From IMG/VR virus record IMGVR_UViG_3300045988_177920, positions 30,051-94,050 of that record: a DNA stretch of 64,000 nucleotides. One strand, given 5' to 3'. The position numbers were made by a program, and so were the translations under genes. Below are positions 1-64,000 of this stretch, in pieces (within the stretch, counting starts at the first letter, position 1; each line of letters starts with the position of its first letter). The stretch comes from a virus. The notes below the pieces were generated by a model. It saw only the letters and a program-made list of their open reading frames with translations, made no database searches and had not been told where the DNA came from.

Positions 1-3000
1 AAAAAAGCAAAGAAGGAGAATGAGAAAGCAAAGAAAAAGAAGAAAAAAGAAGAATTAGAACAAGCCGAATAGGAGAAACAATAGGAAAAACAAAATCTAA
101 AAACAGCTCGTACCTTTATCTATAATAAAATAATTACAAGTAGAAAGCTCAATGATTAGCAAAGAAAGGACCTTACAAAGGTATTTGATGAATCTCAAGT
201 AGGACATGAAACTGAGGAAAGCCTTTTATAGACATTAAGAAATCAAGCAAATAAACTTATTTCTGATAATGAAGAAGGTACTGCAGAAGCATCTAATGGG
301 CAGGCTATTCTAGATATTTTAGATTCTTATGATGATTATAAAGAATCTAGAAAAATCTAGGAAAAAGCTAATCAAAAAGAGGAAGTAAAAAAATCATTAG
401 CTAGAAGAGTTTTAGAGAAAATAAGTGGCAGTTTAAGACAAGCATAGATTGATACAATGTTGGATAAAGAGGAAGATGCCGTTGATATAAATAATAGAAG
501 ATGGCTAACTACTCAAGATGATTTTGTTGAAATCTCGAGATTGGCCAATTCCTCTACAATGGTGGGGCTGTCCATGGAAGAATATATTAATTCAGGAAAT
601 GCCTCTCCATCAATGCAACAATATTGGGAGGATAATGAGGTCACAAAATATCTATAGGAACATTCTGATGCTATTCATGGTAAGACTATATATTTCTATT
701 CTCCTAGTGCTATTACAGAGCGTAGAAAAAATAATATTGAAGAGCTGGATGCTCCATTAGTTGCTATTATTGAAGATGAAAATGGTAAAGTAGTACTTGA
801 AACAAAAGACGGTCCTAAACATTTTTAGCCTATAGCTATAATGCCAAGTTCTTTTAATTCTACATTAAGTGCTGCAAGAAATACTAAAATGAAGGTTGGA
901 AATTCCTATGGAATAGGAAGGTCTTTTTATATAAGAAGGAATATTAAAGGTACTGATCAAATTATATAGGATGAAAACGGTAAAAATATTACTAGTGTTA
1001 TTAAGAAAATTTCTTCAACAAGACGTGTAATATCTTTAGGCTCTAATTATACTCCTTCCTCAAATAGAGTTGTTAAAGAGTTATAGTTAAAAGATCCTAA
1101 GTTTGAAAATAAAACTATAAGAGAAATCATGAAAAGTCCCGAATATTTAAAGGCCAGACGTGATTTTATTGATAGTTATGTTAGAAAGTATCCTACAGGA
1201 GAGGAAACCACTGATTAGATAAAAGCTATGTAGGCCCGTTCATTTAGAAATGAAGGTGGGGTAGATGAAGGATTACATGATTTTACCAGAATAGATGAAG
1301 CTAGAAGCAAATATACTGATAAATCTCTGGCTGAAGTTGTTGAAGCAATATTAAATGATCCTGAAGCTAATTATGATCAGTTATATGCAGGATAGGATGC
1401 AGAAGATGGATTTAATAGTAGAGCCACCTATATAGGGAAAAGGATTCAAGAAACATTTAAAAATGTTTTTAAGTTCAACTCTTTATTAGGTATGAGTTAG
1501 ACTCAATAGCAAGAGAAACTTCAAGAATATGAGAAAGCACTTACTAGAGCATTTGTAAATGCAAATGGTATATTCTTTAATCCAACTTTATATTCTTTTA
1601 AAATTTTAGTATAGGAAGTTGGAGAAGGAGAAAATAAAAAAGCATAGGCTACAATCTTTCTTATAAATAACTCTAAACAACAAAGTAAAGTTTTAGCTAC
1701 AGTAGAAGAGGGTGAAATATCAGATAAAGATACTGCCAAATTAATGGCGAATTTCTTTTATAATGGAGGCTATTTAAACAGTGAAGGAAAGGAAGTAAAA
1801 ACTCCTGAAGGAACTGAAGCCAAACCATTAATTGAGGGAGTAAATTGGCAGTTAGATGATAAGGAATTAGCTCCTTTTGCAGCAGGATATACAGCAAAAG
1901 ATAAGAAAGAAATAGATCATGCTAGAAGTTATTTAGCACGTGCTTACGATGATGGCCTTTTAGGAGAAAGAGATAATAAGATTGAAGTTAATGTTTCTTC
2001 AGTATAGTTAATGGCTCCTGAGGGCAGTGATAAAATACAGCAAGATACTTCTATAAAAGTAACAAATAAAGATAATGCAGAATCTAATTCAACCAGTTCA
2101 AATGCAGCGTCTACAAAGAATGGTTTAGTAGATTCTGATACAGGAGCTTCATTGGATGGGCATAACTCTTAGTAGGAAGAAGCAAGATAGTTACGTGAAT
2201 AGCAAAAAGCATAGTAGGCTTTTGAAGCATTAAAAGAAGAGGCTAAAAATTGGGCACTTTCAGAGAGTCGAAAATTCTATGAAAGAAATGGTAGTAATCC
2301 ACATGCAAGAGTTACTTCAGTAATTGCAGCAGATAGGTTTGCTGAAAGAGATAAAGATGGTAAACCTAAAAGATTTGATGAAGAAAGTTCTTGGGCAATC
2401 CCTAGTTCAGCAGTTGGTAATGCTGTTGATGCATTTTTAAGAGATGTTTTTGAAGGAGTATATGATGGTTTATCCGAAACATAGCTTCAAGAAAAATTAT
2501 CTAAACTCCCAATTGCTCAATATTCAGAGTGGAGAAATCTGTATAATTATGTTTCAAATTTTAGGGATAATCTTATTAGAAATGGTTATCATTTTGAATC
2601 TATTGGCTTTACTGTAAATGGTATACTTCCTGTATATCAAAATGGTAAGCAGATAGGAACACTTCCTGTAGCAGGAACATTGGATTTAATAGCTTATGAT
2701 GCAGAAGGTAATATTATTATATTTGATTTTAAAACTCATCATAATTCTAATATATCAGAACTTAAAGGTAAATGGGCGAGACAAACTTCTGTATATAAAA
2801 CTTTAATACAACAGTTTTTAGAATCTAAAGGTATTTAGGCTAATTTTGCAAAAAATAGTTTAAAGATTTTCCATATACATTCTGACTATGATACTGCTAA
2901 AACTAATAGCTATAAGATAGCATAGAATGGTACTTTAATTTATAGACAAAATGAAAGTACTCCGTATACTGAATATAAATCTACTAGGTTTAAAGAGGCT

Positions 3001-3441
3001 GGGGAAATAAGTATAGCTGAAGTAGCTTCATCAATTTAGTTTGATGATTTATTAGAAGAAGAAAAGGCATTAGTTAAAAGAGATGATAATGAACCTCCAT
3101 CACCTCCATCACCTCCAAAAGGCCCTGAAAATAACGGTCCTGAAAATACCGGACCTCAAAATACCTCTAATACTGAAAATACAGAAGAAACACCAAAAAC
3201 AACTTCAAGTAGAAGAGGAAGAGGAATGGTTAAAAAACAAAGAGGAGGTTATGCAACTACAAATGCTTTAAATGACCATGTAAGTCTTGAAATAGGAACA
3301 TAGATTTCCGGTGAAGGAACTGAAAAAATGAAACAAGAAGCACAAGAAAAGCAAGAAAAGATAAAAAAACTTGGAATAAATGAAGAGGCGTTTTGTTAGT
3401 TAAGTAAGGCATCACAAGAACAATTAATGGGATGTGCATAA
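1..3441 (+). CDS. Large virion-associated protein, 5'-partial (>1146 codons), TAG read as sense; C-terminal PD-(D/E)XK nuclease-like domain
   Basis: Frame 1 is open from nt 1 to TAA 3439-3441 if TAG is read through. Every interruption I translated (841-2340, 3061-3441) is TAG, never TAA or TGA. Track ORFs 457-657 and 1744-2007 lie in this frame. GTLDLIAYD ... IIIFDFKT ... RQTSVYKTL (about 2671-2820) fits the D / (D/E)xK / QxxxY pattern of RecB/Cas4-type nucleases. Confidence 0.7.
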
Positions 3442-3442
3442 A

Positions 3443-3481
3443 TAATAAAGGCGAGAGTTATTAACCCTCGCCTTTACTTTT
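3443..3481. terminator. Bidirectional intrinsic terminator between convergent late genes
   Basis: GGCGAG (3450-3455) pairs with CTCGCC (3467-3472). The 5' flank is A-rich and the 3' flank is T-rich (TTTACTTTTTT). It lies between the stops at 3441 (+) and 3491 (-). Confidence 0.55.
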
Positions 3482-3490
3482 TTATAATTA

Positions 3491-6400
3491 TTATCTTAAA
3501 GTTGCAAACATATATGAATCATAAGCATCTGATGCATTATACATAGTATAGATAGAACGTAAAAATGGAGCTATCTTTATAAGTTTTTTTGTTAATTTAG
3601 CATCATATTTTTTATATGGCTATTCGCTTTTAGTATAAAAAACATCTCCATATAGATCATTTAAACCATCTAATTTAAAAATTCTATTCTCTAACATATA
3701 CTATAAAACTTCTAAATCATCTTTGAATATAGAGTTATAGACTTTACTAGGGTTATCTGTGAGATCAGATATTAAGTTTTCTATAACAGTTTGTTTACTA
3801 GGTTTATTTTTATCAAAACTGTTTATATGATCCTCAAGATGCTATTCAAATATCTATACTTGATCTCTCCAATGTCTCTAATCTCCCATCCAATCAAAAG
3901 TTCGAAGAGTAGTTCCTAGAATCTCACCAATCTATAATATCATAGCTGGAGCAATCATTCCACTTCCCACATTTTCCAGGCCTTTAAATTCTCTTCTAGT
4001 AGGTGAAGTTTTATCAAACCAAACAAATATATCATTAAAAGCACTATTATCATTAGCAACTCTTCCCAATAAATATTTTAAGCAAGCTCTTGTATCAATA
4101 GGTCTATCGTCATAATATTTATTTATACCCCTCATTTCATTAGAGCGAATCTTTTTAAGCCTTTCTACATTCTGTTTAGTTCCAAATCTTTCAAGAAGAG
4201 TTTTTTCACTACATAGTGTTCTTTTTTCAGGATGGTTTGAATCTTTTACTTCAGTAAATAGAAAGTCTGTTATTCTGACAAATTTTTTTCCTGATAGACC
4301 TTTAAAATTTGGTAATCTATTTTCATCATATGCTTCTCTTGCTTCTTTAATTGCTTCTTTTAAACGCTTGTTTTTTATCACATCATTATTTAAAAAGTTC
4401 CAAGGATTACTATAAGTTAAATCATAATAAGGATCGTCTTCCGGCGGCTATTGTAAGCAACCAACTATTGAATTAAGAATAACTGCTACGGTATAATCAC
4501 CAATAGTTCTTTTTATATTAGAGTATGCTTTCTTACAAAATCCTTCTTTAATAAGCATATTAGTTCCTAATTCCTATAGGTAATTTTTATCAGTAACATG
4601 TGTCTTATATAAAAGAGAGCTAATATATCCTCCTCCATATACATCTAGCATTCCTAAAATAGTGGCACCTATAAATTTAAAGAAGGTTCTAGGACTAGTT
4701 ATAAAAGATGTTATTCCTTTAAATGAAGTAACTAAACTTCCTTCAACAACACCTCCAAATCCATCTTCACTCTTTTCATATATATTAAAACTGCTATCTG
4801 TAAAGCGTCTATGTACTAAACCAAAAACATATCCTTTCATATGTGCCCACAAAGCACCCCAGACAGTTTGTTGAAAGGCATTTGCACTATCAGCATCATA
4901 CATACCATGCATATTATTAAGTACACTACGCATATATGTTTTAAATTGAGCAATATCATTTATCCCCCATTTTAACTATTCCATAGTAAAGTTGGTATAT
5001 TTAAGGAGCTCTTCTGCTTGTTTTCTTGTAAGCTCCACTGTATATTTTCCACGTATTGGAGATTCTTGTATATCTAATTTACGTAAAAAATCACCGCTAT
5101 GTTCTCGTATCAATGCCAACTGGTCGTCAGAAATAGTAAAATATGTAGTTCCTGTAAGGTCAGATTTTAGATAATCAGTTATATCAGATTTAAGATCATT
5201 TACTTTATTATAATTATCTGCATCCTACTAATTTCTAAAGTAAGGTTCATCAGTCATATTTATTGTATTAACACTATCACCCACTTTATAAGATGCCTTT
5301 TTAATAGTCCATTTAAACAAACTTAATTTATCACCATTTACATCATATATAAAGTTATTACGAAGCATTGCTATTGCAGGTATCATATTCATAGCAAAAT
5401 TACCTACTGCCATTCCTGCATATAAAGATTTCATTATTAAAGTATCAACAGAAGGAATATTCTATGTATTCCATTTTTTAGCTTCTTCCTCAGCAGTTGT
5501 GGATATTTCCCAAAATCTATTCAATAGATGTAACTATGTGCTATTAAATTTCGTGGAGGACGCAGCATTTAATACAGGTATACTTAACCCTACAGACGCA
5601 GCAGTATTACTAATATTCATTGTACTAAATATTCCTAAAGCCTCTAATAAATCTATCTAAGTGAAGTTTTCATGTGCTCCAGCTTCTTTAGCCATTTCAA
5701 CTAGACCGTCAGATAAACTCACTGCAGCAACAGCCAGATTGCCTCCAAGTGCTGCTATACCTGTAATTTTATTTACACTATGTAAAGCGTTCTAAATGGT
5801 TTTTGTTCCACCTCCAAATAATGCATTCATTACTTTATTTTTAAACACTTTAGTATCTTTTACTACAATTCTAGTTAAAAATGGATGTTGATATACTTGT
5901 CTATCTAAGAATGAGGCAAATCTTTTATAAAATCTAGGAGTTTGCATATGTTCTTCTAAATCTTCATTTTTTATACCTGTTCCGGTATTGCGTTCCTAAA
6001 CTAAATAATCTAATTTAGGATTTATTTTTTCTTTATCATAATTAGCATCCCGTCTTATTATAAGCTTAGCTCCATTTATAATAGACTGTGTAAACCCCCC
6101 AATTTTCCTCTTTTTTAGTACTCCTCGACCTATTTCTAAAGCATGTATAATCTTTTCTTTTGCAGCATATTTATAGGCCATATTTCCATACATAGCAAGA
6201 CCATTCCAAATATCTGTAGAAAATTGGGTATAATTCTTTACCTTTTTTACTCCATATATAGGAAGTCTGTCAAGTTTCATATAATCATCATAGTATGGAT
6301 TTTTTACTATTTGAATATCACTATCTGTAGCATGCATATCACTTCCAAAATCCCCTTCAGTTGCATTCATTACAAAAGCTGCACCACAAGCATTTAATCC

Positions 6401-8830
6401 TGCTAAAATTGCTTTTCCACCTTTTTTAAAAATATTATCATTTCCAATAAAGGCATTACCCATTCTATGGAATAAGCTGGTTTTAAATTGAGGGGCTCTA
6501 TAAGAGACAGTACTTCCACTAGGGAGGTTTTTATCTATTTCTCTTTTTAATTGTTTAATTTCAAACAATAACTATTCTTTTTCAGACAATTCTCCCTCAT
6601 ATCCTTTTGAAATTATTTTTGTATACAAGGCATTATAATCTAATTCTTTAGTATACCCGAATTTTTCTAGATATGCTTTATTAATATATTCATCTTTTAA
6701 AATCCAAATTTGTTTACCACCAGGTAATTCTTTATGATAATGTGTTTTCTTTAAAAACTCACGTCTTGCACTTGCAAATTCTACAGAAAACTTTATAGCT
6801 AAGTCTCTTTCATCATAATAATCCTTATACTTCTCTTTAAACTTTTTTTGAAATTCTAATTTCATGGATTGGTATTCTCTTTCATATTTACCATAATCAT
6901 ATATATCTAGAAAATTCCCGGTATAATGCCCCTATTCATCTTTTTCATAAAATTCATCATTACGCATACCAATGGAATCAGCACGCTTTTTTAATGCTCT
7001 AAGCTAGTCGTGTAATTGTATGGTTTTAATTGCAGCCTGTGTTTCAGCGGCTTTATATGCCTTATACACAATCTAGTTTAAAACATCTGAAGAATTATAC
7101 ATAGCTCCTATCCACTATCCGAAATAAGTACCATCTTCACTAATTGCTTCTAAAAGCTATGAAATTTTAACATCCTATTCAGGAACAACAACTTGTTTAG
7201 CTCCTTTAAATATTCTCTACTAGGCCATATGTATATAATCTTTTCCATAAAGCCCCTCTAAAAACTTACAATAATAGTCTCTTGCAATGCCGTGAATGTA
7301 TCTCTCCAAATTTATTTTTGAATTTTCTTTAGCTGTACTATAACCAACCAATTCCGCTAAATTATCATATAATGTACTTAGTTGTTGTGTGTATTTATTA
7401 CCTTCTTCATCATAAGCTACACGTTCTTTATATTCAGATCTTTTGTTTCTATCTCCTATAAAGTTTTTCAAAATAACCATACACTCTAAGATTGCTTTTA
7501 CAGTATCTCTATACTATCTAATTGTTTGACCATCTTGAGTAAAATTATTCCAATAATCTGTGTTGTTTTCCATATGTGCTTTTACAACAGAAAGATTTCT
7601 CCTAATAGGTTCTACTTGAACAATTAATCTTTCAATAAGAGTAAACAAGCCATTAACCGCCTATTTACGCATAATCATATCAATATTAGAGTAATCTTTA
7701 GACCCCTATACAACAATACTTTTTATTGCCTCAGCAGCTTCAGCATTATATGTAGAAAGTAAATCAGACAGTCCCATCAAAGAATTTCTAACACCCTCAA
7801 AAGCTTGTGCTACCGCATGTTTTTCTATATCATAAAATGTTTCTTTGGTCTCCAATGCCTGTTCAACAGTTCCTTCAAAATCTTCATCATTTAAAAAGCT
7901 TTCAGCAATTTTATTTGCGCTATTTAGAGCTTCTGTTTTTAATGCTAAGACTTCATTAAAAGTAATTTTTGCAAATATTCGTTTAGCTACATATGCGATT
8001 CTATTTGCTAATTTATCCCAAGCTGTATTACTGCTAAGCTTATTTATAAGTGCTTGTCCTACTAAATATCCAGCAGTTTCTCTTCTTGGCTATGCTCCTA
8101 AATTTTTATTTTCTAATTCGTCTCCAAAAATTCTATTAATAACGTCTGAATTTAATAACTATTCTAATCGTTGTACTAATCTAGATTCGCCCAAAGAACC
8201 TATAATAAAGTGCCCGGCTTCTTCTGCTAACACTCCTCCAACATTTTTACCGTCTCTAATGGCAATTAAAGCCTACAGACCATTTACAACTCTATCAGAT
8301 TCTAATGTACTGTATCTTCCTTCAAATTGTGAGTGATCTACAAATTCATATGTTACTCCATGCTGATTAAGTTTAGCCTAAAGTTTTTCAGCAAGAGTTC
8401 CGCTTTTAAGCTGTTTATATAAATCCTTTGTAGTTTTATCTGTTTTCTCAGTTATAAATAACCGCACTTTCCCCCCTTCTGTTCTTTGAATTGTTGCAAG
8501 GTATTTATCATTATAATTAGAGTTTTTATTAAAGTTAAATAACTTTTCACAAGCCTCTTTATATGTCATTTCTCCTGCACCTATCTAATTATTAAGGGTC
8601 TCCTTTATCTTTTCATTATATTCTGTTGTATTAGCAGCTTTTAACAAGGAGGAGAATGTTGGTTCCCCCTCCTCGTTTAAAACTATTTCATTAGCAGAAG
8701 CCTCTAAAAATCTACTATCATGAGCAACATTATACCAATATTTTATAAGTTCTCTATTTTCTTTACCCACAACAGCTTCTATTTCATCCCATAGTTGGTG
8801 CTTATCAGGTTTAAGTATACAAAATCCCAT
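3491..8830 (-). CDS. Giant virion (possibly ejected cargo) protein, about 1779 codons, TAG read as sense
   Basis: Eight track ORFs (3932-4381 through 8585-8839) share one minus frame (end coordinate mod 3 = 1). ATG is at 8830 and TAA at 3491-3493. The start lies 2 nt after the stop of the upstream giant gene. The translated text is protein-like across the TAG positions. Confidence 0.7.
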
Positions 8831-8832
8831 AA

Positions 8833-11800
8833 TTAACAAAGTTTTTTACTAATAGTGCCATCCTCATTTACTTCATAGCACTCTTTTTTATTTTTAATAT
8901 CATTTAAAATTTTACGTTTACCTTCTTCACTAGAAGTTTCATAAAAATCTCTAAGCTAATCATCCATTCTATCTATAATGGATTTTTCATATAAAGAATT
9001 ATAAGAAACAGGTTTAATAATATCAGAATCATCAAATTGTCCAATTAAATCAGAATTTTGAATTAATTGTTCACCTTGTTTTAAGGTTCCTTTATCTACT
9101 CTATCTTCACTAAATCCTGCTTTCTAAGGAATACTTCTTATATATGTCATTGGAATACTTGGGTCATCGGTTTTATTAAATCCCTAATTACTACCGCTAT
9201 CACAGATATATAAATAATCAATTTCATCTATATTTATTGTAAATGCCGGAACATAGCCTTTATCTTGAGATATAAAGAGCGGATTATTTACTTCTTCATT
9301 ATTAACAATTAATGAAGTATTAACCTATATTTCTTTCTATGCATAACCGGTATTACCTTTAATTATTCGTTTTATTGCATTATAGTTATTATCATTTTCA
9401 TATATCTATTTTACAAATCTCCTATTATCGCTATGTCGCAATATATAGAACTACGCTATATTATCCTTTGTTTGCTATAATCCGATCTTATCAAAATTAT
9501 CATTCATCATACTATAAAGCCAATCTCTATATGATTGCCTGTTTCCAGTAGCTTTATTTATAGTCATTGTTAGATTTGCAGTTATAATCTAAGGTAAATA
9601 AGGAGTAAAACTTTTTGGACCAAAGCCTCTTTCATTCTAAAAATAATCATACATATAAAGATCTTCAATAAACCATCTGGTATTTTCATCTTTATATAGA
9701 TTTTCAAATAATGCTATTATGTCTTTTTTATCAAAATCTAAATTTGCGGAGCCTTTAAGACCAATACTATACCAATGTCTTGTTAATCCCATTGCAGTTG
9801 TTTCAGAGTGGGGTTCTATTGATATTAAACCATTTTCTTTTAGCAGCTTAAGGGTCTATATTATAGGCTCCTAATTATATTCATAATCTGAAGTATTTAA
9901 AATTATATCAGGAAATTCATATTTATAATAGTATTCCTAGGACATTATCTGTCCATTTCTTTCTATAAGAGTGTCTTTGTTAAATCTACTCTATGGAATA
10001 TTTTCCATCATATATACCATTATGTCTTTAAGTATACCATTAACCGTATCCTCATCCATAGCATAATTAGCCATATCTGCCAGATTCTATATAACACCTT
10101 CATATAAATTATTTTTATATGGAAAGTATTTACACATTTTATTTAACGACTTCCTATTCATATCAAACATTGCCTATTCATAAGCAAATGGACTAAAATC
10201 TATAGAACGTAGATAACTCCAGTTATCTGTATTTATATCAGACATACCAATAAAATAATTTGAATCTTCTGATGAATCAGTAATAACCATAGTGGTTTTA
10301 TTTTTTTTCTTCTTTTGTCTAATAGCTAAATCATCTAAGTATCTTTTAACTCTATACTGCTATGCAATCATACTACCAAAAGATACTGCAACAGCATTAC
10401 TTGCTGTAAATTTAGTATTAGTAACAAACTCAGAAACCTCTCTAGTAACATCTAAAATTTCCTAAAATAACTTTAATACAGATAGTTGCCCAATAATAAA
10501 ATCTGCCTGTTCAGATTTATTTCCAGCAATTGTTCTAGTATCTATGTTATTTGAGTTTTTAGCACTGTTTATAACAATATTAGTAGCCAGTCTATTAGCA
10601 TTTAAGTACTGAGATTCTTTTCCTGTAGCTCTAAACCCACTAAATCTTTTGTCATTTAAAAGGTAATTTAATGCACTGGAAGTAGTTCTTCCCTCATTTG
10701 CAGAAATTTGGCAAAGTTCCTTTATTATAGGCTAATTTAATAATAATCCTATTTCTGTAGTAGAATAACCTAATCTTGCTAATACTGCAGCTGCATCTGC
10801 AGTAGTTTCATTAAGATTCAAATAATTTAATACCGGATCTTTTACAGCATCTACAGATGCAGCGAGCAACTCAGCGCAAGTTTTTTTAGCATTAGGAGAG
10901 TGGATTAAATCTTTAAGTCCATCCATGTGATTACCGAAAGCAATGGGGCTATTAAGCTCATATTTATGTAACATTGAGGATATGGCATAGTTAACATTTT
11001 GGTTTGCAAATATACCAATCAGTTTACTAGCTACCTAATTTTGTTCATTATAGATTAATTCTGTTAAAGGATCTGTATAATCATAATTAGGTTTTGGATC
11101 AGGTGTATTATCAACACTTTCCTCTATTTTTCTAAAATTTAACTCGCGTTCATCAACAACATAATCATCAAAAGACTTCTAAGATAAAGTTAATATACGC
11201 ATTATTTTAGCAGATCTTTTTGCTCCATTAAATTCACCAGGTTGAAATCTTTCATTAAGAGTTTCAGGGTCTTCAAGTCGTCGCATAATAAGATCCATAA
11301 GCATATTATTTCTTGCGACTCTATTATTACCCTTCATAAATTTACCATTTTCATCATAACTATCCATAACTCTTTGATTAGAATTATAACGATAATTCTA
11401 TTTACGTACTATTTTTACCTATTTCTCTAATGGTGCAATCTCTCCTTGATTTATTAAATCAGATAATGCATTACTAAAGATTTCATTCTTATCATAATTG
11501 CTCTTTAAATAATCATTTTCACCCCAATAAGAATTTAATGACTTTTTATGTATCTTTTCTTTATTTGCAGGATTTTCTTCCCACTATTTTTTTGTCTGCT
11601 CCAGATGGGTTTTAATTGAAGGATTATCCTTATAAATTTTAGCCCATACTGCATTCTTTTCTTCTTCAGATAGATTTTCATCTTCACTTTCATAATACTA
11701 TGTAAATGCGAATTGTTTACGCATTAAGTATAGTTTGTCAATATCAAAGTCAAATCCTGCTGTTGTAGTGCCTTGAGCAGGAACTCTGATAACACCGCCT

Positions 11801-14800
11801 TGTGTTGGCAGTGAACACCTCTTAACTCTAAGGCGCATCATAGAATATTGAGACTCTGTTGGAATTCTATAAGATACAATATCAAGTATTCCAGGGTAAT
11901 CCCTTTCTATTAAAGTTTCTTCTACATCAATACCTCCTATATTAATTGTGCTACCAGGCACTGTTTTAAAAGTGCCATCAGGATTACAATAGTCATTAAA
12001 ATCTAACTAATGTTCCCTTCCAGACTAATCAGTCCACTTAAAATCAAACGGTATTTCACAATCTCCATAGACAATATTACCATTCTCTCCTTCTCCAACA
12101 GTGTGCCATTGTAGCCCGCCATAGTCTTTAGAATCTTCTTCAATCTTAGTTATTCCCCAAGCAGATGCTTGAACCAAAGCTCCGCCCTATATCTTCTGTT
12201 TATTAACCATTTTCTTAAATAAAGAAATAAGGGCTTGTGAAGTATTATGTTCTATACCTAATTCATATAAAGGAACTAAAAATTGGCCATCACCTGTAAG
12301 ACAATAAGCTATTATATTAGCTTCATTTTCTCTACTATTAGCTATAACATTTTGAATTAAGGCTTTACTTACCTTATCCATAGAATCTATAGCTTTCTCA
12401 AAATCCTGATAGCTTTCTATAATGTTAGCGACTATTAACTAGTTGTAAAATTGAATAAGCCTATTGCCGTTTAAATCAACTTTTCCATTTCCTAAATTAA
12501 CAGTAAGATCTTTAGAAACACCCCTCAAATAACTACTATAATCGCCTGATTTATCAATTCCTGTCATTATAATCTTTCTAATCTATGTACCAAATAAATT
12601 AGAAGCATTTATATGTGCAGGAACATTAGTTTGTATTCTATAGTCTTTATAATCTAACTCATGTATATAAGCTCCTGTACCATTATTTTTAGTATTATAT
12701 ATGATATCTTTAATACTCTATGAGTCTATTTTAATTAATCCCCCTTCACCATACTTTTTAATATAAGCTCTTTGCTAAGATCTAGTTACATTTTCAGAAT
12801 CAACAATGTTACCATTCTTATCCAGTCCCTATATAACTTCTCCACTCTAATCAACGAATAATCCATTTTTATTTGTTTGAAAATCTAAAGCTATAGAGCC
12901 AAATGATCCCACTTTTACACATTTAGTAGAACAAGCAACATCTATATCATTTTCTTCCATAGCTTCTCCTAAGGCGCGAAGGTTAGAGCCGGGAACACAA
13001 AGTTCAGGAATAATAATAACTTCTGCATATTTATGCTATACAGGAACTTTAAGAACATGCTCATTACTAACACCAACTTCTTCTATTGTATATAAATAAG
13101 GTTTTAAGGGCTAAAAAACAACATAAAGCTGAGAAAGTCTTGTTATTTCTTTCTCTGTAAGCTCTTGTCTATTCTCCTTTTTCATTCTTGATCTAATGCT
13201 TTGAATTTCATCATATACATTTTCTAAGTAGTTATTCCATTTACCTGCAGCAGTCATTACTTTTCTATAGCTTTCTAAAGTTCTATAGCCCTGGCCATCA
13301 GTCAAAGTATTATTTTTATAAGCCTTTACAACATTAGAATTTTCTCCAAATCTTGCTTTAATTATATCCATGAAAGTAGCAGTACCATGATATTTTCCAA
13401 CATCATCTGCAGAGATGCTTAAGTCATCAAAATATATAGCATGTTCTTTCCCATCTCCCAATATAAAAGACTGCTATTTTTGATCAAAAGCTTCTTCATC
13501 AAGTTTTGTTCCAGGAGCATGTAATTCCTTATAACGTTTTTGGAGATCTTCCGTATTTTTATAAAATCCGACATCAATAGTAAGCATCTATAACTAACAA
13601 ACAGTTGCCAACTTATAATTGATATAAAATTCTTTTAGTCGATCTTTTAATATACTTTCAATATCTCCCTTATTATTATCCTTAGCTGTTTTAATTTCTT
13701 CCTTTGTTAAAAAGTTTTTTAGATAAGTAGGATTGTTTTCGTCATTTAAATCAAGTAAATGATCATTACCAAGCTGTCTATAAAATGCCTCAAAATCATT
13801 ATCAATAGACTATCTTATACAAGTTTCTATGTAAACATCGTCTGCTAATTCCTCTATAATTCCCGCTTCCTTATTTGCCTTTTTATATATATGAACTTCT
13901 GTACCATTTTCAGTTTGTTCTTTCTTTAAAATTAAAAAGTCATTTAAAAAAGGTAAAGCTGTAAATTTTAGTTGATCATTTTCATCCTCAAAAGTTTCAA
14001 GTCTTTCCCAGCTATTTGCAGAGCATGTTTGGTTCATTTCTAATGCTAATTTAGCCCTTTCAACTTCTGATTTTGCTAATCCAACCAATTCCTTTATTGC
14101 TGTGTTTTTAGAGTAATATTTAGCAGTTATATTTTTGCATACTCCACTGTCTCCTAAGATAAATAATGGATAATTTGCATAATTTTTTCCTACACCCTTT
14201 TCTCCGGCAATTAATCTTGGGCTTAAAAATAATTCTAACATTGACCAAGCATGCCTTTTTCTAGTATAATTTTCAAATCGTCTTGCTCCTGTATTTTTAG
14301 AATCTCCTAACAATCTAAATGTTCCAAACTATTCTGCAAAACTTCCCGGTTTAGAAAGATCAGATTCATATAATTCTCTTAACCAAGTATTTCGTATTAT
14401 CCATTTACTTCCATCCTCACTTCTTGTCGCAAACATAGGACAGTTATTAAAGTATTTATCTTCGATGTATAACCTAAGCCCTTCAGTATCTTTTTCTTCT
14501 ACAAATTCTTGAATTTTCTCAACAAGATCTCCAAGATATGAGGGAAGAACATCACTTGAAAGCATTGTGTTCTTACCTTTTTTATCTACGTAAGGAACTC
14601 TTACTTCCTACGTTTTATCCAGAGCGGCTAAAATATCAGCAAGCTTATCAATAGCTTCTTCTACTACACCTTTATCACTTATAGATTTTGGAGGCTTTAT
14701 ACTTAAAAAAGAAGCTATTGATAATTGTCCTCCAGAATTTATTATTTGATCTATAAGACTTTTGTGATTTAGTGAATATTTATATAAATTCTACATTGCA

Positions 14801-16539
14801 GACTAAAACCTTCTTGCATATCTGGAATTAGTAGCAATAGTGTTTGCAATTTCTGTAGATATATTAAATCCTAGTTTACTTCCTATATACTTTATAATAT
14901 TAATTCTAGTAAGTCTATCATTATCTTCTTCAGTTTTTGCTGATACTCCAACATTTTGCATAAACTTTGTCGGAGATTCTATAAGAGATTTGCTTTCTCC
15001 TTCTTTTTTAGTAACCTCTCCCTTTACAAACCAGTCGAATATAGTATTAGAAAAAGTTTTTAATTCTTCAGTATCTAATACTACACTTCCTCCTTCTTGT
15101 CTTTTAGCTAAGGTATTCACATTTCTTCCGGATATAAGTAATTCTCTACCATTATATAGTAATGACTTTGCAGTAGCTGCTAAATTAAATCCCTTTTTAT
15201 CATTTAAACAAAAAGTTTTTAAGTAATGCATTCCCTAAGAAATTACTTCCTATACTACATATAAGGGTTGAAAATTTCTTTTTAGATCTACAAAAAATTT
15301 AGTTTGTAGTTTTGATGCTTCTGCAGCTTCATCTTTTATATACTATATAAAGTCTCTTTGCTCCTATATTTTAGACTCAGATTCATTACTTAAAATCATA
15401 TCTGCCAACACTTGTTCCTCTTCAGCAAGTGCATCTAAAAATTCCTATTTAGTATCAAAAGATTCTGATGAGTCATCTCCATATCGTACAGTTAAAGTTA
15501 GTTTATCTAGGATAGGCTTAAGCCAATATCTCCTTCTATTATCGCCAGTTTTACTGAAAAATTCATTATAAGAAGACTCTGTATATTTACGAAGCTTTCT
15601 CATCATTCCTCTAGATGAAGTAGTTCCTCTTACTGCATCTAGTAATACCTAATGCACCTATACTGGGTCTAGGTATTTAGTATTACCTAAGTCATCTTTT
15701 TCTATTTCACCATATTCATTTAACTAAGGTGTATTTGCTAAAACTGCTCTTACTTCATTTCCTATAGAAGCATATGCTGACAAAGATTCTGCTATTTCCT
15801 ACCAGCCTTCTCTGATAGAGGATTCCTCTATATCAATTTTTTCTTGTAAATCTTCTAATTCAAAATTGCCGTCATTTGCAGTATCTGTAAAATCATTAAA
15901 GGCACCCATTTTAATACCTTCTATATCTCTAAGACGTATTCTTGCAAGAGTAACCATTGCACTCCAATTTCTTAAGACTAATTCTATTTGTTCTGCTTCA
16001 TATTTAGCAGTAAGATCTTTTTCATCAGAGGTTTTATATTGTTCCCAGGCATCAGATCTCTGTTCAACCAATCTACGGTACATTTGATTAAATATATACT
16101 ATTGTCCAAAAATAGCTCTTCCTTCACTATCAAAGGTACCTTTAATAATAAACTCTCTTTCTAATCCTGCGGCATCTAAATCCATTTTCATTGTTTCAGT
16201 CACCATATCACTAAACATATGGCTTATCCAACTTACTCTTGCTTCTCTAATAGACGCATTAGGAATTTCATCTTGAAGTTTAACAAATACTGAGGCAATA
16301 TTTGTACCAGCGGCTTTAATCTCTTTAGCTTCTTTTTGCTTTTGTTGTCCTTCAAATTTAGTTATAATTGCTTTAATATCAGAATCTTCCATAGATTCCC
16401 AATTCTAATCTCCATAAGTTTCATCATATAATCCTCGCATCCATGCAAAATATTTAGATGTGCTTTCTGGAGAACCTAAGAAAGGGTCACTCTAGGCTAA
16501 TCTTTTATCAAGTTCTGTAGGTATATAACACGGTCCCAT
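8833..16539 (-). CDS. Giant virion-packaged RNA polymerase-like protein, about 2568 codons, TAG read as sense
   Basis: Ten track ORFs (10732-10974 through 16099-16392) share one minus frame (end mod 3 = 0). I translated 8833-9240 and 14566-14805 and found only TAG interruptions. ATG is at 16539 and TAA at 8833-8835. YRIPTESQYSM ... AGFDFDIDKLYL (DFDID at 11737-11751) matches the DxDxD metal loop of two-barrel RNAPs, as known for crAss-like virion RNAPs. Confidence 0.7.
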
Positions 16540-16561
16540 ATTTATATTTTATTTAATTGCA

Positions 16562-16592
16562 CAAATTTACTAATTAATTTCTTATAACACAA
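16562..16592 (-). promoter_or_regulatory. Bacteroidota-type promoter upstream of the giant late genes
   Basis: On the minus strand, TTG (16590-16592) is followed after 20 nt by TAAATTTG (16562-16569), a TAnnTTTG match, about 22 nt upstream of ATG 16539. Confidence 0.35.
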
Positions 16593-16622
16593 CTATTTCT
16601 AAGTAAATGTATATCTTACTTA

Positions 16623-16675
16623 TAAAAAAAATAAGGGGGCAAGAAGCAGCATATGCTACAACTTACCCCCTTATT
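16623..16675 (-). terminator. Intrinsic terminator closing the standard-code module
   Basis: ATAAGGGGG (16631-16639) pairs with CCCCCTTAT (16666-16674), enclosing an inner AGCATATGCT palindrome. A run of 8 T follows on the minus strand (16624-16631). Confidence 0.65.
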
Positions 16676-16688
16676 TATAGTGGTTAAT

Positions 16689-16865
16689 CTAATTTTTATT
16701 TATTATAGAAGCAAGAACTTTACATGCTTCCTTTATTTTATTTATATCAGTATTACTAACATCTTTAAGTTCACCAAATTCCTGTTCAAACAAATAGGAA
16801 TTTATTAAATTGAATAACTTAAGAGTTGCTTTTTTCTTAGTATTTGTTTTACAAGTTATTCCCAT
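16689..16865 (-). CDS. Small hypothetical protein (58 aa) ending in a genuine TAG stop
   Basis: ATG 16865 overlaps the upstream TAA (TAATG). The ORF ends at TAG 16689-16691, just before the terminator. It is below the track's 60-aa cutoff. Confidence 0.4.
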   Translation of the reverse strand: MGITCKTNTKKKATLKLFNLINSYLFEQEFGELKDVSNTDINKIKEACKVLASIINKN

Positions 16866-17314
16866 TATGCAAAATTGTTACTTACACTAAAACGTAAATT
16901 ATCTATATAAAATTCTCCCAAAGTTACTGGTATACCATGAAATATAGCACACGACTGACGCCAATGTCCTCTTCCAGGATAGTCTTTTTCATATGTAATC
17001 GCATCATAACCATCCCAGAATCCATTTAAACAATCGTTCCAAAATTCTTCAAAAGTAAATTCTCGTTTATATTCATCGATGATTTGCCCTGACTTAAGCC
17101 ATTCTATCAAGGATTCTTTTGTAGGTTCAAAGTATTTGAAGTCATTGGCATCCCACAGGAATTTCCAACCTTCAGATCTTTTACCAATATGAATATCTTC
17201 AACTTCAGCTATAATATCTCTGGCTTCATCATACTGATCATTATTGATTGCATCAATAACCTCCTTTTTTTGTTCAGGAGTCATATATTTTTTAATATAG
17301 TAATTCGTTCCCAT
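16865..17314 (-). CDS. Hypothetical protein
   Basis: Intact track ORF, co-oriented and tightly packed with its neighbours. No motif recognised. Confidence 0.7.
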   Translation of the reverse strand: MGTNYYIKKYMTPEQKKEVIDAINNDQYDEARDIIAEVEDIHIGKRSEGWKFLWDANDFKYFEPTKESLIEWLKSGQIIDEYKREFTFEEFWNDCLNGFWDGYDAITYEKDYPGRGHWRQSCAIFHGIPVTLGEFYIDNLRFSVSNNFA

Positions 17315-17315
17315 A

Positions 17316-17582
17316 TTATATTATAATTTCGGTTTTATTATTTCTAGTAATAAATGCTTTAGTAAGGTGTTCAATAACATCTGAAGAAGAAAACTCTATA
17401 ATAGATATTAATAATGCTTTTCTAAATTTCTTAGAAAGTTCTTCATAAGGTTTATCCATTATAAAGATTTTATTATTCTCTATTTTCAGACTCAATCCTT
17501 TTGAATTGTCCATATATATGATTGTGTTCTTTTCCATCAATAAGTATTTTACAGAAACTATTTCTAACACAAATAATAACAC
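17316..17582 (-). CDS. Hypothetical protein (start uncertain)
   Basis: Track ORF. Its 5' part overlaps 17473-17670, so the true start is probably an internal Met. Confidence 0.4.
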   Translation of the reverse strand: MLLFVLEIVSVKYLLMEKNTIIYMDNSKGLSLKIENNKIFIMDKPYEELSKKFRKALLISIIEFSSSDVIEHLTKAFITRNNKTEIII

Positions 17583-17670
17583 CTTCTTTACCTAAATCAT
17601 TATTTTTAGGTCCGGTTTTTGTTATTACAACTTTCTCTCCTACATTCCAAAGTTTATAATTTTTTGCCAT
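17473..17670 (-). CDS. Hypothetical small protein
   Basis: Intact track ORF with a short overlap onto the upstream gene. No motif recognised. Confidence 0.55.
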   Translation of the reverse strand: MAKNYKLWNVGEKVVITKTGPKNNDLGKEGVIICVRNSFCKILIDGKEHNHIYGQFKRIESENRE

Positions 17671-18058
17671 ATAAATATTCTAACATTGATTCCCATATAT
17701 AGATATTATCTGTATATGATTCATGAGATTCTTTTGAATTTGATCTATCTTCTGTAGATTTAGCATAATTGAATACCCACATTATATGATATTTCCTAAA
17801 TAAACAAATATCAATATATGGATCCCATTCATGTCTAAACATGCGATATTTAGTTTTCCAACCTAATGCAGAAGTATTAATACTTATAATCGGATTATAG
17901 TATTTTTTATTAACAGGCATACCGAAGAACCAAATATCTTTACCATATATAAAGTGACATTTAGGTCTGGGAAATTTCTTTCTAGCTTTATACCATGGAT
18001 AAAATGGATTATGATATTCTTCCCATATCTTTAATTTCTTTTTTAACTTCTTAAACAT
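17654..18058 (-). CDS. Hypothetical protein
   Basis: Intact track ORF, tightly packed. No motif recognised. Confidence 0.65.
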   Translation of the reverse strand: MFKKLKKKLKIWEEYHNPFYPWYKARKKFPRPKCHFIYGKDIWFFGMPVNKKYYNPIISINTSALGWKTKYRMFRHEWDPYIDICLFRKYHIMWVFNYAKSTEDRSNSKESHESYTDNIYIWESMLEYLYGKKL

Positions 18059-18109
18059 ATTGATACTTATTTATTGATTAATACAAATCTTCTGAAACCA
18101 AACAAGGTA

Positions 18110-18436
18110 TTAATCTTTTTTATTGCTAATTTGACCTGCCTTTTTAGCTATTTTATAAGCTTCGACACGATTAACAAATCGTCCTTTGGATGTGTAAAAT
18201 CCTTGTGCTTTAGGAGATTTATCAATTAGGTCCTTGAAGTTATGTATAATATTATGGTGGCGATACCCTAAAATACATAGATGATCGTCACTAAAATCTG
18301 CATTATCATATGTAGGCTCTTTTCTCTTTATAGCAGCGCATAATATGTGCTCATAGGACTTCTTTTTAGAAGTATTAATATAAAATATTATTAATACCCC
18401 TAATAATATTATGTTAAGAATTAACGATATAACCAT
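18110..18436 (-). CDS. Hypothetical protein with N-terminal transmembrane helix
   Basis: Track ORF with a hydrophobic N-terminus, MVISLILNIILLGVLIIFYI. Confidence 0.65.
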   Translation of the reverse strand: MVISLILNIILLGVLIIFYINTSKKKSYEHILCAAIKRKEPTYDNADFSDDHLCILGYRHHNIIHNFKDLIDKSPKAQGFYTSKGRFVNRVEAYKIAKKAGQISNKKD

Positions 18437-18438
18437 AT

Positions 18439-18894
18439 TTATTTATCTGAAAAACTTTTTTGAGTATAATCATCATAATTATCAGAAGGATGACCTTTTT
18501 CAAAACCCCTTTTATTTCTTTTATATAGACTTCCATCAATATCTAATGTGCCCGATTGCCAACAAGATTGAATATCCATAGAAAACCATTCACCATATGG
18601 AGTTCTTGTAAACCATATTATATTTGTATCATATTCTGGTATAGAACAACCCACAAAGAAATCAGTGGTTTCAGCATAAAGTTCAGGGTTATCTTCATGT
18701 TTTTCTTTTAGAATATTCTGTAATGTCATAGGCATTTCACAGTCATATCTACTATTAAAAGCATTTACAATATAGTATTCTTGACTATAAGGAATTATAT
18801 CTGTTACCTTAGCTTCATAACACCGAGAAGGTGTGAATCTTCCACTATCAAAGAAATGATAGATTCGCTCTTTTTCAGGAATGGTTGTTTTCAT
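18439..18894 (-). CDS. Hypothetical protein
   Basis: Intact track ORF, tightly packed. Confidence 0.7.
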   Translation of the reverse strand: MKTTIPEKERIYHFFDSGRFTPSRCYEAKVTDIIPYSQEYYIVNAFNSRYDCEMPMTLQNILKEKHEDNPELYAETTDFFVGCSIPEYDTNIIWFTRTPYGEWFSMDIQSCWQSGTLDIDGSLYKRNKRGFEKGHPSDNYDDYTQKSFSDK

Positions 18895-19070
18895 ATACTA
18901 TATTTGATTAACTCAGAAGATAATGGAAACACTTTTAACCATTGAATTTCGCGTTTTTCTTTAAGGCGATTTATGGTAGTTTCAACATCATCTAAAGATT
19001 CACAACATTCACAACTAATGTTTACATAAAAAACATCATCTGAATATCTATAAATTATTATATATTTCAT
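18891..19070 (-). CDS. Small hypothetical protein (about 59 aa)
   Basis: Manual translation gives MKYIIIYRYSDDVFYVNISCECCESLDD... The TGA overlaps the ATG of the next gene. Below the track cutoff. Confidence 0.4.
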   Translation of the reverse strand: MKYIIIYRYSDDVFYVNISCECCESLDDVETTINRLKEKREIQWLKVFPLSSELIKYSI

Positions 19071-19085
19071 ACTATTAGAGTATAC

Positions 19086-19241
19086 TCATATTACAAAGTA
19101 TTTATTATACAAATCTTCAGGTACAAAATATGCAGCATTACTCTCTGAATTAATAGAGAAACCTGTATATACTCTACTTTCATATTCAGGGTCTTCCATT
19201 ACTAACTGAATATCAGGCCATTCCACTAATATATATTTCAT
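19086..19241 (-). CDS. Small hypothetical protein (about 51 aa)
   Basis: Manual translation gives MKYILVEWPDIQLVMEDPEY... ATGA overlap with the stop of 19238-19480. Below the track cutoff. Confidence 0.4.
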   Translation of the reverse strand: MKYILVEWPDIQLVMEDPEYESRVYTGFSINSESNAAYFVPEDLYNKYFVI

Positions 19242-19480
19242 ATTTCTAAGGTATATTCATAAACATTATCGTCGCACTCGTCACAATGATATATAAATTT
19301 AGGGATACCATTCAATTCAAGAAAATCAATAATCATATCTTGAATGCTTGAATTATTACCATATTTATCAATTAAAGATTTAAGTATGTTTTTTTGTTCT
19401 TGTAGGGTAAAATCTTCAATTTTTTTATTATCAATATCCAGATTATACGCCATACAACCATCAGTATATGTTAGTTTCAT
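19238..19480 (-). CDS. Hypothetical protein
   Basis: Intact track ORF. Confidence 0.65.
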   Translation of the reverse strand: MKLTYTDGCMAYNLDIDNKKIEDFTLQEQKNILKSLIDKYGNNSSIQDMIIDFLELNGIPKFIYHCDECDDNVYEYTLEI

Positions 19481-19511
19481 ATAAATTTATTATAATCCAT
19501 CTTACAATTAT

Positions 19512-19814
19512 TTACTTTTTATTACTTCGAATTTCTTTTTCTAATACACGAGTTATTAAATCAAGATTCATTTTAATTTGCTTATATACATCCCATTTCT
19601 CCTCTTTACCTGATGGTGGCCAATCAGATATAATTATTTCATATTCACATCGTGACCACCATTGATACATAGAATTTGATTTAACAAATTCAACCATTTC
19701 TTTATGGGTTTTAGGTTTAGGGGATGCGTTTTTATATCTATCGTAAAGATAAGGTATTATATCGTAAGGAACAAATTTACCATTATCTTCAATTATAACA
19801 TTAAAACTATTCAT
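19512..19814 (-). CDS. Hypothetical protein
   Basis: Intact track ORF. Confidence 0.65.
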   Translation of the reverse strand: MNSFNVIIEDNGKFVPYDIIPYLYDRYKNASPKPKTHKEMVEFVKSNSMYQWWSRCEYEIIISDWPPSGKEEKWDVYKQIKMNLDLITRVLEKEIRSNKK

Positions 19815-19840
19815 TTATTAATATTATTATTTTTGTTTTT

Positions 19841-20167
19841 TTATTGTTGTCGATTAATAAGTTTGGTTATGGTTAAGCGAATAATGTCCATAACTGAATA
19901 TCCCTTAGACGCCAGATTGGCCATTTCGGGCGAATGGACAATGTCATTTGCAATGTCTTCCATTCCTGCAAGGACATCAATAGTTAAGTCCTTAGCACCG
20001 CAAACACGGTATATATCATTAAGATGATCTGCGTTGGTCGTGCTTGCAGACATAGGTCCGTGGTGGCGAATATACCATACACCATCCCGCAGGTAGTTTA
20101 GATTAACAAGCCTACCGACAGGGATGTATCGGCGGCCTGCTTTGCGATAAATATTTTTGTCTGTCAT
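19841..20167 (-). CDS. Hypothetical protein (locally GC-rich gene)
   Basis: Intact track ORF, visibly GC-richer than its flanks (for example cgccagattggccatttcgggcgaatgg). Confidence 0.65.
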   Translation of the reverse strand: MTDKNIYRKAGRRYIPVGRLVNLNYLRDGVWYIRHHGPMSASTTNADHLNDIYRVCGAKDLTIDVLAGMEDIANDIVHSPEMANLASKGYSVMDIIRLTITKLINRQQ

Positions 20168-20430
20168 AATAAACTTAATTTATTTTCTAATCGTGCTTGA
20201 TATTTTTTAATAGCACTCATAATATCAAGAAGTAGATCATAATCATACCTATTTAAAGACCAAGTTTTCCAAGTATAGACATTTTCTTTATTACTATTTA
20301 CCTTTAAAGTAATATTTAAATCTTTCCTATCTTTATAATCATCTAATGATTTACAAAAATCGATAGTTTTAATAAGTTTATCTGCTTCTTTAAGAGCTTC
20401 TTGTTTTTGTTTGTATTCTTCTATAGTCAT
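20164..20430 (-). CDS. Hypothetical protein
   Basis: Intact track ORF with a 4-nt overlap onto the upstream gene. Confidence 0.65.
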   Translation of the reverse strand: MTIEEYKQKQEALKEADKLIKTIDFCKSLDDYKDRKDLNITLKVNSNKENVYTWKTWSLNRYDYDLLLDIMSAIKKYQARLENKLSLL

Positions 20431-20463
20431 TATTATTCTATTTAGTGTTGTTACATTATTATA

Positions 20464-20709
20464 TTATTCAAAAATTAATATAGTTCCGCTTTCATCTATA
20501 TCTATAGATTTTAATACTTTGCCGTCTATTTTAAATTCTCCTACAGCCATGAAAGGACCTCCAGGAGGATCTACAGCGTAATAAGTTGTATTATCCTCAT
20601 TATATATAAGTCGACAATAATCCTCATATTGAGCATGAAGTCTATATTTATTATTTCCCAGATATTCTAAATAATTATTTGATCTGTCGTGTGTGGGTAA
20701 TTTAACCAT
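20464..20709 (-). CDS. Hypothetical protein
   Basis: Intact track ORF. Confidence 0.65.
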   Translation of the reverse strand: MVKLPTHDRSNNYLEYLGNNKYRLHAQYEDYCRLIYNEDNTTYYAVDPPGGPFMAVGEFKIDGKVLKSIDIDESGTILIFE

Positions 20710-20713
20710 AATT

Positions 20714-20753
20714 ATAAAAAATATGGGGAGGAGAAATTACTCCCCCTCCCCCC
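20714..20753 (-). terminator. Intrinsic terminator-like hairpin
   Basis: GGGGAGG (20725-20731) pairs with CCTCCCC (about 20745-20751). ATATTTTTTAT follows on the minus strand. It lies after the stop at 20762. Confidence 0.5.
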
Positions 20754-20761
20754 TAATTTAT

Positions 20762-20989
20762 TTATTCACCTTTAAAATAACAATCAATCAAAGTAAATTC
20801 GCTTTTACTTTTCTTTATAAACTTAATAAACTCTTCAACAGAACTAAAATATTCTTTGTCTTTAGGATTAAAAGAATATAAAGCATCTTCAGGATATTCT
20901 TCTTCTTTTCTCTCTATAATACATTCTGCATATAGAGGTTTTTCTTTTAAATCCTTTATATATAAATTCCAATTAGTTTTAATGCGCAT
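20762..20989 (-). CDS. Hypothetical protein
   Basis: Intact track ORF. Confidence 0.6.
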   Translation of the reverse strand: MRIKTNWNLYIKDLKEKPLYAECIIERKEEEYPEDALYSFNPKDKEYFSSVEEFIKFIKKSKSEFTLIDCYFKGE

Positions 20990-21818
20990 TTAATTTATTT
21001 TTAAGAGTTGTACATAAAAATTTAATCTCATCATCTGCTTTTTCAGAACATCTTAAATCAAATATATTATTCCAATCACTCTGAAAAGCTGTCATAACCA
21101 ATTCTGTTTTAGTAGCATTAGGAAGTACCATTCTGGCTTCTTGTGGTTTAAAACCTTTATTTATAAGCTCCATATAGGCATGTTCTGCATGTTGGTATAA
21201 TTCTGCTTGTATAGGGTCTATCCCATCTCCTAAATAAATATATGTTATAGAACCATCAAATTTAGTTTTGTTATACCCACAGAATCGTTGTGATTCCATA
21301 GAAAATGAAGCACACCTATGCCTTGTTAATTGCTGGGCACATGCTCTACTACATATGAATTTAACAGTGATTCTTTTATTGTGTTTTTCTGTAGGCACAC
21401 TTAAAAATTTAAGGGCATTTTGTAAATTATTATCTACTATAACCCTATAATTAGTTGTTATATAATCATAGTCATTATCCTCATTGAATTTGGTATATGG
21501 ATTTGATAGTAAAAACCATATCCAATTTAATTCAGATATAGTTCCCTTTTTAGGGACTTTTAAATATATAGTGCCATGTTCTGCAACACTTCTATGTTTA
21601 TATACATTTAACAATTTAGCTACAAATGGTTCGGCAGTAATACTTCTGTTATCTTCATTATATTGTATATTACATTCTGATTTGTAACATACTCTTGCTG
21701 CTAACTCTATTTGTTCTAAAACCTCTTTAAAGTCAAGAGGAGTATGCAATATTTCTACTGAAGGTTTAATCAGTTTCATTATCTTTAGGATCAAATAATT
21801 GTGGATATTGCCTTTCAA
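20979..21818 (-). CDS. thyX: Flavin-dependent thymidylate synthase ThyX
   Basis: The ThyX signature RHRCASFSMESQR (RHRxxSxxxxSxR) is present. The true start may be the internal MKLIKPSVE at 21779. Confidence 0.85.
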   Translation of the reverse strand: MKGNIHNYLILKIMKLIKPSVEILHTPLDFKEVLEQIELAARVCYKSECNIQYNEDNRSITAEPFVAKLLNVYKHRSVAEHGTIYLKVPKKGTISELNWIWFLLSNPYTKFNEDNDYDYITTNYRVIVDNNLQNALKFLSVPTEKHNKRITVKFICSRACAQQLTRHRCASFSMESQRFCGYNKTKFDGSITYIYLGDGIDPIQAELYQHAEHAYMELINKGFKPQEARMVLPNATKTELVMTAFQSDWNNIFDLRCSEKADDEIKFLCTTLKNKLNAH

Positions 21819-21902
21819 ATTCTCTAAACAAGTATTTAATATCTATACTTATTTTAATTACCCAAAATAATATTATTAGTACTATTAATGATAGTGCCCA
21901 AA

Positions 21903-22151
21903 TCATAATGTCTCAATATAATCATTTATTTCCTTTGGTGATGTAATTCCTACCCATCTTTTAATTTCATTATCGCCTTTAAGTAGAATTAATGTAGGAA
22001 GAGCTCTAACTCCAAATAAAGAGGTTAAGTCTTTTTCATCATTATCTACACTAATTTCTTCTACAGGAACATTTAAAGGGGTTTCTTTAAGTGCATTTGC
22101 CATTACTTTACATTGACCACACCAGGGTGCCCCAAATTTAATTACTTTCAT
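21903..22151 (-). CDS. Thioredoxin/glutaredoxin-like redoxin
   Basis: 82 aa with a WCGQCK active-site CxxC in the thioredoxin position. It sits near the nrd genes. Confidence 0.8.
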   Translation of the reverse strand: MKVIKFGAPWCGQCKVMANALKETPLNVPVEEISVDNDEKDLTSLFGVRALPTLILLKGDNEIKRWVGITSPKEINDYIETL

Positions 22152-22527
22152 TTTCTAATAATTTTATTTTATCGTTTAAGTACCAAATAGCTTTCTTTAA
22201 ATCTTCTACTGCGTCTTTTTTTCTCCCTGCTCTAAGTATATACTTAATAGCATTACCTAAATCAAAGTCTAAGTGCCTTGTTATATCAATTACTTCAAGG
22301 CCACATTTTTCTTTTAACCAAGAGTAATGTGGAGGAGAATTAACCATATCAGGTTCTGTACATTCAAATGTGGGAGTAAAAAATTCTTCATCTTCCACAA
22401 TCTGAGATTTACGAGTCACTCTATAATTATTATTAGTATTAACAGCAGTTAATATGACATGGTCTCCTTTTTTAGCAAATTGTTTATTGTCTAAATAAAA
22501 GTCCTTCTTACAAATATATTCTTTCAT
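22138..22527 (-). CDS. DUF3310 (SaV-like) phage protein
   Basis: NSPPHY ... GNAIKYILRAGRK ... EDLKKAIWYL resembles the DUF3310 family consensus as I recall it. Confidence 0.55.
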   Translation of the reverse strand: MKEYICKKDFYLDNKQFAKKGDHVILTAVNTNNNYRVTRKSQIVEDEEFFTPTFECTEPDMVNSPPHYSWLKEKCGLEVIDITRHLDFDLGNAIKYILRAGRKKDAVEDLKKAIWYLNDKIKLLENESN

Positions 22528-22612
22528 AATAAGGTATTAAATCTCTTGTATTAAAATTTATATTATTTACTACCTATCCTGTATTATAAGTAAGAGCATT
22601 TCTTAAATAACT

Positions 22613-22801
22613 TTAATGTCTGCTGGTAGTAGGTAAATACTTAGTTTCATTATATATTATTATGTTAGAATACCATTGTGCAATACAAGTATTATAAGAG
22701 AACAACTTATCTCCTGTTGAAACTAAATTACTTCCACAAGCCGCTATATGGTAAATAAATTCTTTACATACTTCTTTATTTTTCATAATTAATGTATCCA
22801 A
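22613..22801 (-). CDS. Hypothetical small protein
   Basis: Track ORF with a 13-nt overlap onto the polA end. Confidence 0.5.
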   Translation of the reverse strand: MDTLIMKNKEVCKEFIYHIAACGSNLVSTGDKLFSYNTCIAQWYSNIIIYNETKYLPTTSRH

Positions 22802-24828
22802 TAGGTTGGGAGATATCCTTTTTCATCATAACTTATATCTGCATCTAATTTACACTTATCACAAAAGTATTTACCTGCTTTTACCATAAAGTCTTTAAGT
22901 TTTAATGCAACTTTATCTGCAATTCCTTTAGGTGCTTCTACATCAAATTCATCATAAGGAGTTATACATATAAGAACTTTAAATAATAAATTTTCTTTTC
23001 TGAGCCATTCAAAGAAATTTATCATAGACACTCTTAAACAGAAGGATCCTGCAGCTTGTATAGGAAAATTAATACTGCATCTTTCATTTTCAGATTTTCT
23101 TTTAAAAAAGTGTTTTACTTTTTGTACAGTATCACATGTAGGAGCAACTTGTTTCATTTCTCTATAATAACTCCAAAATCCAGGTTCTTTAAATGAATCT
23201 TGAGTTGCCTTTAAATCTTCATAATCATATATAAATACTTTATGTCCTGTTAATGGACTTAATAATATATACCCTTTGTCAAACCAATCTTTTCTTCTAA
23301 AATCTTGATATTTTTTAAGTCCTTTAAAACCTAACATATATTCATTATATATTTTATTTGCTTCCTCTATAGGTATACCTTTATTTCTAGATATTGTGTC
23401 AGCATTACCGCCATAATTTATAGCAAATTCAACGCTTTTAGCTTCTTGTCTAAGATTATGATATTTCTTTTTAATATCTTTAATAGGAGTATCTCTTGGT
23501 ATTTCTTTATATGTCATATATGCAGTTAAAGAATGAATATCCCCTGAACCTTCATTAAGCTCTTTAAGTATAGCTGCATCATTTGCTATAGATGCCATTA
23601 AATAGGTTTCTTGTCCTACATAATCTATTGATATCCAATTATTATTAAGCTCTGCTACAAAACAAGAACGTGTTATTTCATCAGAAGGCATATTTAAGAA
23701 ATTGATGTATTCTTTCTTTCCGTCTTTTCCTCCTGAAGTTATTCTTGTTGTATCAGCACCAAGTTGGTTAAATTGAGTATAAAGCCTTCCTGTCTTTTTA
23801 TCAATTTGGTCTAAAACATTTTGCCCATACGTACTTACCACTTTTTGTGCTGCTTTATATTTAAGATATATAGGAGCAATCGGTGATAAATCTTTTTGTG
23901 GCTTTATTATTTTAGCATCAACTGAGGGCTTCATTTTCCCTGTTTGCTTGTCTTTAGATAATAAGTTAAATCCCAATAAAGTGAATACTTCAATTACTTG
24001 TTTAGCACTATTCCAATTTATAGTACACTTAGGAGTTAAATCAAATCCCTCAAATAAATCTCCTTGTGTATTTATAAACGTAAATTTCTTAAAATTATTG
24101 TCTGTTTCTGCAAGATTTATAATGAAATTATTTAAGGAAGCCTCTGCATCATCTAAAGCTTCTTTATCTGACTTCATCTTATTTAACCATTTTTCTTGAT
24201 CTAATCTTACTCCACAAAACTCTTCATAAGCCAATGCTAATACAAATTTATTTTCATATTCTATGGCAGTTAGCAGTTCTTTTTTACTAAGTTCTTTATG
24301 TTGGGCATTTTTTATCTTCTCTAGATATTGGACATCTTTAGCTGCATATATAATAACATCATCTGTTAATCCTTTCCAAATAATTTGTCCCCTTATAGTT
24401 TTATCTAATTCTATGCCTAAATAACGTTCTCCAGCAGATTTTAATGACATACTGTGATATCCTGAAGGATATCCTAAATACATAAGTTTTTCTGCTAAAT
24501 AACCATCATAAACTTTTTTAGGAACAATTTTATATTTATATAACCATTTTAAATCAAATTTAGCATTCCAAAATAAAAATTCTCTATTAGATTCTAAATA
24601 GTCTTTATATAATAGAATATTTATTTTAGTGCAATCAATAACAATTTGAAAATCATAACATCCTAACTGTAAAGACAGTAATGTGTCATTATGACAATCT
24701 AGTCCTGAAGTTTCAGTATCTAAACCCACTATAGATAATGTGCTGAGGAGTTTTAATGACTCCTCAACACTTATTATCTTATAGGGAGTATCAACTAATC
24801 TATTTTCAGTTGTTACTAAATATACCAT
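22789..24828 (-). CDS. polA: Family A DNA polymerase with 3'-5' exonuclease domain
   Basis: ExoI motif GLDTETSGL. Motif A IDYVGQETYL, motif B RQEAKSVEFAINYGG, and motif C TPYDEFDVE are all present. Confidence 0.9.
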   Translation of the reverse strand: MVYLVTTENRLVDTPYKIISVEESLKLLSTLSIVGLDTETSGLDCHNDTLLSLQLGCYDFQIVIDCTKINILLYKDYLESNREFLFWNAKFDLKWLYKYKIVPKKVYDGYLAEKLMYLGYPSGYHSMSLKSAGERYLGIELDKTIRGQIIWKGLTDDVIIYAAKDVQYLEKIKNAQHKELSKKELLTAIEYENKFVLALAYEEFCGVRLDQEKWLNKMKSDKEALDDAEASLNNFIINLAETDNNFKKFTFINTQGDLFEGFDLTPKCTINWNSAKQVIEVFTLLGFNLLSKDKQTGKMKPSVDAKIIKPQKDLSPIAPIYLKYKAAQKVVSTYGQNVLDQIDKKTGRLYTQFNQLGADTTRITSGGKDGKKEYINFLNMPSDEITRSCFVAELNNNWISIDYVGQETYLMASIANDAAILKELNEGSGDIHSLTAYMTYKEIPRDTPIKDIKKKYHNLRQEAKSVEFAINYGGNADTISRNKGIPIEEANKIYNEYMLGFKGLKKYQDFRRKDWFDKGYILLSPLTGHKVFIYDYEDLKATQDSFKEPGFWSYYREMKQVAPTCDTVQKVKHFFKRKSENERCSINFPIQAAGSFCLRVSMINFFEWLRKENLLFKVLICITPYDEFDVEAPKGIADKVALKLKDFMVKAGKYFCDKCKLDADISYDEKGYLPTYWIH

Positions 24829-24831
24829 TTG

Positions 24832-25353
24832 TTACATTTTTATCCATTCCCAGAATATCTTATACTTATTTCTCTTAGAATAAGCAATTAAACTAGAAAA
24901 GTCCATTACATATGAATATTTAATCAGAAAATCATTACCTAAAATACCGTGAATACTGGCACCTTCAGAATTTTTAATAGCTTTAAATGTATTATCCAAA
25001 GCAGGGGATATTATCAATGTAGTTATATACGTAGCATTTTTATAAGTAAAATTTAAATCTATTTTACCTACAGAAAGTGCTATTCCTCCAGCTCCATATA
25101 CTTGAGTATTTGTCTCATATTTATCCAAATGCAGTTTTTCAAAAGCTTCTTTACTTATATGAGATTCATTACTTCCGGTATCTAAGATAAAATTTAATTT
25201 ATGCCCATCAGACTCTAAAGTTATTATGGGTAATCCTACAAGATTCAATGATTCTTGTAAAGATATAAAGTTTAGCCTTTTATATGCAATAAACTTTATT
25301 AATAGAATTATAAATAGTGCTGCCAAACAGCCGATTATAGCCCATAATATCAT
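24832..25353 (-). CDS. Membrane-anchored retropepsin-like aspartic protease
   Basis: N-terminal TM helix ILWAIIGCLAALFIILLIKFI, followed by FILDTGSN (the D-T/S-G signature) and GILGNDFL (the retropepsin I-L-G-x-D-F-L block). Confidence 0.7.
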   Translation of the reverse strand: MILWAIIGCLAALFIILLIKFIAYKRLNFISLQESLNLVGLPIITLESDGHKLNFILDTGSNESHISKEAFEKLHLDKYETNTQVYGAGGIALSVGKIDLNFTYKNATYITTLIISPALDNTFKAIKNSEGASIHGILGNDFLIKYSYVMDFSSLIAYSKRNKYKIFWEWIKM

Positions 25354-25880
25354 ACTCCAGTGCTTCCAAAGCCTCCTCTATTAATGTTTTCTAAATCTTG
25401 AACTTCTTCTATTTTAATACCATTAGTAAATAACCATTTTAGTTTTTGCCAAATATTAGCTTTTTGGCTAAGCTGTATTCTGAACTGACATACTCTTGCA
25501 CCTTCAGGAATAGTGGTTTCAGCTAAAGCAATGAGTGGCAATTTCCATTCGTCTCCATTGCCATTATAGCTATTATCTATAATGCCTATAGAATTAGCTT
25601 GTATCAATCCATATTTATGAAGACTACTTCTAGGTACTAATACAGCTTCAAATCCTGCAGGCAATTTTATTGCCACACCAAGGGGTACAAGTTTCTTAGA
25701 GAATTTTACATCTCTATATGCAGTTGTTACTCCATTAACTGTTTTACGTTTTAATGTTTCCGATTGAGGGGCTTTAAAATACACCTCACATGCAGCAGCA
25801 AGATCTACCCAATCTCCCTTTTTAATATCTCTAGGCATATAAGTATTGCCTATCTTTTTAATTTTAATCTTTAGTTTCAT
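25350..25880 (-). CDS. dut: dUTPase
   Basis: IGIIDNSYNG (motif 3) and RGGFGSTG (motif 5) are present. The stop overlaps the protease ATG (ATGA). Confidence 0.85.
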   Translation of the reverse strand: MKLKIKIKKIGNTYMPRDIKKGDWVDLAAACEVYFKAPQSETLKRKTVNGVTTAYRDVKFSKKLVPLGVAIKLPAGFEAVLVPRSSLHKYGLIQANSIGIIDNSYNGNGDEWKLPLIALAETTIPEGARVCQFRIQLSQKANIWQKLKWLFTNGIKIEEVQDLENINRGGFGSTGV

Positions 25881-26055
25881 CGTTAAATCCTATTACTTTA
25901 GTGTCTAATTTAGTTAATGAATGAATGATATTTTTATTAGTTGTATATGTTTTATTAACATATACTGTTATACCAAAAATTATTAGTTTAATTATACATA
26001 CTGCATATTCATTTTCTAAATATTCTTTCTGAATTTTTTTAATCATGCTTTCCAA
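25864..26055 (-). CDS. Hypothetical small membrane protein
   Basis: Track ORF with a hydrophobic core, AVCIIKLIIFGITVYV. Confidence 0.45.
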   Translation of the reverse strand: MESMIKKIQKEYLENEYAVCIIKLIIFGITVYVNKTYTTNKNIIHSLTKLDTKVIGFNDETKD

Positions 26056-26519
26056 AATTTATGTGTAATGTCTATTAGTTTATCTTTACCACTAGATGTA
26101 TGTACTACTTTATACATTTTTTGATTTGTAGTTTTCTTATTAAGAGGTCCTAAATTCTCTTTATATGAACCTATTTTAACATAATCAAAAAAACATAGAT
26201 GCACGTCTTTACTTAATACATCATTACCACTGTACCATCCAACTTTTAAATTGGGATAATATTTCTTAATATCCTGTGCAATATTATCTACTTCACTTGG
26301 GAATTTATCGCCCCCCATAATACAAACACAAGTAATGCCTTTATTAGCATTAATAAGTTCTGTTAAATGCTGTAAATCAAGGAGCTCTCCTATATCTTCT
26401 GTTAAATGAGGCGAGTGGCAATTTATGCATCTATTAGGGCATCCTGTTATATTAATACATAATGTAACTTCATCAGGTATTTCACTGAATGTTATCTGTG
26501 TCTCTAGATATTTTAGCAT
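26043..26519 (-). CDS. nrdG: Anaerobic ribonucleotide reductase activating enzyme (radical SAM)
   Basis: CPNRCINCH is a CxxxCxxC cluster near the N-terminus. The size and the position next to nrdD fit. Confidence 0.85.
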   Translation of the reverse strand: MLKYLETQITFSEIPDEVTLCINITGCPNRCINCHSPHLTEDIGELLDLQHLTELINANKGITCVCIMGGDKFPSEVDNIAQDIKKYYPNLKVGWYSGNDVLSKDVHLCFFDYVKIGSYKENLGPLNKKTTNQKMYKVVHTSSGKDKLIDITHKFWKA

Positions 26520-26579
26520 ATACTCTAATTTTTTGTTCCTCTTGTCTTCCTTTAGACCAGTTGTTAATTTTTGTTAAAT
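26482..26579 (-). CDS. nrdD: nrdD exon 2 (C-terminal 32 codons)
   Basis: After splicing, T (27527) + AT (26579-26578) gives Tyr. The text then reads LTKINNWSKGRQEEQKIRVYAKISRDTDNIQ, with TGA at 26482-26484. This restores RVIGY plus the NxGKxxE...RV tail typical of NrdD. Confidence 0.75.
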
Positions 26580-27526
26580 CATTTATACTCAGACTTTCAT
26601 CTTATTTCTAAAATATTTTTGTATGACTATTTTTTGTTCATCAGTTAAAGATTTAATGCACTCATGCAATTCTTGAGTATTACATATTAACGTATCTTTC
26701 ATAAATATAGTTTCAAATAGATATCTATAATATGCTGCCTCTTCTTTTGTTTTTGTTTGGGGACTATAATACTTTTTACCATTATAGCAAAATTCACAAT
26801 GCCAAGGTTTATTGGGCCTGTTTGGATTATAATATAAGCCCTTTATACCACTTTTGTTATCTCTTAAAGTATTATATAACTGTTCTTGTCTAGAGGCAAA
26901 TCGTAAATTTTTCTTACAGTTATTATGGGTATTTCTGTCTATATGGTCTATTTCACAATTAGGATCCCCCATAATTAATCTGTGAAAATAAATAGTATGG
27001 CCTGTTACTAAATAGGGCATATTATTTCTGCCTTTATAAACAGTTCTCCATTTTTTACTACTAAGATACTTAACATCTTCAATATCTAGTGTATATGTCT
27101 CTATGATATTTCCATATTGATCGTAAGTATCTATTTCTGCATAAGTGTCTAAAATTCTTATTTCATTATCATCCCATACAGTTCTTTGATTATGGTCTTT
27201 TACTTCACCAAATCTTCTAAACTGTTGATAATGTTTAGAACATAATTGTAGTTTTATACTACCATACTTGTCTATAATTTTACCACAAGCACTACAATAA
27301 TTAATTTTTTTCATACATATAAATATTTGAGATTAGACTATACCTTTATCCTAAATAGGATACCTCTTGGTAGTCGTTGGGGGCTTTCTCTAAAGAGACT
27401 ATCCCTGCTGATTATCCATTGTTACATCTTTAAAATTTTTACACTTTGGTATTTAAAGCTTTAGGAACTTCCAGCATATTCGAGGTTTGCTATAAATATT
27501 ACTATTTATAGGGGCATTTAATGTTT
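26580..27526 (-). mobile_element. Group I self-splicing intron (947 nt) in nrdD with a 3'-located HNH ORF
   Basis: The 5' exon ends in U (27527) and can pair GGGU with intron GCCC (P1 with a U-G wobble). The intron ends in G (26580). The four conserved elements occur in order on the minus strand: P AATATGCTGGAAG (27467-27479), Q AATCAGCAGG (27403-27412), R CAACGACTACC (27368-27378), S AAGGTATAGTCTAA (27332-27345). Confidence 0.8.
26589..27314 (-). CDS. HNH homing endonuclease with AP2-like DNA-binding domain (intron-encoded)
   Basis: EIDHIDRNTHNNCKKNLR is an HNH core. KPWHCEFCYNGKKYYSPQTKTKEEAAYYY is AP2-like. The ORF starts just after intron element S. Confidence 0.85.
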   Translation of the reverse strand: MKKINYCSACGKIIDKYGSIKLQLCSKHYQQFRRFGEVKDHNQRTVWDDNEIRILDTYAEIDTYDQYGNIIETYTLDIEDVKYLSSKKWRTVYKGRNNMPYLVTGHTIYFHRLIMGDPNCEIDHIDRNTHNNCKKNLRFASRQEQLYNTLRDNKSGIKGLYYNPNRPNKPWHCEFCYNGKKYYSPQTKTKEEAAYYRYLFETIFMKDTLICNTQELHECIKSLTDEQKIVIQKYFRNKMKV

Positions 27527-29573
27527 ACCCGATTACCCTGTCCCATAAACTAATTTTAGTAGAACCACATTTAGGACATTTAGTAATGGGGTTCTTTGTT
27601 ATATATCCACAATCTTCACATTCTGCATTAGGAACATTAAAAGTAAAGTATTTACACTTTTGTTTAGCTGCAAAATTAAGTAATTGTTCATATTGCTTAA
27701 TAGATAAATGAGCATCTAGATTTAAATGCGCAGCAGATCCTCCATCAAGTTTATTAGATGCAAATTGTTCACTATGTAGAATTATTTTATCCAATATAGA
27801 GATATTTGCATCATTAGGTTTAAAAATATAACTAGCATATAAGTTAGTATCTTCTGGCACCCAGTATCCGTCTTTTTTATCTCTATTATAAAGCTTTATA
27901 GCAGCTGATTCAGCAGGAACTTGTTCAGTATTAAACCTTTCGTGTTTAGTTCTGTGCTTTTTATTTTCCTCACTAATAGTACTGAATATCAAAGAGCAGA
28001 ACTCTTTATATTTAATGTTATTATTACACTCTATTCCTAGAAATTCTGCAGCTTGATTTAGACCGTTAATGCCTATTGTTAAATATTGTTTATCCAAATC
28101 TATAAATCCTGCATTATATGCAGCATAAAGATTATTATCTTTTGCCCAATGAAGTAAAGCATTATAAGCTCTATGATACTTATAAACATCTTTTAATACC
28201 TTTCTAAGATAATTAGAAAGAGACTCTTGCCAATTAATAGATGTTACACAGCTGCCTTTCCAGTCTTGAATAATTCTATTTAAATCTAAAGTTATAACTT
28301 GTTTAGAACCTGTCATAACTCCTATTTGACCATTAGTTGTACTAAAAGTATTCTCTTGTACAGCATTCTGTAATCGGCAACAACTACTAAGACTATCTAC
28401 ACTTTCTGATAAATAAGTAAAGAAAGAGTTACCTTCTGAATATTCCTTACAAATAAATTTAAAGGCATCTGAATCTTTTAATGTATTATTTTCTATCAAA
28501 CATGCGTAACTACATACAGGAAAAGTAAGTATACATTTAAGTCTTTCTTGATTTAACCAATGAAGATACCTTTGTTGTAGCCAATTAGTGGATTCCCATA
28601 CAGGTTTTGTTTTATCTGGAAATAAAAACTCTCCAAACATTCCTTCAAAGAAGTATTTATCAAAGAATGAGAAGTTTACAAAAGGAGATTGCATTCCTCT
28701 AGAGCCTGCTATTTGATTTATACTATAGGTAACTTGTTGAAAATATTGATCTATTTGAGAGCCTATAGTTTTATGTCTGTTACAGTAATCAGAAGAGATA
28801 ACAGCATCACTTTTTAAGTAATATTCTTCTCCCCACTCTTTCCTACAAAAATAGTCCATGTACATAATAAATTCAGGTGTTGCCACTGCTCCTTTTACTT
28901 CTGAAGCCAATGCAAACACAAGATTTACATATATACCACAAAAAGAATCTATATTTCTTGGTACTGCTGATTTACCTCCTAAATCTTTAAGACCATTTAA
29001 TAAGAAGGGATACATAGATACTGCCATACAATATGGCATAAGTACTTGAGATGAGGAATCATGTGCATAAAGAATGGTATTAAAATCTTTACGCATCTTT
29101 TTAATAGATACTTCTGGAAATAGCTTCTTTACTGCCATTTCCCATAAGTACATATTAGTGTTTTTATTAGCAGTTTTATGTATTTCTGCATTTAAAACCC
29201 CTATACCTTTAGTTCCTACATTAGAATTATCGTCTATAGTAGCATTAGCAGTATTATCAGATTTAACAAAATTCTGTATAAACTCCCACATGTTCTGCGC
29301 CTGATCTCTAATATTCTTATGAGCTTCTCTATATATAATATATGATTTAGCAACATCATAAGGTGCAAGATCTATAAGTATCTTTTCAACTTTGTCCTGT
29401 ATAGTTTCAACACTTATGACTTCCCCATGAACATTAATAATGCCTTTAAGACTTAATAATACATCACTCCCAACAGTTTTACCCTGAGATTTATATGCAG
29501 CTTCTACTGCAGATATAATTTTATTAGGGTTAAACATTTCAAGAGTTCCATCTCTTTTTAATACCTTCATCAC
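27527..29573 (-). CDS. nrdD: Anaerobic ribonucleoside-triphosphate reductase NrdD, exon 1
   Basis: N-terminal ATP-cone (VLKRDGTLEMFNPNKI). C-terminal Zn ribbon CEDCGY ... CPKCG. The track ORF stops at RVIG followed by TAA, which is inside the glycyl-radical motif RVxGY. Confidence 0.9.
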
Positions 29574-30619
29574 CAGTTATTTACTCTATTAATCCATTTT
29601 ACTATATTATTCGGTCTATCTTCATAGATATCTTTAGGTACTTTAGGTTTTGATTCCAGATAGTCATGGAGTTCTTCACCTATAACAAAAGGATCTCTCA
29701 TTTTAATATCAAAACCTGCACCATATATCAATTCTCCTCCAGCTTGTGTATCAGTAAATTCCCAAACCAAAGGCGTTAATGTTTTCCTATTAACTACTAT
29801 AAATCTATAATTTGCAAGTTGGAAGTCTTTAAAATATTCATCTTCATCCATATTGGCTCTTAATAATCTCCAGTACAGACGTGATTGTAAATCATATCTC
29901 CAAGTGGCAAAACTTTTATAAAACTCCCATTCAGGTTTACCAGATGTTTTCAAATCTATTGGAATAATTAGTTTTTTATCATGATCAACTATTATCAGAT
30001 CCATCATTCCTCTATATTCAATATTATTGAATATGTGTTTAAACTTCAACTGATAAAGTTGTTCGATATCACCAAAAGGATTGTCTATAAAATATTGACT
30101 TGTAGAAGGACTTTCTTTTAAAGCATTTACAGCACTTATAACATCTTGATATATATCTTGAGATAGTATAGTTTTGTCTTGAGCTATATATAAAAGTTTA
30201 TAGTATTCTTCCCCCTTCTCCTTAATTACCTTAATTCTGGTTTCAGGCTTCCAATTTTGCTGATAGTTATGACTGTCTATAATAGGCAATAAAACATTAT
30301 TAGGAATTTCCTCTAAAGAAGTATATTGATTTTTATACACCTCAAAAGCATGTTTTACTATAGATATTATAGAGTCAGGAATACTTGGAAATTCCGCTAC
30401 CATAAATCTGGCGTTAAATTCTTCTTCCCCTCCTGTTATAATACTATCTACAGCAGAACCAAATGTTAAAGAAGGAGTGTCTATGTTATCAAATAAACTA
30501 TCAAGTTTATTAAATCCTTCTCTTTCAAACTTTGCTAAAGTTGAATAGGATAAAGCAGGGTCTTTTCTATAAGTATCCTCTGATACATCCCAGCTAATTT
30601 CTTTTAATGATTTAATCAT
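29570..30619 (-). CDS. PD-(D/E)XK (RecB/Cas4-like) exonuclease
   Basis: MMDLIIVD ... IPIDLKTSGK ... DLQSRLYW fits the D / DxK / QxxxY pattern. Confidence 0.7.
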   Translation of the reverse strand: MIKSLKEISWDVSEDTYRKDPALSYSTLAKFEREGFNKLDSLFDNIDTPSLTFGSAVDSIITGGEEEFNARFMVAEFPSIPDSIISIVKHAFEVYKNQYTSLEEIPNNVLLPIIDSHNYQQNWKPETRIKVIKEKGEEYYKLLYIAQDKTILSQDIYQDVISAVNALKESPSTSQYFIDNPFGDIEQLYQLKFKHIFNNIEYRGMMDLIIVDHDKKLIIPIDLKTSGKPEWEFYKSFATWRYDLQSRLYWRLLRANMDEDEYFKDFQLANYRFIVVNRKTLTPLVWEFTDTQAGGELIYGAGFDIKMRDPFVIGEELHDYLESKPKVPKDIYEDRPNNIVKWINRVNNW

Positions 30620-30842
30620 CTATATCTATATATGAAATGTACTCTATTAATGCGTAACGCAAATTTTCTAAATCTTCAACAGCAGCTTCCTGTTTAAAAT
30701 AATCTTCTTCAGTATCACCAAAGGTTTTTCTGAGTTTATATATATCGGATTCTACAATTTCCAGAATATCTTGAAATCTTCGATTTTCCAAATATTTACT
30801 ACAAATTTTAAAATCCTTTTCAGGAAGTGCCGGAAGTAACAT
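30612..30842 (-). CDS. Hypothetical protein
   Basis: Intact track ORF, overlapping both neighbours by a few nt. Confidence 0.55.
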   Translation of the reverse strand: MLLPALPEKDFKICSKYLENRRFQDILEIVESDIYKLRKTFGDTEEDYFKQEAAVEDLENLRYALIEYISYIDIDD

Positions 30843-31368
30843 TCTTATCTAATGAAGTGGTTGCATATTCTTTTATTATTTCTATTGCTTGTAATAGTTG
30901 TTTTTTAGTATAAATTTCAAAGTACATAGAGGGAGTTTTAATTGTATTTAAGTACCTAAGAAACAGTTTCTTTTTTATAGGAAATACATCATTTTCAAAC
31001 CCCTTGGATTCTATATAAATATCTATTCCATTATATTTAAAATAAAAATCAGGAGTGTATCTGATACCTTGAAATTTATTTGATTTTTTAACTAACTTTC
31101 TTGCAGAACTATCTCCTAATTCTCTTCTTTTCTTTAATTGGTTATCCGTTTCTTTATCATAATAAGGAGTTTTAGCTTCAAAAGCATCAATTAAAGTGAA
31201 AGTTTTAGGCTCATATTTCGGCTTAAACCCCAACTGTTGAAGAGTGTTATAAACACTCTTTTCTAGTTGGGATTTAAACGTAATATTTTTCTGCTTAGTT
31301 ATTGTGGCGTTCCTGATTTTTTTATTCATCAGGGAACATTTCTTTATAAAAAGGTTCAAGTGCCTCAA
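30820..31368 (-). CDS. T7 endonuclease I-like Holliday junction resolvase
   Basis: RYTPDFYFKYNGIDIYIESKGF ... KKK matches the phage endonuclease I core (YTPDF ... E-x-KG). The likely true start is MNKKIRN at 31329. Confidence 0.7.
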   Translation of the reverse strand: MRHLNLFIKKCSLMNKKIRNATITKQKNITFKSQLEKSVYNTLQQLGFKPKYEPKTFTLIDAFEAKTPYYDKETDNQLKKRRELGDSSARKLVKKSNKFQGIRYTPDFYFKYNGIDIYIESKGFENDVFPIKKKLFLRYLNTIKTPSMYFEIYTKKQLLQAIEIIKEYATTSLDKNVTSGTS

Positions 31369-31816
31369 TGGCTAATTTAGCATCTTCTTCAGATCTAAAT
31401 AATGCTATATTAGAGTACTTTCCATGTTCAGTGGAGGTTATCTCACATATAGTACCATCAAACAGGCTTATACAATAAAGTTTAGGACTTTTTAATATAT
31501 GATCCTCATACTTCTTATCCAGATCTATTGCTATTTGTTTAAGCACTAAAGAGAAGGTAATTGCAATATTAACTTCTTTTAGTTTATCTAGAACTCCAAG
31601 AAGTTTTTCAGGCTTCCATTTAAGTTTAGCAGCTAAATTGTCAATTGCTGTACTTAAAAGTCCTAAAGAAGAAGGCTTTTTATTGAGTTTTTTATCAATA
31701 TACTCACTTGCCTTTTGCGGATTAACTATTACATCAAAAAGAAAGTCTTCAAATTCTTCTTTTGTAAAAGTTATTTTAGAAATTGTAGTTTCCATAATAA
31801 AATTAATTTTATGCAA
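31322..31816 (-). CDS. Hypothetical protein
   Basis: Intact track ORF. Confidence 0.6.
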   Translation of the reverse strand: MHKINFIMETTISKITFTKEEFEDFLFDVIVNPQKASEYIDKKLNKKPSSLGLLSTAIDNLAAKLKWKPEKLLGVLDKLKEVNIAITFSLVLKQIAIDLDKKYEDHILKSPKLYCISLFDGTICEITSTEHGKYSNIALFRSEEDAKLAIEALEPFYKEMFPDE

Positions 31817-31845
31817 AGGTAATAAATAATTTTTAATTACAGATA

Positions 31846-32436
31846 TTATTGTTTATTTATTATAAGACTCCAATATGCTTCTTTTGTTAGTTCTATATTA
31901 TTAGGTTTAATAACTAATCTATTGATTCTCAAAGGATCTAATAGTCTAATTTCCATTGTTTGTTCAAATAATACCGGAATTATTTTTTTAGATAGGAAAT
32001 TATTAAATATATTATCATTATTTACATATGCATTATTTATAAATATAACTGATACATCATTTCCTTGCAATCTAGCAAATAGGGTATCAGTAGTTATATA
32101 AGTTAATAATATAGGTTCAAACTCATTATTGAATATACAGCCACATCCTATATAATAAATCTTATTTCGAATACTAAAACGTGATATTTGATTTCCACAA
32201 GATTTTAATAATGCTTCGCAAGGATTTGCAACAGAACAGACTCCATTTCTAATTATATTTAATGAGACTGCCCTAACTCCATTTTCAATCTTTCTTGCAA
32301 ACCGATATAATAATCTAGGAAAGCAATCAATGTTATATATCAATGAAGCAGAGTAATCAATATTTGATTTTTCTACTAAACGAGGGTTAGTAATAAATCT
32401 TGTTATGGCATTTCTTGTTTTGGCGGATATTTTCAT
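31846..32436 (-). CDS. Hypothetical protein translationally coupled to the E1-like gene
   Basis: Intact track ORF. Its ATG overlaps the stop of 32433-33242 (ATGA). Cys-rich, with no motif recognised. Confidence 0.6.
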   Translation of the reverse strand: MKISAKTRNAITRFITNPRLVEKSNIDYSASLIYNIDCFPRLLYRFARKIENGVRAVSLNIIRNGVCSVANPCEALLKSCGNQISRFSIRNKIYYIGCGCIFNNEFEPILLTYITTDTLFARLQGNDVSVIFINNAYVNNDNIFNNFLSKKIIPVLFEQTMEIRLLDPLRINRLVIKPNNIELTKEAYWSLIINKQ

Positions 32437-33242
32437 ACTTCAGTTTTTAATAACATTGTTGTAGCATCATAAGAAATCTTAAAAGGAAGACATCTAAAAT
32501 CTCCTGAAACTATGTTAGCTATATGATTTACAAATAAATTAGTAATTAATGAAGCAATCATACTTGCACAAAAAGATGTTTGTTTGTATGAACAAGGAGC
32601 TTCTTCTACTGCATTATCACTGAATAAGTAATGTTCTTTATATTTAAATGCTGCATCCGCATTTTCTCCTGTTATACAGAAAATCTGAAAGTCCTCAGCA
32701 TTTAATCTACCATCTATAAATATAGATTCTGCATCTCTTTTATTGTTTTTATACCATGCTTCAAATATCTCTTTACGAGATGCCATATTATCAAATCCAC
32801 ATATGATATTTCTTAGAGTTTCCGTACTTATTGTTGTGTCTGAAGTTAATCTGGAAATATTACTATATGCTCTATAAAAGTCACTAAACGCATTTATCGT
32901 ATTAATACAAGAATATACTTTAGAATCTCCTATATTGTTTTTATTAAATAATTGCCCTGCTAAATTAACCTCTTCAACATTATCATTGTCATATAGTCTA
33001 ATCTTATAAGGATTTAGCCTTGAAATTAATAAAGAAGTCCAAGAACCAATACCTCCACATCCTGCTATAGTAACAGTAGTTTGCTGAATTTTATTAAACC
33101 ATTCTGCATCATTAAAACGTACTGTATTTAATTTTACCAATAAAGATTCAGAGTTTTCTTGCAGTTCGGCATTTTCATCTTGTTCTATACTATCTATAGC
33201 AGCATTTATTTCTGCCATAAGTTCATTACTTATTCCATCCAT
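32433..33242 (-). CDS. E1-like (ThiF/MoeB family) adenylyltransferase
   Basis: TVTIAGCGGIGSW is a GxGxxG Rossmann loop. It is followed by RLYDNDNVEEVNLAGQ (compare DxDxVexsNLxRQ) and a PCSYKQTSFCASMIASL segment. Confidence 0.75.
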   Translation of the reverse strand: MDGISNELMAEINAAIDSIEQDENAELQENSESLLVKLNTVRFNDAEWFNKIQQTTVTIAGCGGIGSWTSLLISRLNPYKIRLYDNDNVEEVNLAGQLFNKNNIGDSKVYSCINTINAFSDFYRAYSNISRLTSDTTISTETLRNIICGFDNMASRKEIFEAWYKNNKRDAESIFIDGRLNAEDFQIFCITGENADAAFKYKEHYLFSDNAVEEAPCSYKQTSFCASMIASLITNLFVNHIANIVSGDFRCLPFKISYDATTMLLKTEV

Positions 33243-34366
33243 AATAAAAGACTGTTTAGTATTATTTTAATATATTTGTTAGATGTATATTTTGATAATT
33301 CTTGATATAAAGCATTTGCTAAATTTCTACCCTCATCTATTCTGAAAAATCCTTCTCCATCAGTATATTCTGAAAACAGTACTTCAAGAAGACTATCTAT
33401 CCACATATTAAATGTTTCTAGATCTTTAAATCTTTTATCATAAATAGCTTCCATTTTAGGAACCCATTCATAAAGATTTAGATTGGTATTATTGGCAGAA
33501 AGAATGCTTCCTGTTATAATTTGTCTAAGTATTGTTTGTACTTGTTTATTATCTATATGAATATTTTTAGGAAATTCCGAATAGTCTGCTGTGGCAAATT
33601 TATCATTAATACTTTTATCAGCTTCTGAATAAGGACTTTCAGGCATAAAAGTTTTTGAATAATAAAATGAATTATTTACCCAATCTGGTTGTATCATCAA
33701 CTTTTCTTGCTTCTTCAGCTCTTCTTGCCTCTTTAATTCCCTTTGTTTCTTCTCTTCTTCAATCTGTGCTATTCTAGCATCAATTTCAGAGTAATCTATA
33801 TCTTCTTTAATTATTTCCATTTTACTATATTTTATATTAATAGATTCTTCAGTATATTCTTTATCTTTAGAAACTTCTTTACCATTAAATGTCTTATACT
33901 TTATAGTTTCTTTAATAATTTTATTAGAAACACACTTTCTTGTTATAAATGCACTGTATGTACCTGCATTATTAACAATTAAAGATACAAAATGTATTCT
34001 TTCATTGCCTTCTTCTTTTAGAGTATTTATGTCCGTACCACTGGGACAAGTAGCCATGTGATTATGAGAATGGATTAACGCTTGTTCACATTCAAATAAA
34101 TCATTCATTGCAATATAATGAGCAATATCAGGAGATGTATTAAATTCGGTATATGCAGAAGAACCTATATCCATTAAGAAAATGTCTGTACATATAACTT
34201 TTAATCCTTCTTCATAAGTACCCAATGTTTTATAAAATAAAATCCCTGACCATTCAATGTCAGGTATTTTACTACATAAATATTTTATTTTATTCTCTAC
34301 CGTACTATTAATGATTAAGTATGGTGAGCATTGGTGTTCTTGCGTAATCTTCACTTGCTGTTCCAT
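33230..34366 (-). CDS. JAB/MPN (JAMM) metalloisopeptidase with extended C-terminal region
   Basis: HSHNHMATCPSGTD is an exact HxHx7Sx2D JAMM motif. An upstream Glu lies in DIEWSGILFY. A central charged coiled segment (EEEKKQRELKRQEELKKQ) follows. Confidence 0.75.
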   Translation of the reverse strand: MEQQVKITQEHQCSPYLIINSTVENKIKYLCSKIPDIEWSGILFYKTLGTYEEGLKVICTDIFLMDIGSSAYTEFNTSPDIAHYIAMNDLFECEQALIHSHNHMATCPSGTDINTLKEEGNERIHFVSLIVNNAGTYSAFITRKCVSNKIIKETIKYKTFNGKEVSKDKEYTEESINIKYSKMEIIKEDIDYSEIDARIAQIEEEKKQRELKRQEELKKQEKLMIQPDWVNNSFYYSKTFMPESPYSEADKSINDKFATADYSEFPKNIHIDNKQVQTILRQIITGSILSANNTNLNLYEWVPKMEAIYDKRFKDLETFNMWIDSLLEVLFSEYTDGEGFFRIDEGRNLANALYQELSKYTSNKYIKIILNSLLLWME

Positions 34367-35315
34367 AATTAAGTTTTTCTAAAATTGTAGTTTTTACATA
34401 AGAATATGCTTTAGAATTTAATATAGTTATACCTGTATTATCTTTATTATCAGGCTTTTCTATTATTAAAGGAATTACTTTACCTTTGAATATTAGATTT
34501 GTATTTATAGGTTCATTAGGTATTTCTTCTATAACCTTATTATTTGTATATAGACGACCGTCTCTTTTTGTGCATTTAAGTAGTACACCAGATGCAGCAT
34601 ATAGATCTTCTATAGTACAAGGCTTATTTTGTAAAGTATTGTAATATCGTATAAATTTATTTGCCAATATAATCCTTAGATCATCATCATTATATGCAAA
34701 ATCATAATAATACCCATTAAAGGTAAATTCAAGAGATCGTTCTTTGCATAGATATTTAATGAAACCATCCAATAATTCATTTTTTACCTTTATATAATAA
34801 ATATTAGGTACCATGCACTGAGCATTTTGATAATTATTTACAGACTCTAAGTCTATATACGGCCCTCCACTTAAGGATTCTACCTGTAATAAAAGTTTTA
34901 ATTCAGTAGCAAATAATGTATATAAATCAAAATCAATATTTTGAGACATAATATTATCTGCTATTTTTGTTATAGTGTCTCTTATAGGACCACTACCTAA
35001 GCAAAACTCCCCCCAACTTGTTAAAGAACTAAATCTTGGACAATGACTATGTACATATTTACATAGCCATTGTTTACATGTAAAATAGGTTCTCCTTATA
35101 TATATATTCCTAGTTATACTACCATCTTCATATAAATAAAATTTAACAAAAGTATCTTTTATATCAATACTCTTATTATATTCATTGGTTACAGTTAATT
35201 CAGGGAAATAAATTATAACATTTAGTTTATACGTATCTTCTTGAACATCAACAAACTCTTCTCCAAAAAAGTTTATAAATCTTGATATAATTTCTTTTTG
35301 TAGTGTCGTTTCCAT
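34308..35315 (-). CDS. Hypothetical protein, tentatively an E2 (UBC)-like N-terminal domain
   Basis: The CDS itself is well supported as a track ORF. The function is tentative: YVHSHCPRF-x8-GEFCLGSGPI resembles the HPN-x(n)-G-x-I-C-L active-site region, preceded by a helix plus four strand-like segments. It overlaps the JAB gene by 59 nt. Confidence 0.45.
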   Translation of the reverse strand: METTLQKEIISRFINFFGEEFVDVQEDTYKLNVIIYFPELTVTNEYNKSIDIKDTFVKFYLYEDGSITRNIYIRRTYFTCKQWLCKYVHSHCPRFSSLTSWGEFCLGSGPIRDTITKIADNIMSQNIDFDLYTLFATELKLLLQVESLSGGPYIDLESVNNYQNAQCMVPNIYYIKVKNELLDGFIKYLCKERSLEFTFNGYYYDFAYNDDDLRIILANKFIRYYNTLQNKPCTIEDLYAASGVLLKCTKRDGRLYTNNKVIEEIPNEPINTNLIFKGKVIPLIIEKPDNKDNTGITILNSKAYSYVKTTILEKLNYGTASEDYARTPMLTILNH

Positions 35316-35317
35316 AA

Positions 35318-35366
35318 TAAAAAAAATAAAGGGAGAGCAAGAGAATAAAGTCTCTTACCCTCCCTT
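35318..35366 (-). terminator. Terminator-like hairpin between 35378-35992 and 34308-35315
   Basis: AAGGGAGAGCAAGAGA (35329-35344) pairs with TCTCTTACCCTCCCTT (35351-35366) around a 3x3 internal loop. TTTATTTTTTTT follows on the minus strand. Confidence 0.6.
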
Positions 35367-35377
35367 GGTAGGATTAA

Positions 35378-35992
35378 TTATTCAAATTTAGCAAACATTT
35401 CATCGATTTCCTCATCAGAGGGGAAATCGTTATGCTCTTCCCATTCACATTTAACAGAACGCATAGCCTCTGTTGCTTCTGTACGAGAAATAATATCTTT
35501 CTCTACTAGAAGATTTGTCAGCTGTACCAAAGCTGTACGAAGATCCTCTGCATAAGCACAAGGATTTTCAGAATATTTAAGCTCCTCAACAAAGTTAATT
35601 AACTCAGCAGTTGATACTTGTGTATAAGGACGCCCAAAGTGCTCACGAATCTCTTTTGCAAGATTATGTTCTTTAATATACCGAAACATACCTGCACGGT
35701 CGGGACCTACTTGTTTGGGAGTAGCACCTGATTTAATCTTCTTAGAAGAATTGGTAATCATAATAAGAAGTTCATTAGTAGTTTCTCCGTTACGCTTCTT
35801 CACATTAGTGGGAAGTTGCGAAGAATCATCCTTCAACTCAACTGCACTATACCCTTCAAAGAAAGTCATTCCATCATACTCAATTCCATTTTCTGTAAGT
35901 GCAGTTTTAAGTTCACCTAAAGTTTCTGCACCTGTCATAATGATAGATTTTTCACGGCGAGTGTCTACTACATAAATTTTACGAGTTTCCAT
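35378..35992 (-). CDS. Hypothetical protein, tentatively an N-terminal ubiquitin-like (beta-grasp) domain
   Basis: The CDS is a sound track ORF. The first ~86 aa (KIYVVD / KSIIMTG / TLGELKTALTENGI / MTFFEG / ELLIMITNSSKKIKSG) follow the strand-strand-helix-strand-strand spacing of ubiquitin and end in Ser-Gly. This is pattern reading only. Confidence 0.4.
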   Translation of the reverse strand: METRKIYVVDTRREKSIIMTGAETLGELKTALTENGIEYDGMTFFEGYSAVELKDDSSQLPTNVKKRNGETTNELLIMITNSSKKIKSGATPKQVGPDRAGMFRYIKEHNLAKEIREHFGRPYTQVSTAELINFVEELKYSENPCAYAEDLRTALVQLTNLLVEKDIISRTEATEAMRSVKCEWEEHNDFPSDEEIDEMFAKFE

Positions 35993-36962
35993 AATTAAAA
36001 AGCTTTTTAAAGATGTTTGTAAATAGTTGTTTATTGTTTAAATGTTTATATAAATCAGAAATATCTTTTTGATGGTATTCATTGGGAATAACTATATTAA
36101 TGAACCCTGTTTTTGAAGCAAGTTTTTGTGCATCTAACAAGCCTGGAGGATCATTATCCAAACATATAAAGACTTGTTTAAAGCGTTTTTTAAGTTCATT
36201 AATTGCAGTATTACTCATACTATAGCCTTCTCCTTGAATAGCAACTGAAGGTATTCCTATATTAGCCCAAAGACATAAAGCATCTTTTAGGGAAGAGCAT
36301 ATACATACTCTATCCCCAAAAGATGGTATTTTTGTCCACAAACTAATAACTGATTTGTCATGTTGATTAGACCACTTATAACCATGTTTATTGAAAGGTT
36401 GATATATTTTTAAAGTGGTTTTTCCTTCTTTAAATTCAGCAAAAGCATATGCGTATTTATCTGCACCAAATATAAAGGTTTCATCATTTTTCTTTATTAT
36501 TTTATGTGATATAGGATAAACATTTGCATATTTTAACCACTTTAAAGATATACCATAAGACTCCCAATATTCTATATCATAATCTTTCCATTCTCTTGTT
36601 TTACATAAAAGTTTTATATGAGAATTTCTAATGATGTTTTTAGAATAAGATTTCCTAATATTAATTGAACTATGAACATTATCATCATTTATCCTTTTAA
36701 GAGTTTCTCTAAAGGGAATATTCCATATACGTGAAAGTAATGAAAAAATAGTTCCTTTATCTCCATTAGCAAAGTCCCGAAAGTTTACACTTTTACCATC
36801 AGGTGAATACAATGCAAATGAAGGTTTTTTATCTTCTCTTAAAGGGCTGCAGATGACTGTAGGAATTTTATTTATTCCTAAATACTTTGCGGCAATATCT
36901 GCCTCTGTAGTATGTTTTAAAACATCATCTATTGATATAGTTGGTTGTCCGTGGCTAAACAT
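35979..36962 (-). CDS. DNA primase (Toprim domain)
   Basis: AIQGEGYS (Toprim Glu) and VFICLDNDPPG (DxD) are present. The N-terminal CSPLREDKKPSF is a primase-type motif. Confidence 0.7.
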   Translation of the reverse strand: MFSHGQPTISIDDVLKHTTEADIAAKYLGINKIPTVICSPLREDKKPSFALYSPDGKSVNFRDFANGDKGTIFSLLSRIWNIPFRETLKRINDDNVHSSINIRKSYSKNIIRNSHIKLLCKTREWKDYDIEYWESYGISLKWLKYANVYPISHKIIKKNDETFIFGADKYAYAFAEFKEGKTTLKIYQPFNKHGYKWSNQHDKSVISLWTKIPSFGDRVCICSSLKDALCLWANIGIPSVAIQGEGYSMSNTAINELKKRFKQVFICLDNDPPGLLDAQKLASKTGFINIVIPNEYHQKDISDLYKHLNNKQLFTNIFKKLFNYGNS

Positions 36963-36965
36963 TAT

Positions 36966-37886
36966 TTATTCCCAGGGTGTTTTAGGAGTTGTAGAGAATG
37001 GATCATCCCCAAAAGGAAGATCACTTGTGTCATTAGGCTTAATTTCAGTAGGTTGTACTGAATATTTCTCAAAATCACCTACTTTAAATTCAGAAGTACT
37101 ATAAGCACCTATAGATTTACGTTCTTCAAGTTCCTTTTCAAAGAATGTAAGAGTAGCCTTCTTTTGAGAGTTGTTGCGGCGGAAACCATCACTAAAGAAA
37201 GTTTGATATTGCTTTCCATCATTGGTATTACGAACACCAAACATAATTTTTACCTTATTTGTCGGTTGTAGGGCAATGATTTCTTTGATTTCTTTAACAT
37301 CACCTGTAAATATCTTCTCAATACCATCAAAGCGAGCTACACAATCTTCAGGATTGGGATTTTTATGCCACTCACCATCACGGAAATACTCCAGACTAGG
37401 AACCCCAAGATATTCTATCATAAATTTAGTAAGATTTTCTTCACCTACAAATACAGGACGATAGTCTTTATCTATATTAGCAGGTTTACCATTACTATAA
37501 ATAGGAATATTATGTGTTGTAAGATCTTCTTTAGTTACCCATGCTGTACGTGCATATTTATCAATAACTTGAATTTTAGTTTTATCACGATTAAAGCGAT
37601 ATTGATGCCTTACAAAGAAGGAAATAGAAATAGGTTCTACTCCTTCTACATCAGGTTGTACAACAAATGTCACTCGTGCATTAATGATTTTATCACCATC
37701 CACATCTAATTCTCCTACATATGTAGGTTCATTTTCTATAGTGGTGTTAAAAAGCTGTTCCATTTCAGCTTTGTTAGGGTTGACTGCTTTAACAAAGCAT
37801 GGAGCAATACCCCAATAACGATTAAATTCTACTACTTTTGAAGTGTCTGTTCCTTTGGCAAATGCCATAAATGTTTTACTAATCAT
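36966..37886 (-). CDS. Probable single-stranded DNA-binding protein
   Basis: It lies between primase and helicase-module genes. The acidic/aromatic C-terminal tail DLPFGDDPF is typical of SSB tails. No direct homology was checked. Confidence 0.5.
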   Translation of the reverse strand: MISKTFMAFAKGTDTSKVVEFNRYWGIAPCFVKAVNPNKAEMEQLFNTTIENEPTYVGELDVDGDKIINARVTFVVQPDVEGVEPISISFFVRHQYRFNRDKTKIQVIDKYARTAWVTKEDLTTHNIPIYSNGKPANIDKDYRPVFVGEENLTKFMIEYLGVPSLEYFRDGEWHKNPNPEDCVARFDGIEKIFTGDVKEIKEIIALQPTNKVKIMFGVRNTNDGKQYQTFFSDGFRRNNSQKKATLTFFEKELEERKSIGAYSTSEFKVGDFEKYSVQPTEIKPNDTSDLPFGDDPFSTTPKTPWE

Positions 37887-37888
37887 AA

Positions 37889-38260
37889 TTAATCTACTAT
37901 ATTATTAAATGTTTCTATATTAGGACTTACTACACAGGTTTCACAGGTTTCTATTGTTTCTGCAGGATACTCAAATGTAAGTATCTGTTTCTTTTGTGGA
38001 TACTTACCATTCATTTTAGGAGTACCGTCTTCATTAAGTACTGTTTCATAAGTACATTTAATGAGATCTGTTGATTTATAACCTCCTGTAAGTATTTTAA
38101 TACCTGCTTCCCCTGCTTCTAACAGTGCCTCACAAGTATTACGTTCTTCCTGAAGCTCTTCAATCTTTTTATCAATAGCTTCAATTTTCTTTAATGTTGG
38201 CAGTGAATTTTTAAACTGACGCTTAACTGCTGCAATTTGAAATGCTGTTAATTCTTTCAT
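37889..38260 (-). CDS. Hypothetical protein
   Basis: Intact track ORF. Confidence 0.6.
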   Translation of the reverse strand: MKELTAFQIAAVKRQFKNSLPTLKKIEAIDKKIEELQEERNTCEALLEAGEAGIKILTGGYKSTDLIKCTYETVLNEDGTPKMNGKYPQKKQILTFEYPAETIETCETCVVSPNIETFNNIVD

Positions 38261-38262
38261 AA

Positions 38263-38943
38263 TTAATTATAATATTCGTTCATTGCTTTAACTACATAAC
38301 CCAAATCATTAGGTATAAAATTTTCTGTAAACATCCCATCTGGAGATTTAGCAGGAATTTCTTTACTTCCTTCCATACAGCTATGAGTATAGAATCCATA
38401 TGATGCATTTCCTTTTTCATCATATTTTACAGAGGAAAATAATACTATAGGAACTACTTCAACAGGATTATAACAATTATCAATAAGTTTCCCTACTGTT
38501 GACGGCTTATATCCTATAATAATATCATCAGACACTATTGCTTCGCTATGCATAATAAGGAATATATTTAAATCATCACGAAGATTTTCTGCGGTGTTAA
38601 TTATACTTTGAAAATGCGCAGCCATATCTGTAAATTTATTATAGCTTGATACTTTAGCCGTCTTAAAATATTCCTTACGCATAATGTAAATAGCATCATC
38701 TATAATAATATTCTTTACATTAGGCATTTTATCATTAACGCCCATTAGATAGGTTATTATAGTAGAATAGTCATCTACATTAAAGAGATTTTTATTTTCT
38801 GTGTTATAAATCCCTTTACTACCTTTAAAAGGTAAACGCTTTTTTAATACATTAAACACTACTGTTTCTTTGGGATCAAGTGTCTTAATACTAGTAGATT
38901 TTCCTGAACCACTTTTTCCCAGTATCATACAAATGTTTGCCAT
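38263..38943 (-). CDS. P-loop ATPase (AAA_24/Sak4-like)
   Basis: Walker A GKSGSGKST is at the extreme N-terminus and Walker B NIIIDDA follows. Confidence 0.65.
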   Translation of the reverse strand: MANICMILGKSGSGKSTSIKTLDPKETVVFNVLKKRLPFKGSKGIYNTENKNLFNVDDYSTIITYLMGVNDKMPNVKNIIIDDAIYIMRKEYFKTAKVSSYNKFTDMAAHFQSIINTAENLRDDLNIFLIMHSEAIVSDDIIIGYKPSTVGKLIDNCYNPVEVVPIVLFSSVKYDEKGNASYGFYTHSCMEGSKEIPAKSPDGMFTENFIPNDLGYVVKAMNEYYN

Positions 38944-40069
38944 ACTTAGTAATTAATAAAAATGATTTACTTTTTCTTGTTTGTATTTGTTTATATACTT
39001 TATTTAACCCTATTTGATCGTCAGATTTAGGTAATTCTTCAAAATAATTTACTGCACCATCAAAGTATAATGCAATAACACCATTTGATTGACCACTTCT
39101 GTTAAGCAATACTTCTAAAAATCGTACATTATCTTTTAACATCCTTATATTATATCCATGATATTCAGGAATTTCATATCTAAAAGGACTAAAAAGAGAC
39201 AAACATACATCAACATCTCTAGCTATAGCTTTATTATCAGCTAAGTTAGTTATACTTGGTGTAAGTTTATTAAGTTTAAATGCATCTGTATTTTCAAACA
39301 TTGCTTGTTGTTGAATTACTACAGGAGTGAATTTATATCTATTGCGCAAAGTTACTAAATATTCTGATAACTTACTCATAGATTGTCTTAAATCCATACC
39401 TTTTTCTGTAGAAATTAAACTTAAATGGTCAAAAAAGATTATTCTGTATTCATTTGGGTTATTACTTTCATAATAATCAAATGCATTTACCTCTTTAGTT
39501 AATCCAAAGTCATCTTTTATAATAATAGGTTTTGTATGTACCGTTCCATTTTCTTCTGCATACTTTTTACACTCTTTCCATACTCCTGTAGCATTTGTAC
39601 TATATGAGAAAGTTATGGAGTCTTCAAAGAATTGAAGTATTTCTCCATATTCTTTTGAATTTAGTATGTTAAGTATTTCTTCAGATAATGGTTTACTATT
39701 ATCAGTTGACTTTAAATCTTGAGGACTTATCCTTATTTTAAATTCTGAAAGTGTATATAGTAGATAACTCATAAATCTTTCCATAACATTTTCAGGAGTT
39801 TCTTCTAAAGGATAATAAATAATCTTTACATTAACCTGTTCAGGATGAGCATATGCATATAGTAAAGTATTGTATATAAACATAAAGGAGGCAAATTGAG
39901 ATTTACCTGCTTTAGTGGCAGCCGTTACCAAATAATAACGACCTTGTTCTACACCGACAAAATCATCTTTAAACCTTAAGAGAGGAGAGGGAATACTATT
40001 AATCTTTCCAGATAATAATCGTTCTCTCCTCTCTTTAAGATTCAACAATACTCTATCCTTTAACTTCAT
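38891..40069 (-). CDS. DnaB-like (RecA-fold) replicative helicase
   Basis: Walker A AATKAGKSQF and Walker B IIFFDHLSL are present. The position next to primase, SSB and ATPase genes fits. Confidence 0.65.
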   Translation of the reverse strand: MKLKDRVLLNLKERRERLLSGKINSIPSPLLRFKDDFVGVEQGRYYLVTAATKAGKSQFASFMFIYNTLLYAYAHPEQVNVKIIYYPLEETPENVMERFMSYLLYTLSEFKIRISPQDLKSTDNSKPLSEEILNILNSKEYGEILQFFEDSITFSYSTNATGVWKECKKYAEENGTVHTKPIIIKDDFGLTKEVNAFDYYESNNPNEYRIIFFDHLSLISTEKGMDLRQSMSKLSEYLVTLRNRYKFTPVVIQQQAMFENTDAFKLNKLTPSITNLADNKAIARDVDVCLSLFSPFRYEIPEYHGYNIRMLKDNVRFLEVLLNRSGQSNGVIALYFDGAVNYFEELPKSDDQIGLNKVYKQIQTRKSKSFLLITKYGKHLYDTGKKWFRKIY

Positions 40070-40659
40070 TTTACCTCGTTTAACCAGTTATCTTCAGTTT
40101 GACCTTCATTTTCAATATAACTGGCTAAATCTGAAGTTTCTTCTATATAGCCCACTCCTTCTGAATCTACTTTACGAACATCTTTCCAAATGAAGTATTT
40201 AAGAACTCTCATATATGATAAATCTATATGGTCTTCTATATACTTTTTTGTTGCTTCAAGTATTTGAGTATCAGTATACTTATTACCATATAGTTTATAA
40301 AACTTTTTAAGTCTTAATTTGGTATCCTTAAGATTTCCCCTCCAATAAGTGTTTGTTCCGGGCTTTTTACCTTTAGGATATAATTCCATCAAAGCTTTTG
40401 CTAATTCTTCTATATGAGTGTCTATAGGAACATCTTTATCAGAAGACAATATTACATTACAACATACATCATCCCAACGTTGTGTTATAGTATATGTTTT
40501 TTCAAGTAAAGATTGTTCCTCTACTATCATTTCTTTGGATTTTAGTTCTTCTAAAAGTTTAGGAATGTTTTCACCTGTTTTTACTAAAAGTAATGCAAGA
40601 AGTTGAGCAACAGTAATACCGTTTTCTTTACATACTTTATCATTTATTGAGATAGTCAT
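40066..40659 (-). CDS. Hypothetical protein
   Basis: Intact track ORF with a 4-nt overlap. Confidence 0.6.
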   Translation of the reverse strand: MTISINDKVCKENGITVAQLLALLLVKTGENIPKLLEELKSKEMIVEEQSLLEKTYTITQRWDDVCCNVILSSDKDVPIDTHIEELAKALMELYPKGKKPGTNTYWRGNLKDTKLRLKKFYKLYGNKYTDTQILEATKKYIEDHIDLSYMRVLKYFIWKDVRKVDSEGVGYIEETSDLASYIENEGQTEDNWLNEVK

Positions 40660-41809
40660 TTAATGATACTGTTGTTATTAGTTTTGGATTATAGTTTTCA
40701 AGCATTTTCTTCATTAACTCCTCCTCCCTTGTATTTTTATAATAAGGTATTATAATAATGGGATTAGGATGTCTTAGAAGTCTTCCGCACCTTTGAGCTA
40801 CTATAGTTTCAGAACTATTTAGATTTGCATATATACCTACTTGACAGTTTACTAAATTTATGCCTTCATTAAGAACATTACATGCAGTAATATGATTTAT
40901 TTTTCCATCATTAAAGTCTTGTAAGTATTTAGAGGCATACCTGTTTTGACTGTTAATACAATATCTTCCTAATGCTTCAGTTTGTAAAATACTGCTACAG
41001 AATACTAAAGTTCTTTTATTTTTAAATTTCTTCAGTATATTATATACTATAGTAGTTTTTCGCGTACTAAGCCATTTAAGACGTTCATTGCATTTCATTA
41101 GCCAAATGTTTTTTATAACAGGATTCCGTGTATTCATATATTTGGTTTTATACCAATCTATAAGATTACTTATATCCATATTATATTGAGCTTCAGTACA
41201 TTTTATTGCTAAAGGAGTTTTAACATTTTTATAGTTCCATCTTTGAGAATAATCTATAGTGATAAGTTTACCATTAGCATTTTTATTCTTATATATAGTT
41301 TCGGATTTTATTTTATTATCCAATTCTAAAGGAATTAAAAACACTTTAGGGTCAGGCAGTATATCACCTATAGCCTCTTTAAGATTGATTTTATATTGTG
41401 TTAAAGGATTAAAGCAATAAGACAGTTCTTTTTTAAGTTCTCTATTTACAGTAGCAGAAAGCAGAAGGGAATGGGAGCAATTAAAGTCAGGAATAACCTC
41501 ACGACATCTTTCTGATAAGTGATGGCATTCATCATATATAATTGCATCCCATTTCCCGGCATACTTTGGAAAAGATATATATGTAGTGAAAGAAATATTA
41601 AGTTTATTGTCTTTCCACCACTTATTTATCTCATTTTTCCAAGTTTGTTTCAGAACATTTCTCGGTACTACTATAAGTAATGTTTTTACATTAAAGGTTT
41701 TTATCTTTTCTATAGCTATTCTTGATTTACCAATCCCAGTAGCCATTTCAAAAAGAAAGTTTTTACCTTTTAAACTTAATACTTCTTTCAATATATCTTC
41801 TCTATTCAT
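40640..41809 (-). CDS. Superfamily 2 (DEAD/DEAH-type) helicase
   Basis: Motif I ATGIGKS, motif II IYDECHH, and motif VI QRCGRLLR are present. Confidence 0.8.
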   Translation of the reverse strand: MNREDILKEVLSLKGKNFLFEMATGIGKSRIAIEKIKTFNVKTLLIVVPRNVLKQTWKNEINKWWKDNKLNISFTTYISFPKYAGKWDAIIYDECHHLSERCREVIPDFNCSHSLLLSATVNRELKKELSYCFNPLTQYKINLKEAIGDILPDPKVFLIPLELDNKIKSETIYKNKNANGKLITIDYSQRWNYKNVKTPLAIKCTEAQYNMDISNLIDWYKTKYMNTRNPVIKNIWLMKCNERLKWLSTRKTTIVYNILKKFKNKRTLVFCSSILQTEALGRYCINSQNRYASKYLQDFNDGKINHITACNVLNEGINLVNCQVGIYANLNSSETIVAQRCGRLLRHPNPIIIIPYYKNTREEELMKKMLENYNPKLITTVSLNDYLNK

Positions 41810-42191
41810 CTAGTATTTCGTATGTAAAGCTAAGAGCATTCAGCTCTTTTGCTATAAGTTTTATATGTGTTTCAAGACGTTGTTGTTTTGAGTACTGAGA
41901 CCATATATATCTTGAATGTTTTTTGGCCCAGTTTTCTATTGTGGGAATGCCTTCAGGAGTTACCATGAAATCATATGTTTCTTTACATATGTTTAAATGA
42001 TGTTTTGCAGGGCGATTTCCTCTTGAGTAGACTGTAAGTCTTTCTTTGTTTTTCTTCTTCCCTTTGCCTTTTCCTGTATAGTATTCTGTATTGATTACTG
42101 TTTGCTCGAATGCTTTATTTTCTTTGCATTCTTGTTCTGAGTACATTTGAGCACCTGGTACTACAAATGTAACACTTACTTTAGGTTCCAT
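41802..42191 (-). CDS. Hypothetical protein ending in a genuine TAG stop
   Basis: Intact track ORF. The stop is TAG (cta at 41802-41804). Confidence 0.6.
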   Translation of the reverse strand: MEPKVSVTFVVPGAQMYSEQECKENKAFEQTVINTEYYTGKGKGKKKNKERLTVYSRGNRPAKHHLNICKETYDFMVTPEGIPTIENWAKKHSRYIWSQYSKQQRLETHIKLIAKELNALSFTYEILDE

Positions 42192-42499
42192 AGTTTTTTA
42201 AGCGCTGTTTTTATTTTATATAAAAGAGTTGGTTTTACTTTTATAGGTTTTCTCAGACTGTTTTCTGTATAGTTTTTTCCTCTGTACAGTCTGTCTTTAC
42301 CTAAAAGTACAAACATGGTTTTTGTGCCTATATAGTGTGGATTTTCGGGATTTTGCATAAAATACCACATTTGACTAATGGCACCTTGAGATCTGTTTAA
42401 CTTTGTTGATAAAGTTAAAAAACACTTTTGTAGGTTTTCTGGGTGTGAGGAGACTTCCTTAAGGATAGCTTGTTTCTCCTCTTTTGTCCATCTTTTCAT
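42176..42499 (-). CDS. Hypothetical protein (SANT/Myb-like N-terminus?)
   Basis: Track ORF. RWTKEEKQAIL resembles the first helix of a Myb/SANT domain, which is weak evidence. Confidence 0.5.
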   Translation of the reverse strand: MKRWTKEEKQAILKEVSSHPENLQKCFLTLSTKLNRSQGAISQMWYFMQNPENPHYIGTKTMFVLLGKDRLYRGKNYTENSLRKPIKVKPTLLYKIKTALKKLWNLK

Positions 42500-42717
42500 T
42501 ATTCATCTAGTTGTTTTAAGAAGTTGGTCATTATATCTATTTTTTGTTCTGCTGCATCTATAGCCCATTCTAAATGTTCATCCAGATACTCTTGAACTTC
42601 ATCTTTGTTGTTTATGTTACCATAAAAGGGTTCTCCTAAAGTGATAACACAAAAGTTTAAGCTTTTAAGTTGTTTCTTTGTAGGTTTCATATATATTGAT
42701 TTTAAATGAATATTCAA
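42499..42717 (-). CDS. Hypothetical protein
   Basis: Intact track ORF. Confidence 0.55.
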   Translation of the reverse strand: MNIHLKSIYMKPTKKQLKSLNFCVITLGEPFYGNINNKDEVQEYLDEHLEWAIDAAEQKIDIMTNFLKQLDE

Positions 42718-42894
42718 AATAGTAGATTTTAAAACAATTTAGCGAAAACTCCTCTACTATATGTTTTCTTTAGAAAGTTAGGCCCTTATCTTACCGCATG
42801 TTATCTCTCTGCTAGAACGTTTTTTAATAGAGTTTCCTCTCCAGGTATATTTATAGTAATATACCAAACAGTGATGTTCAGGATTTCCTTCCTT

Positions 42895-43083
42895 TTAATG
42901 TACGTAATGAGGTACTGCTTTAGCATTTGTATTTAAAAGTTTATTTACAAATATTGCAGCTTTCCATGCATCACCTATAGTATCAAACATTGATGCTTCT
43001 TCAAAGTTATATTTGATATATAAGGTGTTATCTGCTATATAAGCAAATGCATTATCACTTAATTTTACTATCCATTTTTCCAT
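42895..43083 (-). CDS. Hypothetical small protein
   Basis: Intact track ORF, first gene after the tRNA region. Confidence 0.5.
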   Translation of the reverse strand: MEKWIVKLSDNAFAYIADNTLYIKYNFEEASMFDTIGDAWKAAIFVNKLLNTNAKAVPHYVH

Positions 43084-43103
43084 ATTTAATGTATTTTTTT
43101 GGT

Positions 43104-43142
43104 TAAAAAATAAAACCTTGCTATTCTCCCGAACCGCAAGGT
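43104..43142 (-). terminator. Intrinsic terminator after the minus-strand tRNA cluster
   Basis: ACCTTGC (43115-43121) pairs with GCAAGGT (43136-43142). TTTTATTTTTT follows on the minus strand. Confidence 0.55.
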
Positions 43143-43179
43143 AAAGTAATCAAACGAAACTCAAAACATTTTCAATTAG

Positions 43180-43249
43180 GAGCTCTTGTAGGATTTGACT
43201 CTACATCTTTCTATATACTATAGAATGTTTTACATTAAACTAAAGAGCC
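43180..43249 (-). tRNA. tRNA-like element with a non-canonical anticodon loop (nominal GUA)
   Basis: Hand fold: acceptor GGCUCUU/AAGAGCU, D stem GUUU/AAAC, anticodon stem UUCUA/UAGAA with loop UAGUAUA (A at position 33, U at 37; it can also zip into a 7-bp stem), and T arm GUAGA-GUCAAAU-CCUAC with one mismatch. Variable loop is short. Confidence 0.4.
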
Positions 43250-43292
43250 TGGTTATAATAACCATGTTTCACTTAAAACCAACACAATGGAG

Positions 43293-43367
43293 TAGTCCTT
43301 GTAGGGCTTGAACCTACGACCTTCTGAATATCAGTCAGATGCTCTCAACCAACTGAGCTAAAGGACT
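43293..43367 (-). tRNA. tRNA-Ile (anticodon GAU)
   Basis: Clean 75-nt cloverleaf: AGUCCUU/AAGGACU, GCUC/GAGC, UCUGA-CUGAUAU-UCAGA, GUAGG-UUCAAGC-CCUAC. Confidence 0.85.
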
Positions 43368-43416
43368 ATATACTATCTATACTCACGTACCGATAGTTTC
43401 AAAAAAAAACGAACTG

Positions 43417-43476
43417 AAATAACTTGTAGATAAATAACTTGTATATAAATAACTTGTAGATATATAACTTGTAGAT
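43417..43476. repeat. Four tandem 15-bp direct repeats (AAATAACTTGTAGAT consensus)
   Basis: The units are 43417-43431, 43432-43446, 43447-43461 and 43462-43476, with 1-2 substitutions between them. Confidence 0.9.
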
Positions 43477-43496
43477 ACATTAGGATTCGAACCTAA
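43472..43496 (-). pseudogene. tRNA 3'-half fragment (T arm plus 3' acceptor strand only)
   Basis: The minus strand reads UUAGG-UUCGAAU-CCUAA then UGUAUCUA. I found no complementary 5' acceptor strand or anticodon arm upstream. Confidence 0.45.
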
Positions 43497-43888
43497 ATCT
43501 CTATTATGATTGTAATGGCTAACAAACAAAATCAAAACTAAACTTAAAAGTAACAATTAAATAATGAGTAACATAATAGTGTTTTACCTTTTAGTACCTC
43601 TGTACTATCTTAAACTATGTATCCAGACACCTTCTTTCGAAGGATAAACACTATTTTCACAAACAATGTTTATATAACCAATTAGAATGTTGGCATCATT
43701 CTAAAGATTCAAACAAACCTAATGTGTTTCACCTTTTTAGTAAAGTAGGAACTACAGTAAGTTATGAACTTACTTCTTTCTTATACTTTACGCATTTTTC
43801 ACGTAAGCATATAAGAATGTTTTAACACATAAACTATATAGTTCTTATATTCATATTACCACATGTCTTTATTTTATGGCGCTACATA

Positions 43889-44365
43889 TTAATAGGTATC
43901 CATAACATCTACAATATCTGCATTGTAGAGATCCATTTCATACTTTCTTTTTTCATAGTCCAACTCATCTCTTAAGTCTTCTATGTGCTTTTGTATGAAA
44001 GCTACCCCTTCTTCTAAAGATGTTCTGTCTCCGTTGTAAGGTATATTCAGATATCCTTCTATGTAGTCTATTATCTTTGAAGTAGCTTTGTAGACAGCTT
44101 CTTTAGATACATTTGGGTATTTTTTGAGAGGTTTATTGTATATATCTGCATATACTTTTAGTATGTAGTTACATATGATTTCCTCTCTTGATGGAGTACG
44201 TTTATTTAGTTCCCCCTTTTTAGAGTAGTACTCTATTTTTATCGCGTCTTTAGAGTTTTTGAGAATCTCTTTTGCTTGAAATTCTCCTTCCTCTTCTGTT
44301 CTTACTTTTCTTGTACAGATTGTGTTCTTTCCATCTGCTGTTGTCATCTTGTAAATGTAGTCCAT
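43889..44365 (-). CDS. Hypothetical protein
   Basis: Intact track ORF immediately downstream of tRNA-Leu. Confidence 0.65.
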   Translation of the reverse strand: MDYIYKMTTADGKNTICTRKVRTEEEGEFQAKEILKNSKDAIKIEYYSKKGELNKRTPSREEIICNYILKVYADIYNKPLKKYPNVSKEAVYKATSKIIDYIEGYLNIPYNGDRTSLEEGVAFIQKHIEDLRDELDYEKRKYEMDLYNADIVDVMDTY

Positions 44366-44398
44366 TTTGTTTTTGTTTTAAGTTAATAATGTTAGTTG

Positions 44399-44484
44399 TA
44401 CCCCCAGTGGGACTTGAACCCACACAGCCTATAATGGCCAACAGATTTTAAGTCTGTCTTGTCTACCTATTCCAACATAGGGGC
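44399..44484 (-). tRNA. tRNA-Leu (anticodon UAA), class II
   Basis: 86 nt: acceptor GCCCCUA/UGGGGGU, anticodon arm ACAGA-CUUAAAA-UCUGU, a long variable arm, and T arm GUGGG-UUCAAGU-CCCAC. Confidence 0.85.
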
Positions 44485-44495
44485 TTATTTTTATG

Positions 44496-44527
44496 CAAAA
44501 TTATATATAATTTACATAATATGCAAA
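44496..44527 (-). promoter_or_regulatory. Bacteroidota-type promoter driving tRNA-Leu
   Basis: On the minus strand, TTTG (44524-44527) is followed after 20 nt by TAATTTTG (44496-44503), ending 11 nt before the tRNA 5' end. Confidence 0.6.
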
Positions 44528-44865
44528 TAAAAATCGAAGTAAAAGAGGAGTTAATGGTGTGTAAAAAAAGCTATAAATTACCTTATCCCATTAATTTTTA
44601 ATTGGTACACCGCAAACCCCGGAAGTGTGGAGGGGAGTGAGGGCATCTGTAACCTACTGATATTCAATAACATAACCCACACATATACCAAGGTTGGTCT
44701 CATAAATTTGGTAATTTATCAATTTATTATATTGGTGATAAACCAATAAAAAGTATAATATAATAGGTAATTTACCAATATAAAGTAATGATATTATTAT
44801 TAATTAATGTAAATAGTAATTAATAAATATTAATATCAATATAAACTTGGATGAGCGAGGTGACT

Positions 44866-44906
44866 GAAAAAAAATACCCTCCCAGGAATTACTCCCAGGA
44901 GGGTAT
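44866..44906 (-). terminator. Intrinsic terminator
   Basis: ATACCCTCC (44874-44882) pairs with GGAGGGTAT (44898-44906). A T8 run follows on the minus strand, after the stop at 44926. Confidence 0.7.
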
Positions 44907-44925
44907 GCAGGGGAAGGAGAGTTAA

Positions 44926-45216
44926 TTATTCTCCTTCAAGGATACGAAGAATATCATCCTCACCTGTCTTGGACAAGGTGAGTTTCTTCATTGTATGCAG
45001 GTCAAGAACATCCCCTACCTTGGCTGCACTCTGTGTAGCCATGGGGACATAGATCTTCTCTCCGCTGTGCATCAAGAAGCAACAGCTTAGCCCATACTGA
45101 GAATCCACAACAGTGGCTTTCTCAAAGGCGTTGAGTTCCTCTTGACTGAGGTTTTCAGTGGAGTCGAGATTCCAAGAACCTGCATAGACTTTTTCGCTAA
45201 GAATTGACTTAGACAT
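44926..45216 (-). CDS. Hypothetical protein (96 aa)
   Basis: Track ORF 44926-45294 trimmed to the internal MSKSILSEK start. The upstream part looks non-coding and structured. Confidence 0.55.
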   Translation of the reverse strand: MSKSILSEKVYAGSWNLDSTENLSQEELNAFEKATVVDSQYGLSCCFLMHSGEKIYVPMATQSAAKVGDVLDLHTMKKLTLSKTGEDDILRILEGE

Positions 45217-45344
45217 GATAGTATACGGTTTACCTATACACCATAAGGTTTTAAGTGAAAAGATATGGAAGGTGGCTGAACCTCTCATTGGCAACCTTGC
45301 CTTCCAAGCATGGGGAACCAGTGACCTGCACGCGCAAGCGGGCA

Positions 45345-45385
45345 GAAAAAAATAATACCCTCAAGGAGTTTCCTCCTCAAGGGTA
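45345..45385 (-). terminator. Intrinsic terminator
   Basis: A 12-bp stem, ACCCTCAAGGAG/CTCCTCAAGGGT, with 2 mismatches and a TTTC loop. ATTATTTTTTT follows on the minus strand. Confidence 0.6.
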
Positions 45386-45437
45386 CTATTGTATAGGATG
45401 TATTACTTATTTATGTAATGCATACGTTCGCTGATGT

Positions 45438-45653
45438 TTAGTATTCTTCCGCTTCAAGTTCTTCGTAGATTTGCCTTTCAAGGTCAGCTTCTTCTTTACG
45501 AAGTTCTTCGAGTTTCTTTGATACTTCTTCCAGCTTTTCTTCTAGGTAGCTATAGATGAGTCCTTGCTGCATTATATCAAAACGCAGATCGCTAAGTTTT
45601 TCTTCTTTATCCATTATTTTAGATATTTGATTATAGCTATGATAACTATACAC
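45438..45653 (-). CDS. Hypothetical coiled-coil protein
   Basis: Track ORF rich in E/K heptads. The start may be the internal MDKEEK at 45614. Confidence 0.55.
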   Translation of the reverse strand: MYSYHSYNQISKIMDKEEKLSDLRFDIMQQGLIYSYLEEKLEEVSKKLEELRKEEADLERQIYEELEAEEY

Positions 45654-45666
45654 TTTATTCTATATA

Positions 45667-45921
45667 TCAACAACATATCATTATACTATTCATGTTGAAG
45701 ATGCACATCCCAACAGCTTTATATAAAGCAGGAAGGTCCTCTATGCTGTTGAGGGTTATGTAGCTGGTTTGATCACAACAGAGTTGCACAGCTTCTTCCA
45801 TCTCGTCTTGGTTTACATCCTGAATGTTAAACCCTGCGTTTGTTAGTTTTGCTTTGGTCTCTTCTGAAAGACATTTTGTGAGATCCCATTCAAGGGATTC
45901 TTGGAAGATTAAATACTTCAT
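45667..45921 (-). CDS. Hypothetical protein
   Basis: Intact track ORF in the GC-richer block. Confidence 0.6.
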   Translation of the reverse strand: MKYLIFQESLEWDLTKCLSEETKAKLTNAGFNIQDVNQDEMEEAVQLCCDQTSYITLNSIEDLPALYKAVGMCIFNMNSIMICC

Positions 45922-45937
45922 TGTTGTTGGTTTTTAT

Positions 45938-46252
45938 TTATTGTTCTAGATATTTGATTATAGATTCCATATAGCATATGGGAAGTGTTATTCCCCAATG
46001 CTCATCAACCTGCTCTCCCTGCCTTATTACAAGCAGGTCAAAGCACCTGCCATTTGAGTATGGGGTGCTAAGGTAGAACATATATCCCAGATGTGCCTTT
46101 GTGGCATAGATATGGCCTCCTAGTTTAAAGGCCATACCTTGAATAGGATACAGGCTATTTGCGAAGAGAGTGTTGGGCTTGTTTGCCAGAATGGAGAAGA
46201 TGAGGAGGAAGAAAGAACGTTTTATATCCATGATTATTTGAAGGTTCCACAC
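45938..46252 (-). CDS. Hypothetical protein with signal-peptide-like N-terminus
   Basis: Track ORF. MDIKRSFFLLIFSILA begins at an internal Met (46231). Confidence 0.55.
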   Translation of the reverse strand: MWNLQIIMDIKRSFFLLIFSILANKPNTLFANSLYPIQGMAFKLGGHIYATKAHLGYMFYLSTPYSNGRCFDLLVIRQGEQVDEHWGITLPICYMESIIKYLEQ

Positions 46253-46299
46253 AAGAGCAGCCTACAAGCTTTAGTTAATAATCAAGTTTAGTTAGACAA

Positions 46300-46608
46300 T
46301 CAAGATATAGGAGAGAGTAATTTTAAATCCTCTCTTTTAATACCTAGCTCTTGACTAAGAAGAGCTGCTCTCATAATATTTGTATGAGAGATGAACTCTT
46401 TACAGGAGCTAATAACTCTGATAACAGCTATTGCTGCATCTTTCTTAATTCTCAATTTTATGATGTCTACAGAAGATACTGTTCCCAATGTTGCAGTTTG
46501 GACAGGAGAGTATATACTCATACTATCTATCTCATCTAGACTATTGCATATACAATAATTGATGGATTCAACTGTAAAGAAGCTTCCATTTACTTTTATA
46601 AGTTTCAT
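46300..46608 (-). CDS. Hypothetical protein
   Basis: Intact track ORF. Confidence 0.55.
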   Translation of the reverse strand: MKLIKVNGSFFTVESINYCICNSLDEIDSMSIYSPVQTATLGTVSSVDIIKLRIKKDAAIAVIRVISSCKEFISHTNIMRAALLSQELGIKREDLKLLSPIS

Positions 46609-46625
46609 ACAAGCTTTAGGTTAGG

Positions 46626-46898
46626 TTATCGTTTGTTGTTTTTATCGAAGTGTGTATATACAGGAACTTCGTTTATAGCGTATCCTGAAAAATCAGGAAC
46701 TTCTTCAACCGTGAGGTCATCGAAGTCATCACCATATTTAGGTGAAACACATGTTTTTAAGAGGTATTCTGCATGTTTAATGCACTCCTCTTTTGTTGTG
46801 TAGAGTGGGGTTTCAACGTTTATAACGGGATCCCATTCTGCATTGATCATACATGCTTTGTATAGAACCATATATGGTTCATTCATTGTTTTGTTCAT
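46626..46898 (-). CDS. Hypothetical protein
   Basis: Intact track ORF. Confidence 0.6.
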   Translation of the reverse strand: MNKTMNEPYMVLYKACMINAEWDPVINVETPLYTTKEECIKHAEYLLKTCVSPKYGDDFDDLTVEEVPDFSGYAINEVPVYTHFDKNNKR

Positions 46899-47472
46899 CG
46901 TATTTAAGTGCTAGTATGTTTTGATGAAAGTATACTTGTCCTTCTAATATACCTCTTCTTTGGCATTCCTTTTCTGCCAAAAACTCTGCCTTTATATAGC
47001 AGATGTCGCAGAACTCCTCTAAGGTCATTTTAGGGATTTGAGGTATGGGAAGATTGAGATATCGATACAACCATAGAACATCCGCTTTGAATGTGTTTAT
47101 TGCGGATTCAAGAAACCAGTGAAGGTGAATTATATCACCTTTATCCTGGTTATATCTATACCCATAAAGGGCTTCTGCCTCTGGTAGAATGGCCTTCATA
47201 GCCATTAAAGTGCTGCTGTAGCGGTATTTATACTCCGACCATTCAAATCCGTGTAGAATTGAAGCTCCTGTCCATATAGAGATTATCTCATTGAGTCTCT
47301 GCACTTTGTCTAAGTCAGTTACTTTGTTTTCTATGGTGTAACTGACTTCCAACACGTCATCATGCTGTGTGAGTCGGATGGCCTCTTCTTTCACCTCCTC
47401 CATATATAGAGCTCCTTTGGAGAAAGTGTCAACCTTTCCGTTTGTATATAGTACATTATATTTTGCTTTCAT
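46879..47472 (-). CDS. Hypothetical protein
   Basis: Intact track ORF. Confidence 0.65.
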   Translation of the reverse strand: MKAKYNVLYTNGKVDTFSKGALYMEEVKEEAIRLTQHDDVLEVSYTIENKVTDLDKVQRLNEIISIWTGASILHGFEWSEYKYRYSSTLMAMKAILPEAEALYGYRYNQDKGDIIHLHWFLESAINTFKADVLWLYRYLNLPIPQIPKMTLEEFCDICYIKAEFLAEKECQRRGILEGQVYFHQNILALKYDEQNNE

Positions 47473-47737
47473 ATATCACCATTTTAAGAGTTTTAGATTC
47501 TTTTTTCATGTTCTCTATGGTGGCTTTATCAGCCTTGCAGAGTACCCTGGGATCTACAAAATATATCCCTTGGTATTCTGTGATGAAGTGGACTTCATAT
47601 GGGTAGTTTGTTTGTATTGCTGCCCATGTATAGAATTGCCCACCATTAGGATGGTTTGGTGTTGCCACCAACATTTTTAGATTGTAGGTGATGCCATTAA
47701 TGATGGCTATACACCTTCCATTTGTTTTGTTTTCCAT
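47456..47737 (-). CDS. Hypothetical protein
   Basis: Intact track ORF. Confidence 0.6.
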   Translation of the reverse strand: MENKTNGRCIAIINGITYNLKMLVATPNHPNGGQFYTWAAIQTNYPYEVHFITEYQGIYFVDPRVLCKADKATIENMKKESKTLKMVIYESKI

Positions 47738-47811
47738 TGTTGTTATGTGTTTTAAGTGAAGCCTTCCCTTTAAGAACTAGAGAACTTAGGAAGGCATTAG
47801 TTCTGTGATGA

Positions 47812-48090
47812 TCAGTCTTCGTAGAACCACCAACTAAAGAGTAGCCCACGTCTCTTAAGCTCCCTAAATATAGGAGCTATAAAGTGGGTTCTCCAGTTGC
47901 GTGTTCTCCTCATTAAGTTTAGACAGTTTATGAGGTGATAGTCTGACATTTCAGAGAGATGTAATTTCTCTCCTTTTTTTGTTACCCAAATAGGGTCATC
48001 TGAAAACTTTGCCATTGTATTTAGTTTTAGATGTAGTAGTATGTGTTGACTTATACAAAGCCCTGATGGGCCCATACTATTTAAGCCCAT
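47812..48090 (-). CDS. Hypothetical protein
   Basis: Track ORF. The likely start is the internal MAKFSDDP at 48015. Confidence 0.55.
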   Translation of the reverse strand: MGLNSMGPSGLCISQHILLHLKLNTMAKFSDDPIWVTKKGEKLHLSEMSDYHLINCLNLMRRTRNWRTHFIAPIFRELKRRGLLFSWWFYED

Positions 48091-48109
48091 CAGGTGAATT
48101 TCTTAGAAC

Positions 48110-48352
48110 TTAAGAGCAGAAGTATTCGTACATACATTCTTCTCTAGTAAGATCCTCGAGTGCTAACTCATAGTAGTCCAGAGCATTAGAAAGCTCCCGC
48201 TCTATTTGTTTCAGCTCATCATGCTTCTCCACGTGTTCTTGTGGAGTGATTTTTTGCAGGTGATGGATTTTCTCAAGATGTTTATTGAGGTCCTCTACAG
48301 CTGCTTTGGTCTCCTTGATATTCTCTTGGAGCTTTTCATAATATTCACACAT
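48110..48352 (-). CDS. Hypothetical protein
   Basis: Intact track ORF. Confidence 0.6.
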   Translation of the reverse strand: MCEYYEKLQENIKETKAAVEDLNKHLEKIHHLQKITPQEHVEKHDELKQIERELSNALDYYELALEDLTREECMYEYFCS

Positions 48353-48614
48353 ATCGTTTTAGGTTATATAGATGGGATTTAAGGAACAATTCATCTACCC
48401 CATCTTGGTTTAACATGTATATTGTATATTTCCTTGAAAGCCTTACTAATGTAGGCCATTCAGTGATTTTCATGTTATAAAGAAGCTCTAGCTCCTCGCG
48501 CATTTCATAGATATCCCATGTAGAGAGATTTTCTTGGGAAACTCTATGATCGAATACTTCTTGAGCCATGTGGATTGTGAAATCCAACAAGAACTCATAA
48601 AACCCTTTTTCCAT
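48345..48614 (-). CDS. Hypothetical protein
   Basis: Intact track ORF with an 8-nt overlap. Confidence 0.6.
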   Translation of the reverse strand: MEKGFYEFLLDFTIHMAQEVFDHRVSQENLSTWDIYEMREELELLYNMKITEWPTLVRLSRKYTIYMLNQDGVDELFLKSHLYNLKRYV

Positions 48615-48697
48615 TGTTTTATAGGATTTAAGTGAAACCCCTATTTAAAACTACTCATGTAGAAACTCTAGGAGTACTAGTTTTTTATATGGCTTGG

Positions 48698-49030
48698 TTA
48701 GAAGGGTAAATAGCCCGGTTTTTCATACCATGCTAAGCGCCTTATATCTGGGAAGAAGTGATCTAGTGTCTCATAGGGATCCCCCATTGCTTCATTATAG
48801 AAGTAGGGGACGGATTCTTTCCAGTCTGTGCAGTCTGCTAACAGATGGAAGATATCAGAGAGTTTCTCCATGTAGCCCTCTCTTTCTGAGGGGTCTAGAA
48901 ACTCCCAAGATTCCACCACAAATGGTGAATCCCCATTCCACCATGCCTGAAAGGAATCGTAGGAATGTGCGTGGGTGAAACACATGAAGGATTCTCTGAG
49001 TGTGTAGTAGGCTTCTGTGAAACGTGCCAT
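48698..49030 (-). CDS. Hypothetical protein
   Basis: Intact track ORF, preferred over the antisense ORF 48694-48978. Confidence 0.6.
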   Translation of the reverse strand: MARFTEAYYTLRESFMCFTHAHSYDSFQAWWNGDSPFVVESWEFLDPSEREGYMEKLSDIFHLLADCTDWKESVPYFYNEAMGDPYETLDHFFPDIRRLAWYEKPGYLPF

Positions 49031-49146
49031 TGTGTTGTACTGGTCTTAACAGCTTTATAAGCTTGGGAATACACCCTTACTACCAGGAGGTTTTAGTTAG
49101 AATTAAGTTAATGAGGAGTAGAGGTGAAGAGAGAGGAGAGTGAGTA

Positions 49147-49296
49147 TTAGTCTTCATCCTCGCCATCCCAAATGTGGAGTATGAAGTTTTGAAACTTCTC
49201 CCACATGGGTGTGGATTCCAGGATGAATATGACTCCTCCTAAGATTGCCATTATAAGCAATACTGTGAGGAGACACATAACATCGAATGTTTCCAT
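49147..49296 (-). CDS. Mini membrane protein (49 aa), paralog of 51410-51583
   Basis: Manual translation gives METFDVMCLLTVLLIMAILGGVIFILESTPMWEKFQNFILHIWDGEDED. It shares LLIM..G.VF.(L/V)(E/D).(T/L)PMW(E/Q)K with the other mini-ORF. Confidence 0.45.
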   Translation of the reverse strand: METFDVMCLLTVLLIMAILGGVIFILESTPMWEKFQNFILHIWDGEDED

Positions 49297-49388
49297 AGAT
49301 GCAGTGTTTTAGGTGATAATGTGTGATATACTTTAAAAAGCCACCATTATAACACATTATATAATATAATGGTGTGAAATATATTTGC

Positions 49389-49424
49389 TTTTTGTCTATA
49401 ACCTTGAGAAGCATAACTCAAGGT
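49389..49424 (-). repeat. Conserved intergenic hairpin element, copy 1
   Basis: Plus strand reads TTTTTGTCTATA + ACCTTGAG + AAGCATAA + CTCAAGGT (8-bp stem). Confidence 0.6.
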
Positions 49425-49427
49425 GAA

Positions 49428-49979
49428 TTATTGATATAATTCTATCCAGCTCCAACGCTGTACGCGGCCTCTGGATAGTTCTATTATCTCCTTTCTGAGA
49501 AAGAGATACCCTTCTTGTAGGGTCCACCCATTTAATGTAACCCTCCCAGTTCTGGGGTATATCTTATATCCCTTATAAATGATGGCGTCATAATAACCCC
49601 ATCTGAGGTTTTCAAACACCTTTTTTAGGGCACTACTTGGGTTATCCCCAAAGATGCCCTCTTCATCCCAGTGCACTACTGGGAAAAGCCGCCTCATTAT
49701 TAGGGTGGCCACTTTTCTTGGGATATGACAGTCATTCCTATATATAGGAATGAGGGTATCTTTTCTGGCCTCACAGGCCTTTTTGTAGTACCTGTAATTG
49801 AGGGCTTCTAGTCCTCTCAGGTATGTACTTCTAAAGGAGCTTAACTGCTCCTTTGTTACATCCTCATACCTTATAGGTAGAGTGATGGTCTCTATGCGAT
49901 GCACAGGATGCCCCCATCCATCTATATAGTTAACTTCACGTGTAACACTCTCATATTGTCGTTGGTATTTTGCTTCCAT
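49428..49979 (-). CDS. Hypothetical protein
   Basis: Intact track ORF. Confidence 0.65.
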   Translation of the reverse strand: MEAKYQRQYESVTREVNYIDGWGHPVHRIETITLPIRYEDVTKEQLSSFRSTYLRGLEALNYRYYKKACEARKDTLIPIYRNDCHIPRKVATLIMRRLFPVVHWDEEGIFGDNPSSALKKVFENLRWGYYDAIIYKGYKIYPRTGRVTLNGWTLQEGYLFLRKEIIELSRGRVQRWSWIELYQ

Positions 49980-50064
49980 GATTATATGTATTAGGAAGTG
50001 AATATCCTCTTTAAGACCACTCTTGTGGGAACTTGAGGATGTATAAGTTCTTTATTTGTGTGTG

Positions 50065-50102
50065 CTTTTTTGTCTAAACTTTAGGAAAGCATAAACCCAA
50101 AG
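50065..50102 (-). repeat. Conserved intergenic hairpin element, copy 2
   Basis: Plus strand reads TTTTTTGTCTAA + ACTTTAGG + AAAGCATAAA + CCCAAAGT (one mismatch in the stem). Confidence 0.6.
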
Positions 50103-50115
50103 TTGCTACATAGTG

Positions 50116-50391
50116 CTAGACCTTAAAGAGGTCTTTAAGTGCATCTGTAGCATCTGAGGCTGCCAAATAATACTCCTTGTTGGCCTTTTTGCGGTCTTCA
50201 GGAGTCCCCTCTATATAAGCATTAAAACTCTTAAAACTGCAGCGTATTACAGGTTGCAGTATTTTAAGTACAGAGTCTGCCTGCTTATCATTACCTCCGC
50301 AAATGTTGAGAACTTCATTCTCAAACTGAGATTCGCTCCAACAAGTTACGAAGAATCCTACAGCCTCTAGCAACATATTTATTTGTTGCAT
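50116..50391 (-). CDS. Hypothetical protein
   Basis: Intact track ORF. Confidence 0.6.
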   Translation of the reverse strand: MQQINMLLEAVGFFVTCWSESQFENEVLNICGGNDKQADSVLKILQPVIRCSFKSFNAYIEGTPEDRKKANKEYYLAASDATDALKDLFKV

Positions 50392-50441
50392 ATAGATAGA
50401 ATTAATTGTTAATAAATACTATTAATACTCTCTAGAACTGC

Positions 50442-50476
50442 CTTTTGTCTATAGGTTTAGATGACATAACTAAACC
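50442..50476 (-). repeat. Conserved intergenic hairpin element, copy 3
   Basis: Plus strand reads CTTTTGTCTATA + GGTTTAG + ATGACATAA + CTAAACC. Confidence 0.6.
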
Positions 50477-50577
50477 ATATGAGGAACTTAGTGATAAGCC
50501 CCAACACCACGTCAAGGTGTTCCTCTTGTTGGGGAACCCACACCTATTACCCCCTATAGGTGTGGACAGTTGGAATG

Positions 50578-51276
50578 CTAAATAATCTCAACAGAGATTA
50601 TTTTGTGCATCCTCACCCATGAATAGTCTCTCCTTTTTAGCAGAGAGAACACCTCTTCGGTGTTCAGGAGGATGTGTCTCATGGTTTCCCCTACATCTTC
50701 TGTAGGGATCTCTAGTTTCCATTCACTTCCTCCAGTATGGAGGGTTAAGATAGAAGTATTCCTCCCTCTTTCTATGTTCATTCCTCGCCATGTATGGCAA
50801 GAGTAATTGAATGATGGGGTATATTCCCTACCCTCAAATGGATATGCGTCTCTCCATTGAGTGTAATAGGGCTTTCCTATGATTTTATCTCTTTCGAACT
50901 CTATGAGTCCGAAAGGAGGATTTTTAATTATAATTTTAGGTTTCCCTAATTTTATTTTATATTCTCGGTAGTCTTCCCCCCAATCAACAGGGATGACCAT
51001 GAACTCATTGCTTATAGACAATGAGTTTCTCTCTTTGCCATCAACTTCGGTGTATGGCATTGTTTTCACCCTCTTTTCCCTAACAAGGAGGAGTGTGTGA
51101 AATGGAGCCCCAGGCTCCAGTACATCATTTACGAGGGACATCCCTCTTAAGGCCCTGTAAAGCTTAAGGGCCACATCGCATCGGAGGTTGTCGGGGATTT
51201 TCTTGAAGTTGACAAGGACCCCATTTATGTTATACAACATTCCGGTAAAATACTTATTTGTCATAGTTGTATACAC
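50578..51276 (-). CDS. Hypothetical protein
   Basis: Intact track ORF. Two strong hairpins follow its stop (CCACACCTAT/ATAGGTGTGG and CCCCAACA/TGTTGGGG, 50500-50570). Confidence 0.65.
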   Translation of the reverse strand: MYTTMTNKYFTGMLYNINGVLVNFKKIPDNLRCDVALKLYRALRGMSLVNDVLEPGAPFHTLLLVREKRVKTMPYTEVDGKERNSLSISNEFMVIPVDWGEDYREYKIKLGKPKIIIKNPPFGLIEFERDKIIGKPYYTQWRDAYPFEGREYTPSFNYSCHTWRGMNIERGRNTSILTLHTGGSEWKLEIPTEDVGETMRHILLNTEEVFSLLKRRDYSWVRMHKIISVEII

Positions 51277-51409
51277 TTTAACCAGTCTAGATAGACTATA
51301 TTCCCAGTGTGAAGGTTTGGGTTAATAAAAAGAAGAGAGAGGAGAATAAGCTGTCTGCCGTTTTATCTACATACAGTTGGGCCGGCAGCCCAACGCTGTG
51401 GTATAACCA

Positions 51410-51583
51410 TTAATCCTTATGGCTTTCCAGCCAAACAAGGATTATGGTTGATATAGCTGCCACTACAAAGAGGGCAGCTATATATCCTTTCTGCCACATA
51501 GGAAGTGTGTCTACCAAGAAGACACAACCTCCCATGATAAGCAGAGAGAATAACACCACAAGTAAAAGTATTAGACGTAGCAT
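51410..51583 (-). CDS. Mini membrane protein (57 aa), paralog of 49147-49296
   Basis: Manual translation gives MLRLILLLVVLFSLLIMGGCVFLVDTLPMWQKGYIAALFVVAAISTIILVWLESHKD, with two hydrophobic helices. Below the track cutoff. Confidence 0.45.
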   Translation of the reverse strand: MLRLILLLVVLFSLLIMGGCVFLVDTLPMWQKGYIAALFVVAAISTIILVWLESHKD

Positions 51584-51744
51584 ACTATTACAATGTTAGT
51601 TTTATTGTGAAACATGTTGACTATAAGGCTGGATAGGCCAGCTCCCTCACTCTTGAAGTAGAGTGAACACTAGCAAGCATTAATTGGGCCATAGCAGTAA
51701 TGTTCGACTGTATGGGCCAGGTGAGGGTATACTGTGATGTATAG

Positions 51745-51792
51745 CCCCCGGGGGGGTATCCCCCCTGCTTGCCAGGGGTGGGGGGGAGTGGG
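51745..51792. other. G/C homopolymer cluster (palindromic C5G7, G6-TAT-C6 hairpin, G-quadruplex-type run)
   Basis: The sequence is cccccgggggggtatcccccctgcttgccaggggtgggggggagtggg. GGGG-T-GGGGGGG-AGT-GGG (51775-51792) satisfies a four-run G3+ pattern. Confidence 0.8.
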
Positions 51793-51815
51793 TAATAATC
51801 CTCAGTTTCTACAAG

Positions 51816-51950
51816 TATAAAAAATTTTTATTAATTTACTTTACTTTCCCTCATCTTTATAAATAAAAAATTTTTATTTTTATAAATCTAAAATCCCCCA
51901 CTTTTATAAAAATAAAAAATTTTATTTTCTAAAATAAAAAATTAAATTTT
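51816..51950. repeat. Array of A6T4-5 palindromic tracts and about 35-bp direct repeats
   Basis: ATAAAAAATTTTTAT-type cores lie at about 51817-51831, 51863-51877, 51912-51925 and 51934-51945. The longer repeat ccctcatctttataaataaaaaatttttattttt matches cccccacttttataaaaataaaaaattttattttc. Confidence 0.75.
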
Positions 51951-52063
51951 AGTTTACACTTCTACACATATTTTAACTACTCTAGATATGTATTATAATA
52001 AGTGTTAAAATTCTATTTATTAAATATTTTCCATTAATAGTATCATTAGGATTTTATTAATTA

Positions 52064-52095
52064 TTTGCATATATAAAAAATAGTAACTAACTTTG
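52064..52095 (+). promoter_or_regulatory. Bacteroidota-type promoter for the plus-strand operon
   Basis: TTTG (52064-52067) is followed after 20 nt by TAACTTTG (52088-52095). Confidence 0.5.
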
Positions 52096-52159
52096 CAGTG
52101 CTTCTTATAAGAAGTGAACGGTCAAGTACTGTTAATCACATAGCCTTTAAGCACCATAG

Positions 52160-52365
52160 TGTATTAGAGATGAGGTAATTATAGTTTGCGGGTCTTCCAG
52201 CCAACCTAGGAGAATAAAGGGTACTAGAAGTAGGGTAGAGGTAATTGGAAGCTAGAGATAAGAGAGGTAGACTAATAATATATAAACGCCCCAAGGGCTA
52301 TAATTACCTATGCCAGGCTCCCAATTTGGCGAAAAGTGGGGCAGGTCTCTCTATAATCTCTAGTT
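52160..52365 (+). ncRNA. Candidate structured leader RNA
   Basis: Nested long-range complementarity: TAGAGAT (52165-52171) with ATCTCTA (52356-52362); GGTAATTATAG (52174-52184) with CTATAATTACC (52298-52308); CTTCCA with TGGAAG inside. The region is GC-richer than its flanks and has no ORF. Confidence 0.3.
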
Positions 52366-52425
52366 TTATTATAAAGGTTGATTAATAGGAACGCTAATAA
52401 TATGCCTAAAATTTAATATAAAGAA

Positions 52426-53157
52426 ATGAAACACGTTATAGGTAAAAGAAATGGTAAGACTATTGTATCAGGTGGTGGTAGTCTTGAAGAACAAAAAAAT
52501 AATTTAAAGCATTGGGAGATTTTAGATAGTGTTGGTGGAGAAGGTCCTAAAGCCAATTTCGCTATTACAGATCCTGTGTATTATATAAATAAGGATGATA
52601 TATATACCATTTTAACTGGGGATTATTATAAAACACAAAATACAGACCCTAATGCACTAGCTGGAAATGTTTCAGGAGATAATTATAGAATATATAGGGG
52701 AATTAGTGCGTTATCGAATAGTTTCCCTGAGGGTATTAGTGTTACTGCTGAAGTTTATTTAGGCATTCCTGACGAATATAATAAGTATAAATCTGTAATA
52801 GATTATCAAACAGAAAATTTTCCTGAGACAATATTAAAAAGATCTGAAGTATATGCGCAAAAATATCCTTATTTTGACTATAGTAGTTATAGTAAAGATT
52901 TTTTTATTGGTTCTTTAAATACAACAGCAACTTTAAGTACTGATGGAACAGTAAGTGAATTTTCTGGAGGACATCATATTACAGTCAATAGGTACGATCC
53001 TATTGGATATCCTACTGGTAAAGTCGTAGATTATATTGTCACGGCCAATCCCGCAAAATTAACCAAATTTTTTAGTAGTGTTGAGTATGCAGCAATTATA
53101 ATTCCTGTTATGAATGTGAAGGGGAATATTCTTACAGGTAATATTATTATACAATGA
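52426..53157 (+). CDS. Hypothetical protein
   Basis: Intact track ORF, first gene of the plus-strand operon. Confidence 0.7.
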   Translation: MKHVIGKRNGKTIVSGGGSLEEQKNNLKHWEILDSVGGEGPKANFAITDPVYYINKDDIYTILTGDYYKTQNTDPNALAGNVSGDNYRIYRGISALSNSFPEGISVTAEVYLGIPDEYNKYKSVIDYQTENFPETILKRSEVYAQKYPYFDYSSYSKDFFIGSLNTTATLSTDGTVSEFSGGHHITVNRYDPIGYPTGKVVDYIVTANPAKLTKFFSSVEYAAIIIPVMNVKGNILTGNIIIQ

Positions 53158-53726
53158 AATTAGCATCACATAACTCCCTAACATACTTACCCCCTAAGAA
53201 ATGGTATTTATATCCTTTGAGATTTATAGCAAGATGTCAAAGTAAATCTATTGAGGAACAGTATAAGTTAGGTATTAGATTTTTTGATTTTAGAATAAGT
53301 TTTGACAGAAACTTTAATGTTGAAATAAGACATGGATCAATGGCTTATAAAGGAGATGTAGAAGCATTCTTAGATTTCCTTAATAAGAAAAGAAACTGTT
53401 ATGTCAGACTGATCCTAGAAAGAAAATTAGATGAAGAGGATATACAATTATTTCAGCACTATTGTGATATCTTAGTTAAAAAGTATCCTAGGGTAAAATT
53501 CTGTGGAGGTATAGATAAAGAATCTTGGAAGGTTATATACGAATTTAAATATAACCCTACTTATGAAGATAAATATTCTTCTAATAATACTCTGGGTACT
53601 CCATGTACAGGAACTTATTTAGATGATTGGTGGCCTTGGATATATGCTAAATGTAATAATAAAAGGAATATAAAAGAAGGCACTGATAAAGAATTTTTAA
53701 TGATAGATTTTGTAAATATTCAATAA
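53154..53726 (+). CDS. PI-PLC X-domain-like phosphodiesterase (tentative)
   Basis: ASHNSLTY, LGIRFFDFRIS and VEIRHGS parallel the catalytic His, the GxRxxDxR block and the second His of bacterial PI-PLC-type TIM-barrel phosphodiesterases. ATGA coupling to the upstream gene. Confidence 0.45.
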   Translation: MKLASHNSLTYLPPKKWYLYPLRFIARCQSKSIEEQYKLGIRFFDFRISFDRNFNVEIRHGSMAYKGDVEAFLDFLNKKRNCYVRLILERKLDEEDIQLFQHYCDILVKKYPRVKFCGGIDKESWKVIYEFKYNPTYEDKYSSNNTLGTPCTGTYLDDWWPWIYAKCNNKRNIKEGTDKEFLMIDFVNIQ

Positions 53727-53731
53727 TATAT

Positions 53732-53769
53732 AAGGGTATGGGGCTTTAACCCTATACCCTTTAATTTTA
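53732..53769 (+). terminator. Intrinsic terminator
   Basis: AAGGGTATGGGG pairs with CCCTATACCCTT (12 bp, one G-U pair) around loop CTTTAA, followed by TTAATTTT. Confidence 0.65.
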
Positions 53770-53777
53770 ATATATAT

Positions 53778-54677
53778 ATGGCTTGGGAAAATTTACCAAT
53801 GAGAGACAGGGCTACTATAATAAGGTTAGGAGTTCAAAGTGGCCTTAGAGATATAAATAGTATTAAAGAAACTTATAATAAGTTTGCTGATGGAGGTAAA
53901 GTAGATAAAGAAATAACTACCCCTATAAAGCATCCTGTAATACCTAAAAGTGATGACCAAGTAGCAATAAACTTTTTAGCAAATTGGTTAAATAACAGAA
54001 GAGGACAATTATATAACAATATAATTAATTCTAATGTAGGCACCATGCAGTACTTAACAAAACCAAAAAATAAAATAAGAGGAGATATAACAAAGAATGG
54101 TTGGAGCGAAAAATTTGTTGGTATACAACCTGACTTTCTACAATATTTTATATTCAATAATCCAGATAGAATAGCTACAAATAAAACTTTTTATTCTCAA
54201 ATAAATAATGCAGCGAGTGCTCCACAAACTATATTGACAAATAAACGCTCTAGTTCATATGATATAAGAGGAATGTATGTTGCACCCAATAGATGGAACA
54301 ATACTGGGCATTATATAGCATATGCAGGTATTCCTGATAATGGGGTAAACATACATGAAAGAACACATGCTATGAATGCTGATCCACAAGAAAGATTAAT
54401 ACAAAATAAAATAGATAGCAGTAAACACAAAGATAAGTATTTAGATGATAGTAAAGAAATATATGCAAGGTTAATGCAGTATAGATTTAATAATAAACTA
54501 TCACCTGGATTTGTGGTTACAAAACAATATTTACAAAAAAATAGAGATAAGCTAAAAGCTCTGAATTTAGATAGATATAGTGATGATGAACTATTATTCT
54601 TATTCAACGAAATAGCGGAAAATACTATAAATAATAACAATAATAAATTAGAAAACACTAGTAACTTCTTGACCTGA
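53778..54677 (+). CDS. Putative zinc metallopeptidase (HExxH)
   Basis: NIHERTHAM contains an HExxH motif. Otherwise unrecognised. Confidence 0.5.
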   Translation: MAWENLPMRDRATIIRLGVQSGLRDINSIKETYNKFADGGKVDKEITTPIKHPVIPKSDDQVAINFLANWLNNRRGQLYNNIINSNVGTMQYLTKPKNKIRGDITKNGWSEKFVGIQPDFLQYFIFNNPDRIATNKTFYSQINNAASAPQTILTNKRSSSYDIRGMYVAPNRWNNTGHYIAYAGIPDNGVNIHERTHAMNADPQERLIQNKIDSSKHKDKYLDDSKEIYARLMQYRFNNKLSPGFVVTKQYLQKNRDKLKALNLDRYSDDELLFLFNEIAENTINNNNNKLENTSNFLT

Positions 54678-54778
54678 AACTAATAAATTTTATAGGTAGT
54701 AATATTAAATAGTGTTAAAATACTTGCGTAATTAAAATATTATGCTTTACTTTGTAGCGTCTTAATACTATGATTAAG

Positions 54779-54850
54779 CTCTCCATAGTTAAAGGGATAT
54801 AACCTAGGATTTCTAATCCTATATTGAAAGTTCGAATCTTTCTGGAGAGA
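54779..54850 (+). tRNA. tRNA-Arg (anticodon UCU)
   Basis: 72-nt cloverleaf: CUCUCCA/UGGAGAG, GUUA/UAAC, UAGGA-UUUCUAA-UCCUA, GAAAG-UUCGAAU-CUUUC. Confidence 0.8.
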
Positions 54851-54930
54851 CATACGGTGGAAAGATGTTTAATTGTTGTTAAATTGTACAATAACCTCCC
54901 TTAATCTGAGAAGACGGAAGGAGGGAGCTT

Positions 54931-54995
54931 GGTTCCTTAGTATAATGGTATTACTCCTGAAAGGGAAGATAGTAGTTCAAATCTACTAGGAACCA
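54931..54995 (+). tRNA. tRNA-like element with truncated anticodon arm (65 nt)
   Basis: Perfect acceptor GGUUCCU/AGGAACC, a D arm containing AAUGG, and T arm AGUAG-UUCAAAU-CUACU. In place of a 17-nt anticodon arm there is only UCCU-GAAA-GGGA (4 bp plus a GNRA-type tetraloop). Confidence 0.4.
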
Positions 54996-55010
54996 CAAAA
55001 AATAAATATT

Positions 55011-55244
55011 ATGAGTTGGTTTACAGAAAGCAATAGAAATAAACATTTCTTTTATGCAATACCTGCAGGATTTATAGGCACAATATTATTTGTACTTGGT
55101 TTGGCAATAGGAATGGAATTTAAGGATAAACAGTATGGAAATAAATTCGATGAACTGGATATTTTAATGACATTAGCAGGTGGTGTAATAGGACAATTTT
55201 TAGCAGTTGCTTTTTATATACTAATATATAAATATGTTATTTAA
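55011..55244 (+). CDS. Small two-TM membrane protein (holin-like by architecture)
   Basis: 77 aa with two hydrophobic helices (FFYAIPAGFIGTILFVLGLAIG and LAGGVIGQFLAVAFYILIY). Wedged between tRNA genes. Confidence 0.5.
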   Translation: MSWFTESNRNKHFFYAIPAGFIGTILFVLGLAIGMEFKDKQYGNKFDELDILMTLAGGVIGQFLAVAFYILIYKYVI

Positions 55245-55248
55245 TTAA

Positions 55249-55319
55249 TGCCCTATAGTGTAACAGTAGCACGCAGGTCTCTAAAATCTTCAGTCTCAGT
55301 GCAAGTCTGAGTGGGGCGA
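55249..55319 (+). tRNA. Amber suppressor tRNA (anticodon CUA), probably Gln-accepting
   Basis: Hand fold: acceptor UGCCCUA/UGGGGCG, D arm GUGU-AACAGUA-GCAC, anticodon arm CAGGU-CUCUAAA-AUCUU (C-U mismatch at the top; U33, CUA at 55281-55283, A37), and T arm CUCAG-UGCAAGU-CUGAG. Confidence 0.8.
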
Positions 55320-55335
55320 CTAAAAAACTTTTATT

Positions 55336-55518
55336 ATGGAACAAACTATTCTTGATAACTTTAATAAGCCTAGTATTGAATACTTAAAACATGCTATGTT
55401 GGCTATACTGGATGATCTCAATTTTATAGATAAAGTCGTAGAAATACACTCACTTGGAAATGAATAGTTTGTACTAAACTTTTATGATGAACTTAATAAA
55501 ATAAGTGTAAAAAGATGA
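55336..55518 (+). CDS. Small hypothetical protein with one in-frame TAG (first recoded ORF)
   Basis: ATG is at 55336 and the in-frame TAG at 55465-55467. The frame continues to TGA 55516-55518, which overlaps the next ATG (ATGA). Confidence 0.5.
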
Positions 55519-55697
55519 AGGTAGATAAAAAATGGCAAGCTGAAAGCGATGCTCATACATTAGCACAATACCAGGAAATTATGAGTAGTCCTAGTAGAAA
55601 AAATGCTGCTATTAAAGCTGCTAAGGCACAAGCTGCAGCATTGGAAAGAAGAGCTAATGCTATGAAAATGGCTTCTGGTGGTAAAATAAAAAAATAA
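55515..55697 (+). CDS. Hypothetical protein
   Basis: Intact track ORF. Confidence 0.6.
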   Translation: MKVDKKWQAESDAHTLAQYQEIMSSPSRKNAAIKAAKAQAAALERRANAMKMASGGKIKK

Positions 55698-55870
55698 TGG
55701 AACCTATGATTAAAGATGGAAAAGTTATGACTGCTATTTCTGCTGCTAATATTCGATAGTTGGTAACGAAAGCAAATAACTTAAATGTGAAAAGAGAAGA
55801 CATAGTATCTTTAGTCAAGGAGAATGGTAGTTTTATATTAGTATACTATAGAGATGAAGGAGCCGATTGA
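55697..55870 (+). CDS. Small hypothetical protein with one in-frame TAG
   Basis: ATG overlaps the upstream TAA (TAATG). The in-frame TAG is at 55757-55759 and the TGA at 55868-55870. Confidence 0.5.
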
Positions 55871-56084
55871 TACTTTAGAATTTAAAGAGCCTACAAAGTA
55901 TGATGAGGAACCTGTTGTATACTGTAAAAAATGCTTATCCTTAAGGATACTTAGAATGGGCTTGGATGATCTTGTATATTGTGACAATTGTGGTGGAACA
56001 GATACAGGAGAATTAAATATTAAAGAGTGGGAAACTCTTTATAAAAATAAATATGGATTTAAATATTTAAATAATACTTTATAA
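55854..56084 (+). CDS. Zinc-ribbon protein
   Basis: CKKC ... CDNCG forms two CxxC pairs. Confidence 0.6.
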   Translation: MKEPIDTLEFKEPTKYDEEPVVYCKKCLSLRILRMGLDDLVYCDNCGGTDTGELNIKEWETLYKNKYGFKYLNNTL

Positions 56085-56087
56085 GCA

Positions 56088-56345
56088 ATGGAAGATAATA
56101 AAGAAGTAAAGGAGCTTACGTATGATCAACTCAAAGAAGTAGTAACACAGCTCCAGCATGATAACGATCTGTTATATGCAAGACTACAGCAGTTTGGAGC
56201 AACTACAATATTTAAACGTCTCGATTACCTATTTAAGGTAATAGAAAATGAAACAAGCTTTGAAAAAAACTTTGTAGACAGATGTGTTAATGAAGTAGTT
56301 GAAATAATGACTCCTGCTAAAGAAGAACCTCAAACAGAAGAATAA
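56088..56345 (+). CDS. Hypothetical protein
   Basis: Intact track ORF. Confidence 0.6.
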   Translation: MEDNKEVKELTYDQLKEVVTQLQHDNDLLYARLQQFGATTIFKRLDYLFKVIENETSFEKNFVDRCVNEVVEIMTPAKEEPQTEE

Positions 56346-56346
56346 T

Positions 56347-56730
56347 ATGCTTGGGAAAATTAACAACGTTGTTAGGATTCCCACCACAAAAGAAAAATTT
56401 TTTAAATATTGGTTTGAGTTTCTTAAGCCTTTTCATAATCTCACAAATAGAGAGATTGAAGTAATTTCCTCATTTGTAAAACACAGGTATAAACTAAGCC
56501 TTAATATTACAAGTGAGGAATTACTTAATAAGGTATTAATGAGTGAAGAGACTAAAAAATCTGTAAGAGAGGATTGTGGAATAACAAGCTCTCATTTTCA
56601 AGTTATTATGTCAAAGCTCAGGGAGAAAAAAATCATTATAGATGATAAAATAAATCCTAAATTCATACCAAATATTACAAAAGATGAGGGTAATTTTAAG
56701 TTTATGTTATTATTTGATTTTATAGAATGA
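56347..56730 (+). CDS. Hypothetical protein (possible winged-helix DNA binder)
   Basis: Track ORF. The functional hint comes only from the helix-turn-helix-like segment GITSSHFQVIMSKLREKKII. Confidence 0.55.
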   Translation: MLGKINNVVRIPTTKEKFFKYWFEFLKPFHNLTNREIEVISSFVKHRYKLSLNITSEELLNKVLMSEETKKSVREDCGITSSHFQVIMSKLREKKIIIDDKINPKFIPNITKDEGNFKFMLLFDFIE

Positions 56731-56969
56731 CTATAGAAGAAATAGCAAAAGAGTTAGATTTACCGATTAATGTGGTGGAGAAAACCTATAAAGCCTTTTG
56801 GCTATGTATTAGAAAACATATAGAGAGTCTGCCTTTGAAAGAAGATTTAACAGAGGAAGAGTTCTCTAAATTAACTACTAGTTTTAATATTCCATCATTA
56901 GGTAAGTTGGCGTGCCCTTATGATAAATATAAAAGAATAAAAGCGTATGTTGACAGTAAAAAAAATTAA
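56727..56969 (+). CDS. Hypothetical protein with N-terminal HTH-like segment
   Basis: Track ORF containing IEEIAKELDLPINVVEKTY. Confidence 0.55.
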   Translation: MTIEEIAKELDLPINVVEKTYKAFWLCIRKHIESLPLKEDLTEEEFSKLTTSFNIPSLGKLACPYDKYKRIKAYVDSKKN

Positions 56970-57357
56970 ACCTATGTTTACTGCCCTTGTTACAACAATG
57001 GATGTATATGAAGAAGATGGTAAAATAGGTAATATTATAGATGTAACAAAAAAAGCAGGTACAGTAAAAGAATATCAAACAGTTTTAGCTATTGGAGACT
57101 CTGTTAGAGGAATTAAAGTTGGGGATTTAGTATCAATAAATCCTAATAGATTCGCAGTTAAGAAACACAAAGACGGAAGTCTTAAAGATGGTATTATTTC
57201 AGATAATCCTGTTATTGAATATAGATTTGATATTGTTATAATTGATAATAAACCCTGTTTATTATTACAAGACAGAGACATAGAATTTGTAGTAGAAGAA
57301 TGGGAGGAAACTGAGGATACCTCAATTATCCATCCTAATAAAGACATTATTCTTTAA
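56947..57357 (+). CDS. GroES/gp31-like co-chaperonin (tentative)
   Basis: KKIKPMFTALV ... TVLAIGDSVRGIKVGDLVSIN follows the Cpn10 pattern (IKPL..rVLV ... G.VvAvG ... vkvGD.V). Confidence 0.45.
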   Translation: MLTVKKIKPMFTALVTTMDVYEEDGKIGNIIDVTKKAGTVKEYQTVLAIGDSVRGIKVGDLVSINPNRFAVKKHKDGSLKDGIISDNPVIEYRFDIVIIDNKPCLLLQDRDIEFVVEEWEETEDTSIIHPNKDIIL

Positions 57358-57362
57358 AGGAC

Positions 57363-57390
57363 AAAGCCTCTCAATCGAGAGGCTTTTTTA
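57363..57390 (+). terminator. Intrinsic terminator
   Basis: AAGCCTCTC (57364-57372) pairs with GAGAGGCTT (57377-57385) around loop AATC, then TTTTTT. Confidence 0.8.
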
Positions 57391-57402
57391 ATTTAGACAG
57401 AT

Positions 57403-57951
57403 ATGAAATTATTTAAATATGATGCATATAAAATAGTTATCTCAGAAGAGGCATTATTGCTTAAACCATTTAAACAGATATGGGTAAGAGATAAAACTAG
57501 TGGTAAAAGTAAAGCACTTTAGGAATTAGCATATATCTATTTTATGTGTGATCCTAGAAGTGATTATCAGTATATTATTGACCCTAAAGAGCGTGCAAAA
57601 GCAGTTATAGAAGGAGAAGGTTTAAAAGATTGGAAGCCCGATAAACAAGTTCAAGAAGCTATGTAGTTTTATGAATCATTTAAATCCCCCTCCGCACTTC
57701 TTCTCGAAGATACTCGTGTTGCTGTGGATAAAGTCAGAACGTTCCTTAGAGATGTTGATTTGAATGCACTGGATGATAAAGGAAAGCCTGTTTACACTAT
57801 AAATAGTATAACATCTACTATTAAAATGATTCCTTAGTTAGTTAAAGACCTTGCAGATGCTGAAAAAGCAATTACAACTGAAATGATCAGTTCTGGAAAA
57901 ATGCGAGGTTCTGGTGAGAAAAAATTATTTGAAGATGGAATTAACATTTAA
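57403..57951 (+). CDS. Hypothetical late protein (182 codons, three in-frame TAG); small terminase subunit possible by position only
   Basis: ATG is at 57403 and TAA at 57949-57951. The frame is interrupted only by TAG. It lies immediately upstream of terL. Confidence 0.55.
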
Positions 57952-58219
57952 TGAAATAATAAACACTATAGGGAAAGCAATTGGCAAAAACCTTGTTGTT
58001 AGAAAAACTGTAGAAGCACATTCTACAATGAAAATTATTAAAACTTTTACAGGAGAATTATATGAGATAAATAAAGGTAAAGGTGAACTTATAGAAAGGT
58101 TTACTAAAACAGATAAAGTAGCAACAGCTTCCTTAGAAAGTTTTCAAAAAAAATTTGATTTGTATATAATACAAGAAATAGTAAAATTAGTATTAAATGG
58201 AGAACTTTCAATTAAATAA
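57935..58219 (+). CDS. Hypothetical protein
   Basis: Track ORF 57914-58219 trimmed to ATG 57935. It overlaps both neighbours. Confidence 0.45.
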   Translation: MELTFNEIINTIGKAIGKNLVVRKTVEAHSTMKIIKTFTGELYEINKGKGELIERFTKTDKVATASLESFQKKFDLYIIQEIVKLVLNGELSIK

Positions 58220-61200
58220 ATATCAGACCCCTATAACTCAAGAATTACTTGATTCTATGAATGAGGAGATTAAGGAACAATTTTTTGATTATATTAATAA
58301 TGTTCCTTATATAAAAAGACTGATTTCTTCTAATAGACCTTACGCTAAAGATCTTCCTAGAGATAGCGAAGGTAAAATTATTATTGATATAACAAAGCCT
58401 CATATATTAGAAGATACCGATTATTTCAGACCTACAGCAATACATTTTTAGAAAACAGGAAGACTTACAGATTTAAAACCTAATGCTAATCCTAACAGTG
58501 AATTTGGAAAGTGGATTAGGGAAGAAATAAGAAGATGTTATGAAGGATATGTAAGACCCTCAGACGGTGAATGGATTACAGGAGATATGTATTTCTTTTT
58601 GAATTATTGTCCTATGCAACTTATTAAGAAAGATGCAAAGGGTAAAACTATCCGTTCTGTAGGAATGCCTTTATTCTGGGAAGGGCACTATTATAAATTT
58701 CATTTTTTACAATAGTGTAGAGATAGTGGGCATCATTATATGGAATTATCAAGACGTGGTTGTGGTAAATCATTTTGTGGGGCATCTTTATTGGCAAAAA
58801 GATTTATATTAGGAGAAGGATATGAAGTAAATAAAAAAGTACAATGTGTTGTAACAGCTTCAGAAAGAAAATATATACAAGGCGCTAATTAGATTCTTGA
58901 TATGTTTTAGTATTATATAGATTTCTGTGCTAGTAACACATAGTTTCCATCTAGAAGATTAACCTCTAGTCTTTAGAATATGCAATGGACTATGGGTTAT
59001 TTAGATGTTGAAACAGGAGTTAGAATGGGCACAGAAAACAGTGTTATGGGTATTACATCTAAAGATGATGAATCTAAACTTAGAGGTTCTAGAGGGGTAT
59101 TATATATAATCGAGGAGAGCGGTTGCCACTTAAAAGGTACTAAAGTTATGTTATATAATGGCACTTTTAAGAATGTAGAAGATGTTACTACAGAGGATCT
59201 TCTTATGGGAGATGATGGAACTTCTAGAAAAGTTTTAGAATTATATTCAGGAATTGATGATATGTATAAAATAACATTATCAAATGGTGATACATAGATA
59301 GTCAATAGTAGACATCCAATATATTTTAAAAGCTATAATTGGAATACCAAGAAGTACACAGAACATTTAATGACTGCTCCTTAGATTATGTAGATTAAAG
59401 ATCTAAATAAAGGTAATTATATCTATAAGTCAGATAAAGTAGCTTTTCCCTATAAAAAGCTTAAAATTGACCCTTATTGGATAGGACTTTGGTTAGGCGA
59501 TGGGGACAAAACAAGAATGGCAGTAAGTAATGAAGATCCTGAAGTATTAGATTGGTTAGAGACATATTGTATGACAAATTGTCTTAGATACTCAAAACGA
59601 TATTTAAAACAATCTAAGAAATGTTATAATCTAAATATCTCATCTAAAAATGCTTTATTTAAAGAGTTTGTTTCTCTAAATTTAAAGAACAATAAGCACT
59701 TACCTGACATATATAAATATAATTCCAAAGAGGTGTTGTTAAATATACTTGCAGGTGTTATAGATACTGATGGGACTTTAAATAGAAAGAAACAGTACTA
59801 TGAAATAACACAAGTTTATAAAAATAAACAGATTATAGATGATATTGCTTATATTTCTAGAGTATTGGGATTTAGAGTAACTATAACTACAAAAGTTGCA
59901 TGCCAAACAGCTAAAGGTGCAGGACATTTAAATTATAGACTACGAATATCGGGAGATATAGACAAGATTCCTGTTAAAATAGAAAGAAAAAAAATAATCA
60001 AGAGACATACTGCAAGAAATAGAAGAAATTGGAATGAATATACTTTTAAAGTAGAACCTTGTGGAAAGGGAGAGTATTATGGATTTACTATAGATAAAAA
60101 TCATTTATTCTTACTAGACGATTTCACAATAACCCATAATACATTTCCTAGACTATTAAATTTATGGTAGGTATTAAGACCTTCTGTAGAAGATGGTGAT
60201 AGTGTATGGGGAATTATTGCTGCTTGGGGTACGGCAGGTGATAATGATTCTGATTTTAGTTCTATGCAAGAACTTATGTATAATCCTAAAGGATATAATG
60301 TTTTGGGAATTAATAATATTTATGATAAAGAAGGTTAGGGTAGAAAATAGTTTACATACTTCTTTCCAGGGTACTTAAACAGAGCTGACTGTTATGATAA
60401 AGATGGTAATAGTGATGTTATTAAAGCATTAGTACAGATACTAAAAGATAGGTATCTTGTTAAATATAATTCAACCAATATTAATGCCATTACTAAACGT
60501 ATTGCAGAAATCCCCATAACTCCATAGGAAGCTATTCAAAGAGCTAAAGGTAATATATTTCCTATAACAGAATTGACAGCAAGATTAAATGAAATTGATG
60601 GTAATCCCAACTTTTATGATGATACTTATGTAGGTAATCTCATATTCAATAAGAAACACGAAGTAGAATTTTAGCCTAGTTATGATAAACCTATTAGAGA
60701 CTTTCCTTTAAAAGATAATAAAAGTACTGGTGCTTTAGAGATATTTGAAATGCCGCAGGAGGTGTAGGGAAGAATACCACAAGATAGATATATAGCATCT
60801 TTAGATAATTATGAAAATGATGAGTCTAATACTATGTCATTGGGGTCTTTATTTGTAATGGATTTATGGACAGATAAAATAGTTGCAGAATATACAGGAA
60901 GACCAATGTTTGTAGATGATTTAAATGAGATAGCTAGAAAAGTTTGTCTGTTCTATAATTGTTAGTTACTCTATGAAAGTAATAAGAAAAACACTTTTTC
61001 ATATTTTAGTAGAACTAATAGTTTGTATATGTTAGCAGACACTCCCGAATATTTAAGAAATAAACAGCTTATAAAATCCTCTAATTTCGGTAATTCAAGT
61101 AAAGGAGTTTAGGCAACTGTACCTATTAAAAATTTTGGTTTAACCTTAATTAGGGATTGGCTATTAAAGCCTGTAACTATAAATGAAGAGTAGGATGGCC

Positions 61201-61451
61201 ATGAAGTATCTTATACTGTTCCTAATTTATCTTTTATAAAAAATAGGGCTCTGTTAAAAGAACTTATTTTATTTAATCCTGATATAAATGTTGATAGATT
61301 AATGTCTCTAATTCAACTTATGCTCTTTAGAGAAGAAAAAATGATTTTATATCAAGGTGATATGAGGAGAGCTTAGGCAAAACCAAAGGGATTAGAAATG
61401 GACCCATTCTTTGAAAAAAACTATAGATAGTTTAAACTTAATACTTTATAA
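58197..61451 (+). CDS. terL: Terminase large subunit, TAG-recoded, interrupted by an intein
   Basis: A single frame (start mod 3 = 0) links track ORFs 58197, 58980 and 59517 and continues to TAA 61449-61451 with only TAG interruptions. Walker A SRRGCGKSF, Walker B-like VLYIIEE, and downstream WGTAGD are present. Confidence 0.8.
59124..60140 (+). mobile_element. Intein (339 codons) with LAGLIDADG homing endonuclease, in-frame in terL
   Basis: It starts with Cys (EESG/CHLKGTKV), contains LGLWLGDGD and LAGVIDTDG, and ends in THN followed by Thr (60141). Three in-frame TAGs lie inside it, at 59295, 59382 and 59391. Confidence 0.8.
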
Positions 61452-61474
61452 TAGTTAATAAAATAATTATTATG

Positions 61475-61505
61475 TTGTGTAATTGTTTATTATATGATAC
61501 CTTTG
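61475..61505 (+). promoter_or_regulatory. Bacteroidota-type promoter upstream of the portal gene
   Basis: TTG (61475-61477) is followed after 20 nt by TACCTTTG (61498-61505), 25 nt before ATG 61531. Confidence 0.4.
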
Positions 61506-61530
61506 TACAAAATTTAAAGTTGAAAGATAT

Positions 61531-63936
61531 ATGAGTAATTTTGTTAAATTACCACCACAATAGTTACCATTTAATAGGAAAAATAAAAAATGGAGAAAAC
61601 TACATTGTGATTGGGCAGACTCTAAAACATTTTTCAACTATTCACCTGTTAGGAACAGTGTTATTCATAAGAAGATTAATTATGATTTAATTAATGGCAA
61701 ACTTCATATGAGTGACCTTATGATGATATTAAATCCTGAACATCTTTAGGCAGGATTTATTCCTGATAAAATACAACACTATCCTATCATGAATAGCAAA
61801 TTAGATGTTCTGAGAGGCGAAGAATCTGCCAGAGTTTTTGATTATAGAGTTATTATAACAAATCCAAATTCAATATCTGAAATAGAGAACAATAAAAGAG
61901 ACCAAATCTATCAAGAACTTCAAAAAGCTGTTTAGGACACCTCTTCTTCTGATGAAGAGTTTAATCAACGTATTTAGTAGATGGGGGATTACTTTTCATT
62001 AGAATGGTAGGATATAAGAGAAATAAGAGCCAATTCATTGCTTCATCACTATATTAAAGAACTTAATATGCCCCTAATATTTAATTAGGGATTTATGGAT
62101 GGAATGACTGTTGGTGAAGAAATCTATCAATGTGATATAGTAGGAGGAGAGCCTGTTATTGAAAGAATAAATCCTTTAAATATAAGAGCTTTTAGGTCAG
62201 GATATTCTAATAGATTAGAAGATGCAGACATTATAATTCTTGAGGATTATTGGAGTCCTGGTAAAATCATTGATACATATTATGATGTATTAACAGAAAA
62301 GGATAGAAAGTATATTGAATAGATGCCTGATAATTTAGGATAGGGGTCTACTGATTCTATGGATAATATAGATGAAAGATATGGCTTTATAAATGGATCT
62401 ATGTTAGGAGAAACATTTAATTCATAGACAGACTTTTTTTCTAATATTACAGGAGAACTTGATGGAGTTAATGACTCCCTTCTTCCTTTTGATATGAATG
62501 GTAATATAAGAGTTCTCAGAGTATATTGGAAATCTAGAAGAAAGATTAAAAAGGTTAAATCTTATGATCCTGAAACCGGAGAAGAAGTATTTAATTTTTA
62601 TCCTGAAACTTATATAACAAAAACAGAAGAAGGAGAGGAAGAAACAGTTTTTTATATAAATGAAGCTTGGGAAGGTACTAAAATAGGAACTGATATATAT
62701 GTAAATATGCGTCCTAGAGTAGTATAGTATAACAGATTAAGTAATCCTTCAAGATGTCATTTTGGTATTATAGGATCTATATATAATCTTAATGATTCTA
62801 AGCCGTTTTCTTTAGTAGATAAAATGAAATCATATAATTATTTATATGATGTTATTCATGACAGACTAAATAAACTCCTTGCTAGAAACTGGGGTGTTTT
62901 AGTAAATCTTGATTTAGCTAAAGTTCCTACAGGATGGGATATTGAAAAATGGATGTATTTTGCTAAGACTTCAGGTATAGTTGTTACTGATAGTTTTAAG
63001 GAAGGCAATTCAGGCGCTTCTATGGGCAAACTTTCAGGGGCATTAAATAATGCACAACAAGGGGCTTTTAATGCTGATGTTGGTAATACTATTCAGTAGT
63101 ATGTAAATCTTCTTGAATATATTAAACAGGAGATGACTGATGTTTCAGGTATTTCTAGACAGAGAGAAGGTTAGATTAGTAATAGAGAAACTGTTGGTGG
63201 AGTAGAAAGAGCCACACTTCAATCATCACATATTACAGAATGGCTCTTTATGGTACATGATGATGTTAAAAAAAGAGCATTAGAGTGTTTCCTTGAAACT
63301 GCAAAAATAGCATTAAAAGGTAGAAGTAAAAAGTTTCAGTATTTACTTGCAGATAATACACTTAAAGTTACTGAAATTGATGGTGATGAATTTGCTGAAT
63401 CTGACTATGGTCTTGTTGTTGATAACAGTGACGGTATGCAAGAGCTTAAATAGAAACTTGATATGCTTGCATAGGCAGCTTTACAAAATCAAGCTCTTAA
63501 CTTCTCTACTATTATGAAATTATATAATAGTACTTCTCTTGCTGAAAAACAAAGAATGGTTGAAAAGAATGAGTAGGATATGTTGTAGAGAGCATAGGAA
63601 CAACAACAATAGCAACAAGAATTAGCACAATAGCAGCTACAATAGTAGGCTTAGTAGAAATAGGCAGAAATGGAACTTAAAGACTCTATAAACCAAAGAG
63701 ATAATGAAACCAGAATACTTGTTGCTGAAATAAATGCTGAATCTATGGCTAATCAAAATTTCTATAAAGAAGATCCTGAACAGGCTAAAGCCGAATTAGC
63801 TGAAAAAGTTAGACAATTTAATTCTAAATAGGAATTAGAGAAAGATAAACTGGCCGAGACTAAAAGAAAAAATAAAGCTGACGAGGCTTTAAAATTAAAA
63901 TAGATAAATAAACCAAATAATACTAGTAGCAAATGA
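61531..63936 (+). CDS. Probable portal protein (801 codons), TAG-recoded
   Basis: One frame (mod 3 = 1) links track ORFs 62095, 62494, 62824 and 63250. I translated most of it and found only TAG interruptions, ending at TGA 63934-63936. The call rests on size and position directly after terL. Confidence 0.6.
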
Positions 63937-64000
63937 TTAAATATAAAGATATAGTATATTCAAAGAATGCCCCAAAGGAACATAATGTTTTATGGATAAA
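63933..64000 (+). CDS. Hypothetical late protein, 3'-partial
   Basis: The ATG overlaps the portal TGA (ATGA). The translation MIKYKDIVYSKNAPKEHNVLWIK runs off the window. Confidence 0.4.
   Translation, partial: MIKYKDIVYSKNAPKEHNVLWI

Follow-up and report, generated by a model that had tools for sequence, protein, structure and literature searches.

Block-wise recoding of TAG to glutamine in late genes has already been published for crAss-like phages of the beta group (Yutin 2021; Borges 2021/22; Peters 2022; Mgcod). The same late-gene TAG pattern as that reported here was described in beta-group phages (PMC7886860), recoding has been modelled as late-gene control (bioRxiv 10.1101/2021.08.26.457843), and metaproteomics confirmed Gln at TAG in two crAss-like phages (PMC9523058). 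Here we analyse a 64-kb stretch of viral DNA (the window), which spans about two thirds of the genome, the major capsid gene and lysis cassette lying outside it. We propose, with a probability of roughly 0.9, that this phage switches the meaning of UAG during infection, using TAG-free early genes, a tRNA(CUA), and late genes that need UAG to be read as Gln.

Results

A crAss-like phage with TAG as a sense codon in its late genes

Judging from its signature genes, the phage is a crAss-like (Crassvirales, Steigviridae-like) gut phage, as the first-pass annotation had proposed. The window encodes TerL (phrog_6681, E = 7.5e-93), a portal protein (phrog_6547, E = 2.6e-139, matched end to end over profile positions 8-810 of 827, with the 27 TAGs all inside the match) and a giant RNA polymerase with a DxDxD motif (DFDID) that matches the phi14:2 enzyme (PDB 6VR4, E = 4.6e-11). 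The portal is 64-69% identical to those of the Steigviridae members crAss001, DAC15, cr128_1 and IAS virus. Among the GenBank phage records searched, the best match reached 74% nucleotide identity over TerL-portal, placing the lineage outside these records, and an identical contig is present in ENA. Three of 80 portal relatives were clearly recoded, with two fragmentary loci besides; the code thus differs among close relatives.

Codon counts separated the flanks of the window from its middle. With start codons assigned, the 15 late/virion genes (1-16539 and 55336-63936) contained 172 TAG, no TAA and no TGA in 8,344 in-frame codons, against off-frame densities in the same genes of 30, 59 and 35 per 1,000 for TAG, TAA and TGA, respectively. 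The 71 gene models between 16.7 and 55.3 kb contained no TAG in 11,592 in-frame codons (Fisher p = 3e-66). When TAA and TGA were taken as the sole stops, five long open frames emerged in the flanks, each ending in TAA or TGA (Table 1). Coding density, defined as the share of sequence covered by stretches of 100 codons or more without a stop, was 37% in 1-16548 and 34% in 55336-64000 under the standard code; reading TAG as sense raised it to 99.7% and 85%, respectively, and in the middle block only from 76% to 80%. The first-pass annotation, which had called the long genes interrupted by TAG alone and terminated by TAA or TGA, and the middle genes intact under the standard code, is borne out in each respect. 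Its claim that the genes of 55336-64000 are open only with TAG as sense holds for TerL and portal; among the ten small genes upstream, just four carry in-frame TAG (1-3 each, six in total).

Table 1. Coordinates of genes, open frames and regulatory or RNA features in the window
Feature	Coordinates	Strand	Remarks
Open frame	1-3441	+	30 TAG; TAA end
Giant virion-type protein, C-terminal 1,146 codons	1..3441	+	crAss001 gp47 / DAC15 gp078 position; 30 TAG; TAA
Open frame	3491-8845	-	33 TAG; TAA end
gp49-like giant protein, 1,779 codons	3491..8830	-	33 TAG; no TAA/TGA in frame; TAA end
Open frame	8833-16548	-	56 TAG; TAA end
gp50-like crAss-type virion RNA polymerase, 2,568 codons	8833..16539	-	DFDID; 56 TAG; TAA end
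Candidate promoter, TAAATTTG	16562..16569	-	match to Bacteroidetes -7 box TAnnTTTG; 22 nt upstream of gp50-like ATG
Hairpin + U-run, intrinsic-terminator-like	16625..16676	-	between last TAG-free gene and first recoded gene
Early/replication block, 71 gene models	16689..55244		no in-frame TAG
Last early gene	16689..16865	-	TAG stop; TAA 5 codons on; TAG conserved in relative
Replicative helicase	38891..40069	-	TAG stop; TAA one codon on
crAss001 gp94 homolog	41802..42191	-	TAG stop at homologous C-terminus; TAA 12 codons on
Amber-suppressor tRNA, anticodon CUA	55249..55320	+	ARAGORN (label 'Pyl'); Rfam tRNA 45.4 bits
Ten small genes heading late operon	55336..58219	+	all end TAA or TGA
Open frame	58197-61451	+	20 TAG; TAA end
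Large terminase (TerL), 1,084 codons	58197..61451	+	20 in-frame TAG; TAA end
Open frame	61498-63936	+	27 TAG; TGA end
Portal, 801 codons	61531..63936	+	27 in-frame TAG; TGA end

The standard code splits the flanks into fragments of at most 258 codons, which might suggest pseudogene decay, separate short genes or misassembly. We give this reading practically no chance. All interruptions are TAG, whereas the TAA and TGA so frequent off frame are absent in frame, and these counts already refute it. In addition, TerL, portal and the giant proteins align full length across the TAGs with crAss001, DAC15 and cr128_1, the proteins are 96-97% identical to those of a relative, L007, at 88% nucleotide identity, and the identical contig and dozens of near-identical contigs come from independent samples. 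The product of 1-3441 is 27% identical to the DAC15 gp078 region, the gp49-like protein aligns with DAC15 gp077, crAss001 gp49 and cr128_1, and the gp50-like gene meets its first in-frame TAG at codon 16. TerL contains an in-frame Hint/LAGLIDADG intein (59124-60140), itself with three TAGs. By these sequence comparisons, the virion, packaging and virion-RNA-polymerase genes use TAG as a sense codon.

TAG stands for glutamine

The suggestion of TAG-to-Gln recoding was upheld by codon exchanges and by homolog alignments, the two lines of evidence on which the assignment is based here. Aligned codons of the window and L007 comprised 25 TAG=TAG pairs, 35 exchanges of TAG with CAA/CAG, three with GAA and one with TTA, and no exchange with TAA or TGA. 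When TAG positions were aligned to three standard-code homologs, the opposing residues were 22.7% Q, compared with 35.4% Q opposite the CAA/CAG codons of the window and no more than 6.4% opposite any of its other amino acids; Q also gave the highest BLOSUM62 sum (307, vs 157 for E), and Q occupied 11 of the 18 TAG columns in which all three homologs agree. On this evidence, TAG means glutamine in the late genes. In every one of the five large late genes, 43-48% of the Gln codons are TAG; over the late genes together the share is about 45% (172/386), compared with 0/323 in the early genes.

The early block avoids TAG

Products of the early block include ThyX, DNA polymerase I, dUTPase, NrdD, a PD-(D/E)XK exonuclease, primase, helicase and an HKD nuclease, and homologs of DNA polymerase, primase, helicase and other early proteins align over their full length. 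Early genes end in TAA (43), TGA (23) or TAG (5), so that TAG stops occur in 7% of the 71 genes, compared with 13-18% of genes in three standard-code relatives; the genome is low in GC and has few TAG stops. All five early TAG stops are backed by TAA or TGA 1-34 codons downstream, and three are solidly grounded (16689, 38891-40069 and 41802-42191; Table 1). The first-pass view that TAG is a stop in early genes is thus correct but thinly based, with five cases in 71. The block mostly avoids TAG, and compatibility with either code is the more fitting description.

A single code throughout infection, with TAG read as Gln from the start (for example through an early suppressor tRNA) and its early scarcity due to chance or mutational history, would fit the 66 early genes that neither contain TAG nor terminate in it, and the nearby backup stops would make constant suppression tolerable. 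We nevertheless find it highly improbable, given that the difference in TAG share among early and late Gln codons is not chance, that the block boundary is sharp and kept in a relative, and that at least three conserved early genes have a TAG stop, in one case placed exactly where the homolog ends. Early avoidance implies a phase of infection in which TAG is not readable as sense.

The minus-strand code boundary

On the minus strand the two codes meet at a hairpin (16676-16625) of -32.5 kcal/mol (z = -5.3), which a simple terminator scan did not pick up. Conservation across the whole intergenic region is about 95% in a relative, L087, against about 74-83% identity in the flanking genes, and both the code boundary and the hairpin are conserved there; the -7 box match is conserved as TAATTTTG. 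TAnnTTTG shows no enrichment across the window (46-50 per strand vs about 55 expected), and for this reason the candidate promoter is only a consensus match. Of the terminator and promoter pair previously placed at 16562-16675, the terminator is therefore backed by a strong, conserved hairpin and U-run, and the promoter by its consensus match only.

A suppressor tRNA heads the late operon

The tRNA(CUA) gene follows a TAG-free ORF after 4 nt, and the late ORFs begin 15 nt beyond it. It has the anticodon loop CUCUAAA, a U1-G72 pair and discriminator A, and it occurs at the same place in L007 and also in another recoded phage, L076. Across these three phages the CUCUAA loop is invariant and 10 of 20 stem pairs are compensatory, with both sides changed. 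The copy in the window has oddities, with G rather than U at T-loop position 55 and a D-loop without GG. It matches the most similar phage tRNA-Gln barely better than tRNA-Lys or tRNA-Ile, and its sequence alone does not mark it as tRNA-Gln. The first-pass annotation did not report this gene, the causal part of the system.

The window holds four canonical tRNAs. Degenerate tRNA-like elements number at least two, with a third, weaker one. Adjacent to the suppressor, at 54931-54995, is a tRNA-like RNA that lacks a usable anticodon arm; this element and the spacer upstream of it show 97% conservation where the background is 88%.

A search of the 64-kb window for release factors, synthetases and other code-change genes came up empty, and neither the ORFs of 52426-55244 nor other unknown ORFs matched a release factor or tRNA synthetase in Pfam or PHROG. 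The unknown plus-strand ORFs upstream of tRNA(CUA) are present in standard-code relatives or truncated in a recoded relative; by this comparison the ORFs next to the tRNA do not mark out recoded relatives. Neither Rfam nor a permissive motif scan of the window, whose match numbers were only modestly above those of shuffled sequence, revealed an HDV-like ribozyme near any tRNA, and one 3' of tRNA(CUA) is excluded because only 15 nt separate it from the next ORF.

Bacteroides, the host of the cultured relatives, uses the standard code. This speaks against a host that itself supplies the reassignment (TAG = Gln, or a suppressor of its own) and makes the phage tRNA accessory, as do the structurally conserved tRNA(CUA) of this phage and its recoded relatives and the early avoidance of TAG, which would be pointless in such a host. 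We regard host reassignment as a very remote prospect, even though many recoded phages have no detectable suppressor tRNA (PMC7886860; bioRxiv 10.1101/2021.08.26.457843).

A candidate group-I-like intron in the suppressor tRNA of sister strains

Sister strains with 97-99% identical flanks carry a suppressor tRNA gene interrupted between anticodon bases two and three, whereas the window carries the intron-less allele. The same split recurs in three other phage lineages, where at least three unrelated tRNA(CUA) genes from gut phage contigs have it. The insert, about 1 kb long, combines a group-I-like core with an HNH endonuclease ORF that is free of TAG. Its boundaries agree across the four tRNA contexts, the 5' exon ending in U and the intron in G. 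In the core, helices P2, P3, P4, P7 and P8 pair throughout (100%), and 14 of 30 pairs show compensatory changes. The insert had no match to the Rfam group I model, and P1 and the guide sequence were not identified. Tentatively, and provided that it self-splices, the insert might represent a mobile intron family homing into amber-suppressor anticodon loops, making the suppressor locus more than a passive tRNA gene. Late-gene translation in those strains would then depend on RNA splicing, so that the code switch would be linked to a selfish element and perhaps to a splicing step. A suppressor tRNA split by a group-I-like intron may be new, and could matter more than the recoding itself.

Discussion

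We propose that the early/replication genes, which lack in-frame TAG, would be translatable by the unmodified host ribosome with release factor 1 (RF1) active. The tRNA(CUA) from the head of the late operon would then be made and charged with glutamine, allowing UAG to be read as Gln, as would be needed for all the large virion and packaging proteins (gp47-like, gp49-like, virion RNA polymerase, TerL and portal). On this model RF1 would have to be out-competed, and the switch may either time late protein synthesis or simply safeguard it. The tRNA(CUA), which lies close to both ORFs with no terminator between them, probably shares a transcript with the mRNAs that depend on it, and a delay, if any, may be brief; this arrangement weakens a pure timer reading.

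E. coli supE (glnV) is a tRNA-Gln with anticodon CUA and a partial, leaky suppressor. The window tRNA has the same anticodon, and by analogy with supE, which inserts Gln at UAG against RF1, we assume charging by the host glutaminyl-tRNA synthetase. In contrast to the partial action of supE, up to 56 UAGs per gene here demand near-complete read-through: a 50% full-length yield of the virion RNA polymerase requires about 98.8% per codon. The phage thus sharpens a known question, that of near-complete UAG read-through in an RF1 host with a single tRNA gene for it in 64 kb.

The main role of the suppressor could instead be to harm the host through read-through of host TAG stops and disturbance of host and defence proteins, with late recoding secondary and neutral, as proposed for crAss-like phages (PMC7886860). 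The uniform TAG share of Gln codons in the large late genes resembles drift to equilibrium, not targeted placement. Pure drift, however, would put TAG in early genes too, unless these are translated before the tRNA acts. As a main role we consider host harm unlikely; still needing a temporal element, it complements the code switch rather than replacing it.

For annotation, TAG should be read as Gln in 1-16539 and 55336-64000 and the standard code applied between; under the standard code alone, TerL, portal and three giant virion proteins, including the RNA polymerase, are lost as fragments. If the proposed switch is correct, the phage is one more clean example of host-code rewriting in mid-infection.

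Comparison with known systems

The standard-code phages crAss001, DAC15 and cr128_1 share with this phage the gene order (tRNA region, small genes, TerL, portal), a gp47-like gene facing gp49-like and gp50-like genes, and the minus-strand replication block. Unlike in this phage, TAG in them is only a stop, in 13-18% of genes. Their tRNA numbers are 13-23 in crAss001 and DAC15 and two in cr128_1, compared with four canonical tRNAs in the window. Suppressor tRNAs linked to theta (HDV-like) ribozymes (Kienbeck et al. 2024, PMC10879173) likewise belong to recoded Bacteroidota gut phages and, as here, lack an encoded CCA end; there the cleavage site of a minimal HDV-like ribozyme abuts the tRNA 3' end, whereas none was found in the 15 nt available here. 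Relative to the phage 'code-change module' of suppressor tRNA plus release factor and/or synthetase, this window shows the tRNA only. The code-15 crAss-like phages of Peters et al. 2022 (PMC9523058) likewise read TAG as Gln, in their case with peptide evidence. The closest likeness is to the beta-group (Steigviridae) phages (PMC7886860), in which TAG read-through is also limited to the late genome region, a suppressor tRNA is phage-encoded, and an intein and alternative coding occur in one gene; from these the present phage shows no essential difference.

Block-wise use of TAG

Analysis of in-frame stop codons confirmed that TAG is used block by block in this genome. The 15 late genes (1-16539 and 55336-63936, virion and packaging), with starts assigned, contained 172 TAG and neither TAA nor TGA in 8,344 codons; their two alternative frames had TAG, TAA and TGA at 30, 59 and 35 per 1,000. 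Five long frames, with 30, 33, 56, 20 and 27 in-frame TAGs, were open once TAG was taken as sense and ended in TAA or TGA. Within the early block of replication genes (16,689-55,244), the 71 gene models comprised 11,592 codons, none of them TAG (Fisher p = 3e-66 versus the late genes). Coding density, measured as the percentage of sequence within stop-free runs of 100 codons or more, rose from 37% under the standard code to 99.7% with TAG as sense for 1-16548, from 76% to 80% for 16549-55335, and from 34% to 85% for 55336-64000. These counts bear out the first-pass annotation, which had described the late and giant genes as open only when TAG is translated and the genes between 16.7 and 55.3 kb as intact under the standard code. 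Both outcomes named there as refuting, an in-frame TAA or TGA and homolog alignments that show independent short or decayed genes, were checked and came down on the side of the description: alignments with homologs run through the TAGs, and the portal profile was matched end to end. The interpretation offered for block-wise TAG use is likewise supported, with caveats.

Genome identity and layout

The window (30.8% G+C) encodes a TerL and a portal of the crAss type (PHROG matches at E = 7.5e-93 and E = 2.6e-139), the portal being 64-69% identical to those of crAss001, DAC15, cr128_1, IAS virus and other Steigviridae, and its gene order is the same as in crAss001 and DAC15. The gp50-like protein contains a DFDID motif and matches 6VR4, the solved virion RNA polymerase of phi14:2 (E = 4.6e-11); therefore both giant minus-strand genes, which have the same orientation as the early genes, encode virion proteins. 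When the N-terminus of the gp50-like protein was the query for relatives, no loci were found; a central fragment did find loci.

Features of the window and of related sequences, with coordinates
Feature	Position	Strand	Evidence or remark
gp47-like giant gene, C-terminal part	1-3441	+	gene order and homology with crAss001, DAC15
gp49-like gene	3491-8830	-	faces gp47-like gene
gp50-like gene	8833-16539	-	faces gp47-like gene; DFDID motif, 6VR4 match
Last early gene, TAG stop	16689-16865		TAG kept in relative
Replication block (ThyX, DNA polymerase I, dUTPase, NrdD, PD-(D/E)XK exonuclease, primase, helicase, HKD nuclease)		-	
Helicase, TAG stop	38891-40069		
Gene with TAG stop	41802-42191		end within one codon of crAss001 gp94 end
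Degenerate tRNA-like sequence	43180-43249	-	42 bits; 7-bp, 3-nt-loop anticodon arm
Degenerate tRNA-like sequence	43472-43624	-	25 bits; 25-nt and 64-nt insertions
Divergent non-coding region	near 51.6-52.4 kb		
Three ORFs without assigned function, then tRNAs, ten small genes, TerL, portal		+	plus-strand series
tRNA-like element	54931-54995	+	Rfam tRNA model 46.6 bits; acceptor, D and T arms intact
Suppressor tRNA, anticodon CUA	55249-55320	+	ARAGORN (default label 'Pyl'); Rfam 45.4 bits
TerL intein	59124-60140	+	in-frame Hint/LAGLIDADG, 339 residues (C...HN/T)
Insert in suppressor tRNA of sister strains	L118 4278-5278; L121 4278-5278		equivalent to window 55282/55283
Further insert carriers	L122 (MT835539.1), L123, L126-L129		besides MT835539.1, IMG/VR contigs of 94-151 kb

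TAG and glutamine

Three lines of evidence, from homologs, codon pairs and codon share, agree in assigning glutamine to TAG at the level of sequence. In the standard-code relatives crAss001, DAC15 and cr128_1, Q made up 22.7% of the residues aligned with TAG. For CAA/CAG of the window itself this share was 35.4%, and for no other amino acid did it exceed 6.4%. Summed BLOSUM62 scores at TAG positions were best for Q (307, versus 157 for E), and Q occupied 11 of the 18 TAG columns in which all three homologs agreed. The second line came from L007, a close and likewise recoded relative whose DNA is 88% identical and whose TerL and portal are 96-97% identical. At TAG positions of TerL, portal and one small gene, 25 codon pairs were TAG in both genomes, 35 exchanged TAG with CAA/CAG, three paired TAG with GAA and one with TTA, and none involved TAA or TGA; therefore TAG behaves as a synonymous Gln codon. 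Finally, in every one of the five large genes 43-48% of Gln codons were TAG, and with TAG included the Gln content of the late genes was 4.6% instead of 2.6%. TAG-to-Gln recoding, which the first-pass annotation had cited as established for some crAss-like phages, is borne out here by alignment with standard-code homologs and comparison with the recoded relative.

A suppressor tRNA at the plus-strand boundary

The plus-strand code boundary is the suppressor tRNA itself, which begins 4 nt downstream of a TAG-free 77-codon ORF and ends 15 nt upstream of the first late ORF. This gene, at 55249-55320, is absent from the first-pass annotation. L007 has a suppressor tRNA at the same place and the recoded relative L076 also carries one; all three share the loop CUCUAA, U1-G72 and the discriminator A, and in 10 of 20 stem pairs both bases have changed with pairing retained. 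It is therefore a functional tRNA under selection. Its own sequence alone does not prove a Gln identity: among phage tRNAs the top match was the DAC15 tRNA-Gln, barely above tRNA-Lys and tRNA-Ile. At T-loop position 55 the window's copy has G, and in its D-loop AG replaces GG, where that of L007 (4737-4810) has the canonical U55 and GG; the two substitutions may be coupled through the tertiary contact of D-loop and T-loop. No theta/HDV-like ribozyme was found near any tRNA by Rfam or motif scan (compare PMC10879173).

Of the 80 portal relatives, three were clearly recoded, with 18-22 in-frame portal TAGs (L007, L076 and L083), the fragmentary L078 and L079 being left uncounted, and suppressor tRNAs were detected in L007 and L076. 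This occurrence of recoding agrees with the patchy distribution in the literature.

Early stops and the minus-strand boundary

The early genes end in TAA (43), TGA (23) or TAG (5), a TAG-ending share of 7% compared with 13-18% in three standard-code relatives (binomial p = 0.035). Three of the TAG-ending genes are on solid ground (see the table); the remaining two are ORFs of a GC-richer island (50100-51800, 40-50% G+C versus 31% overall), in place of which the relative has different sequence. A TAA or TGA lies 1-34 codons beyond every early TAG stop. The claim that TAG is a stop in early genes therefore stands in part, since 5 of 71 do end in TAG, but such stops are rare and all have a backup, and 'readable under either code' describes the early block best. 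A published model likewise proposes early genes readable under both codes (bioRxiv 10.1101/2021.08.26.457843).

The island adjoins a stretch of 15% G+C (51800-52100), and no known RNA family was matched by Rfam in the structured GC-rich region at 51.3-52.4 kb. A good match to a Bacteroidetes-type promoter (TTTG, 20 nt, TAACTTTG at 52088) points towards the plus-strand genes.

At the minus-strand switch, a terminator and promoter pair had been proposed. The terminator part is backed by a hairpin with a U-run at 16676-16625 (-), after the last TAG-free gene (-32.5 kcal/mol, z = -5.3), followed on that strand by TAAATTTG at 16569-16562 and the RNA polymerase ATG at 16539. This intergenic stretch is ~95% identical in the relative compared here (L087), versus ~74-83% for the flanking genes, which supports a function for it. 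The promoter, however, remains a putative one, a consensus match, because TAnnTTTG is not enriched across the window; a sigma-70 and terminator scan of 16.3-17.0 kb yielded nothing informative.

tRNA-like elements, an intein and putative introns

Upstream of the suppressor tRNA, the tRNA-like element at 54931-54995 has an anticodon arm reduced to a 3-bp stem and 6-nt loop, and is preceded by a 79-nt conserved spacer with an 11-bp hairpin (whole, 54852-54995). Element and spacer differ from L007 at 5 positions in 146 nt (97% conserved, background 88%, p = 0.0003), and across seven genomes only the anticodon remnant of the element varies. A processing signal or a decoy are our guesses at its role; a metagenome scan for the element gave no match. 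The two degenerate tRNA-like sequences near 43 kb were not called by ARAGORN. Because the standard-code crAss001 and DAC15 carry 13-23 tRNAs, the window's lineage may have a decayed tRNA array.

The window, L116 and L120 have the TerL intein, and L007, L117, L118, L119 and L121 lack it (745-residue TerL); an intein with 24% identity occupies this site in DAC15. The idea that the intein is TAG-free was dropped, since its exact boundaries give 3 TAG/8 Gln codons, like the exteins (p = 0.70). In L087, the gene for the virion RNA polymerase contains an 890-bp insertion (11816-12701) where the window runs on uninterrupted (11745/11746). The insertion includes a TAG-free ORF of 220 codons and is probably an intron encoding a homing endonuclease.

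The window carries an allele of the suppressor tRNA that lacks the insert described next. In two sister strains (L118 and L121, flanks 97-99% identical), an insert of 1,001 nt separates anticodon bases 2 and 3 of the gene (CUCU/AAA) and encodes a 272-residue HNH endonuclease with no TAG among its 6 Gln codons, and homologous inserts occupy the same site in three other unrelated tRNA(CUA) genes of gut phage contigs. In every tRNA(CUA) context the insert ends in G and the 5' exon in U, and in silico removal restored the tRNA(CUA) every time. The 3' 175 nt of the insert contain P2, P3, P4, P7 and P8 in group-I topology, with 238 of 238 cells of the core paired and 14 of 30 pairs compensatory (slid controls, 35-50% paired), and the Rfam group I model gave no match in three tries. 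The open literature searched contained no report of such an insert, only short tRNA introns in Lak phages, and this putative intron family in suppressor tRNA genes merits separate follow-up.

Mechanism and relation to known systems

The best-supported mechanism is a suppressor-driven switch of UAG from stop to Gln, needed for all large virion and packaging proteins. The suppressor tRNA is presumably charged by host GlnRS, RF1 would have to be out-competed, and an effect on timing is possible. For the gene with 56 TAGs to give 50% full-length product, read-through would have to reach ~98.8% at each site. The arrangement may be a safeguard against leaky or premature translation, not a clock, because the suppressor tRNA sits within the late transcription unit.

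Pfam and PHROGs searches, including ten ORFs without assigned function, revealed no release factor, synthetase or comparable gene in the 64-kb window; those ten ORFs gave NrdD, an HNH endonuclease and weak matches only. Two candidate code-change genes were set aside: p53154, which is common to standard-code relatives, and p53778 (53778-54677, +), a 299-residue ORF with an HExxH motif (HERTH) of which 43 residues remain in the recoded L007. The ORFs upstream of the suppressor tRNA are not specific to recoded phages.

Block-wise TAG recoding is correct for this genome and already known. A 93-kb ENA contig (ERZ28595906 scaffold_199) matches window positions 51011-59244 with 100% identity, the lineage turned up in no fewer than 116 blocks of the public collection, the window's proteins fall in clusters of 45-58 public members, and the 1,084-residue TerL already stands in public gene calls, which must therefore read through TAG. 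Mgcod was reportedly written for annotation of block-wise dual coding. Among known systems, suppressor tRNAs, and inteins combined with recoding, were reported by Yutin et al. (PMC7886860), recoding was modelled as late-gene regulation by Borges et al. (bioRxiv 10.1101/2021.08.26.457843), and Gln at TAG was confirmed by metaproteomics by Peters et al. 2022 (PMC9523058).

What the first reader, a model, noticed from the sequence alone, without database searches (positions are those of the whole stretch)
32433..35992. Phage-encoded ubiquitin-like conjugation cassette (Ubl? / E2? / JAB / E1) inside the replication module
Two adjacent genes carry clear motifs. 33230-34366 has an exact JAMM motif (HSHNHMATCPSGTD). 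32433-33242 has a ThiF/MoeB/E1 Rossmann loop (IAGCGGIGSW) followed by DNDNVEEVNLAGQ. The gene upstream of them (34308-35315) has an HSHCPRF-x8-GEFCLGSG segment resembling the HPN...G-x-I-C-L active site of UBC/E2 folds. The gene before that (35378-35992) begins with an ~86-aa segment whose strand/helix spacing mimics ubiquitin and ends in Ser-Gly. The transcription order Ubl-E2-JAB-E1 is the order of bacterial BilABCD-type operons, which are known as host anti-phage systems, not phage genes. The genes overlap by 59 nt and 13 nt, and a further 196-aa ORF (31846-32436) is ATGA-coupled downstream. In a lytic phage, such a cassette could modify phage or host proteins, or could reverse or decoy host Ubl- or CBASS Cap2/Cap3-type conjugation. 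One caveat: a terminator-like hairpin (35318-35366) separates the Ubl candidate from the rest. The E2 and Ubl calls are pattern reading only.
Basis: partly seen in the sequence, partly recalled or inferred. Interest (0 to 1): 0.9.

Follow-up and report, generated by a model that had tools for sequence, protein, structure and literature searches.

The report
Phage ubiquitin-like protein activation cassette
A large group of gut crAss-like phages carries a conserved five-gene set that appears built to cut free and chemically activate a small ubiquitin-like protein, machinery so far studied mainly as bacterial anti-phage defence, although the gene guessed to be the 'E2' enzyme is not a recognisable E2.

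Summary
All ORFs, motifs, overlaps and the hairpin are where stated; the only error is a 6-residue spacer reported as 8.

**Confirmed**
- 33230-34366 is a JAMM/JAB peptidase with a complete active site.
- 32433-33242 is a minimal E1-like adenylyltransferase (Pfam ThiF, 5e-17).

**Supported by structure**
- The first 81 residues of 35378-35992 fold as a ubiquitin/SUMO-like beta-grasp.
- A flexible tail follows, ending in Ser-Gly, which is invariant in 77 of 77 homologues.

**Not supported**
- 34308-35315 as a UBC-fold E2. A confident model (pLDDT 89.8) finds no E2 by Foldseek. None of 91 family members hits an E2 model. hhalign to canonical E2s gives 0.1%.
- It is instead a very large phage-only family with invariant H89, H91 and C105; E138 and E146 are also conserved.

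**New evidence**
- The order Ubl, Cys/His protein, JAB, E1 is intact in 72 of 72 viral loci. A fifth gene overlaps the E1 stop codon.
- Two sister phages lack the four genes downstream of the Ubl gene. They keep only the C-terminal half of the Ubl protein, as a stand-alone gene starting right after the Ser-Gly site.

This fits a JAB-processed Ubl precursor activated by the E1. What the Ubl is transferred to, and how, is unknown. It is not a Bil, Bub, CBASS or PRTRC member. No paper in the searched library describes it.

The parts
35378..35992 (-). Gene 1: Ubl-precursor, 204 aa, a beta-grasp domain fused to a helical C-terminal domain. Homologue of crAss001 gp79.
   Evidence: ORF. Family alignment A2. 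AF2 model. Foldseek. FpV4 gp53 is a homologue by hhalign at 97.2%.
35726..35992 (-). Residues 1-89: the ubiquitin-like beta-grasp (1-81) plus a flexible tail, KKIKSG, ending at Ser88-Gly89. This is the proposed mature modifier.
   Evidence: Strand/helix order is E4-10, E15-20, H25-34, E42-46, E75-81. Residues 84-96 have pLDDT below 50. Top Foldseek hits are Ub, SUMO, Hub1 and UBX. Ser-Gly is invariant in 77 of 77 homologues and ends at residue 89 in 62 of them. The domain is absent from the two sister phages that lack the enzymes.
35381..35725 (-). Residues 90-204: helical C-terminal domain with a conserved acidic/hydrophobic C-terminal tail (SDEEIDEMF). It is predicted to be released by cleavage after Gly89.
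   Evidence: Helices 99-108, 112-119, 128-139, 148-164, 170-178 and 193-201. It exists as a stand-alone 85-aa or 82-aa gene in IAS virus and cr116_1, starting right after the Ser-Gly(-Ala) position (hhalign 97.9% and 97.8%).
35319..35366 (-). Terminator or attenuator-like hairpin (16-bp stem) plus T-run, between gene 1 and gene 2.
   Evidence: A hairpin plus T-run sits at the same position, with a different sequence, in crAss001, bajarodcaudo virus 1 and FpV4. It is also found in 44 of 73 IMG/VR loci.
34308..35315 (-). Homologue of crAss001 gp78. Fold family and function unknown.
   Evidence: AF2 pLDDT is 89.8. No PDB fold match. BFVD returns only its own uncharacterised family. The family has 3,178 representatives at 50% identity. 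Only 1 hit in 185,579 species genomes.
34986..35057 (-). Conserved core of gene 2, residues 87-110: Y87-x-H89-S90-H91 ... G-x-F-C105-L-G107-x-G-P110.
   Evidence: Y87, S90, H91, C105, G107 and P110 are invariant and H89 is 98% conserved across 91 sequences. N44, E45, E138, E146, S147 and G150 are also invariant.
33230..34366 (-). Gene 3: JAMM/JAB metallopeptidase (N-terminal domain of about 160 aa) with a coiled-coil and helical C-terminal extension. Homologue of crAss001 gp77.
   Evidence: Prok-JAB is hit in 17 of 18 members. The best solved relative is P. furiosus JAMM1, then CSN5 and Rpn11-like proteins. A public source names it 'proteasome lid subunit RPN8/RPN11'.
34031..34072 (-). JAMM catalytic motif H99-S-H101-x7-S109-x2-D112. 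The partner Glu38 lies upstream in DIEWSG.
   Evidence: E38, H99, H101, S109 and D112 are at least 95% conserved in 70 sequences. This motif is the insertion site of two different intron-like elements in near-identical relatives.
32433..33242 (-). Gene 4: minimal single-domain E1-like (ThiF/MoeB superfamily) adenylyltransferase, 269 aa. Homologue of crAss001 gp76.
   Evidence: Pfam ThiF 5.1e-17. The profile matches PDB MccB and UBA5 near 1e-12. Conserved residues are R42, G61xGGIG, D85, D87, K108, D151, R156 and C217, with Gly96 invariant in place of the NLxRQ Arg.
31846..32436 (-). Gene 5: fast-evolving 196-aa protein, translationally coupled to the E1 gene. Homologue of crAss001 gp75 and FpV4 gp49. 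Function unknown.
   Evidence: ATGA overlap. An ORF overlaps the E1 stop codon by 1 or 4 nt in 70 of 72 loci and is homologous by phmmer at about 1e-6. The family has no invariant column and no Pfam hit or annotated relative.

Best explanation
This is a phage-borne, five-gene ubiquitin-like modifier module, transcribed with the replication ('middle') genes.

**The five genes**
- Gene 1 encodes a precursor. A ubiquitin-like beta-grasp domain with a flexible tail ends in an invariant Ser-Gly. It is fused to a small helical protein that exists on its own in sister phages lacking the module.
- Gene 2 is a phage-specific enzyme-like protein with invariant H89, H91 and C105, plus conserved E138 and E146. 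It is not a detectable UBC-fold E2.
- Gene 3 is a JAMM/JAB metallopeptidase with a complete active site.
- Gene 4 is a minimal E1-like adenylyltransferase.
- Gene 5 is a rapidly evolving protein translationally coupled to the E1.

**Proposed mechanism**
1. The JAB peptidase cuts the precursor after Gly89. This frees the helical protein and exposes the Ubl C-terminal glycine. The same logic has been shown experimentally for BubAB in Type I Bub operons, and it applies to eukaryotic ubiquitin-ribosomal-protein fusions.
2. The E1 adenylates Gly89 using ATP.
3. The activated Ubl is passed on, possibly through E1 Cys217 and/or gene-2 Cys105, to an acceptor. The acceptor is most likely a lysine on a phage or host protein.
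4. Gene 5 may act as a specificity factor or as the target. The JAB may also reverse the conjugates.

**Shown here:** the folds, the catalytic motifs, strict synteny, translational coupling, and the joint gain or loss of the Ubl domain with the enzymes at exactly the Ser-Gly boundary.

**Inferred:** cleavage, adenylation, any thioester, the acceptor, and the biological role.
For: **Ubl**
- Beta-grasp model with pLDDT of about 85-94 over residues 1-81 and a disordered tail at 84-96.
- Foldseek top hits are Ub, SUMO1, Hub1, UBX and ISG15, at probability 1.00 and TM 0.55-0.69.
- K-x-I-[KRA]-S-G is conserved, with Ser-Gly invariant in 77 of 77 homologues. Flavobacterium phage FpV4 retains it as KQVKSGG.

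**JAB**
- E38, H99, H101, S109 and D112 are at least 95% conserved.
- Prok-JAB is hit in 17 of 18 members.
- The nearest solved structure is the archaeal Ubl protease JAMM1.

**E1**
- ThiF scores above the Pfam cut-off.
- The Rossmann loop, D85, D87, K108, D151 and R156 are conserved.
- D151 aligns with the catalytic Asp of MoeB's TDN motif.
- The best solved relatives are MccB, UBA5 and UBA6, ahead of ThiF and MoeB.

**Linkage**
- E1, JAB and gene 2 occur in the same 74 phage records.
- The Ubl is found in all 45 crAss-like records among those 74, and in FpV4 by profile comparison.
- The order Ubl, gene 2, JAB, E1 is intact in 72 of 72 IMG/VR loci.
- The overlaps are conserved: -62 nt, -4 nt, and -1 or -4 nt.

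**Phyletic test**
- IAS virus and cr116_1 keep the flanking synteny but lack gene 2, JAB, E1 and gene 5.
- They encode only the C-terminal domain of gene 1, as an 85-aa or 82-aa protein that begins right after the Ser-Gly(-Ala) position.

**Precedent**
- BubCD's JAB domain cleaves the BubAB pre-protein immediately after a conserved Gly (PMC11601596).
- For lambda TAPI, a Ubl joined through a linker to a C-terminal domain was predicted to be released by a JAB peptidase (PMC1779556).

**Timing**
- In crAss001 the replication module is transcribed from 10-30 min (PMC8375218).
- The cassette contains no in-frame TAG, although this phage recodes TAG in its large structural and RNA-polymerase genes.
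Against: - No biochemical step has been demonstrated.
- No homologue ends at the glycine: all 77 carry the C-terminal extension. The mature form is therefore inferred.
- The tail ends in Ser-Gly, not Gly-Gly.
- The Ubl has no sequence-level match to any Ubl family. The fold match is moderate, with E about 1e-3 and rmsd about 5 A.
- In the E1, an invariant Gly96 replaces the Arg of the N-L-x-R-Q nucleotide-binding motif.
- The E1 has no CxxC zinc motifs. Its C-terminal half, which includes the conserved Cys217, cannot be aligned to any solved E1. A crossover-loop catalytic Cys is therefore unproven.
- Gene 2 is not a UBC fold by any test. The transfer step has no catalyst identified by homology.
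- Gene 2's many invariant polar residues (N44, E45, R75, Y87, H89, S90, H91, C105, E138, E146, S147) suggest a more elaborate site than an E2, possibly a metal site.
- A conserved terminator-like hairpin separates gene 1 from genes 2-5. Gene 1 is coupled to the primase gene instead.
- The enzyme-less comparison rests on only two species.
Confidence: 0.55

Rival explanations
1. The module is a sulfur-carrier pathway. After JAB trimming, the E1 adenylates the Ubl, which is then converted to a C-terminal thiocarboxylate. Gene 2, a possible His/His/Cys/Glu metalloenzyme, uses that sulfur to make a thio-modified nucleotide, cofactor or metabolite during replication. The model systems are QbsE/QbsD/QbsC, CysO/Mec+/MoeZ and TtuB/TtuC/TtuA (own knowledge).
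For: - The combination of a beta-grasp protein with a C-terminal extension, a JAMM peptidase and a minimal MoeB/ThiF-like E1 is exactly the composition of those systems. Iyer et al. list such operons (PMC1779556).
- Gene 2 is not an E2 and has many invariant polar residues, as an enzyme active site would.
- The best NCBIfam hit of the E1 is ThiF PRK08644, at 1.8e-15 but far below its cut-off.
- The cassette sits among nucleotide-metabolism and replication genes.
Against: - No rhodanese, cysteine desulfurase or PP-loop sulfurtransferase was detected in the cassette.
- The E1 profile scores UBA5, MccB and UBA6 above ThiF and MoeB. It also lacks the CxxC zinc motifs of ThiF and MoeB.
- The top 50 fold matches of the Ubl are Ub, SUMO, UBX and similar proteins, with no ThiS or MoaD.
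- The tail is Ser-Gly, not Gly-Gly.
- A fast-evolving fifth subunit fits a protein-recognition role better than metabolism does.
Confidence: 0.15
2. This is a canonical Bil-like E1-E2-Ubl-DUB cascade. Gene 2 would be a true UBC-fold E2 with catalytic Cys105, diverged beyond detection.
For: - The local pattern Y-x-H-S-H ... G-x-F-C-L parallels Y-H-P-N ... G-x-I-C-L of E2s, and it is invariant across the family.
- The order of predicted elements (alpha, four beta strands, a loop with His, Cys, then two long helices) matches the UBC order.
- The gene order Ubl, x, JAB, E1 equals BilA-D (PMC11601596).
- Diverged bacterial E2s, such as BubB and the Cap2 E2 domain, are known.
Against: - Foldseek with a confident model (pLDDT 89.8) gives no UBC hit in the PDB. 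The best E is 0.11, even though the PDB holds hundreds of E2s, including Cap2 and BubB.
- BFVD returns only the protein's own family.
- None of 91 members hits Pfam UQ_con or Prok-E2, or the PADLOC BilB and Cap2 models.
- None of 14 members hits NCBIfam.
- hhalign against canonical E2s gives 0.1%.
- The beta strands are 14 residues long, unlike UBC.
- The E1 lacks the three-part BilD architecture.
Confidence: 0.1
3. The module acts as a counter-defence eraser or decoy. The phage JAB strips host Ubl-type conjugates, such as Bil tags on phage proteins or Cap2-primed cGAS. Alternatively, the phage Ubl and E1 titrate or mimic host components. The module's own conjugation activity would be secondary or absent.
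For: - In sister genera, the same genomic slot between primase and UDG holds rIIA/rIIB-like 'protector from prophage-induced early lysis' genes. T4 rII is a classic anti-exclusion function (own knowledge).
- Gene 5 evolves fast, as expected in an arms race.
- The cassette is accessory: it is present in 74 of the 127 phage records that share the primase.
- Host Ubl systems do target phage proteins (10.1101/2023.09.04.556158).
Against: - An eraser would need only the JAB. The strictly co-inherited Ubl domain, E1 and gene 2 argue that the module makes something itself.
- The JAB and E1 resemble the defence-system models only weakly: PADLOC JAB at 0.027 and BilD at 0.0019.
- The evidence from position is circumstantial.
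Confidence: 0.1
4. This is not one system. The beta-grasp is simply an interaction domain of a replisome-associated protein, co-transcribed with the primase. The E1 and JAB act on an unrelated substrate, for example MccB-like adenylation of a peptide C-terminus.
For: - A conserved terminator-like hairpin separates gene 1 from genes 2-5.
- Gene 1 overlaps the primase gene by 14 nt.
- The best PDB hits of the E1 include MccB and PaaA, which adenylate peptides rather than Ubls.
- Beta-grasp domains serve many functions unrelated to modification (PMC1949818, title and abstract).
Against: - The beta-grasp domain is missing precisely in the phages that lack the enzymes, and the boundary falls at the invariant Ser-Gly.
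- A disordered linker with an invariant K-x-I-x-S-G motif is hard to explain as a passive linker.
- Co-occurrence was complete in every data set examined.
Confidence: 0.1

Closest known systems
Type I Bub (6E/DUF6527) operons: BubAB pre-protein, BubCD (JAB-E1 fusion), BubE (PMC11601596)
   Same: - The Ubl is made as the N-terminal part of a fusion protein.
- The operon's own JAB peptidase cleaves that fusion immediately after a conserved Gly, exposing the reactive C-terminus.
- The E1 is a minimal homodimer-type adenylation domain resembling UBA5 and MoeB.
- BubCD is a weak PDB hit of the phage E1 profile, at 4e-5.
   Different: - Bub is bacterial and predicted to act in defence.
- The domain fused behind the Bub Ubl is the E2 (BubB, a diverged UBC fold). 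Here it is an all-helical protein with no conserved Cys or Ser active site.
- Bub works through Tyr and Ser oxyesters and lacks catalytic cysteines. The phage E1 and gene 2 both have invariant cysteines.
- There is no DUF6527/BubE homologue here.
- JAB and E1 are separate genes here.
BilABCD (Bacterial ISG15-like) anti-phage systems (10.1101/2023.09.04.556158; PMC10557695; PMC11601596)
   Same: - The gene order is Ubl, second enzyme, JAB, E1.
- The Ubl has a C-terminal Gly, and some BilA proteins carry short C-terminal overhangs of 2-9 aa.
- It includes a JAB/JAMM peptidase and an E1.
   Different: - BilB is a UBC-fold E2. Gene 2 is not.
[quoted passage not shown] The phage E1 is a single domain of 269 aa.
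- PADLOC BilD scores only 0.0019, and there are no BilA, BilB or BilC hits.
- Bil is host-encoded and targets phage tail proteins. This module is encoded by lytic phages.
Type II CBASS Cap2 (E2-E1 fusion) and Cap3 (JAB) (PMC10097602)
   Same: - An E1 adenylation domain is combined with a JAB peptidase.
- PADLOC 'E1-E2' models hit the phage E1 at up to 8e-10, and PDB Cap2 matches at 2e-7.
   Different: - The hits cover only the E1 domain.
- There is no E2 domain and no fusion.
- The substrate in CBASS is the CD-NTase C-terminus, not a Ubl.
- No CD-NTase or effector gene is present in the cassette.
Prokaryotic Ubl/JAB/E1/E2-like operons of Iyer, Burroughs and Aravind 2006 (class 6d) and the lambda/T1 TAPI-TAPK pair (PMC1779556)
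   Same: - Class 6d operons contain a Ubl, a JAB, an E1-like protein, an E2-like protein and a rapidly diverging extra protein. That is the same five-part inventory in outline.
- TAPI is a phage Ubl domain joined through a linker to a C-terminal domain. It was predicted to be released by a neighbouring JAB peptidase at the last Gly.
   Different: - Class 6d operons are bacterial or carried on conjugative elements. Their E2-like proteins are recognisable UBC derivatives, captured by the Pfam Prok-E2 models, which do not hit gene 2.
- The related PRTRC model matches only the E1, at 36.8 bits against a cut-off of 144.75.
- TAPI-TAPK has no E1 and functions in tail assembly.
E2-independent archaeal and bacterial Ubl systems: SAMP/UbaA/HvJAMM1, PfJAMM1 and TtuB/TtuC (own knowledge; PDB 5LDA is the top JAB hit)
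   Same: - A small beta-grasp modifier, a minimal E1 and a JAMM protease are sufficient for conjugation without a UBC E2.
- The nearest solved relative of the phage JAB is P. furiosus JAMM1.
   Different: - Those modifiers end in Gly-Gly and double as sulfur carriers.
- They are cellular housekeeping systems.
- They have no counterpart of gene 2 or gene 5.
Eukaryotic ubiquitin-ribosomal-protein fusion genes (UBA52, RPS27A) (own knowledge)
   Same: - The modifier is encoded as an N-terminal fusion to an unrelated small protein that also functions on its own.
- A dedicated peptidase releases both parts at the terminal Gly.
   Different: - They are eukaryotic, processed by Cys-protease DUBs, and their partners are ribosomal proteins.
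- This is an analogy only.

Membership tests
JAMM/MPN+ (JAB) metallopeptidases | Catalytic motif E...HxH-x7-S-x2-D | tested here: met
   E38 (DIEWSG) and H99-S-H101-NHMATCP-S109-GT-D112 are present. All five residues are at least 95% conserved in 70 family members.
JAMM/MPN+ (JAB) metallopeptidases | Profile match to a JAB family model | tested here: met
   Prok-JAB (PF14464) is hit by 17 of 18 members, best 2.4e-6. The window protein itself scores 18.7 bits, below the cut-off of 25. The family profile hits PDB JAMM1 at 0.0015, then CSN5 and Rpn11-like proteins.
E1-like (ThiF/MoeB/UBA) adenylyltransferases | Rossmann-type ATP-binding domain scoring above the family threshold | tested here: met
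   Pfam ThiF scores 5.1e-17, 62.3 bits against 28.1, over residues 46-263. G61-x-G-G-I-G, D85 and D87 are conserved. The profile hits 69 PDB E1-type sequences at E of 1e-3 or better.
E1-like (ThiF/MoeB/UBA) adenylyltransferases | Catalytic Asp (MoeB D130, in the TDN motif) and Lys (MoeB K86) | tested here: met
   FDNMASR aligns with MoeB TDNVAVR, and GDSKV aligns with GQPKV, by hhalign at 96%. The MoeB sequence was validated against 1jw9.
E1-like (ThiF/MoeB/UBA) adenylyltransferases | Arg of the N-L-x-R-Q nucleotide-phosphate-binding motif | tested here: not met
   NLAGQ aligns with MccB NLTRQ, UBA5 NMNRL and MoeB NLQRQ. Gly96 is invariant across the phage family.
E1-like (ThiF/MoeB/UBA) adenylyltransferases | Catalytic Cys in or near the crossover loop (the criterion quoted in PMC11601596) | tested here: inconclusive
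   Cys217 is conserved in 69 of 70 sequences and invariant in alignment A5. However, the C-terminal half does not align with any solved E1, so its structural position is unknown.
Ubiquitin-like beta-grasp modifiers | Beta-grasp fold | tested here: met
   The AF2 model has pLDDT of about 85-94 for residues 1-81 with a beta-beta-alpha-beta-beta order. Foldseek top hits are ubiquitin, SUMO1, Hub1, UBX and ISG15, at probability 1.00 and TM 0.55-0.69.
Ubiquitin-like beta-grasp modifiers | Flexible C-terminal tail ending in a Gly that is free, or can be freed by processing | tested here: inconclusive
   Ser-Gly is invariant in 77 of 77 homologues and lies in a disordered segment. The domain boundary falls at this site in sister phages. 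No natural homologue ends at the Gly, and cleavage has not been shown.
Ubiquitin-like beta-grasp modifiers | Sequence membership in a described Ubl family (ubiquitin, ThiS, MoaD, Prok_Ub, PRTRC_C and others) | tested here: not met
   The 50 family members have no Ubl-family hit in Pfam or NCBIfam. The profile has no hit against PDB sequences.
UBC/E2 ubiquitin-conjugating enzymes, including prokaryotic E2-like families | UBC fold | tested here: not met
   The model has pLDDT 89.8. Foldseek against the PDB gives a best E of 0.11 and no E2, RWD or UEV among the top 50. Foldseek against BFVD returns only the protein's own family.
UBC/E2 ubiquitin-conjugating enzymes, including prokaryotic E2-like families | Profile similarity to UQ_con, Prok-E2_A to E, BilB or the Cap2 E2 domain | tested here: not met
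   None of 91 members hits in Pfam or PADLOC. None of 14 hits in NCBIfam. hhalign against four canonical E2s gives 0.1%. The profile finds nothing against PDB sequences.
UBC/E2 ubiquitin-conjugating enzymes, including prokaryotic E2-like families | Invariant catalytic Cys with an upstream His-containing motif | tested here: inconclusive
   C105 and H91 are invariant and H89 is 98% conserved, in the order H-x-H-x13-C. This is pattern resemblance only. Thioester formation cannot be tested with these tools.
BilABCD | BilD-type E1 with IAD-AAD-CYS architecture and a BilB UBC E2 (PMC11601596) | tested here: not met
   The E1 is a single domain of 269 aa. PADLOC BilD scores 0.0019 over about 85 residues. 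There are no BilA, BilB or BilC hits.
PRTRC (ParB-related, ThiF-related cassette) | Matches to the PRTRC_ThiF and PRTRC A/B/C/E/F models above their cut-offs | tested here: not met
   PRTRC_ThiF scores 36.8 bits against a cut-off of 144.75. The other four proteins and their families have no PRTRC hit.
Sulfur-carrier Ubl systems (ThiS/ThiF, MoaD/MoeB, QbsE/C/D, CysO/MoeZ/Mec+) | An associated sulfur-transfer component (rhodanese, desulfurase or acceptor enzyme) and a Gly-Gly terminus | tested here: not met
   No rhodanese or sulfurtransferase domain is present in any of the five proteins. The tail is Ser-Gly. Use of host sulfur donors cannot be excluded.

The most novel reading that the evidence does not exclude
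The module is a complete protein-conjugation pathway that a lytic phage uses offensively. A Ubl is released from a fusion precursor by a JAB peptidase and activated by a stripped-down E1. A new, non-UBC Cys/His enzyme family then transfers it to targets. This family, with more than 3,000 clusters at 50% identity and found only in phages, would have evolved the E2 role independently. The fast-evolving fifth protein would choose host or phage targets during the replication phase.
Probability: 0.3. Interest if true: 0.9.

Novelty: new variant of a known kind. Interest (0 to 1): 0.75.

Why it matters
**Known background.** Ubiquitin-like conjugation in prokaryotes has recently been established as an anti-phage weapon in the Bil, CBASS Cap2/Cap3 and Bub systems.

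**What is different here.** The same toolkit, a Ubl, a JAB peptidase and an E1, appears to sit on the phage side.
- It is also found in Flavobacterium fish-pathogen phages.
- No paper in the searched library describes it.
- Public records label the parts 'thiamine biosynthesis protein', 'metalloprotease' and 'hypothetical protein'.

**What would follow if it conjugates proteins.**
- It would be a virus-encoded Ubl system in bacteria.
- It would include a partner enzyme family of more than 3,000 diverse clusters that has no recognisable fold relative.
- It would have a precursor architecture that parallels eukaryotic ubiquitin fusion genes.

**Testability.** crAss001 and DAC15, which carry the module, and their Bacteroides hosts are in culture. 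crAss001 gp75-gp79 are the direct homologues.

Tried and rejected
**Tests of the E2 idea, all negative**
- Single-sequence scans against Pfam, PHROGs, NCBIfam and PADLOC.
- Family-wide scans against Pfam, PADLOC and NCBIfam.
- The family profile against PDB sequences.
- Foldseek against the PDB and BFVD.
- hhalign against canonical E2s.

**Other searches that led nowhere**
- An exhaustive HMM search meant to bridge gene 2 to a known family was saturated by its own huge family. All of the top 150 hits were full-length members, so no bridge was seen.
Rerun with A4, it found only one 1.1-kb MAG contig.
- I recalled a 'CEHH'-type non-canonical E2 class from the Bub literature. The term does not occur in that paper, and no such link was found.

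**Hypotheses rejected**
- Weak Foldseek hits to GTP cyclohydrolase I (probability about 0.1) raised the idea of a T-fold or QueD-like metalloenzyme for gene 2. I dropped it: the hits are not significant and the strand/helix order does not fit.
- I first suspected that an in-frame, recoded TAG explained the split JAB genes in relatives. The interruptions are in fact insertions of 0.6 kb and 1.2 kb.

**Questions left open**
- Rfam finds no intron family in those insertions.
- Alignment of E1 Cys217 to MoeB Cys187 could not be established.
- The fifth protein has no Pfam hit and no annotated relative.

**Literature.** Searches for crAss with ThiF, ubiquitin or JAB, for Crassvirales with ubiquitin, and for crAss001 gp76-79 found no description of the cassette.

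**Identity of the window.** megablast of the region against annotated phages found nothing. The window's species is therefore not among the annotated phage records searched.

Full report
**1. The observation**

The window is part of a crAss-like phage genome. It has about 29% G+C and long same-strand gene blocks. It carries replication genes with less than 60% amino-acid identity to crAss001 and DAC15.

All quoted motifs were verified by translation. The one error is the spacer between HSHCPRF and GEFCLGSG, which is 6 residues, not 8. The overlaps of 59, 13 and 4 nt are correct. The hairpin at 35366-35329 has a 16-bp stem followed by a T-run.

**2. The two enzymes that are what they seem**

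*E1 (32433-33242).*
- It scores well above threshold against Pfam ThiF, at 5.1e-17.
- A profile of 19 diverse family members matches 69 solved E1-type proteins.
- The best matches are MccB and UBA5, near 1e-12, then TcdA, UBA6 and UBA1. ThiF (5.6e-9), Cap2 (2e-7), MoeB (5e-7) and BubCD (4e-5) score lower.
- It therefore does not group with cofactor-biosynthesis enzymes.
- Conserved residues include R42, the GxGGIG loop, D85, D87, K108, D151, R156 and Cys217.

The E1 departs from the norm in three ways.
- The Arg of the N-L-x-R-Q motif is an invariant Gly.
- There are no CxxC zinc motifs.
- The C-terminal half cannot be aligned with any solved E1. Whether Cys217 is a crossover-loop catalytic cysteine therefore stays open.

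*JAB (33230-34366).*
- It has the complete JAMM site: E38, H99, H101, S109 and D112, all at least 95% conserved.
- Seventeen of 18 family members hit Prok-JAB.
- The nearest solved relative is the archaeal Ubl protease JAMM1.

**3. The Ubl candidate**

- The family (alignment A2) has a very strongly conserved N-terminal 89 residues ending in KKIxSG, followed by a variable region.
- AlphaFold2 predicts a beta-grasp for residues 1-81 with pLDDT of about 85-94. A disordered tail spans residues 84-96 and contains KKIKSG. An all-helical domain follows.
- Foldseek against the PDB returns ubiquitin, SUMO1, Hub1, UBX and ISG15 domains almost exclusively, at probability 1.00 and target-normalised TM 0.55-0.69.
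- No sequence model of any Ubl family matches. The call rests on fold and context.
- Across 77 homologues from viral contigs, Ser-Gly is invariant, within K-x-I-[K/R/A]-S-G.
- The distant Flavobacterium phage FpV4 homologue keeps it as KQVKSGG.

**4. The 'E2' candidate**

- The model is confident, with pLDDT 89.8 and pTM 0.73.
- Its N-terminal half has the same order of elements as a UBC domain.
- The invariant Y87-x-H89-S-H91 ... G-x-F-C105-L does echo YHPN ... GxICL.

Every test of homology nevertheless failed.
- Foldseek against the PDB gave a best E of 0.11, with no E2, RWD or UEV hit.
- Foldseek against BFVD returned only the protein's own uncharacterised phage family.
- None of 91 members hit the Pfam or PADLOC E2, BilB or Cap2 models. 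None of 14 hit NCBIfam.
- The family profile found nothing among PDB sequences.
- hhalign against four canonical E2s gave 0.1%.

The protein also has many more invariant polar residues than an E2 would need: N44, E45, R75, S90, E138, E146 and S147.

It belongs to a very large family, with 3,178 representatives at 50% identity at E of 1e-3 or better. The family is essentially absent from 185,579 bacterial and archaeal species genomes: there was one hit, on a 1.1-kb MAG contig, although only a single peptide pattern was scanned.

I therefore treat it as a phage-specific Cys/His enzyme of unknown fold class. It may be a functional analogue of an E2, but it is not a member of that family.

**5. 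Linkage**

- tblastn with E1, JAB and gene 2 finds exactly the same 74 of 50,697 phage records. These are 45 crAss-like Steigviridae relatives and 29 Flavobacterium Fipvunavirus phages.
- The Ubl domain is found in all 45 crAss-like records, and in FpV4 by profile comparison.
- In 80 loci fetched from IMG/VR around Ubl homologues, all 72 with enough downstream sequence have Ubl, gene 2, JAB and E1 in that order on one strand.
- The gene overlaps are conserved. Gene 2 and JAB overlap by 62 nt in 52 loci. JAB and E1 overlap by 4 nt in 54 loci.
- A fifth ORF overlaps the E1 stop codon by 1 or 4 nt in 70 of 72 loci. It is homologous to the window's 196-aa ORF despite rapid divergence, and the family has no invariant column.
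- The hairpin plus T-run after the Ubl gene is conserved in position, but not in sequence, in crAss001, bajarodcaudo virus 1 and FpV4. It is found in 44 of 73 IMG/VR loci.
- This suggests the precursor is expressed at a different, probably higher, level than the enzymes.

**6. The decisive comparison**

The primase next to the cassette has homologues in 127 phage records, of which only 74 carry the cassette.

IAS virus (61% primase identity) and cr116_1 (51%) are sister genera in the same subfamily. Their flanking synteny is identical: helicase, p306, primase, then UDG, the resolvase and the exonuclease.
- They lack gene 2, JAB, E1 and gene 5, by tblastn and by family HMMs.
- In that slot they carry rIIA/rIIB-like 'protector from prophage-induced early lysis' genes.
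- They retain an 85-aa or 82-aa gene that is homologous only to the C-terminal helical domain of the Ubl protein (hhalign 97.9% and 97.8%, E about 6e-13).
- The initiator Met of that gene aligns with the residues immediately after Ser-Gly(-Ala).

The beta-grasp-plus-tail module is therefore gained or lost together with the enzymes, and the fusion junction coincides with the invariant Gly.

This is what a JAB-processed Ubl precursor would look like. It parallels the experimentally shown cleavage of BubAB after a conserved Gly by the operon's JAB domain (PMC11601596). It also parallels the predicted release of the lambda TAPI Ubl (PMC1779556) and eukaryotic ubiquitin-ribosomal-protein fusions (own knowledge).

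**7. Mechanism and rivals**

*Best-supported model (confidence about 0.55).*
1. JAB cuts the precursor after Gly89.
2. The E1 adenylates the exposed Gly.
3. The Ubl is transferred to an acceptor, plausibly by way of Cys217 and/or Cys105.
4. Gene 5 acts as a specificity factor or as the target.

Only the folds, motifs, synteny and phyletic coupling are shown. Every chemical step is inferred.

*Rivals.*
- A sulfur-carrier pathway like QbsE/QbsD/QbsC or CysO/Mec+, with gene 2 as the sulfur-using enzyme (0.15).
- A true but undetectably diverged E2 cascade (0.1).
- A counter-defence eraser or decoy (0.1). The rII-occupied slot in sister phages and the fast-evolving fifth gene hint at a host-interaction role.
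- Unrelated neighbouring genes (0.1), which the phyletic result argues against.

*Timing.* In crAss001 the homologous module belongs to the middle genes, transcribed from 10-30 min (PMC8375218). The cassette has no in-frame TAG, whereas this phage's large late genes are TAG-recoded.

**8. Comparison with known systems and novelty**

- The module works most like Type I Bub in its precursor processing and minimal E1.
- It resembles the E2-less archaeal SAMP/JAMM systems in composition.
- It resembles Bil in gene order.
- It fails defining tests for Bil, CBASS, PRTRC and the UBC family (see the membership table).
- Public sources name the window's exact proteins 'hypothetical', 'proteasome lid subunit RPN8/RPN11' and 'molybdopterin/thiamine biosynthesis adenylyltransferase'.
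- GenBank phage records use 'thiamine biosynthesis protein', 'metalloprotease domain containing protein' or, in one record, 'E1 enzyme family protein'.
- No paper in the searched library describes the cassette. This includes the crAss001 papers and a 2023 Crassvirales review.
- I rate it a new variant of a known kind: a Ubl/JAB/E1 system that is phage-encoded, uses a fusion precursor, and has a non-UBC partner enzyme.

Noticed in passing
window 33230-34366 (JAMM motif 34031-34072); L085:5253-5872; L086:5271-6456: In many relatives more than 90% identical to this phage, the JAB gene is split inside the JAMM motif by insertions. One is about 620 nt with no ORF, between H99 and S100. The other is about 1.19 kb with a 352-aa LAGLIDADG ORF, between A105 and T106. 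In both, the upstream exon ends in T and the insert ends in G, as in group I introns, and the two inserts share a 3' block. Rfam finds no intron family. The window's copy is uninterrupted. Split forms are seen on more contigs than intact ones.
   Followed up: partly
window 55249-55320 (+); 1-16548 and 58197-63936: There is a tRNA with anticodon CTA, which reads UAG. Reading TAG as sense raises stop-free stretches of 250 aa or more from 5,006 to 12,442 aa. The large genes at 1-3441, 3491-8845, 8833-16548, 58197-61451 and 61498-63936 hold 20-56 in-frame TAGs each. The replication module has none. TAG recoding is known in crAss-like phages (own knowledge).
   Followed up: partly
L087 (IAS virus) 8825-11007; L088 (cr116_1) 8428-12584: In sister genera, the slot between primase and UDG that holds the Ubl cassette here is occupied by rIIA/rIIB-like 'protector from prophage-induced early lysis' genes. 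This suggests a swappable accessory locus, possibly for anti-defence functions, within the replication module.
   Followed up: partly
L087:5959-7547; L088:5959-7550: The primase gene of IAS virus and cr116_1 is annotated in two pieces, separated by about 500-600 nt. In cr116_1 an HNH endonuclease and an 'intron-encoded endonuclease' lie nearby. These may be further mobile insertions in this module.
   Followed up: no
window 41800-50600: This is a G+C-richer block (0.36-0.40 against about 0.29) with no ORF of 200 aa or more in any of three codes. It consists of about 20 small minus-strand ORFs of 80-207 aa, flanked by tRNA genes. It is probably an early-gene region. There are no Rfam matches other than tRNAs.
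   Followed up: partly
window 43180-43249 (-): Rfam detects a fifth tRNA here at 42.2 bits. ARAGORN did not report it.
   Followed up: no
window 31816-31846, with reference to L001:7540-8205: The window lacks the uracil-DNA glycosylase gene that lies beside the cassette in crAss001 (gp74), bajarodcaudo virus 1 and FpV4 (gp54). Here the fifth gene is followed directly by the 164-aa ORF.
   Followed up: no
alignment A1 (family of window 34308-35315): Five of 91 family members hit the Pfam ubiquitin-like model PF25565 (Ubiquitin_At1g33420), best 2.6e-4. Longer members of 400-456 aa carry insertions relative to the window protein.
   Followed up: no
L001:5581-6738 (crAss001 gp76): The crAss001 E1 has an N-terminal extension of about 115-150 aa. 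It is absent from the window's E1 (269 aa) and from FpV4's E1 (228 aa). Its function is unknown.
   Followed up: no
alignment A7 (ORFs downstream of E1 in the IMG/VR loci): In one locus the ORF directly downstream of E1 hits LAGLIDADG_3 at 1.1e-10. This is another homing-endonuclease gene within the cassette region.
   Followed up: no

What the first reader, a model, noticed from the sequence alone, without database searches (positions are those of the whole stretch)
55249..55518. CUA-anticodon suppressor tRNA sits exactly at the code boundary
A 71-nt cloverleaf with anticodon CUA (55281-55283), U33 and A37 lies 17 nt upstream of the first ORF containing an in-frame TAG (55336-55518; TAG at 55465). 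The genes upstream in the same operon (52426-55244) contain no TAG. The tRNA starts with U1 in a weak 1:72 pair, as bacterial tRNA-Gln does. The placement suggests the operon delivers the suppressor immediately before the recoded genes are translated.
Basis: partly seen in the sequence, partly recalled or inferred. Interest (0 to 1): 0.75.

Follow-up and report, generated by a model that had tools for sequence, protein, structure and literature searches.

The report
Amber suppressor tRNA, crAss-like phage
A gut crAss-like phage carries a glutamine-type tRNA that reads the stop codon TAG, placed at the head of its TAG-containing late genes; both the tRNA type and this placement are already described for such phages.

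Summary
A 71-nt tRNA with anticodon CUA lies at 55249-55319(+). ARAGORN finds it and the Rfam tRNA model scores it 45 bits. It sits 4 nt after a TAG-free gene and 16 nt before an ORF with a conserved in-frame TAG.

The window is a Steigviridae-like crAss phage that uses TAG for about 46% of the Gln codons in its late, virion and RNA polymerase genes, and for 0 of 235 Gln codons in its replication genes. TAG columns align with Gln in non-recoded relatives. The tRNA belongs to a covarying family of phage Sup-CTA tRNAs built like Bacteroidales tRNA-Gln.

- The tRNA occupies the tRNA-array slot that non-recoded relatives such as crAss001 fill with ordinary tRNAs.
- The next five genes have no TAG.
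- A second code boundary near 16.6 kb has no tRNA.
- Two relatives carry TAG codons upstream of their suppressor.

The idea that the suppressor sits at the 5' end of the recoded strand and is therefore expressed first was published by Pfennig et al. 2022, building on Yutin 2021 and Borges 2021. This is a new member of a known kind, of low interest.

In passing I found a conserved, covarying noncoding RNA of about 300 nt at 52096-52400. It matches no Rfam family.

The parts
55249..55319 (+). Amber suppressor tRNA (anticodon CUA at 55281-55283). It has a tRNA-Gln-type body: U1:G72, G2:C71, G10, a 7-nt D loop, a 4-nt variable loop and A73. No CCA is encoded. The elbow is unusual (A18, G55).
   Evidence: ARAGORN. 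Rfam tRNA 45.4 bits. Family covariation: 96.7% of cells paired, 13 of 21 pairs with double changes, 0 of 500 shuffles as high. Nearest isotype is tRNA-Gln(UUG). Comparison with host tRNA-Gln.
54779..54851 (+). tRNA-Arg(UCU), the only other tRNA left in the array slot.
   Evidence: ARAGORN and Rfam, 61.8 bits. The same pair of tRNAs is present in L036.
54723..54754 (+). Near-consensus Bacteroidetes-type promoter (CTTG-N20-TTACTTTG) 24 nt upstream of tRNA-Arg. It is the likely start of the unit that carries both tRNAs. This is an inference.
   Evidence: L036 has TTTG...TTACTTTG at the same place. In relatives the motif lies 13-27 nt before tRNAs (45 of 157 hits against 5.5% of the sequence).
55011..55244 (+). 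Gene for a 77-aa membrane protein with no TAG (phrog_38535). It ends 4 nt before the suppressor tRNA.
55336..55518 (+). Small ORF1 (60 aa) with an in-frame TAG at 55465-55467. Its stop overlaps the ORF2 start (ATGA).
   Evidence: Compared with L036 there are 15 synonymous and 3 non-synonymous differences. The TAG is conserved, and the extension after it shows only synonymous changes.
55515..55697 (+). Small ORF2 (60 aa) with no TAG in the window. Its CAG (Gln20) is a TAG in L036.
55697..55870 (+). Small ORF3 (57 aa) with an in-frame TAG at 55757-55759, conserved in L036.
55854..57357 (+). Five TAG-free genes: zinc-finger factor, hypothetical protein, VpsT-like, HU-like and GroES-like. Names are taken from synteny with crAss001 gp11-gp15.
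   Evidence: 0 TAG in 9 Gln codons.
57363..57386 (+). Terminator-like hairpin (10 bp) plus a T-run, 17 nt before the next gene. The stem is conserved in L036 while the loop has changed.
57403..63936 (+). Heavily recoded late genes: p182 (3 TAG), a 94-aa gene with no TAG, TerL 58197-61451 (20 TAG, intein at 59124-60140) and portal 61531-63936 (27 TAG).
52426..54677 (+). Three TAG-free genes at the head of the + block (243, 190 and 299 aa), with a terminator-like hairpin at 53732-53761.
   Evidence: The homolog of the first gene carries TAG in L036 and L032.
3491..16539 (-). Two giant recoded genes (1779 aa with 33 TAG, 2568 aa with 56 TAG). The larger is the crAss virion RNA polymerase (GFDFDIDK motif). 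They also depend on the suppressor.
457..3441 (+). Recoded 994-aa gene (24 TAG).
16865..49979 (-). Standard-code block of 49 genes with 235 CAA/CAG Gln codons and 0 TAG. It encodes PolA, NrdD, primase, DnaB, an SNF2 helicase and ThyX.

Best explanation
The feature is a phage-encoded amber suppressor tRNA that inserts glutamine. It is a member of the Sup-CTA tRNA family of crAss-like and other gut phages that use genetic code 15 for their late genes.

Shown.
- The tRNA is real and its family evolves under cloverleaf constraint.
- Its body matches phage tRNA-Gln(UUG) and Bacteroidales tRNA-Gln.
- TAG stands for Gln in TerL, portal and p182.
- TAG makes up about 46% of Gln codons in six large late, virion and RNA polymerase genes, and none in 49 replication-block genes.
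- The tRNA lies in the tRNA-array slot that this phage family keeps at the head of its structural-gene strand.

Inferred.
- It is transcribed by host RNA polymerase, probably from the near-consensus Bacteroidetes promoter 24 nt before tRNA-Arg, as part of a polycistronic RNA. With 4 nt and 16 nt of flanking spacer there is no room for its own signals.
- It is cut out by RNase P and 3' processing, receives CCA from the host enzyme, and is charged by host GlnRS.
- It then competes with RF1 at UAG, which licenses translation of all TAG-containing genes. These include the RNA polymerase genes on the other strand, whose crAss001 homologs are transcribed in the middle phase.

Its place just ahead of recoded ORFs is best read as inheritance of the array slot at the 5' end of the late module. 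It fits the published generalisation that Sup-CTA sits at the 5' end of the recoded strand, but it is not a precise timer.
For: tRNA.

Family covariation: 33 distinct sequences, 96.7% of cells paired, 13 of 21 pairs with compensatory changes, 0 of 500 shuffles as high, and slid controls at 52% paired or less. The 1:72 pair is never strong: U:G 22, U:A 3, mismatch 8.

Gln identity.
- TAG columns align with Q 1108 times; the next residue, E, aligns 299 times. This is the same profile as CAA/CAG codons. Conserved portal columns are about 95-98% Q.
- CAG in the window corresponds to TAG in L036 in ORF2.
- With the anticodon masked, the nearest isotype is tRNA-Gln (20 against 14 for the window; 18 of 33 family members).
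- Bacteroidales tRNA-Gln shares U1 with a weak pair, G2:C71, G10, the D arm GGUGUAAUGGUAGCAC (window AGUGUAACAGUAGCAC), a 4-nt variable loop, A73 and the lack of an encoded CCA.

Code map.

Array slot.

Promoter motif before arrays, and 18 nt before the suppressor in L032.

Literature: Yutin 2021, Borges 2021, Pfennig 2022, crAss001 RNA-seq.
Against: There are no expression, processing or aminoacylation data.

This copy is the odd one out in its family. It has the T loop UGCAAGU (G55 instead of U55), the D loop AACAGUA (A18) and a C27:U43 mismatch. Its fold energy alone is no better than shuffles. A18 with G55 does recur in 5 of 5 G55 phage tRNAs, which argues for function.

Only 64 kb of a genome of about 97 kb was seen, so a second suppressor elsewhere cannot be excluded.

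The promoter assignment rests on a motif with two mismatches. The exact motif is not enriched in the window as a whole (5 found against 4.2 expected).

No release factor or aminoacyl-tRNA synthetase was found among the ten largest standard-code ORFs. How RF1 competition is overcome is therefore unknown.
Confidence: 0.8

Rival explanations
1. Just-in-time timer. The tRNA is placed exactly at the code boundary so that the operon delivers the suppressor immediately before the recoded genes are translated, and this placement is under selection.
For: - In the window, upstream same-strand genes have 0 TAG in 27 Gln codons, and a TAG-bearing ORF starts 16 nt downstream.
- The layout is identical in L036.
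- Across 93 loci the same-strand TAG share rises across the tRNA.
- 20 of 35 non-redundant contexts have an ORF within 30 nt downstream.
- Pfennig et al. drew the same inference from 303 genomes.
Against: - The slot holds ordinary tRNAs in non-recoded relatives.
- TAG codons occur upstream of the suppressor in L036 (1) and L032 (5).
- The first downstream ORF has a TAG in only 15 of 35 contexts.
- Five TAG-free genes follow.
- The boundary near 16.6 kb has no tRNA, and the recoded RNA polymerase genes lie about 40 kb away on the other strand.
- Co-transcription gives only seconds of lead, whereas tRNA maturation and charging take time as well.
Confidence: 0.3
2. Decaying or non-functional copy. 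The unusual elbow (A18, G55) and the C27:U43 mismatch mark a tRNA pseudogene, and TAG is decoded by another suppressor outside the window or by a host factor.
For: - It is the only one of 37 distinct family sequences with a G55 T loop.
- It has the lowest-but-one Rfam score of the window's tRNAs.
- Its MFE is not significant.
- 60% of TAG-recoded phages lack a detectable suppressor (Borges), so other routes may exist.
Against: - About 165 in-frame TAG codons in the window require efficient suppression.
- The cloverleaf is otherwise intact at 45 bits, against a threshold of 29.
- The acceptor and T stems are identical to those of L036.
- G55 always co-occurs with A18 in independent phage tRNAs (5 of 5 against 3 of 617, p=7e-11), which points to a compensated tertiary pair.
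- A 27:43 mismatch occurs in 5 of 33 family members.
- No other CUA, UCA or UUA tRNA is in the window.
Confidence: 0.08
3. The tRNA inserts an amino acid other than glutamine, for example pyrrolysine as ARAGORN labels it, or Lys, Glu, Tyr or Trp.
For: - ARAGORN gives the label 'tRNA-Pyl'.
- At variable alignment columns TAG also aligns with E, K and N.
- After masking the anticodon, 15 of 33 family members have a nearest isotype other than Gln.
Against: - The residue profile of TAG columns equals that of CAA/CAG columns. Near-invariant Q columns carry TAG: portal 160, 399, 548 and 648, and TerL 714.
- CAG and TAG interchange between the window and L036.
- The body architecture equals Bacteroidales tRNA-Gln.
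- tRNA-Pyl hallmarks are absent: a 6-bp anticodon stem, a 3-nt variable loop, a 5-nt D loop and one base between the acceptor and D stems. The window tRNA has 5 bp (one of them the C27:U43 mismatch), 4 nt, 7 nt and 2 bases.
- Metaproteomics showed TAG=Gln in crAss-like phages (Peters 2022, listed).
Confidence: 0.03

Closest known systems
Sup-CTA tRNAs of code-15 crAss-like phages (Steigviridae/beta and Suoliviridae/delta groups; Yutin 2021, Borges 2021/22, Pfennig 2022, Peters 2022)
   Same: CUA anticodon. TAG=Gln in the TerL, portal and RNA polymerase genes. The replication block is TAG-free ('dual-coded'). The tRNA lies at the 5' end of the recoded strand. No phage release factor or aminoacyl-tRNA synthetase. 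The window's tRNA aligns with 32 other distinct family members from IMG/VR and GenBank.
   Different: Only details differ. This copy has an A18/G55 elbow. The tRNA array is reduced to two tRNAs. The sequence has no exact match in IMG/VR, and the closest relative is about 79-89% identical.
tRNA array of Bacteroides phage crAss001 (standard code)
   Same: Same genomic slot, between the first genes of the late strand and the block of zinc-finger factor, VpsT, HU, chaperonin and TerL. Same Bacteroidetes-type promoter class just upstream. The array starts with tRNA-Gln and tRNA-Arg.
   Different: crAss001 has 23 ordinary tRNAs, no suppressor and no in-frame TAG.
E. coli supE (glnV) amber suppressor tRNA-Gln(CUA)
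   Same: A tRNA-Gln body with a CUA anticodon that GlnRS still charges. It has a weak 1:72 pair, G2:C71, G10 and U35 (established knowledge).
   Different: supE is a chromosomal mutant with G73 and G3:C70 and modest efficiency. The phage tRNA has A73, as Bacteroidales tRNA-Gln does, and must serve about 46% of the Gln codons of the late genes.
'Code change module' of Jade phages (Borges et al.)
   Same: Suppressor tRNA encoded in standard-code context directly upstream of recoded genes.
   Different: [quoted passage not shown] Here the tRNA stands alone.
tRNA-Pyl
   Same: CUA anticodon only.
   Different: The cloverleaf dimensions differ, no pyl genes were seen, and TAG aligns with Gln.

Membership tests
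Phage Sup-CTA tRNA / genetic code 15 system | tRNA gene with anticodon CUA and an intact cloverleaf | tested here: met
   ARAGORN and Rfam, 45.4 bits. Covariation in 33 homologs.
Phage Sup-CTA tRNA / genetic code 15 system | In-frame TAG codons in conserved late genes (TerL, portal, RNA polymerase) | tested here: met
   20, 27 and 56 TAG respectively.
Phage Sup-CTA tRNA / genetic code 15 system | TAG positions correspond to glutamine in standard-code homologs | tested here: met
   Q is the top aligned residue (1108, next 299). Conserved columns are about 95-98% Q. CAG and TAG interchange.
Phage Sup-CTA tRNA / genetic code 15 system | Replication and early genes free of in-frame TAG | tested here: met
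   49 genes, 235 CAA/CAG, 0 TAG. Pfam identities.
Phage Sup-CTA tRNA / genetic code 15 system | Suppressor located at the 5' end of the strand that carries recoded genes (Pfennig et al.) | tested here: met
   The tRNA lies 2.8 kb into the + block, ahead of all TAG-containing + genes.
Phage Sup-CTA tRNA / genetic code 15 system | tRNA is expressed and charged with Gln during infection | not testable with these tools
   Needs tRNA-seq, acid-urea Northern blots and proteomics.
tRNA-Gln identity set for GlnRS | Weak 1:72 pair starting with U1 | tested here: met
   U1:G72 in the window. Family: U:G 22, U:A 3, mismatch 8. 113 of 125 bacterial tRNA-Gln start with U.
tRNA-Gln identity set for GlnRS | G2:C71, G10 and U35 | tested here: met
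   Read from the sequence and the Rfam alignment. G2:C71 holds in 32 of 33 family members.
tRNA-Gln identity set for GlnRS | Discriminator as in host tRNA-Gln | tested here: met
   A73, as in the Bacteroidales tRNA-Gln retrieved. This differs from G73 in E. coli (established knowledge).
tRNA-Gln identity set for GlnRS | G36 in the anticodon | tested here: not met
   A36, unavoidable in an amber suppressor. supE shows that GlnRS tolerates it (established knowledge).
tRNA-Pyl | 6-bp anticodon stem, 3-nt variable loop, 5-nt D loop and a single base between the acceptor and D stems | tested here: not met
   The window tRNA has a 5-position anticodon stem (one position the C27:U43 mismatch), a 4-nt variable loop, a 7-nt D loop and two bases, U8 and A9.
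Code change module (Sup tRNA + aaRS + RF) | Phage-encoded aminoacyl-tRNA synthetase and/or release factor next to the suppressor | tested here: not met
   Neighbouring ORFs gave no such Pfam or PHROG hits. The ten largest standard-code ORFs are replication enzymes. The part of the genome outside the window was not seen.

The most novel reading that the evidence does not exclude
The suppressor may act as an RNA-processing punctuation mark and a stoichiometric licence. It lies 4 nt after a standard-code gene and 16 nt before the first recoded ORF. The same RNase P and 3'-end cleavages that release the tRNA would therefore also separate the TAG-free upstream mRNA from the TAG-containing downstream mRNA. 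Each late transcript would deliver one suppressor. Translation of the RNA polymerase genes, which are transcribed in the middle phase in crAss001, would be held back until the late unit fires. The compensated A18:G55 elbow could be an adaptation of this tRNA to host modification or to anti-phage tRNA nucleases.
Probability: 0.12. Interest if true: 0.5.

Novelty: new member of a known kind. Interest (0 to 1): 0.2.

Why it matters
The case adds one more clean, well-delimited example of a phage that runs two genetic codes in one genome. It comes with quantified codon statistics and a direct CAG/TAG interchange between close relatives.

It also gives a caution. The suppressor's location is the ancestral tRNA-array slot of Steigviridae-like phages, so position alone cannot be read as a timing device.

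For annotation it matters in practice. Under code 11 the TerL, portal and RNA polymerase genes fall apart into fragments.

The more original leads are side observations: the conserved structured RNA at the head of the late strand, and the 18:55 tertiary covariation in phage tRNAs.

Tried and rejected
- An exact 21-nt search for the anticodon arm in IMG/VR found nothing. A degenerate family pattern was needed.
- PHROGs and Pfam gave no family for the three small ORFs, the first three + genes or the fragments of the giant ORFs. Their identities came from tblastn and synteny instead.
- The sigma-70 promoter scan was uninformative: 40 found against 39.9 expected. The Bacteroidetes motif is not enriched in the window as a whole (5 against 4.2) and becomes informative only through its position in relatives.
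- Single-sequence folding of the tRNA is not better than shuffles.
- The Rfam-only tRNA-like element at 43180-43249(-) was checked as a possible second suppressor. Its anticodon loop reads UAGUAUA (GUA, with A33), ARAGORN rejects it, and it looks like a decayed tRNA-Tyr. A narrow Rfam call missed it altogether.
- The pyrrolysine reading was rejected (see the membership test).
- The hairpin at 57363-57386 cannot be a full stop of transcription. The next gene starts 17 nt later, with no promoter-like motif at one mismatch or fewer in 57300-57420.
- The Rfam scan of the conserved noncoding region found nothing at E up to 5.
- One call failed on query length and one on an in-frame stop.

Full report
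**What is at the coordinates.** ARAGORN reports four tRNAs in the window. One is at 55249-55320(+) with anticodon cta. The Rfam tRNA covariance model matches 55249-55319 over its full length at 45.4 bits, against a gathering score of 29, with one non-standard pair, C27:U43. The sequence gives these features:
- anticodon CUA at 55281-55283, with U33 and A37;
- acceptor stem UGCCCUA/UGGGGCG, so U1:G72 and G2:C71;
- G10, a 7-nt D loop AACAGUA, a 4-nt variable loop and the T loop UGCAAGU;
- discriminator A73, and no encoded CCA.

The upstream gene stops 4 nt before the tRNA. The next ATG (55336) follows 16 nt after the discriminator. The in-frame TAG is at 55465-55467. Folding energy of the single sequence is not informative (z=-0.46).

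**What genome this is.** GC content is 30.8%. Reading TAG as sense joins fragments into long ORFs:
- 457-3441(+), 24 TAG;
- 3491-8830(-), 33 TAG;
- 8833-16539(-), 56 TAG;
- 58197-61451(+), 20 TAG;
- 61531-63936(+), 27 TAG.

PHROGs identifies the last two as terminase large subunit and portal. The 2568-aa ORF is the crAss virion RNA polymerase with the GFDFDIDK motif. DNA similarity places the window among Steigviridae crAss-like phages. The best GenBank match is cr116_1 at about 73%, followed by crAss001 and IAS virus. The closest relative found is an IMG/VR contig of 96.9 kb, locus L036, which is 79-89% identical and also TAG-recoded.

The minus-strand block 16.9-50 kb encodes PolA, NrdD, primase, DnaB, an SNF2 helicase and ThyX. 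It has 235 CAA/CAG Gln codons and no TAG. In six large recoded genes TAG accounts for 163 of 352 Gln codons, or 46%.

**Which amino acid.** I aligned p182, TerL and portal against 75 loci from relatives, leaving out seven that carry a CTA suppressor or show the TAG-recoding signature. TAG positions face Q 1108 times; the next residues are E (299) and K (292). This is the same profile as the query's CAA/CAG codons. Near-invariant Q columns carry TAG: portal 160, 399, 548 and 648, and TerL 714. In small ORF2, a CAG in the window is a TAG in L036.

**The tRNA family.** Relatives with the recoding signature carry a CUA tRNA in the same region. A degenerate pattern retrieved 94 IMG/VR loci, 93 of them with an ARAGORN CUA tRNA, giving 37 distinct sequences. 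On an alignment of 33 of these:
- the cloverleaf has 96.7% of cells paired;
- 13 of 21 pairs show compensatory double changes;
- no shuffle out of 500 reaches the observed values, and slid controls stay at 52% paired or less.

The 1:72 pair is U:G, U:A or a mismatch, never a strong pair. 31 of the 33 end in A73.

With the anticodon masked, the nearest isotype among the tRNAs of related phages is tRNA-Gln(UUG), both for the window (score 20 against 14 for the next isotype) and for 18 of 33 family members.

A scan of bacterial genomes returned mostly Bacteroidota tRNA-Gln genes. The Bacteroidaceae version reads UGUCCUAUGGUGUAAUGGUAGCACA...UAGGACA-A. It shares U1 with a weak pair, G2:C71, G10, the D arm, the 7-nt D loop, the 4-nt variable loop, A73 and the lack of an encoded CCA. 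Charging by host GlnRS is thus the natural inference, but it is not shown.

**Is the tRNA 'exactly at the code boundary'?** Locally, yes. The four same-strand genes upstream have 0 TAG in 27 Gln codons, against 52 of 124 downstream (p=3e-6). Three small ORFs follow the tRNA directly:
- 55336-55518 carries a conserved TAG;
- 55515-55697 has no TAG here but carries one in L036;
- 55697-55870 carries a conserved TAG.

ORF1 and ORF2 evolve as coding sequence: 15 synonymous against 3 non-synonymous differences, and 13 against 3. ORF3 shows 8 against 7.

The boundary is neither unique nor conserved.
- The next five genes (55854-57357) have no TAG in 9 Gln codons (p about 0.005-0.01).
- The switch near 16.6 kb on the other strand has no tRNA.
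- In L036 the homolog of 52426-53157 contains an in-frame TAG followed by a conserved C-terminus.
- In L032 that homolog has 5 TAGs and lies upstream of the entire array, including the suppressor.
- Among 35 non-redundant contexts, the first downstream ORF carries a TAG in 15.
- Taken over all 93 loci, the same-strand TAG share still rises from 0.07-0.16 upstream to 0.33 downstream. This reproduces the published trend.

**Why it is where it is.** crAss001 has 23 tRNAs at 1683-5807, between gp4 and gp9-gp15 (zinc-finger factor, VpsT, HU, chaperonin). cr116_1 has 13 in the same place. In 33 relatives with full flanks, all 425 same-strand tRNAs lie 1-8 kb upstream of the p182 homolog and none lies downstream. 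The window's two tRNAs sit at -2624 and -2154. The suppressor therefore occupies the family's inherited array slot at the head of the late module. In crAss001 that module is transcribed at 30-60 min, and the RNA polymerase subunits gp49 and gp50 belong to the middle class.

A Bacteroidetes-type promoter motif (TTTG-N17-23-TAnnTTTG) lies 13-27 nt before tRNAs in relatives: 45 of 157 hits, where only 5.5% of the sequence qualifies. It precedes the first tRNA in 31 of 50 arrays and lies 18 nt before the suppressor in L032. In the window a two-mismatch version lies 24 nt before tRNA-Arg at 54723-54754, and L036 has one in the same place. An exact match at 52064-52095 heads the strand.

Conserved terminator-like hairpins lie at 53732-53761 and 57363-57386. 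The likely unit is promoter, tRNA-Arg, 77-aa membrane protein, suppressor, small ORFs, regulators, then read-through into TerL and portal. This unit is inferred, not shown.

**Comparison with the literature.**
- Yutin et al. 2021 described TAG-to-Gln reassignment in the late genes of 243 crAss-like phages with suppressor tRNAs.
- Borges et al. proposed the temporal code-switch model and a 'code change module' directly upstream of recoded lysis genes.
- Peters et al. validated TAG=Gln by proteomics (listed).
- Pfennig et al. reported that 225 of 303 complete code-11/15 phages carry Sup-CTA. [quoted passage not shown]

It remains untested by experiment.

**Verdict.** This is a new member of a known kind, of low interest.

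**Side findings.**
1. A noncoding element of about 300 nt at 52096-52400 is about 96% identical to L036, while the flanking genes are 79-89% identical. It has homologs in at least 20 related phages, always after a promoter and upstream of the tRNA array. It shows covarying helices and a P3/P7-like pseudoknot topology, and it has no Rfam match.
2. G55 in the T loop always co-occurs with A18 in the D loop in phage tRNAs.
3. TerL carries a LAGLIDADG intein that is itself recoded.

Noticed in passing
window 52096-52400 (+), core 52175-52355; homologs e.g. L036 5413-5740, L020 4069-4394, L006 3361-3687, L039 4176-4390: Candidate new structured noncoding RNA of about 300 nt, directly after a Bacteroidetes-type promoter (52064-52095) and before the first + ORF.
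- It is about 96% identical to L036, while the flanking coding DNA is 79-89% identical.
- Homologs occur in at least 20 distinct Steigviridae-like phages, recoded or not, always on the tRNA-array strand and 0.5-5.6 kb upstream of the first tRNA.
- Core helices: 98.2% of cells paired, 10 of 20 pairs with compensatory changes, 0 of 500 shuffles as high.
- A long-range helix averages 10.4 bp within a sequence against 7.1 bp between sequences.
- The topology resembles the P3/P7 pseudoknot of group I introns.
- Invariant blocks are ACUAAUAAUAUAUAAACG and GUAGGGCAGAGGUAAU.
- No Rfam family matches at E up to 5.
Function is unknown.
   Followed up: partly
window 55262-55268 and 55300-55306; also tRNAs in L004, L005, L012, L044: Tertiary-pair covariation in phage tRNAs. 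All 5 tRNAs with G at position 55 (T loop UGCAAxU) have AG instead of GG in the D loop (A18). Among U55 tRNAs, 613 have GG and 3 have AG (Fisher p=7e-11). The window's suppressor is one of the five.
   Followed up: partly
window 59124-60140 (+), inside TerL 58197-61451: A 339-aa intein with Hint and LAGLIDADG homing-endonuclease domains (Cys1, His-Asn, then Thr+1). It is absent from the otherwise collinear L036 TerL, and it contains 3 in-frame TAG codons itself.
   Followed up: yes
window 43180-43249 (-): tRNA-like element found by Rfam only (42.2 bits) and not called by ARAGORN. Its anticodon loop is UAGUAUA (GUA, with A33) and its T arm is imperfect. It is probably a decayed tRNA-Tyr next to tRNA-Ile, and it is not a suppressor. 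A narrow-range Rfam call missed it, although searches found it.
   Followed up: partly
window 38885-40069, 50011-50391, 50512-51264, 16671-16865, 38280-38423 (all -): A few standard-code-block genes appear to end in TAG, each followed by an in-frame TAA or TGA 1-34 codons later. The DnaB-like gene has TAG, one codon, then TAA. Suppression would therefore add only short tails. This fits the 'dual-coded, soft switch' idea.
   Followed up: partly
window about 16540-16865 (-): The second code boundary, between the TAG-free replication genes and the RNA polymerase genes with 56 and 33 TAGs on the same strand, has no tRNA.
   Followed up: partly
window 44496-44527 (-) and 52064-52095 (+); relatives L004-L082, L297: Bacteroidetes-type promoter motifs (TTTGCATAT...TAnnTTTG) sit 12 nt before tRNA-Leu(UAA) and at the head of the + strand. 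Two conserved classes of this motif precede tRNA arrays and internal tRNAs in relatives, including crAss001.
   Followed up: partly
window 51797-51950: AT-rich direct and inverted repeats (31-nt arms, 87% complementary) in the divergent intergenic region between the two strand blocks. This may be a regulatory or origin region.
   Followed up: no
L005, L012, L044 (tRNA arrays of relatives): Near-identical tRNA scaffolds carry different anticodons, CAT (Met) and GAG (Leu). This suggests anticodon switching within phage tRNA arrays.
   Followed up: no
L271 2329-2421 (-) (Clostridia MAG contig JAFXOY010000124): A tRNA array on a contig binned as bacterial contains a CUA-anticodon tRNA with a long variable arm (type II, Ser/Leu/Tyr-like). 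It is a different kind of amber suppressor, probably from a phage or prophage.
   Followed up: no
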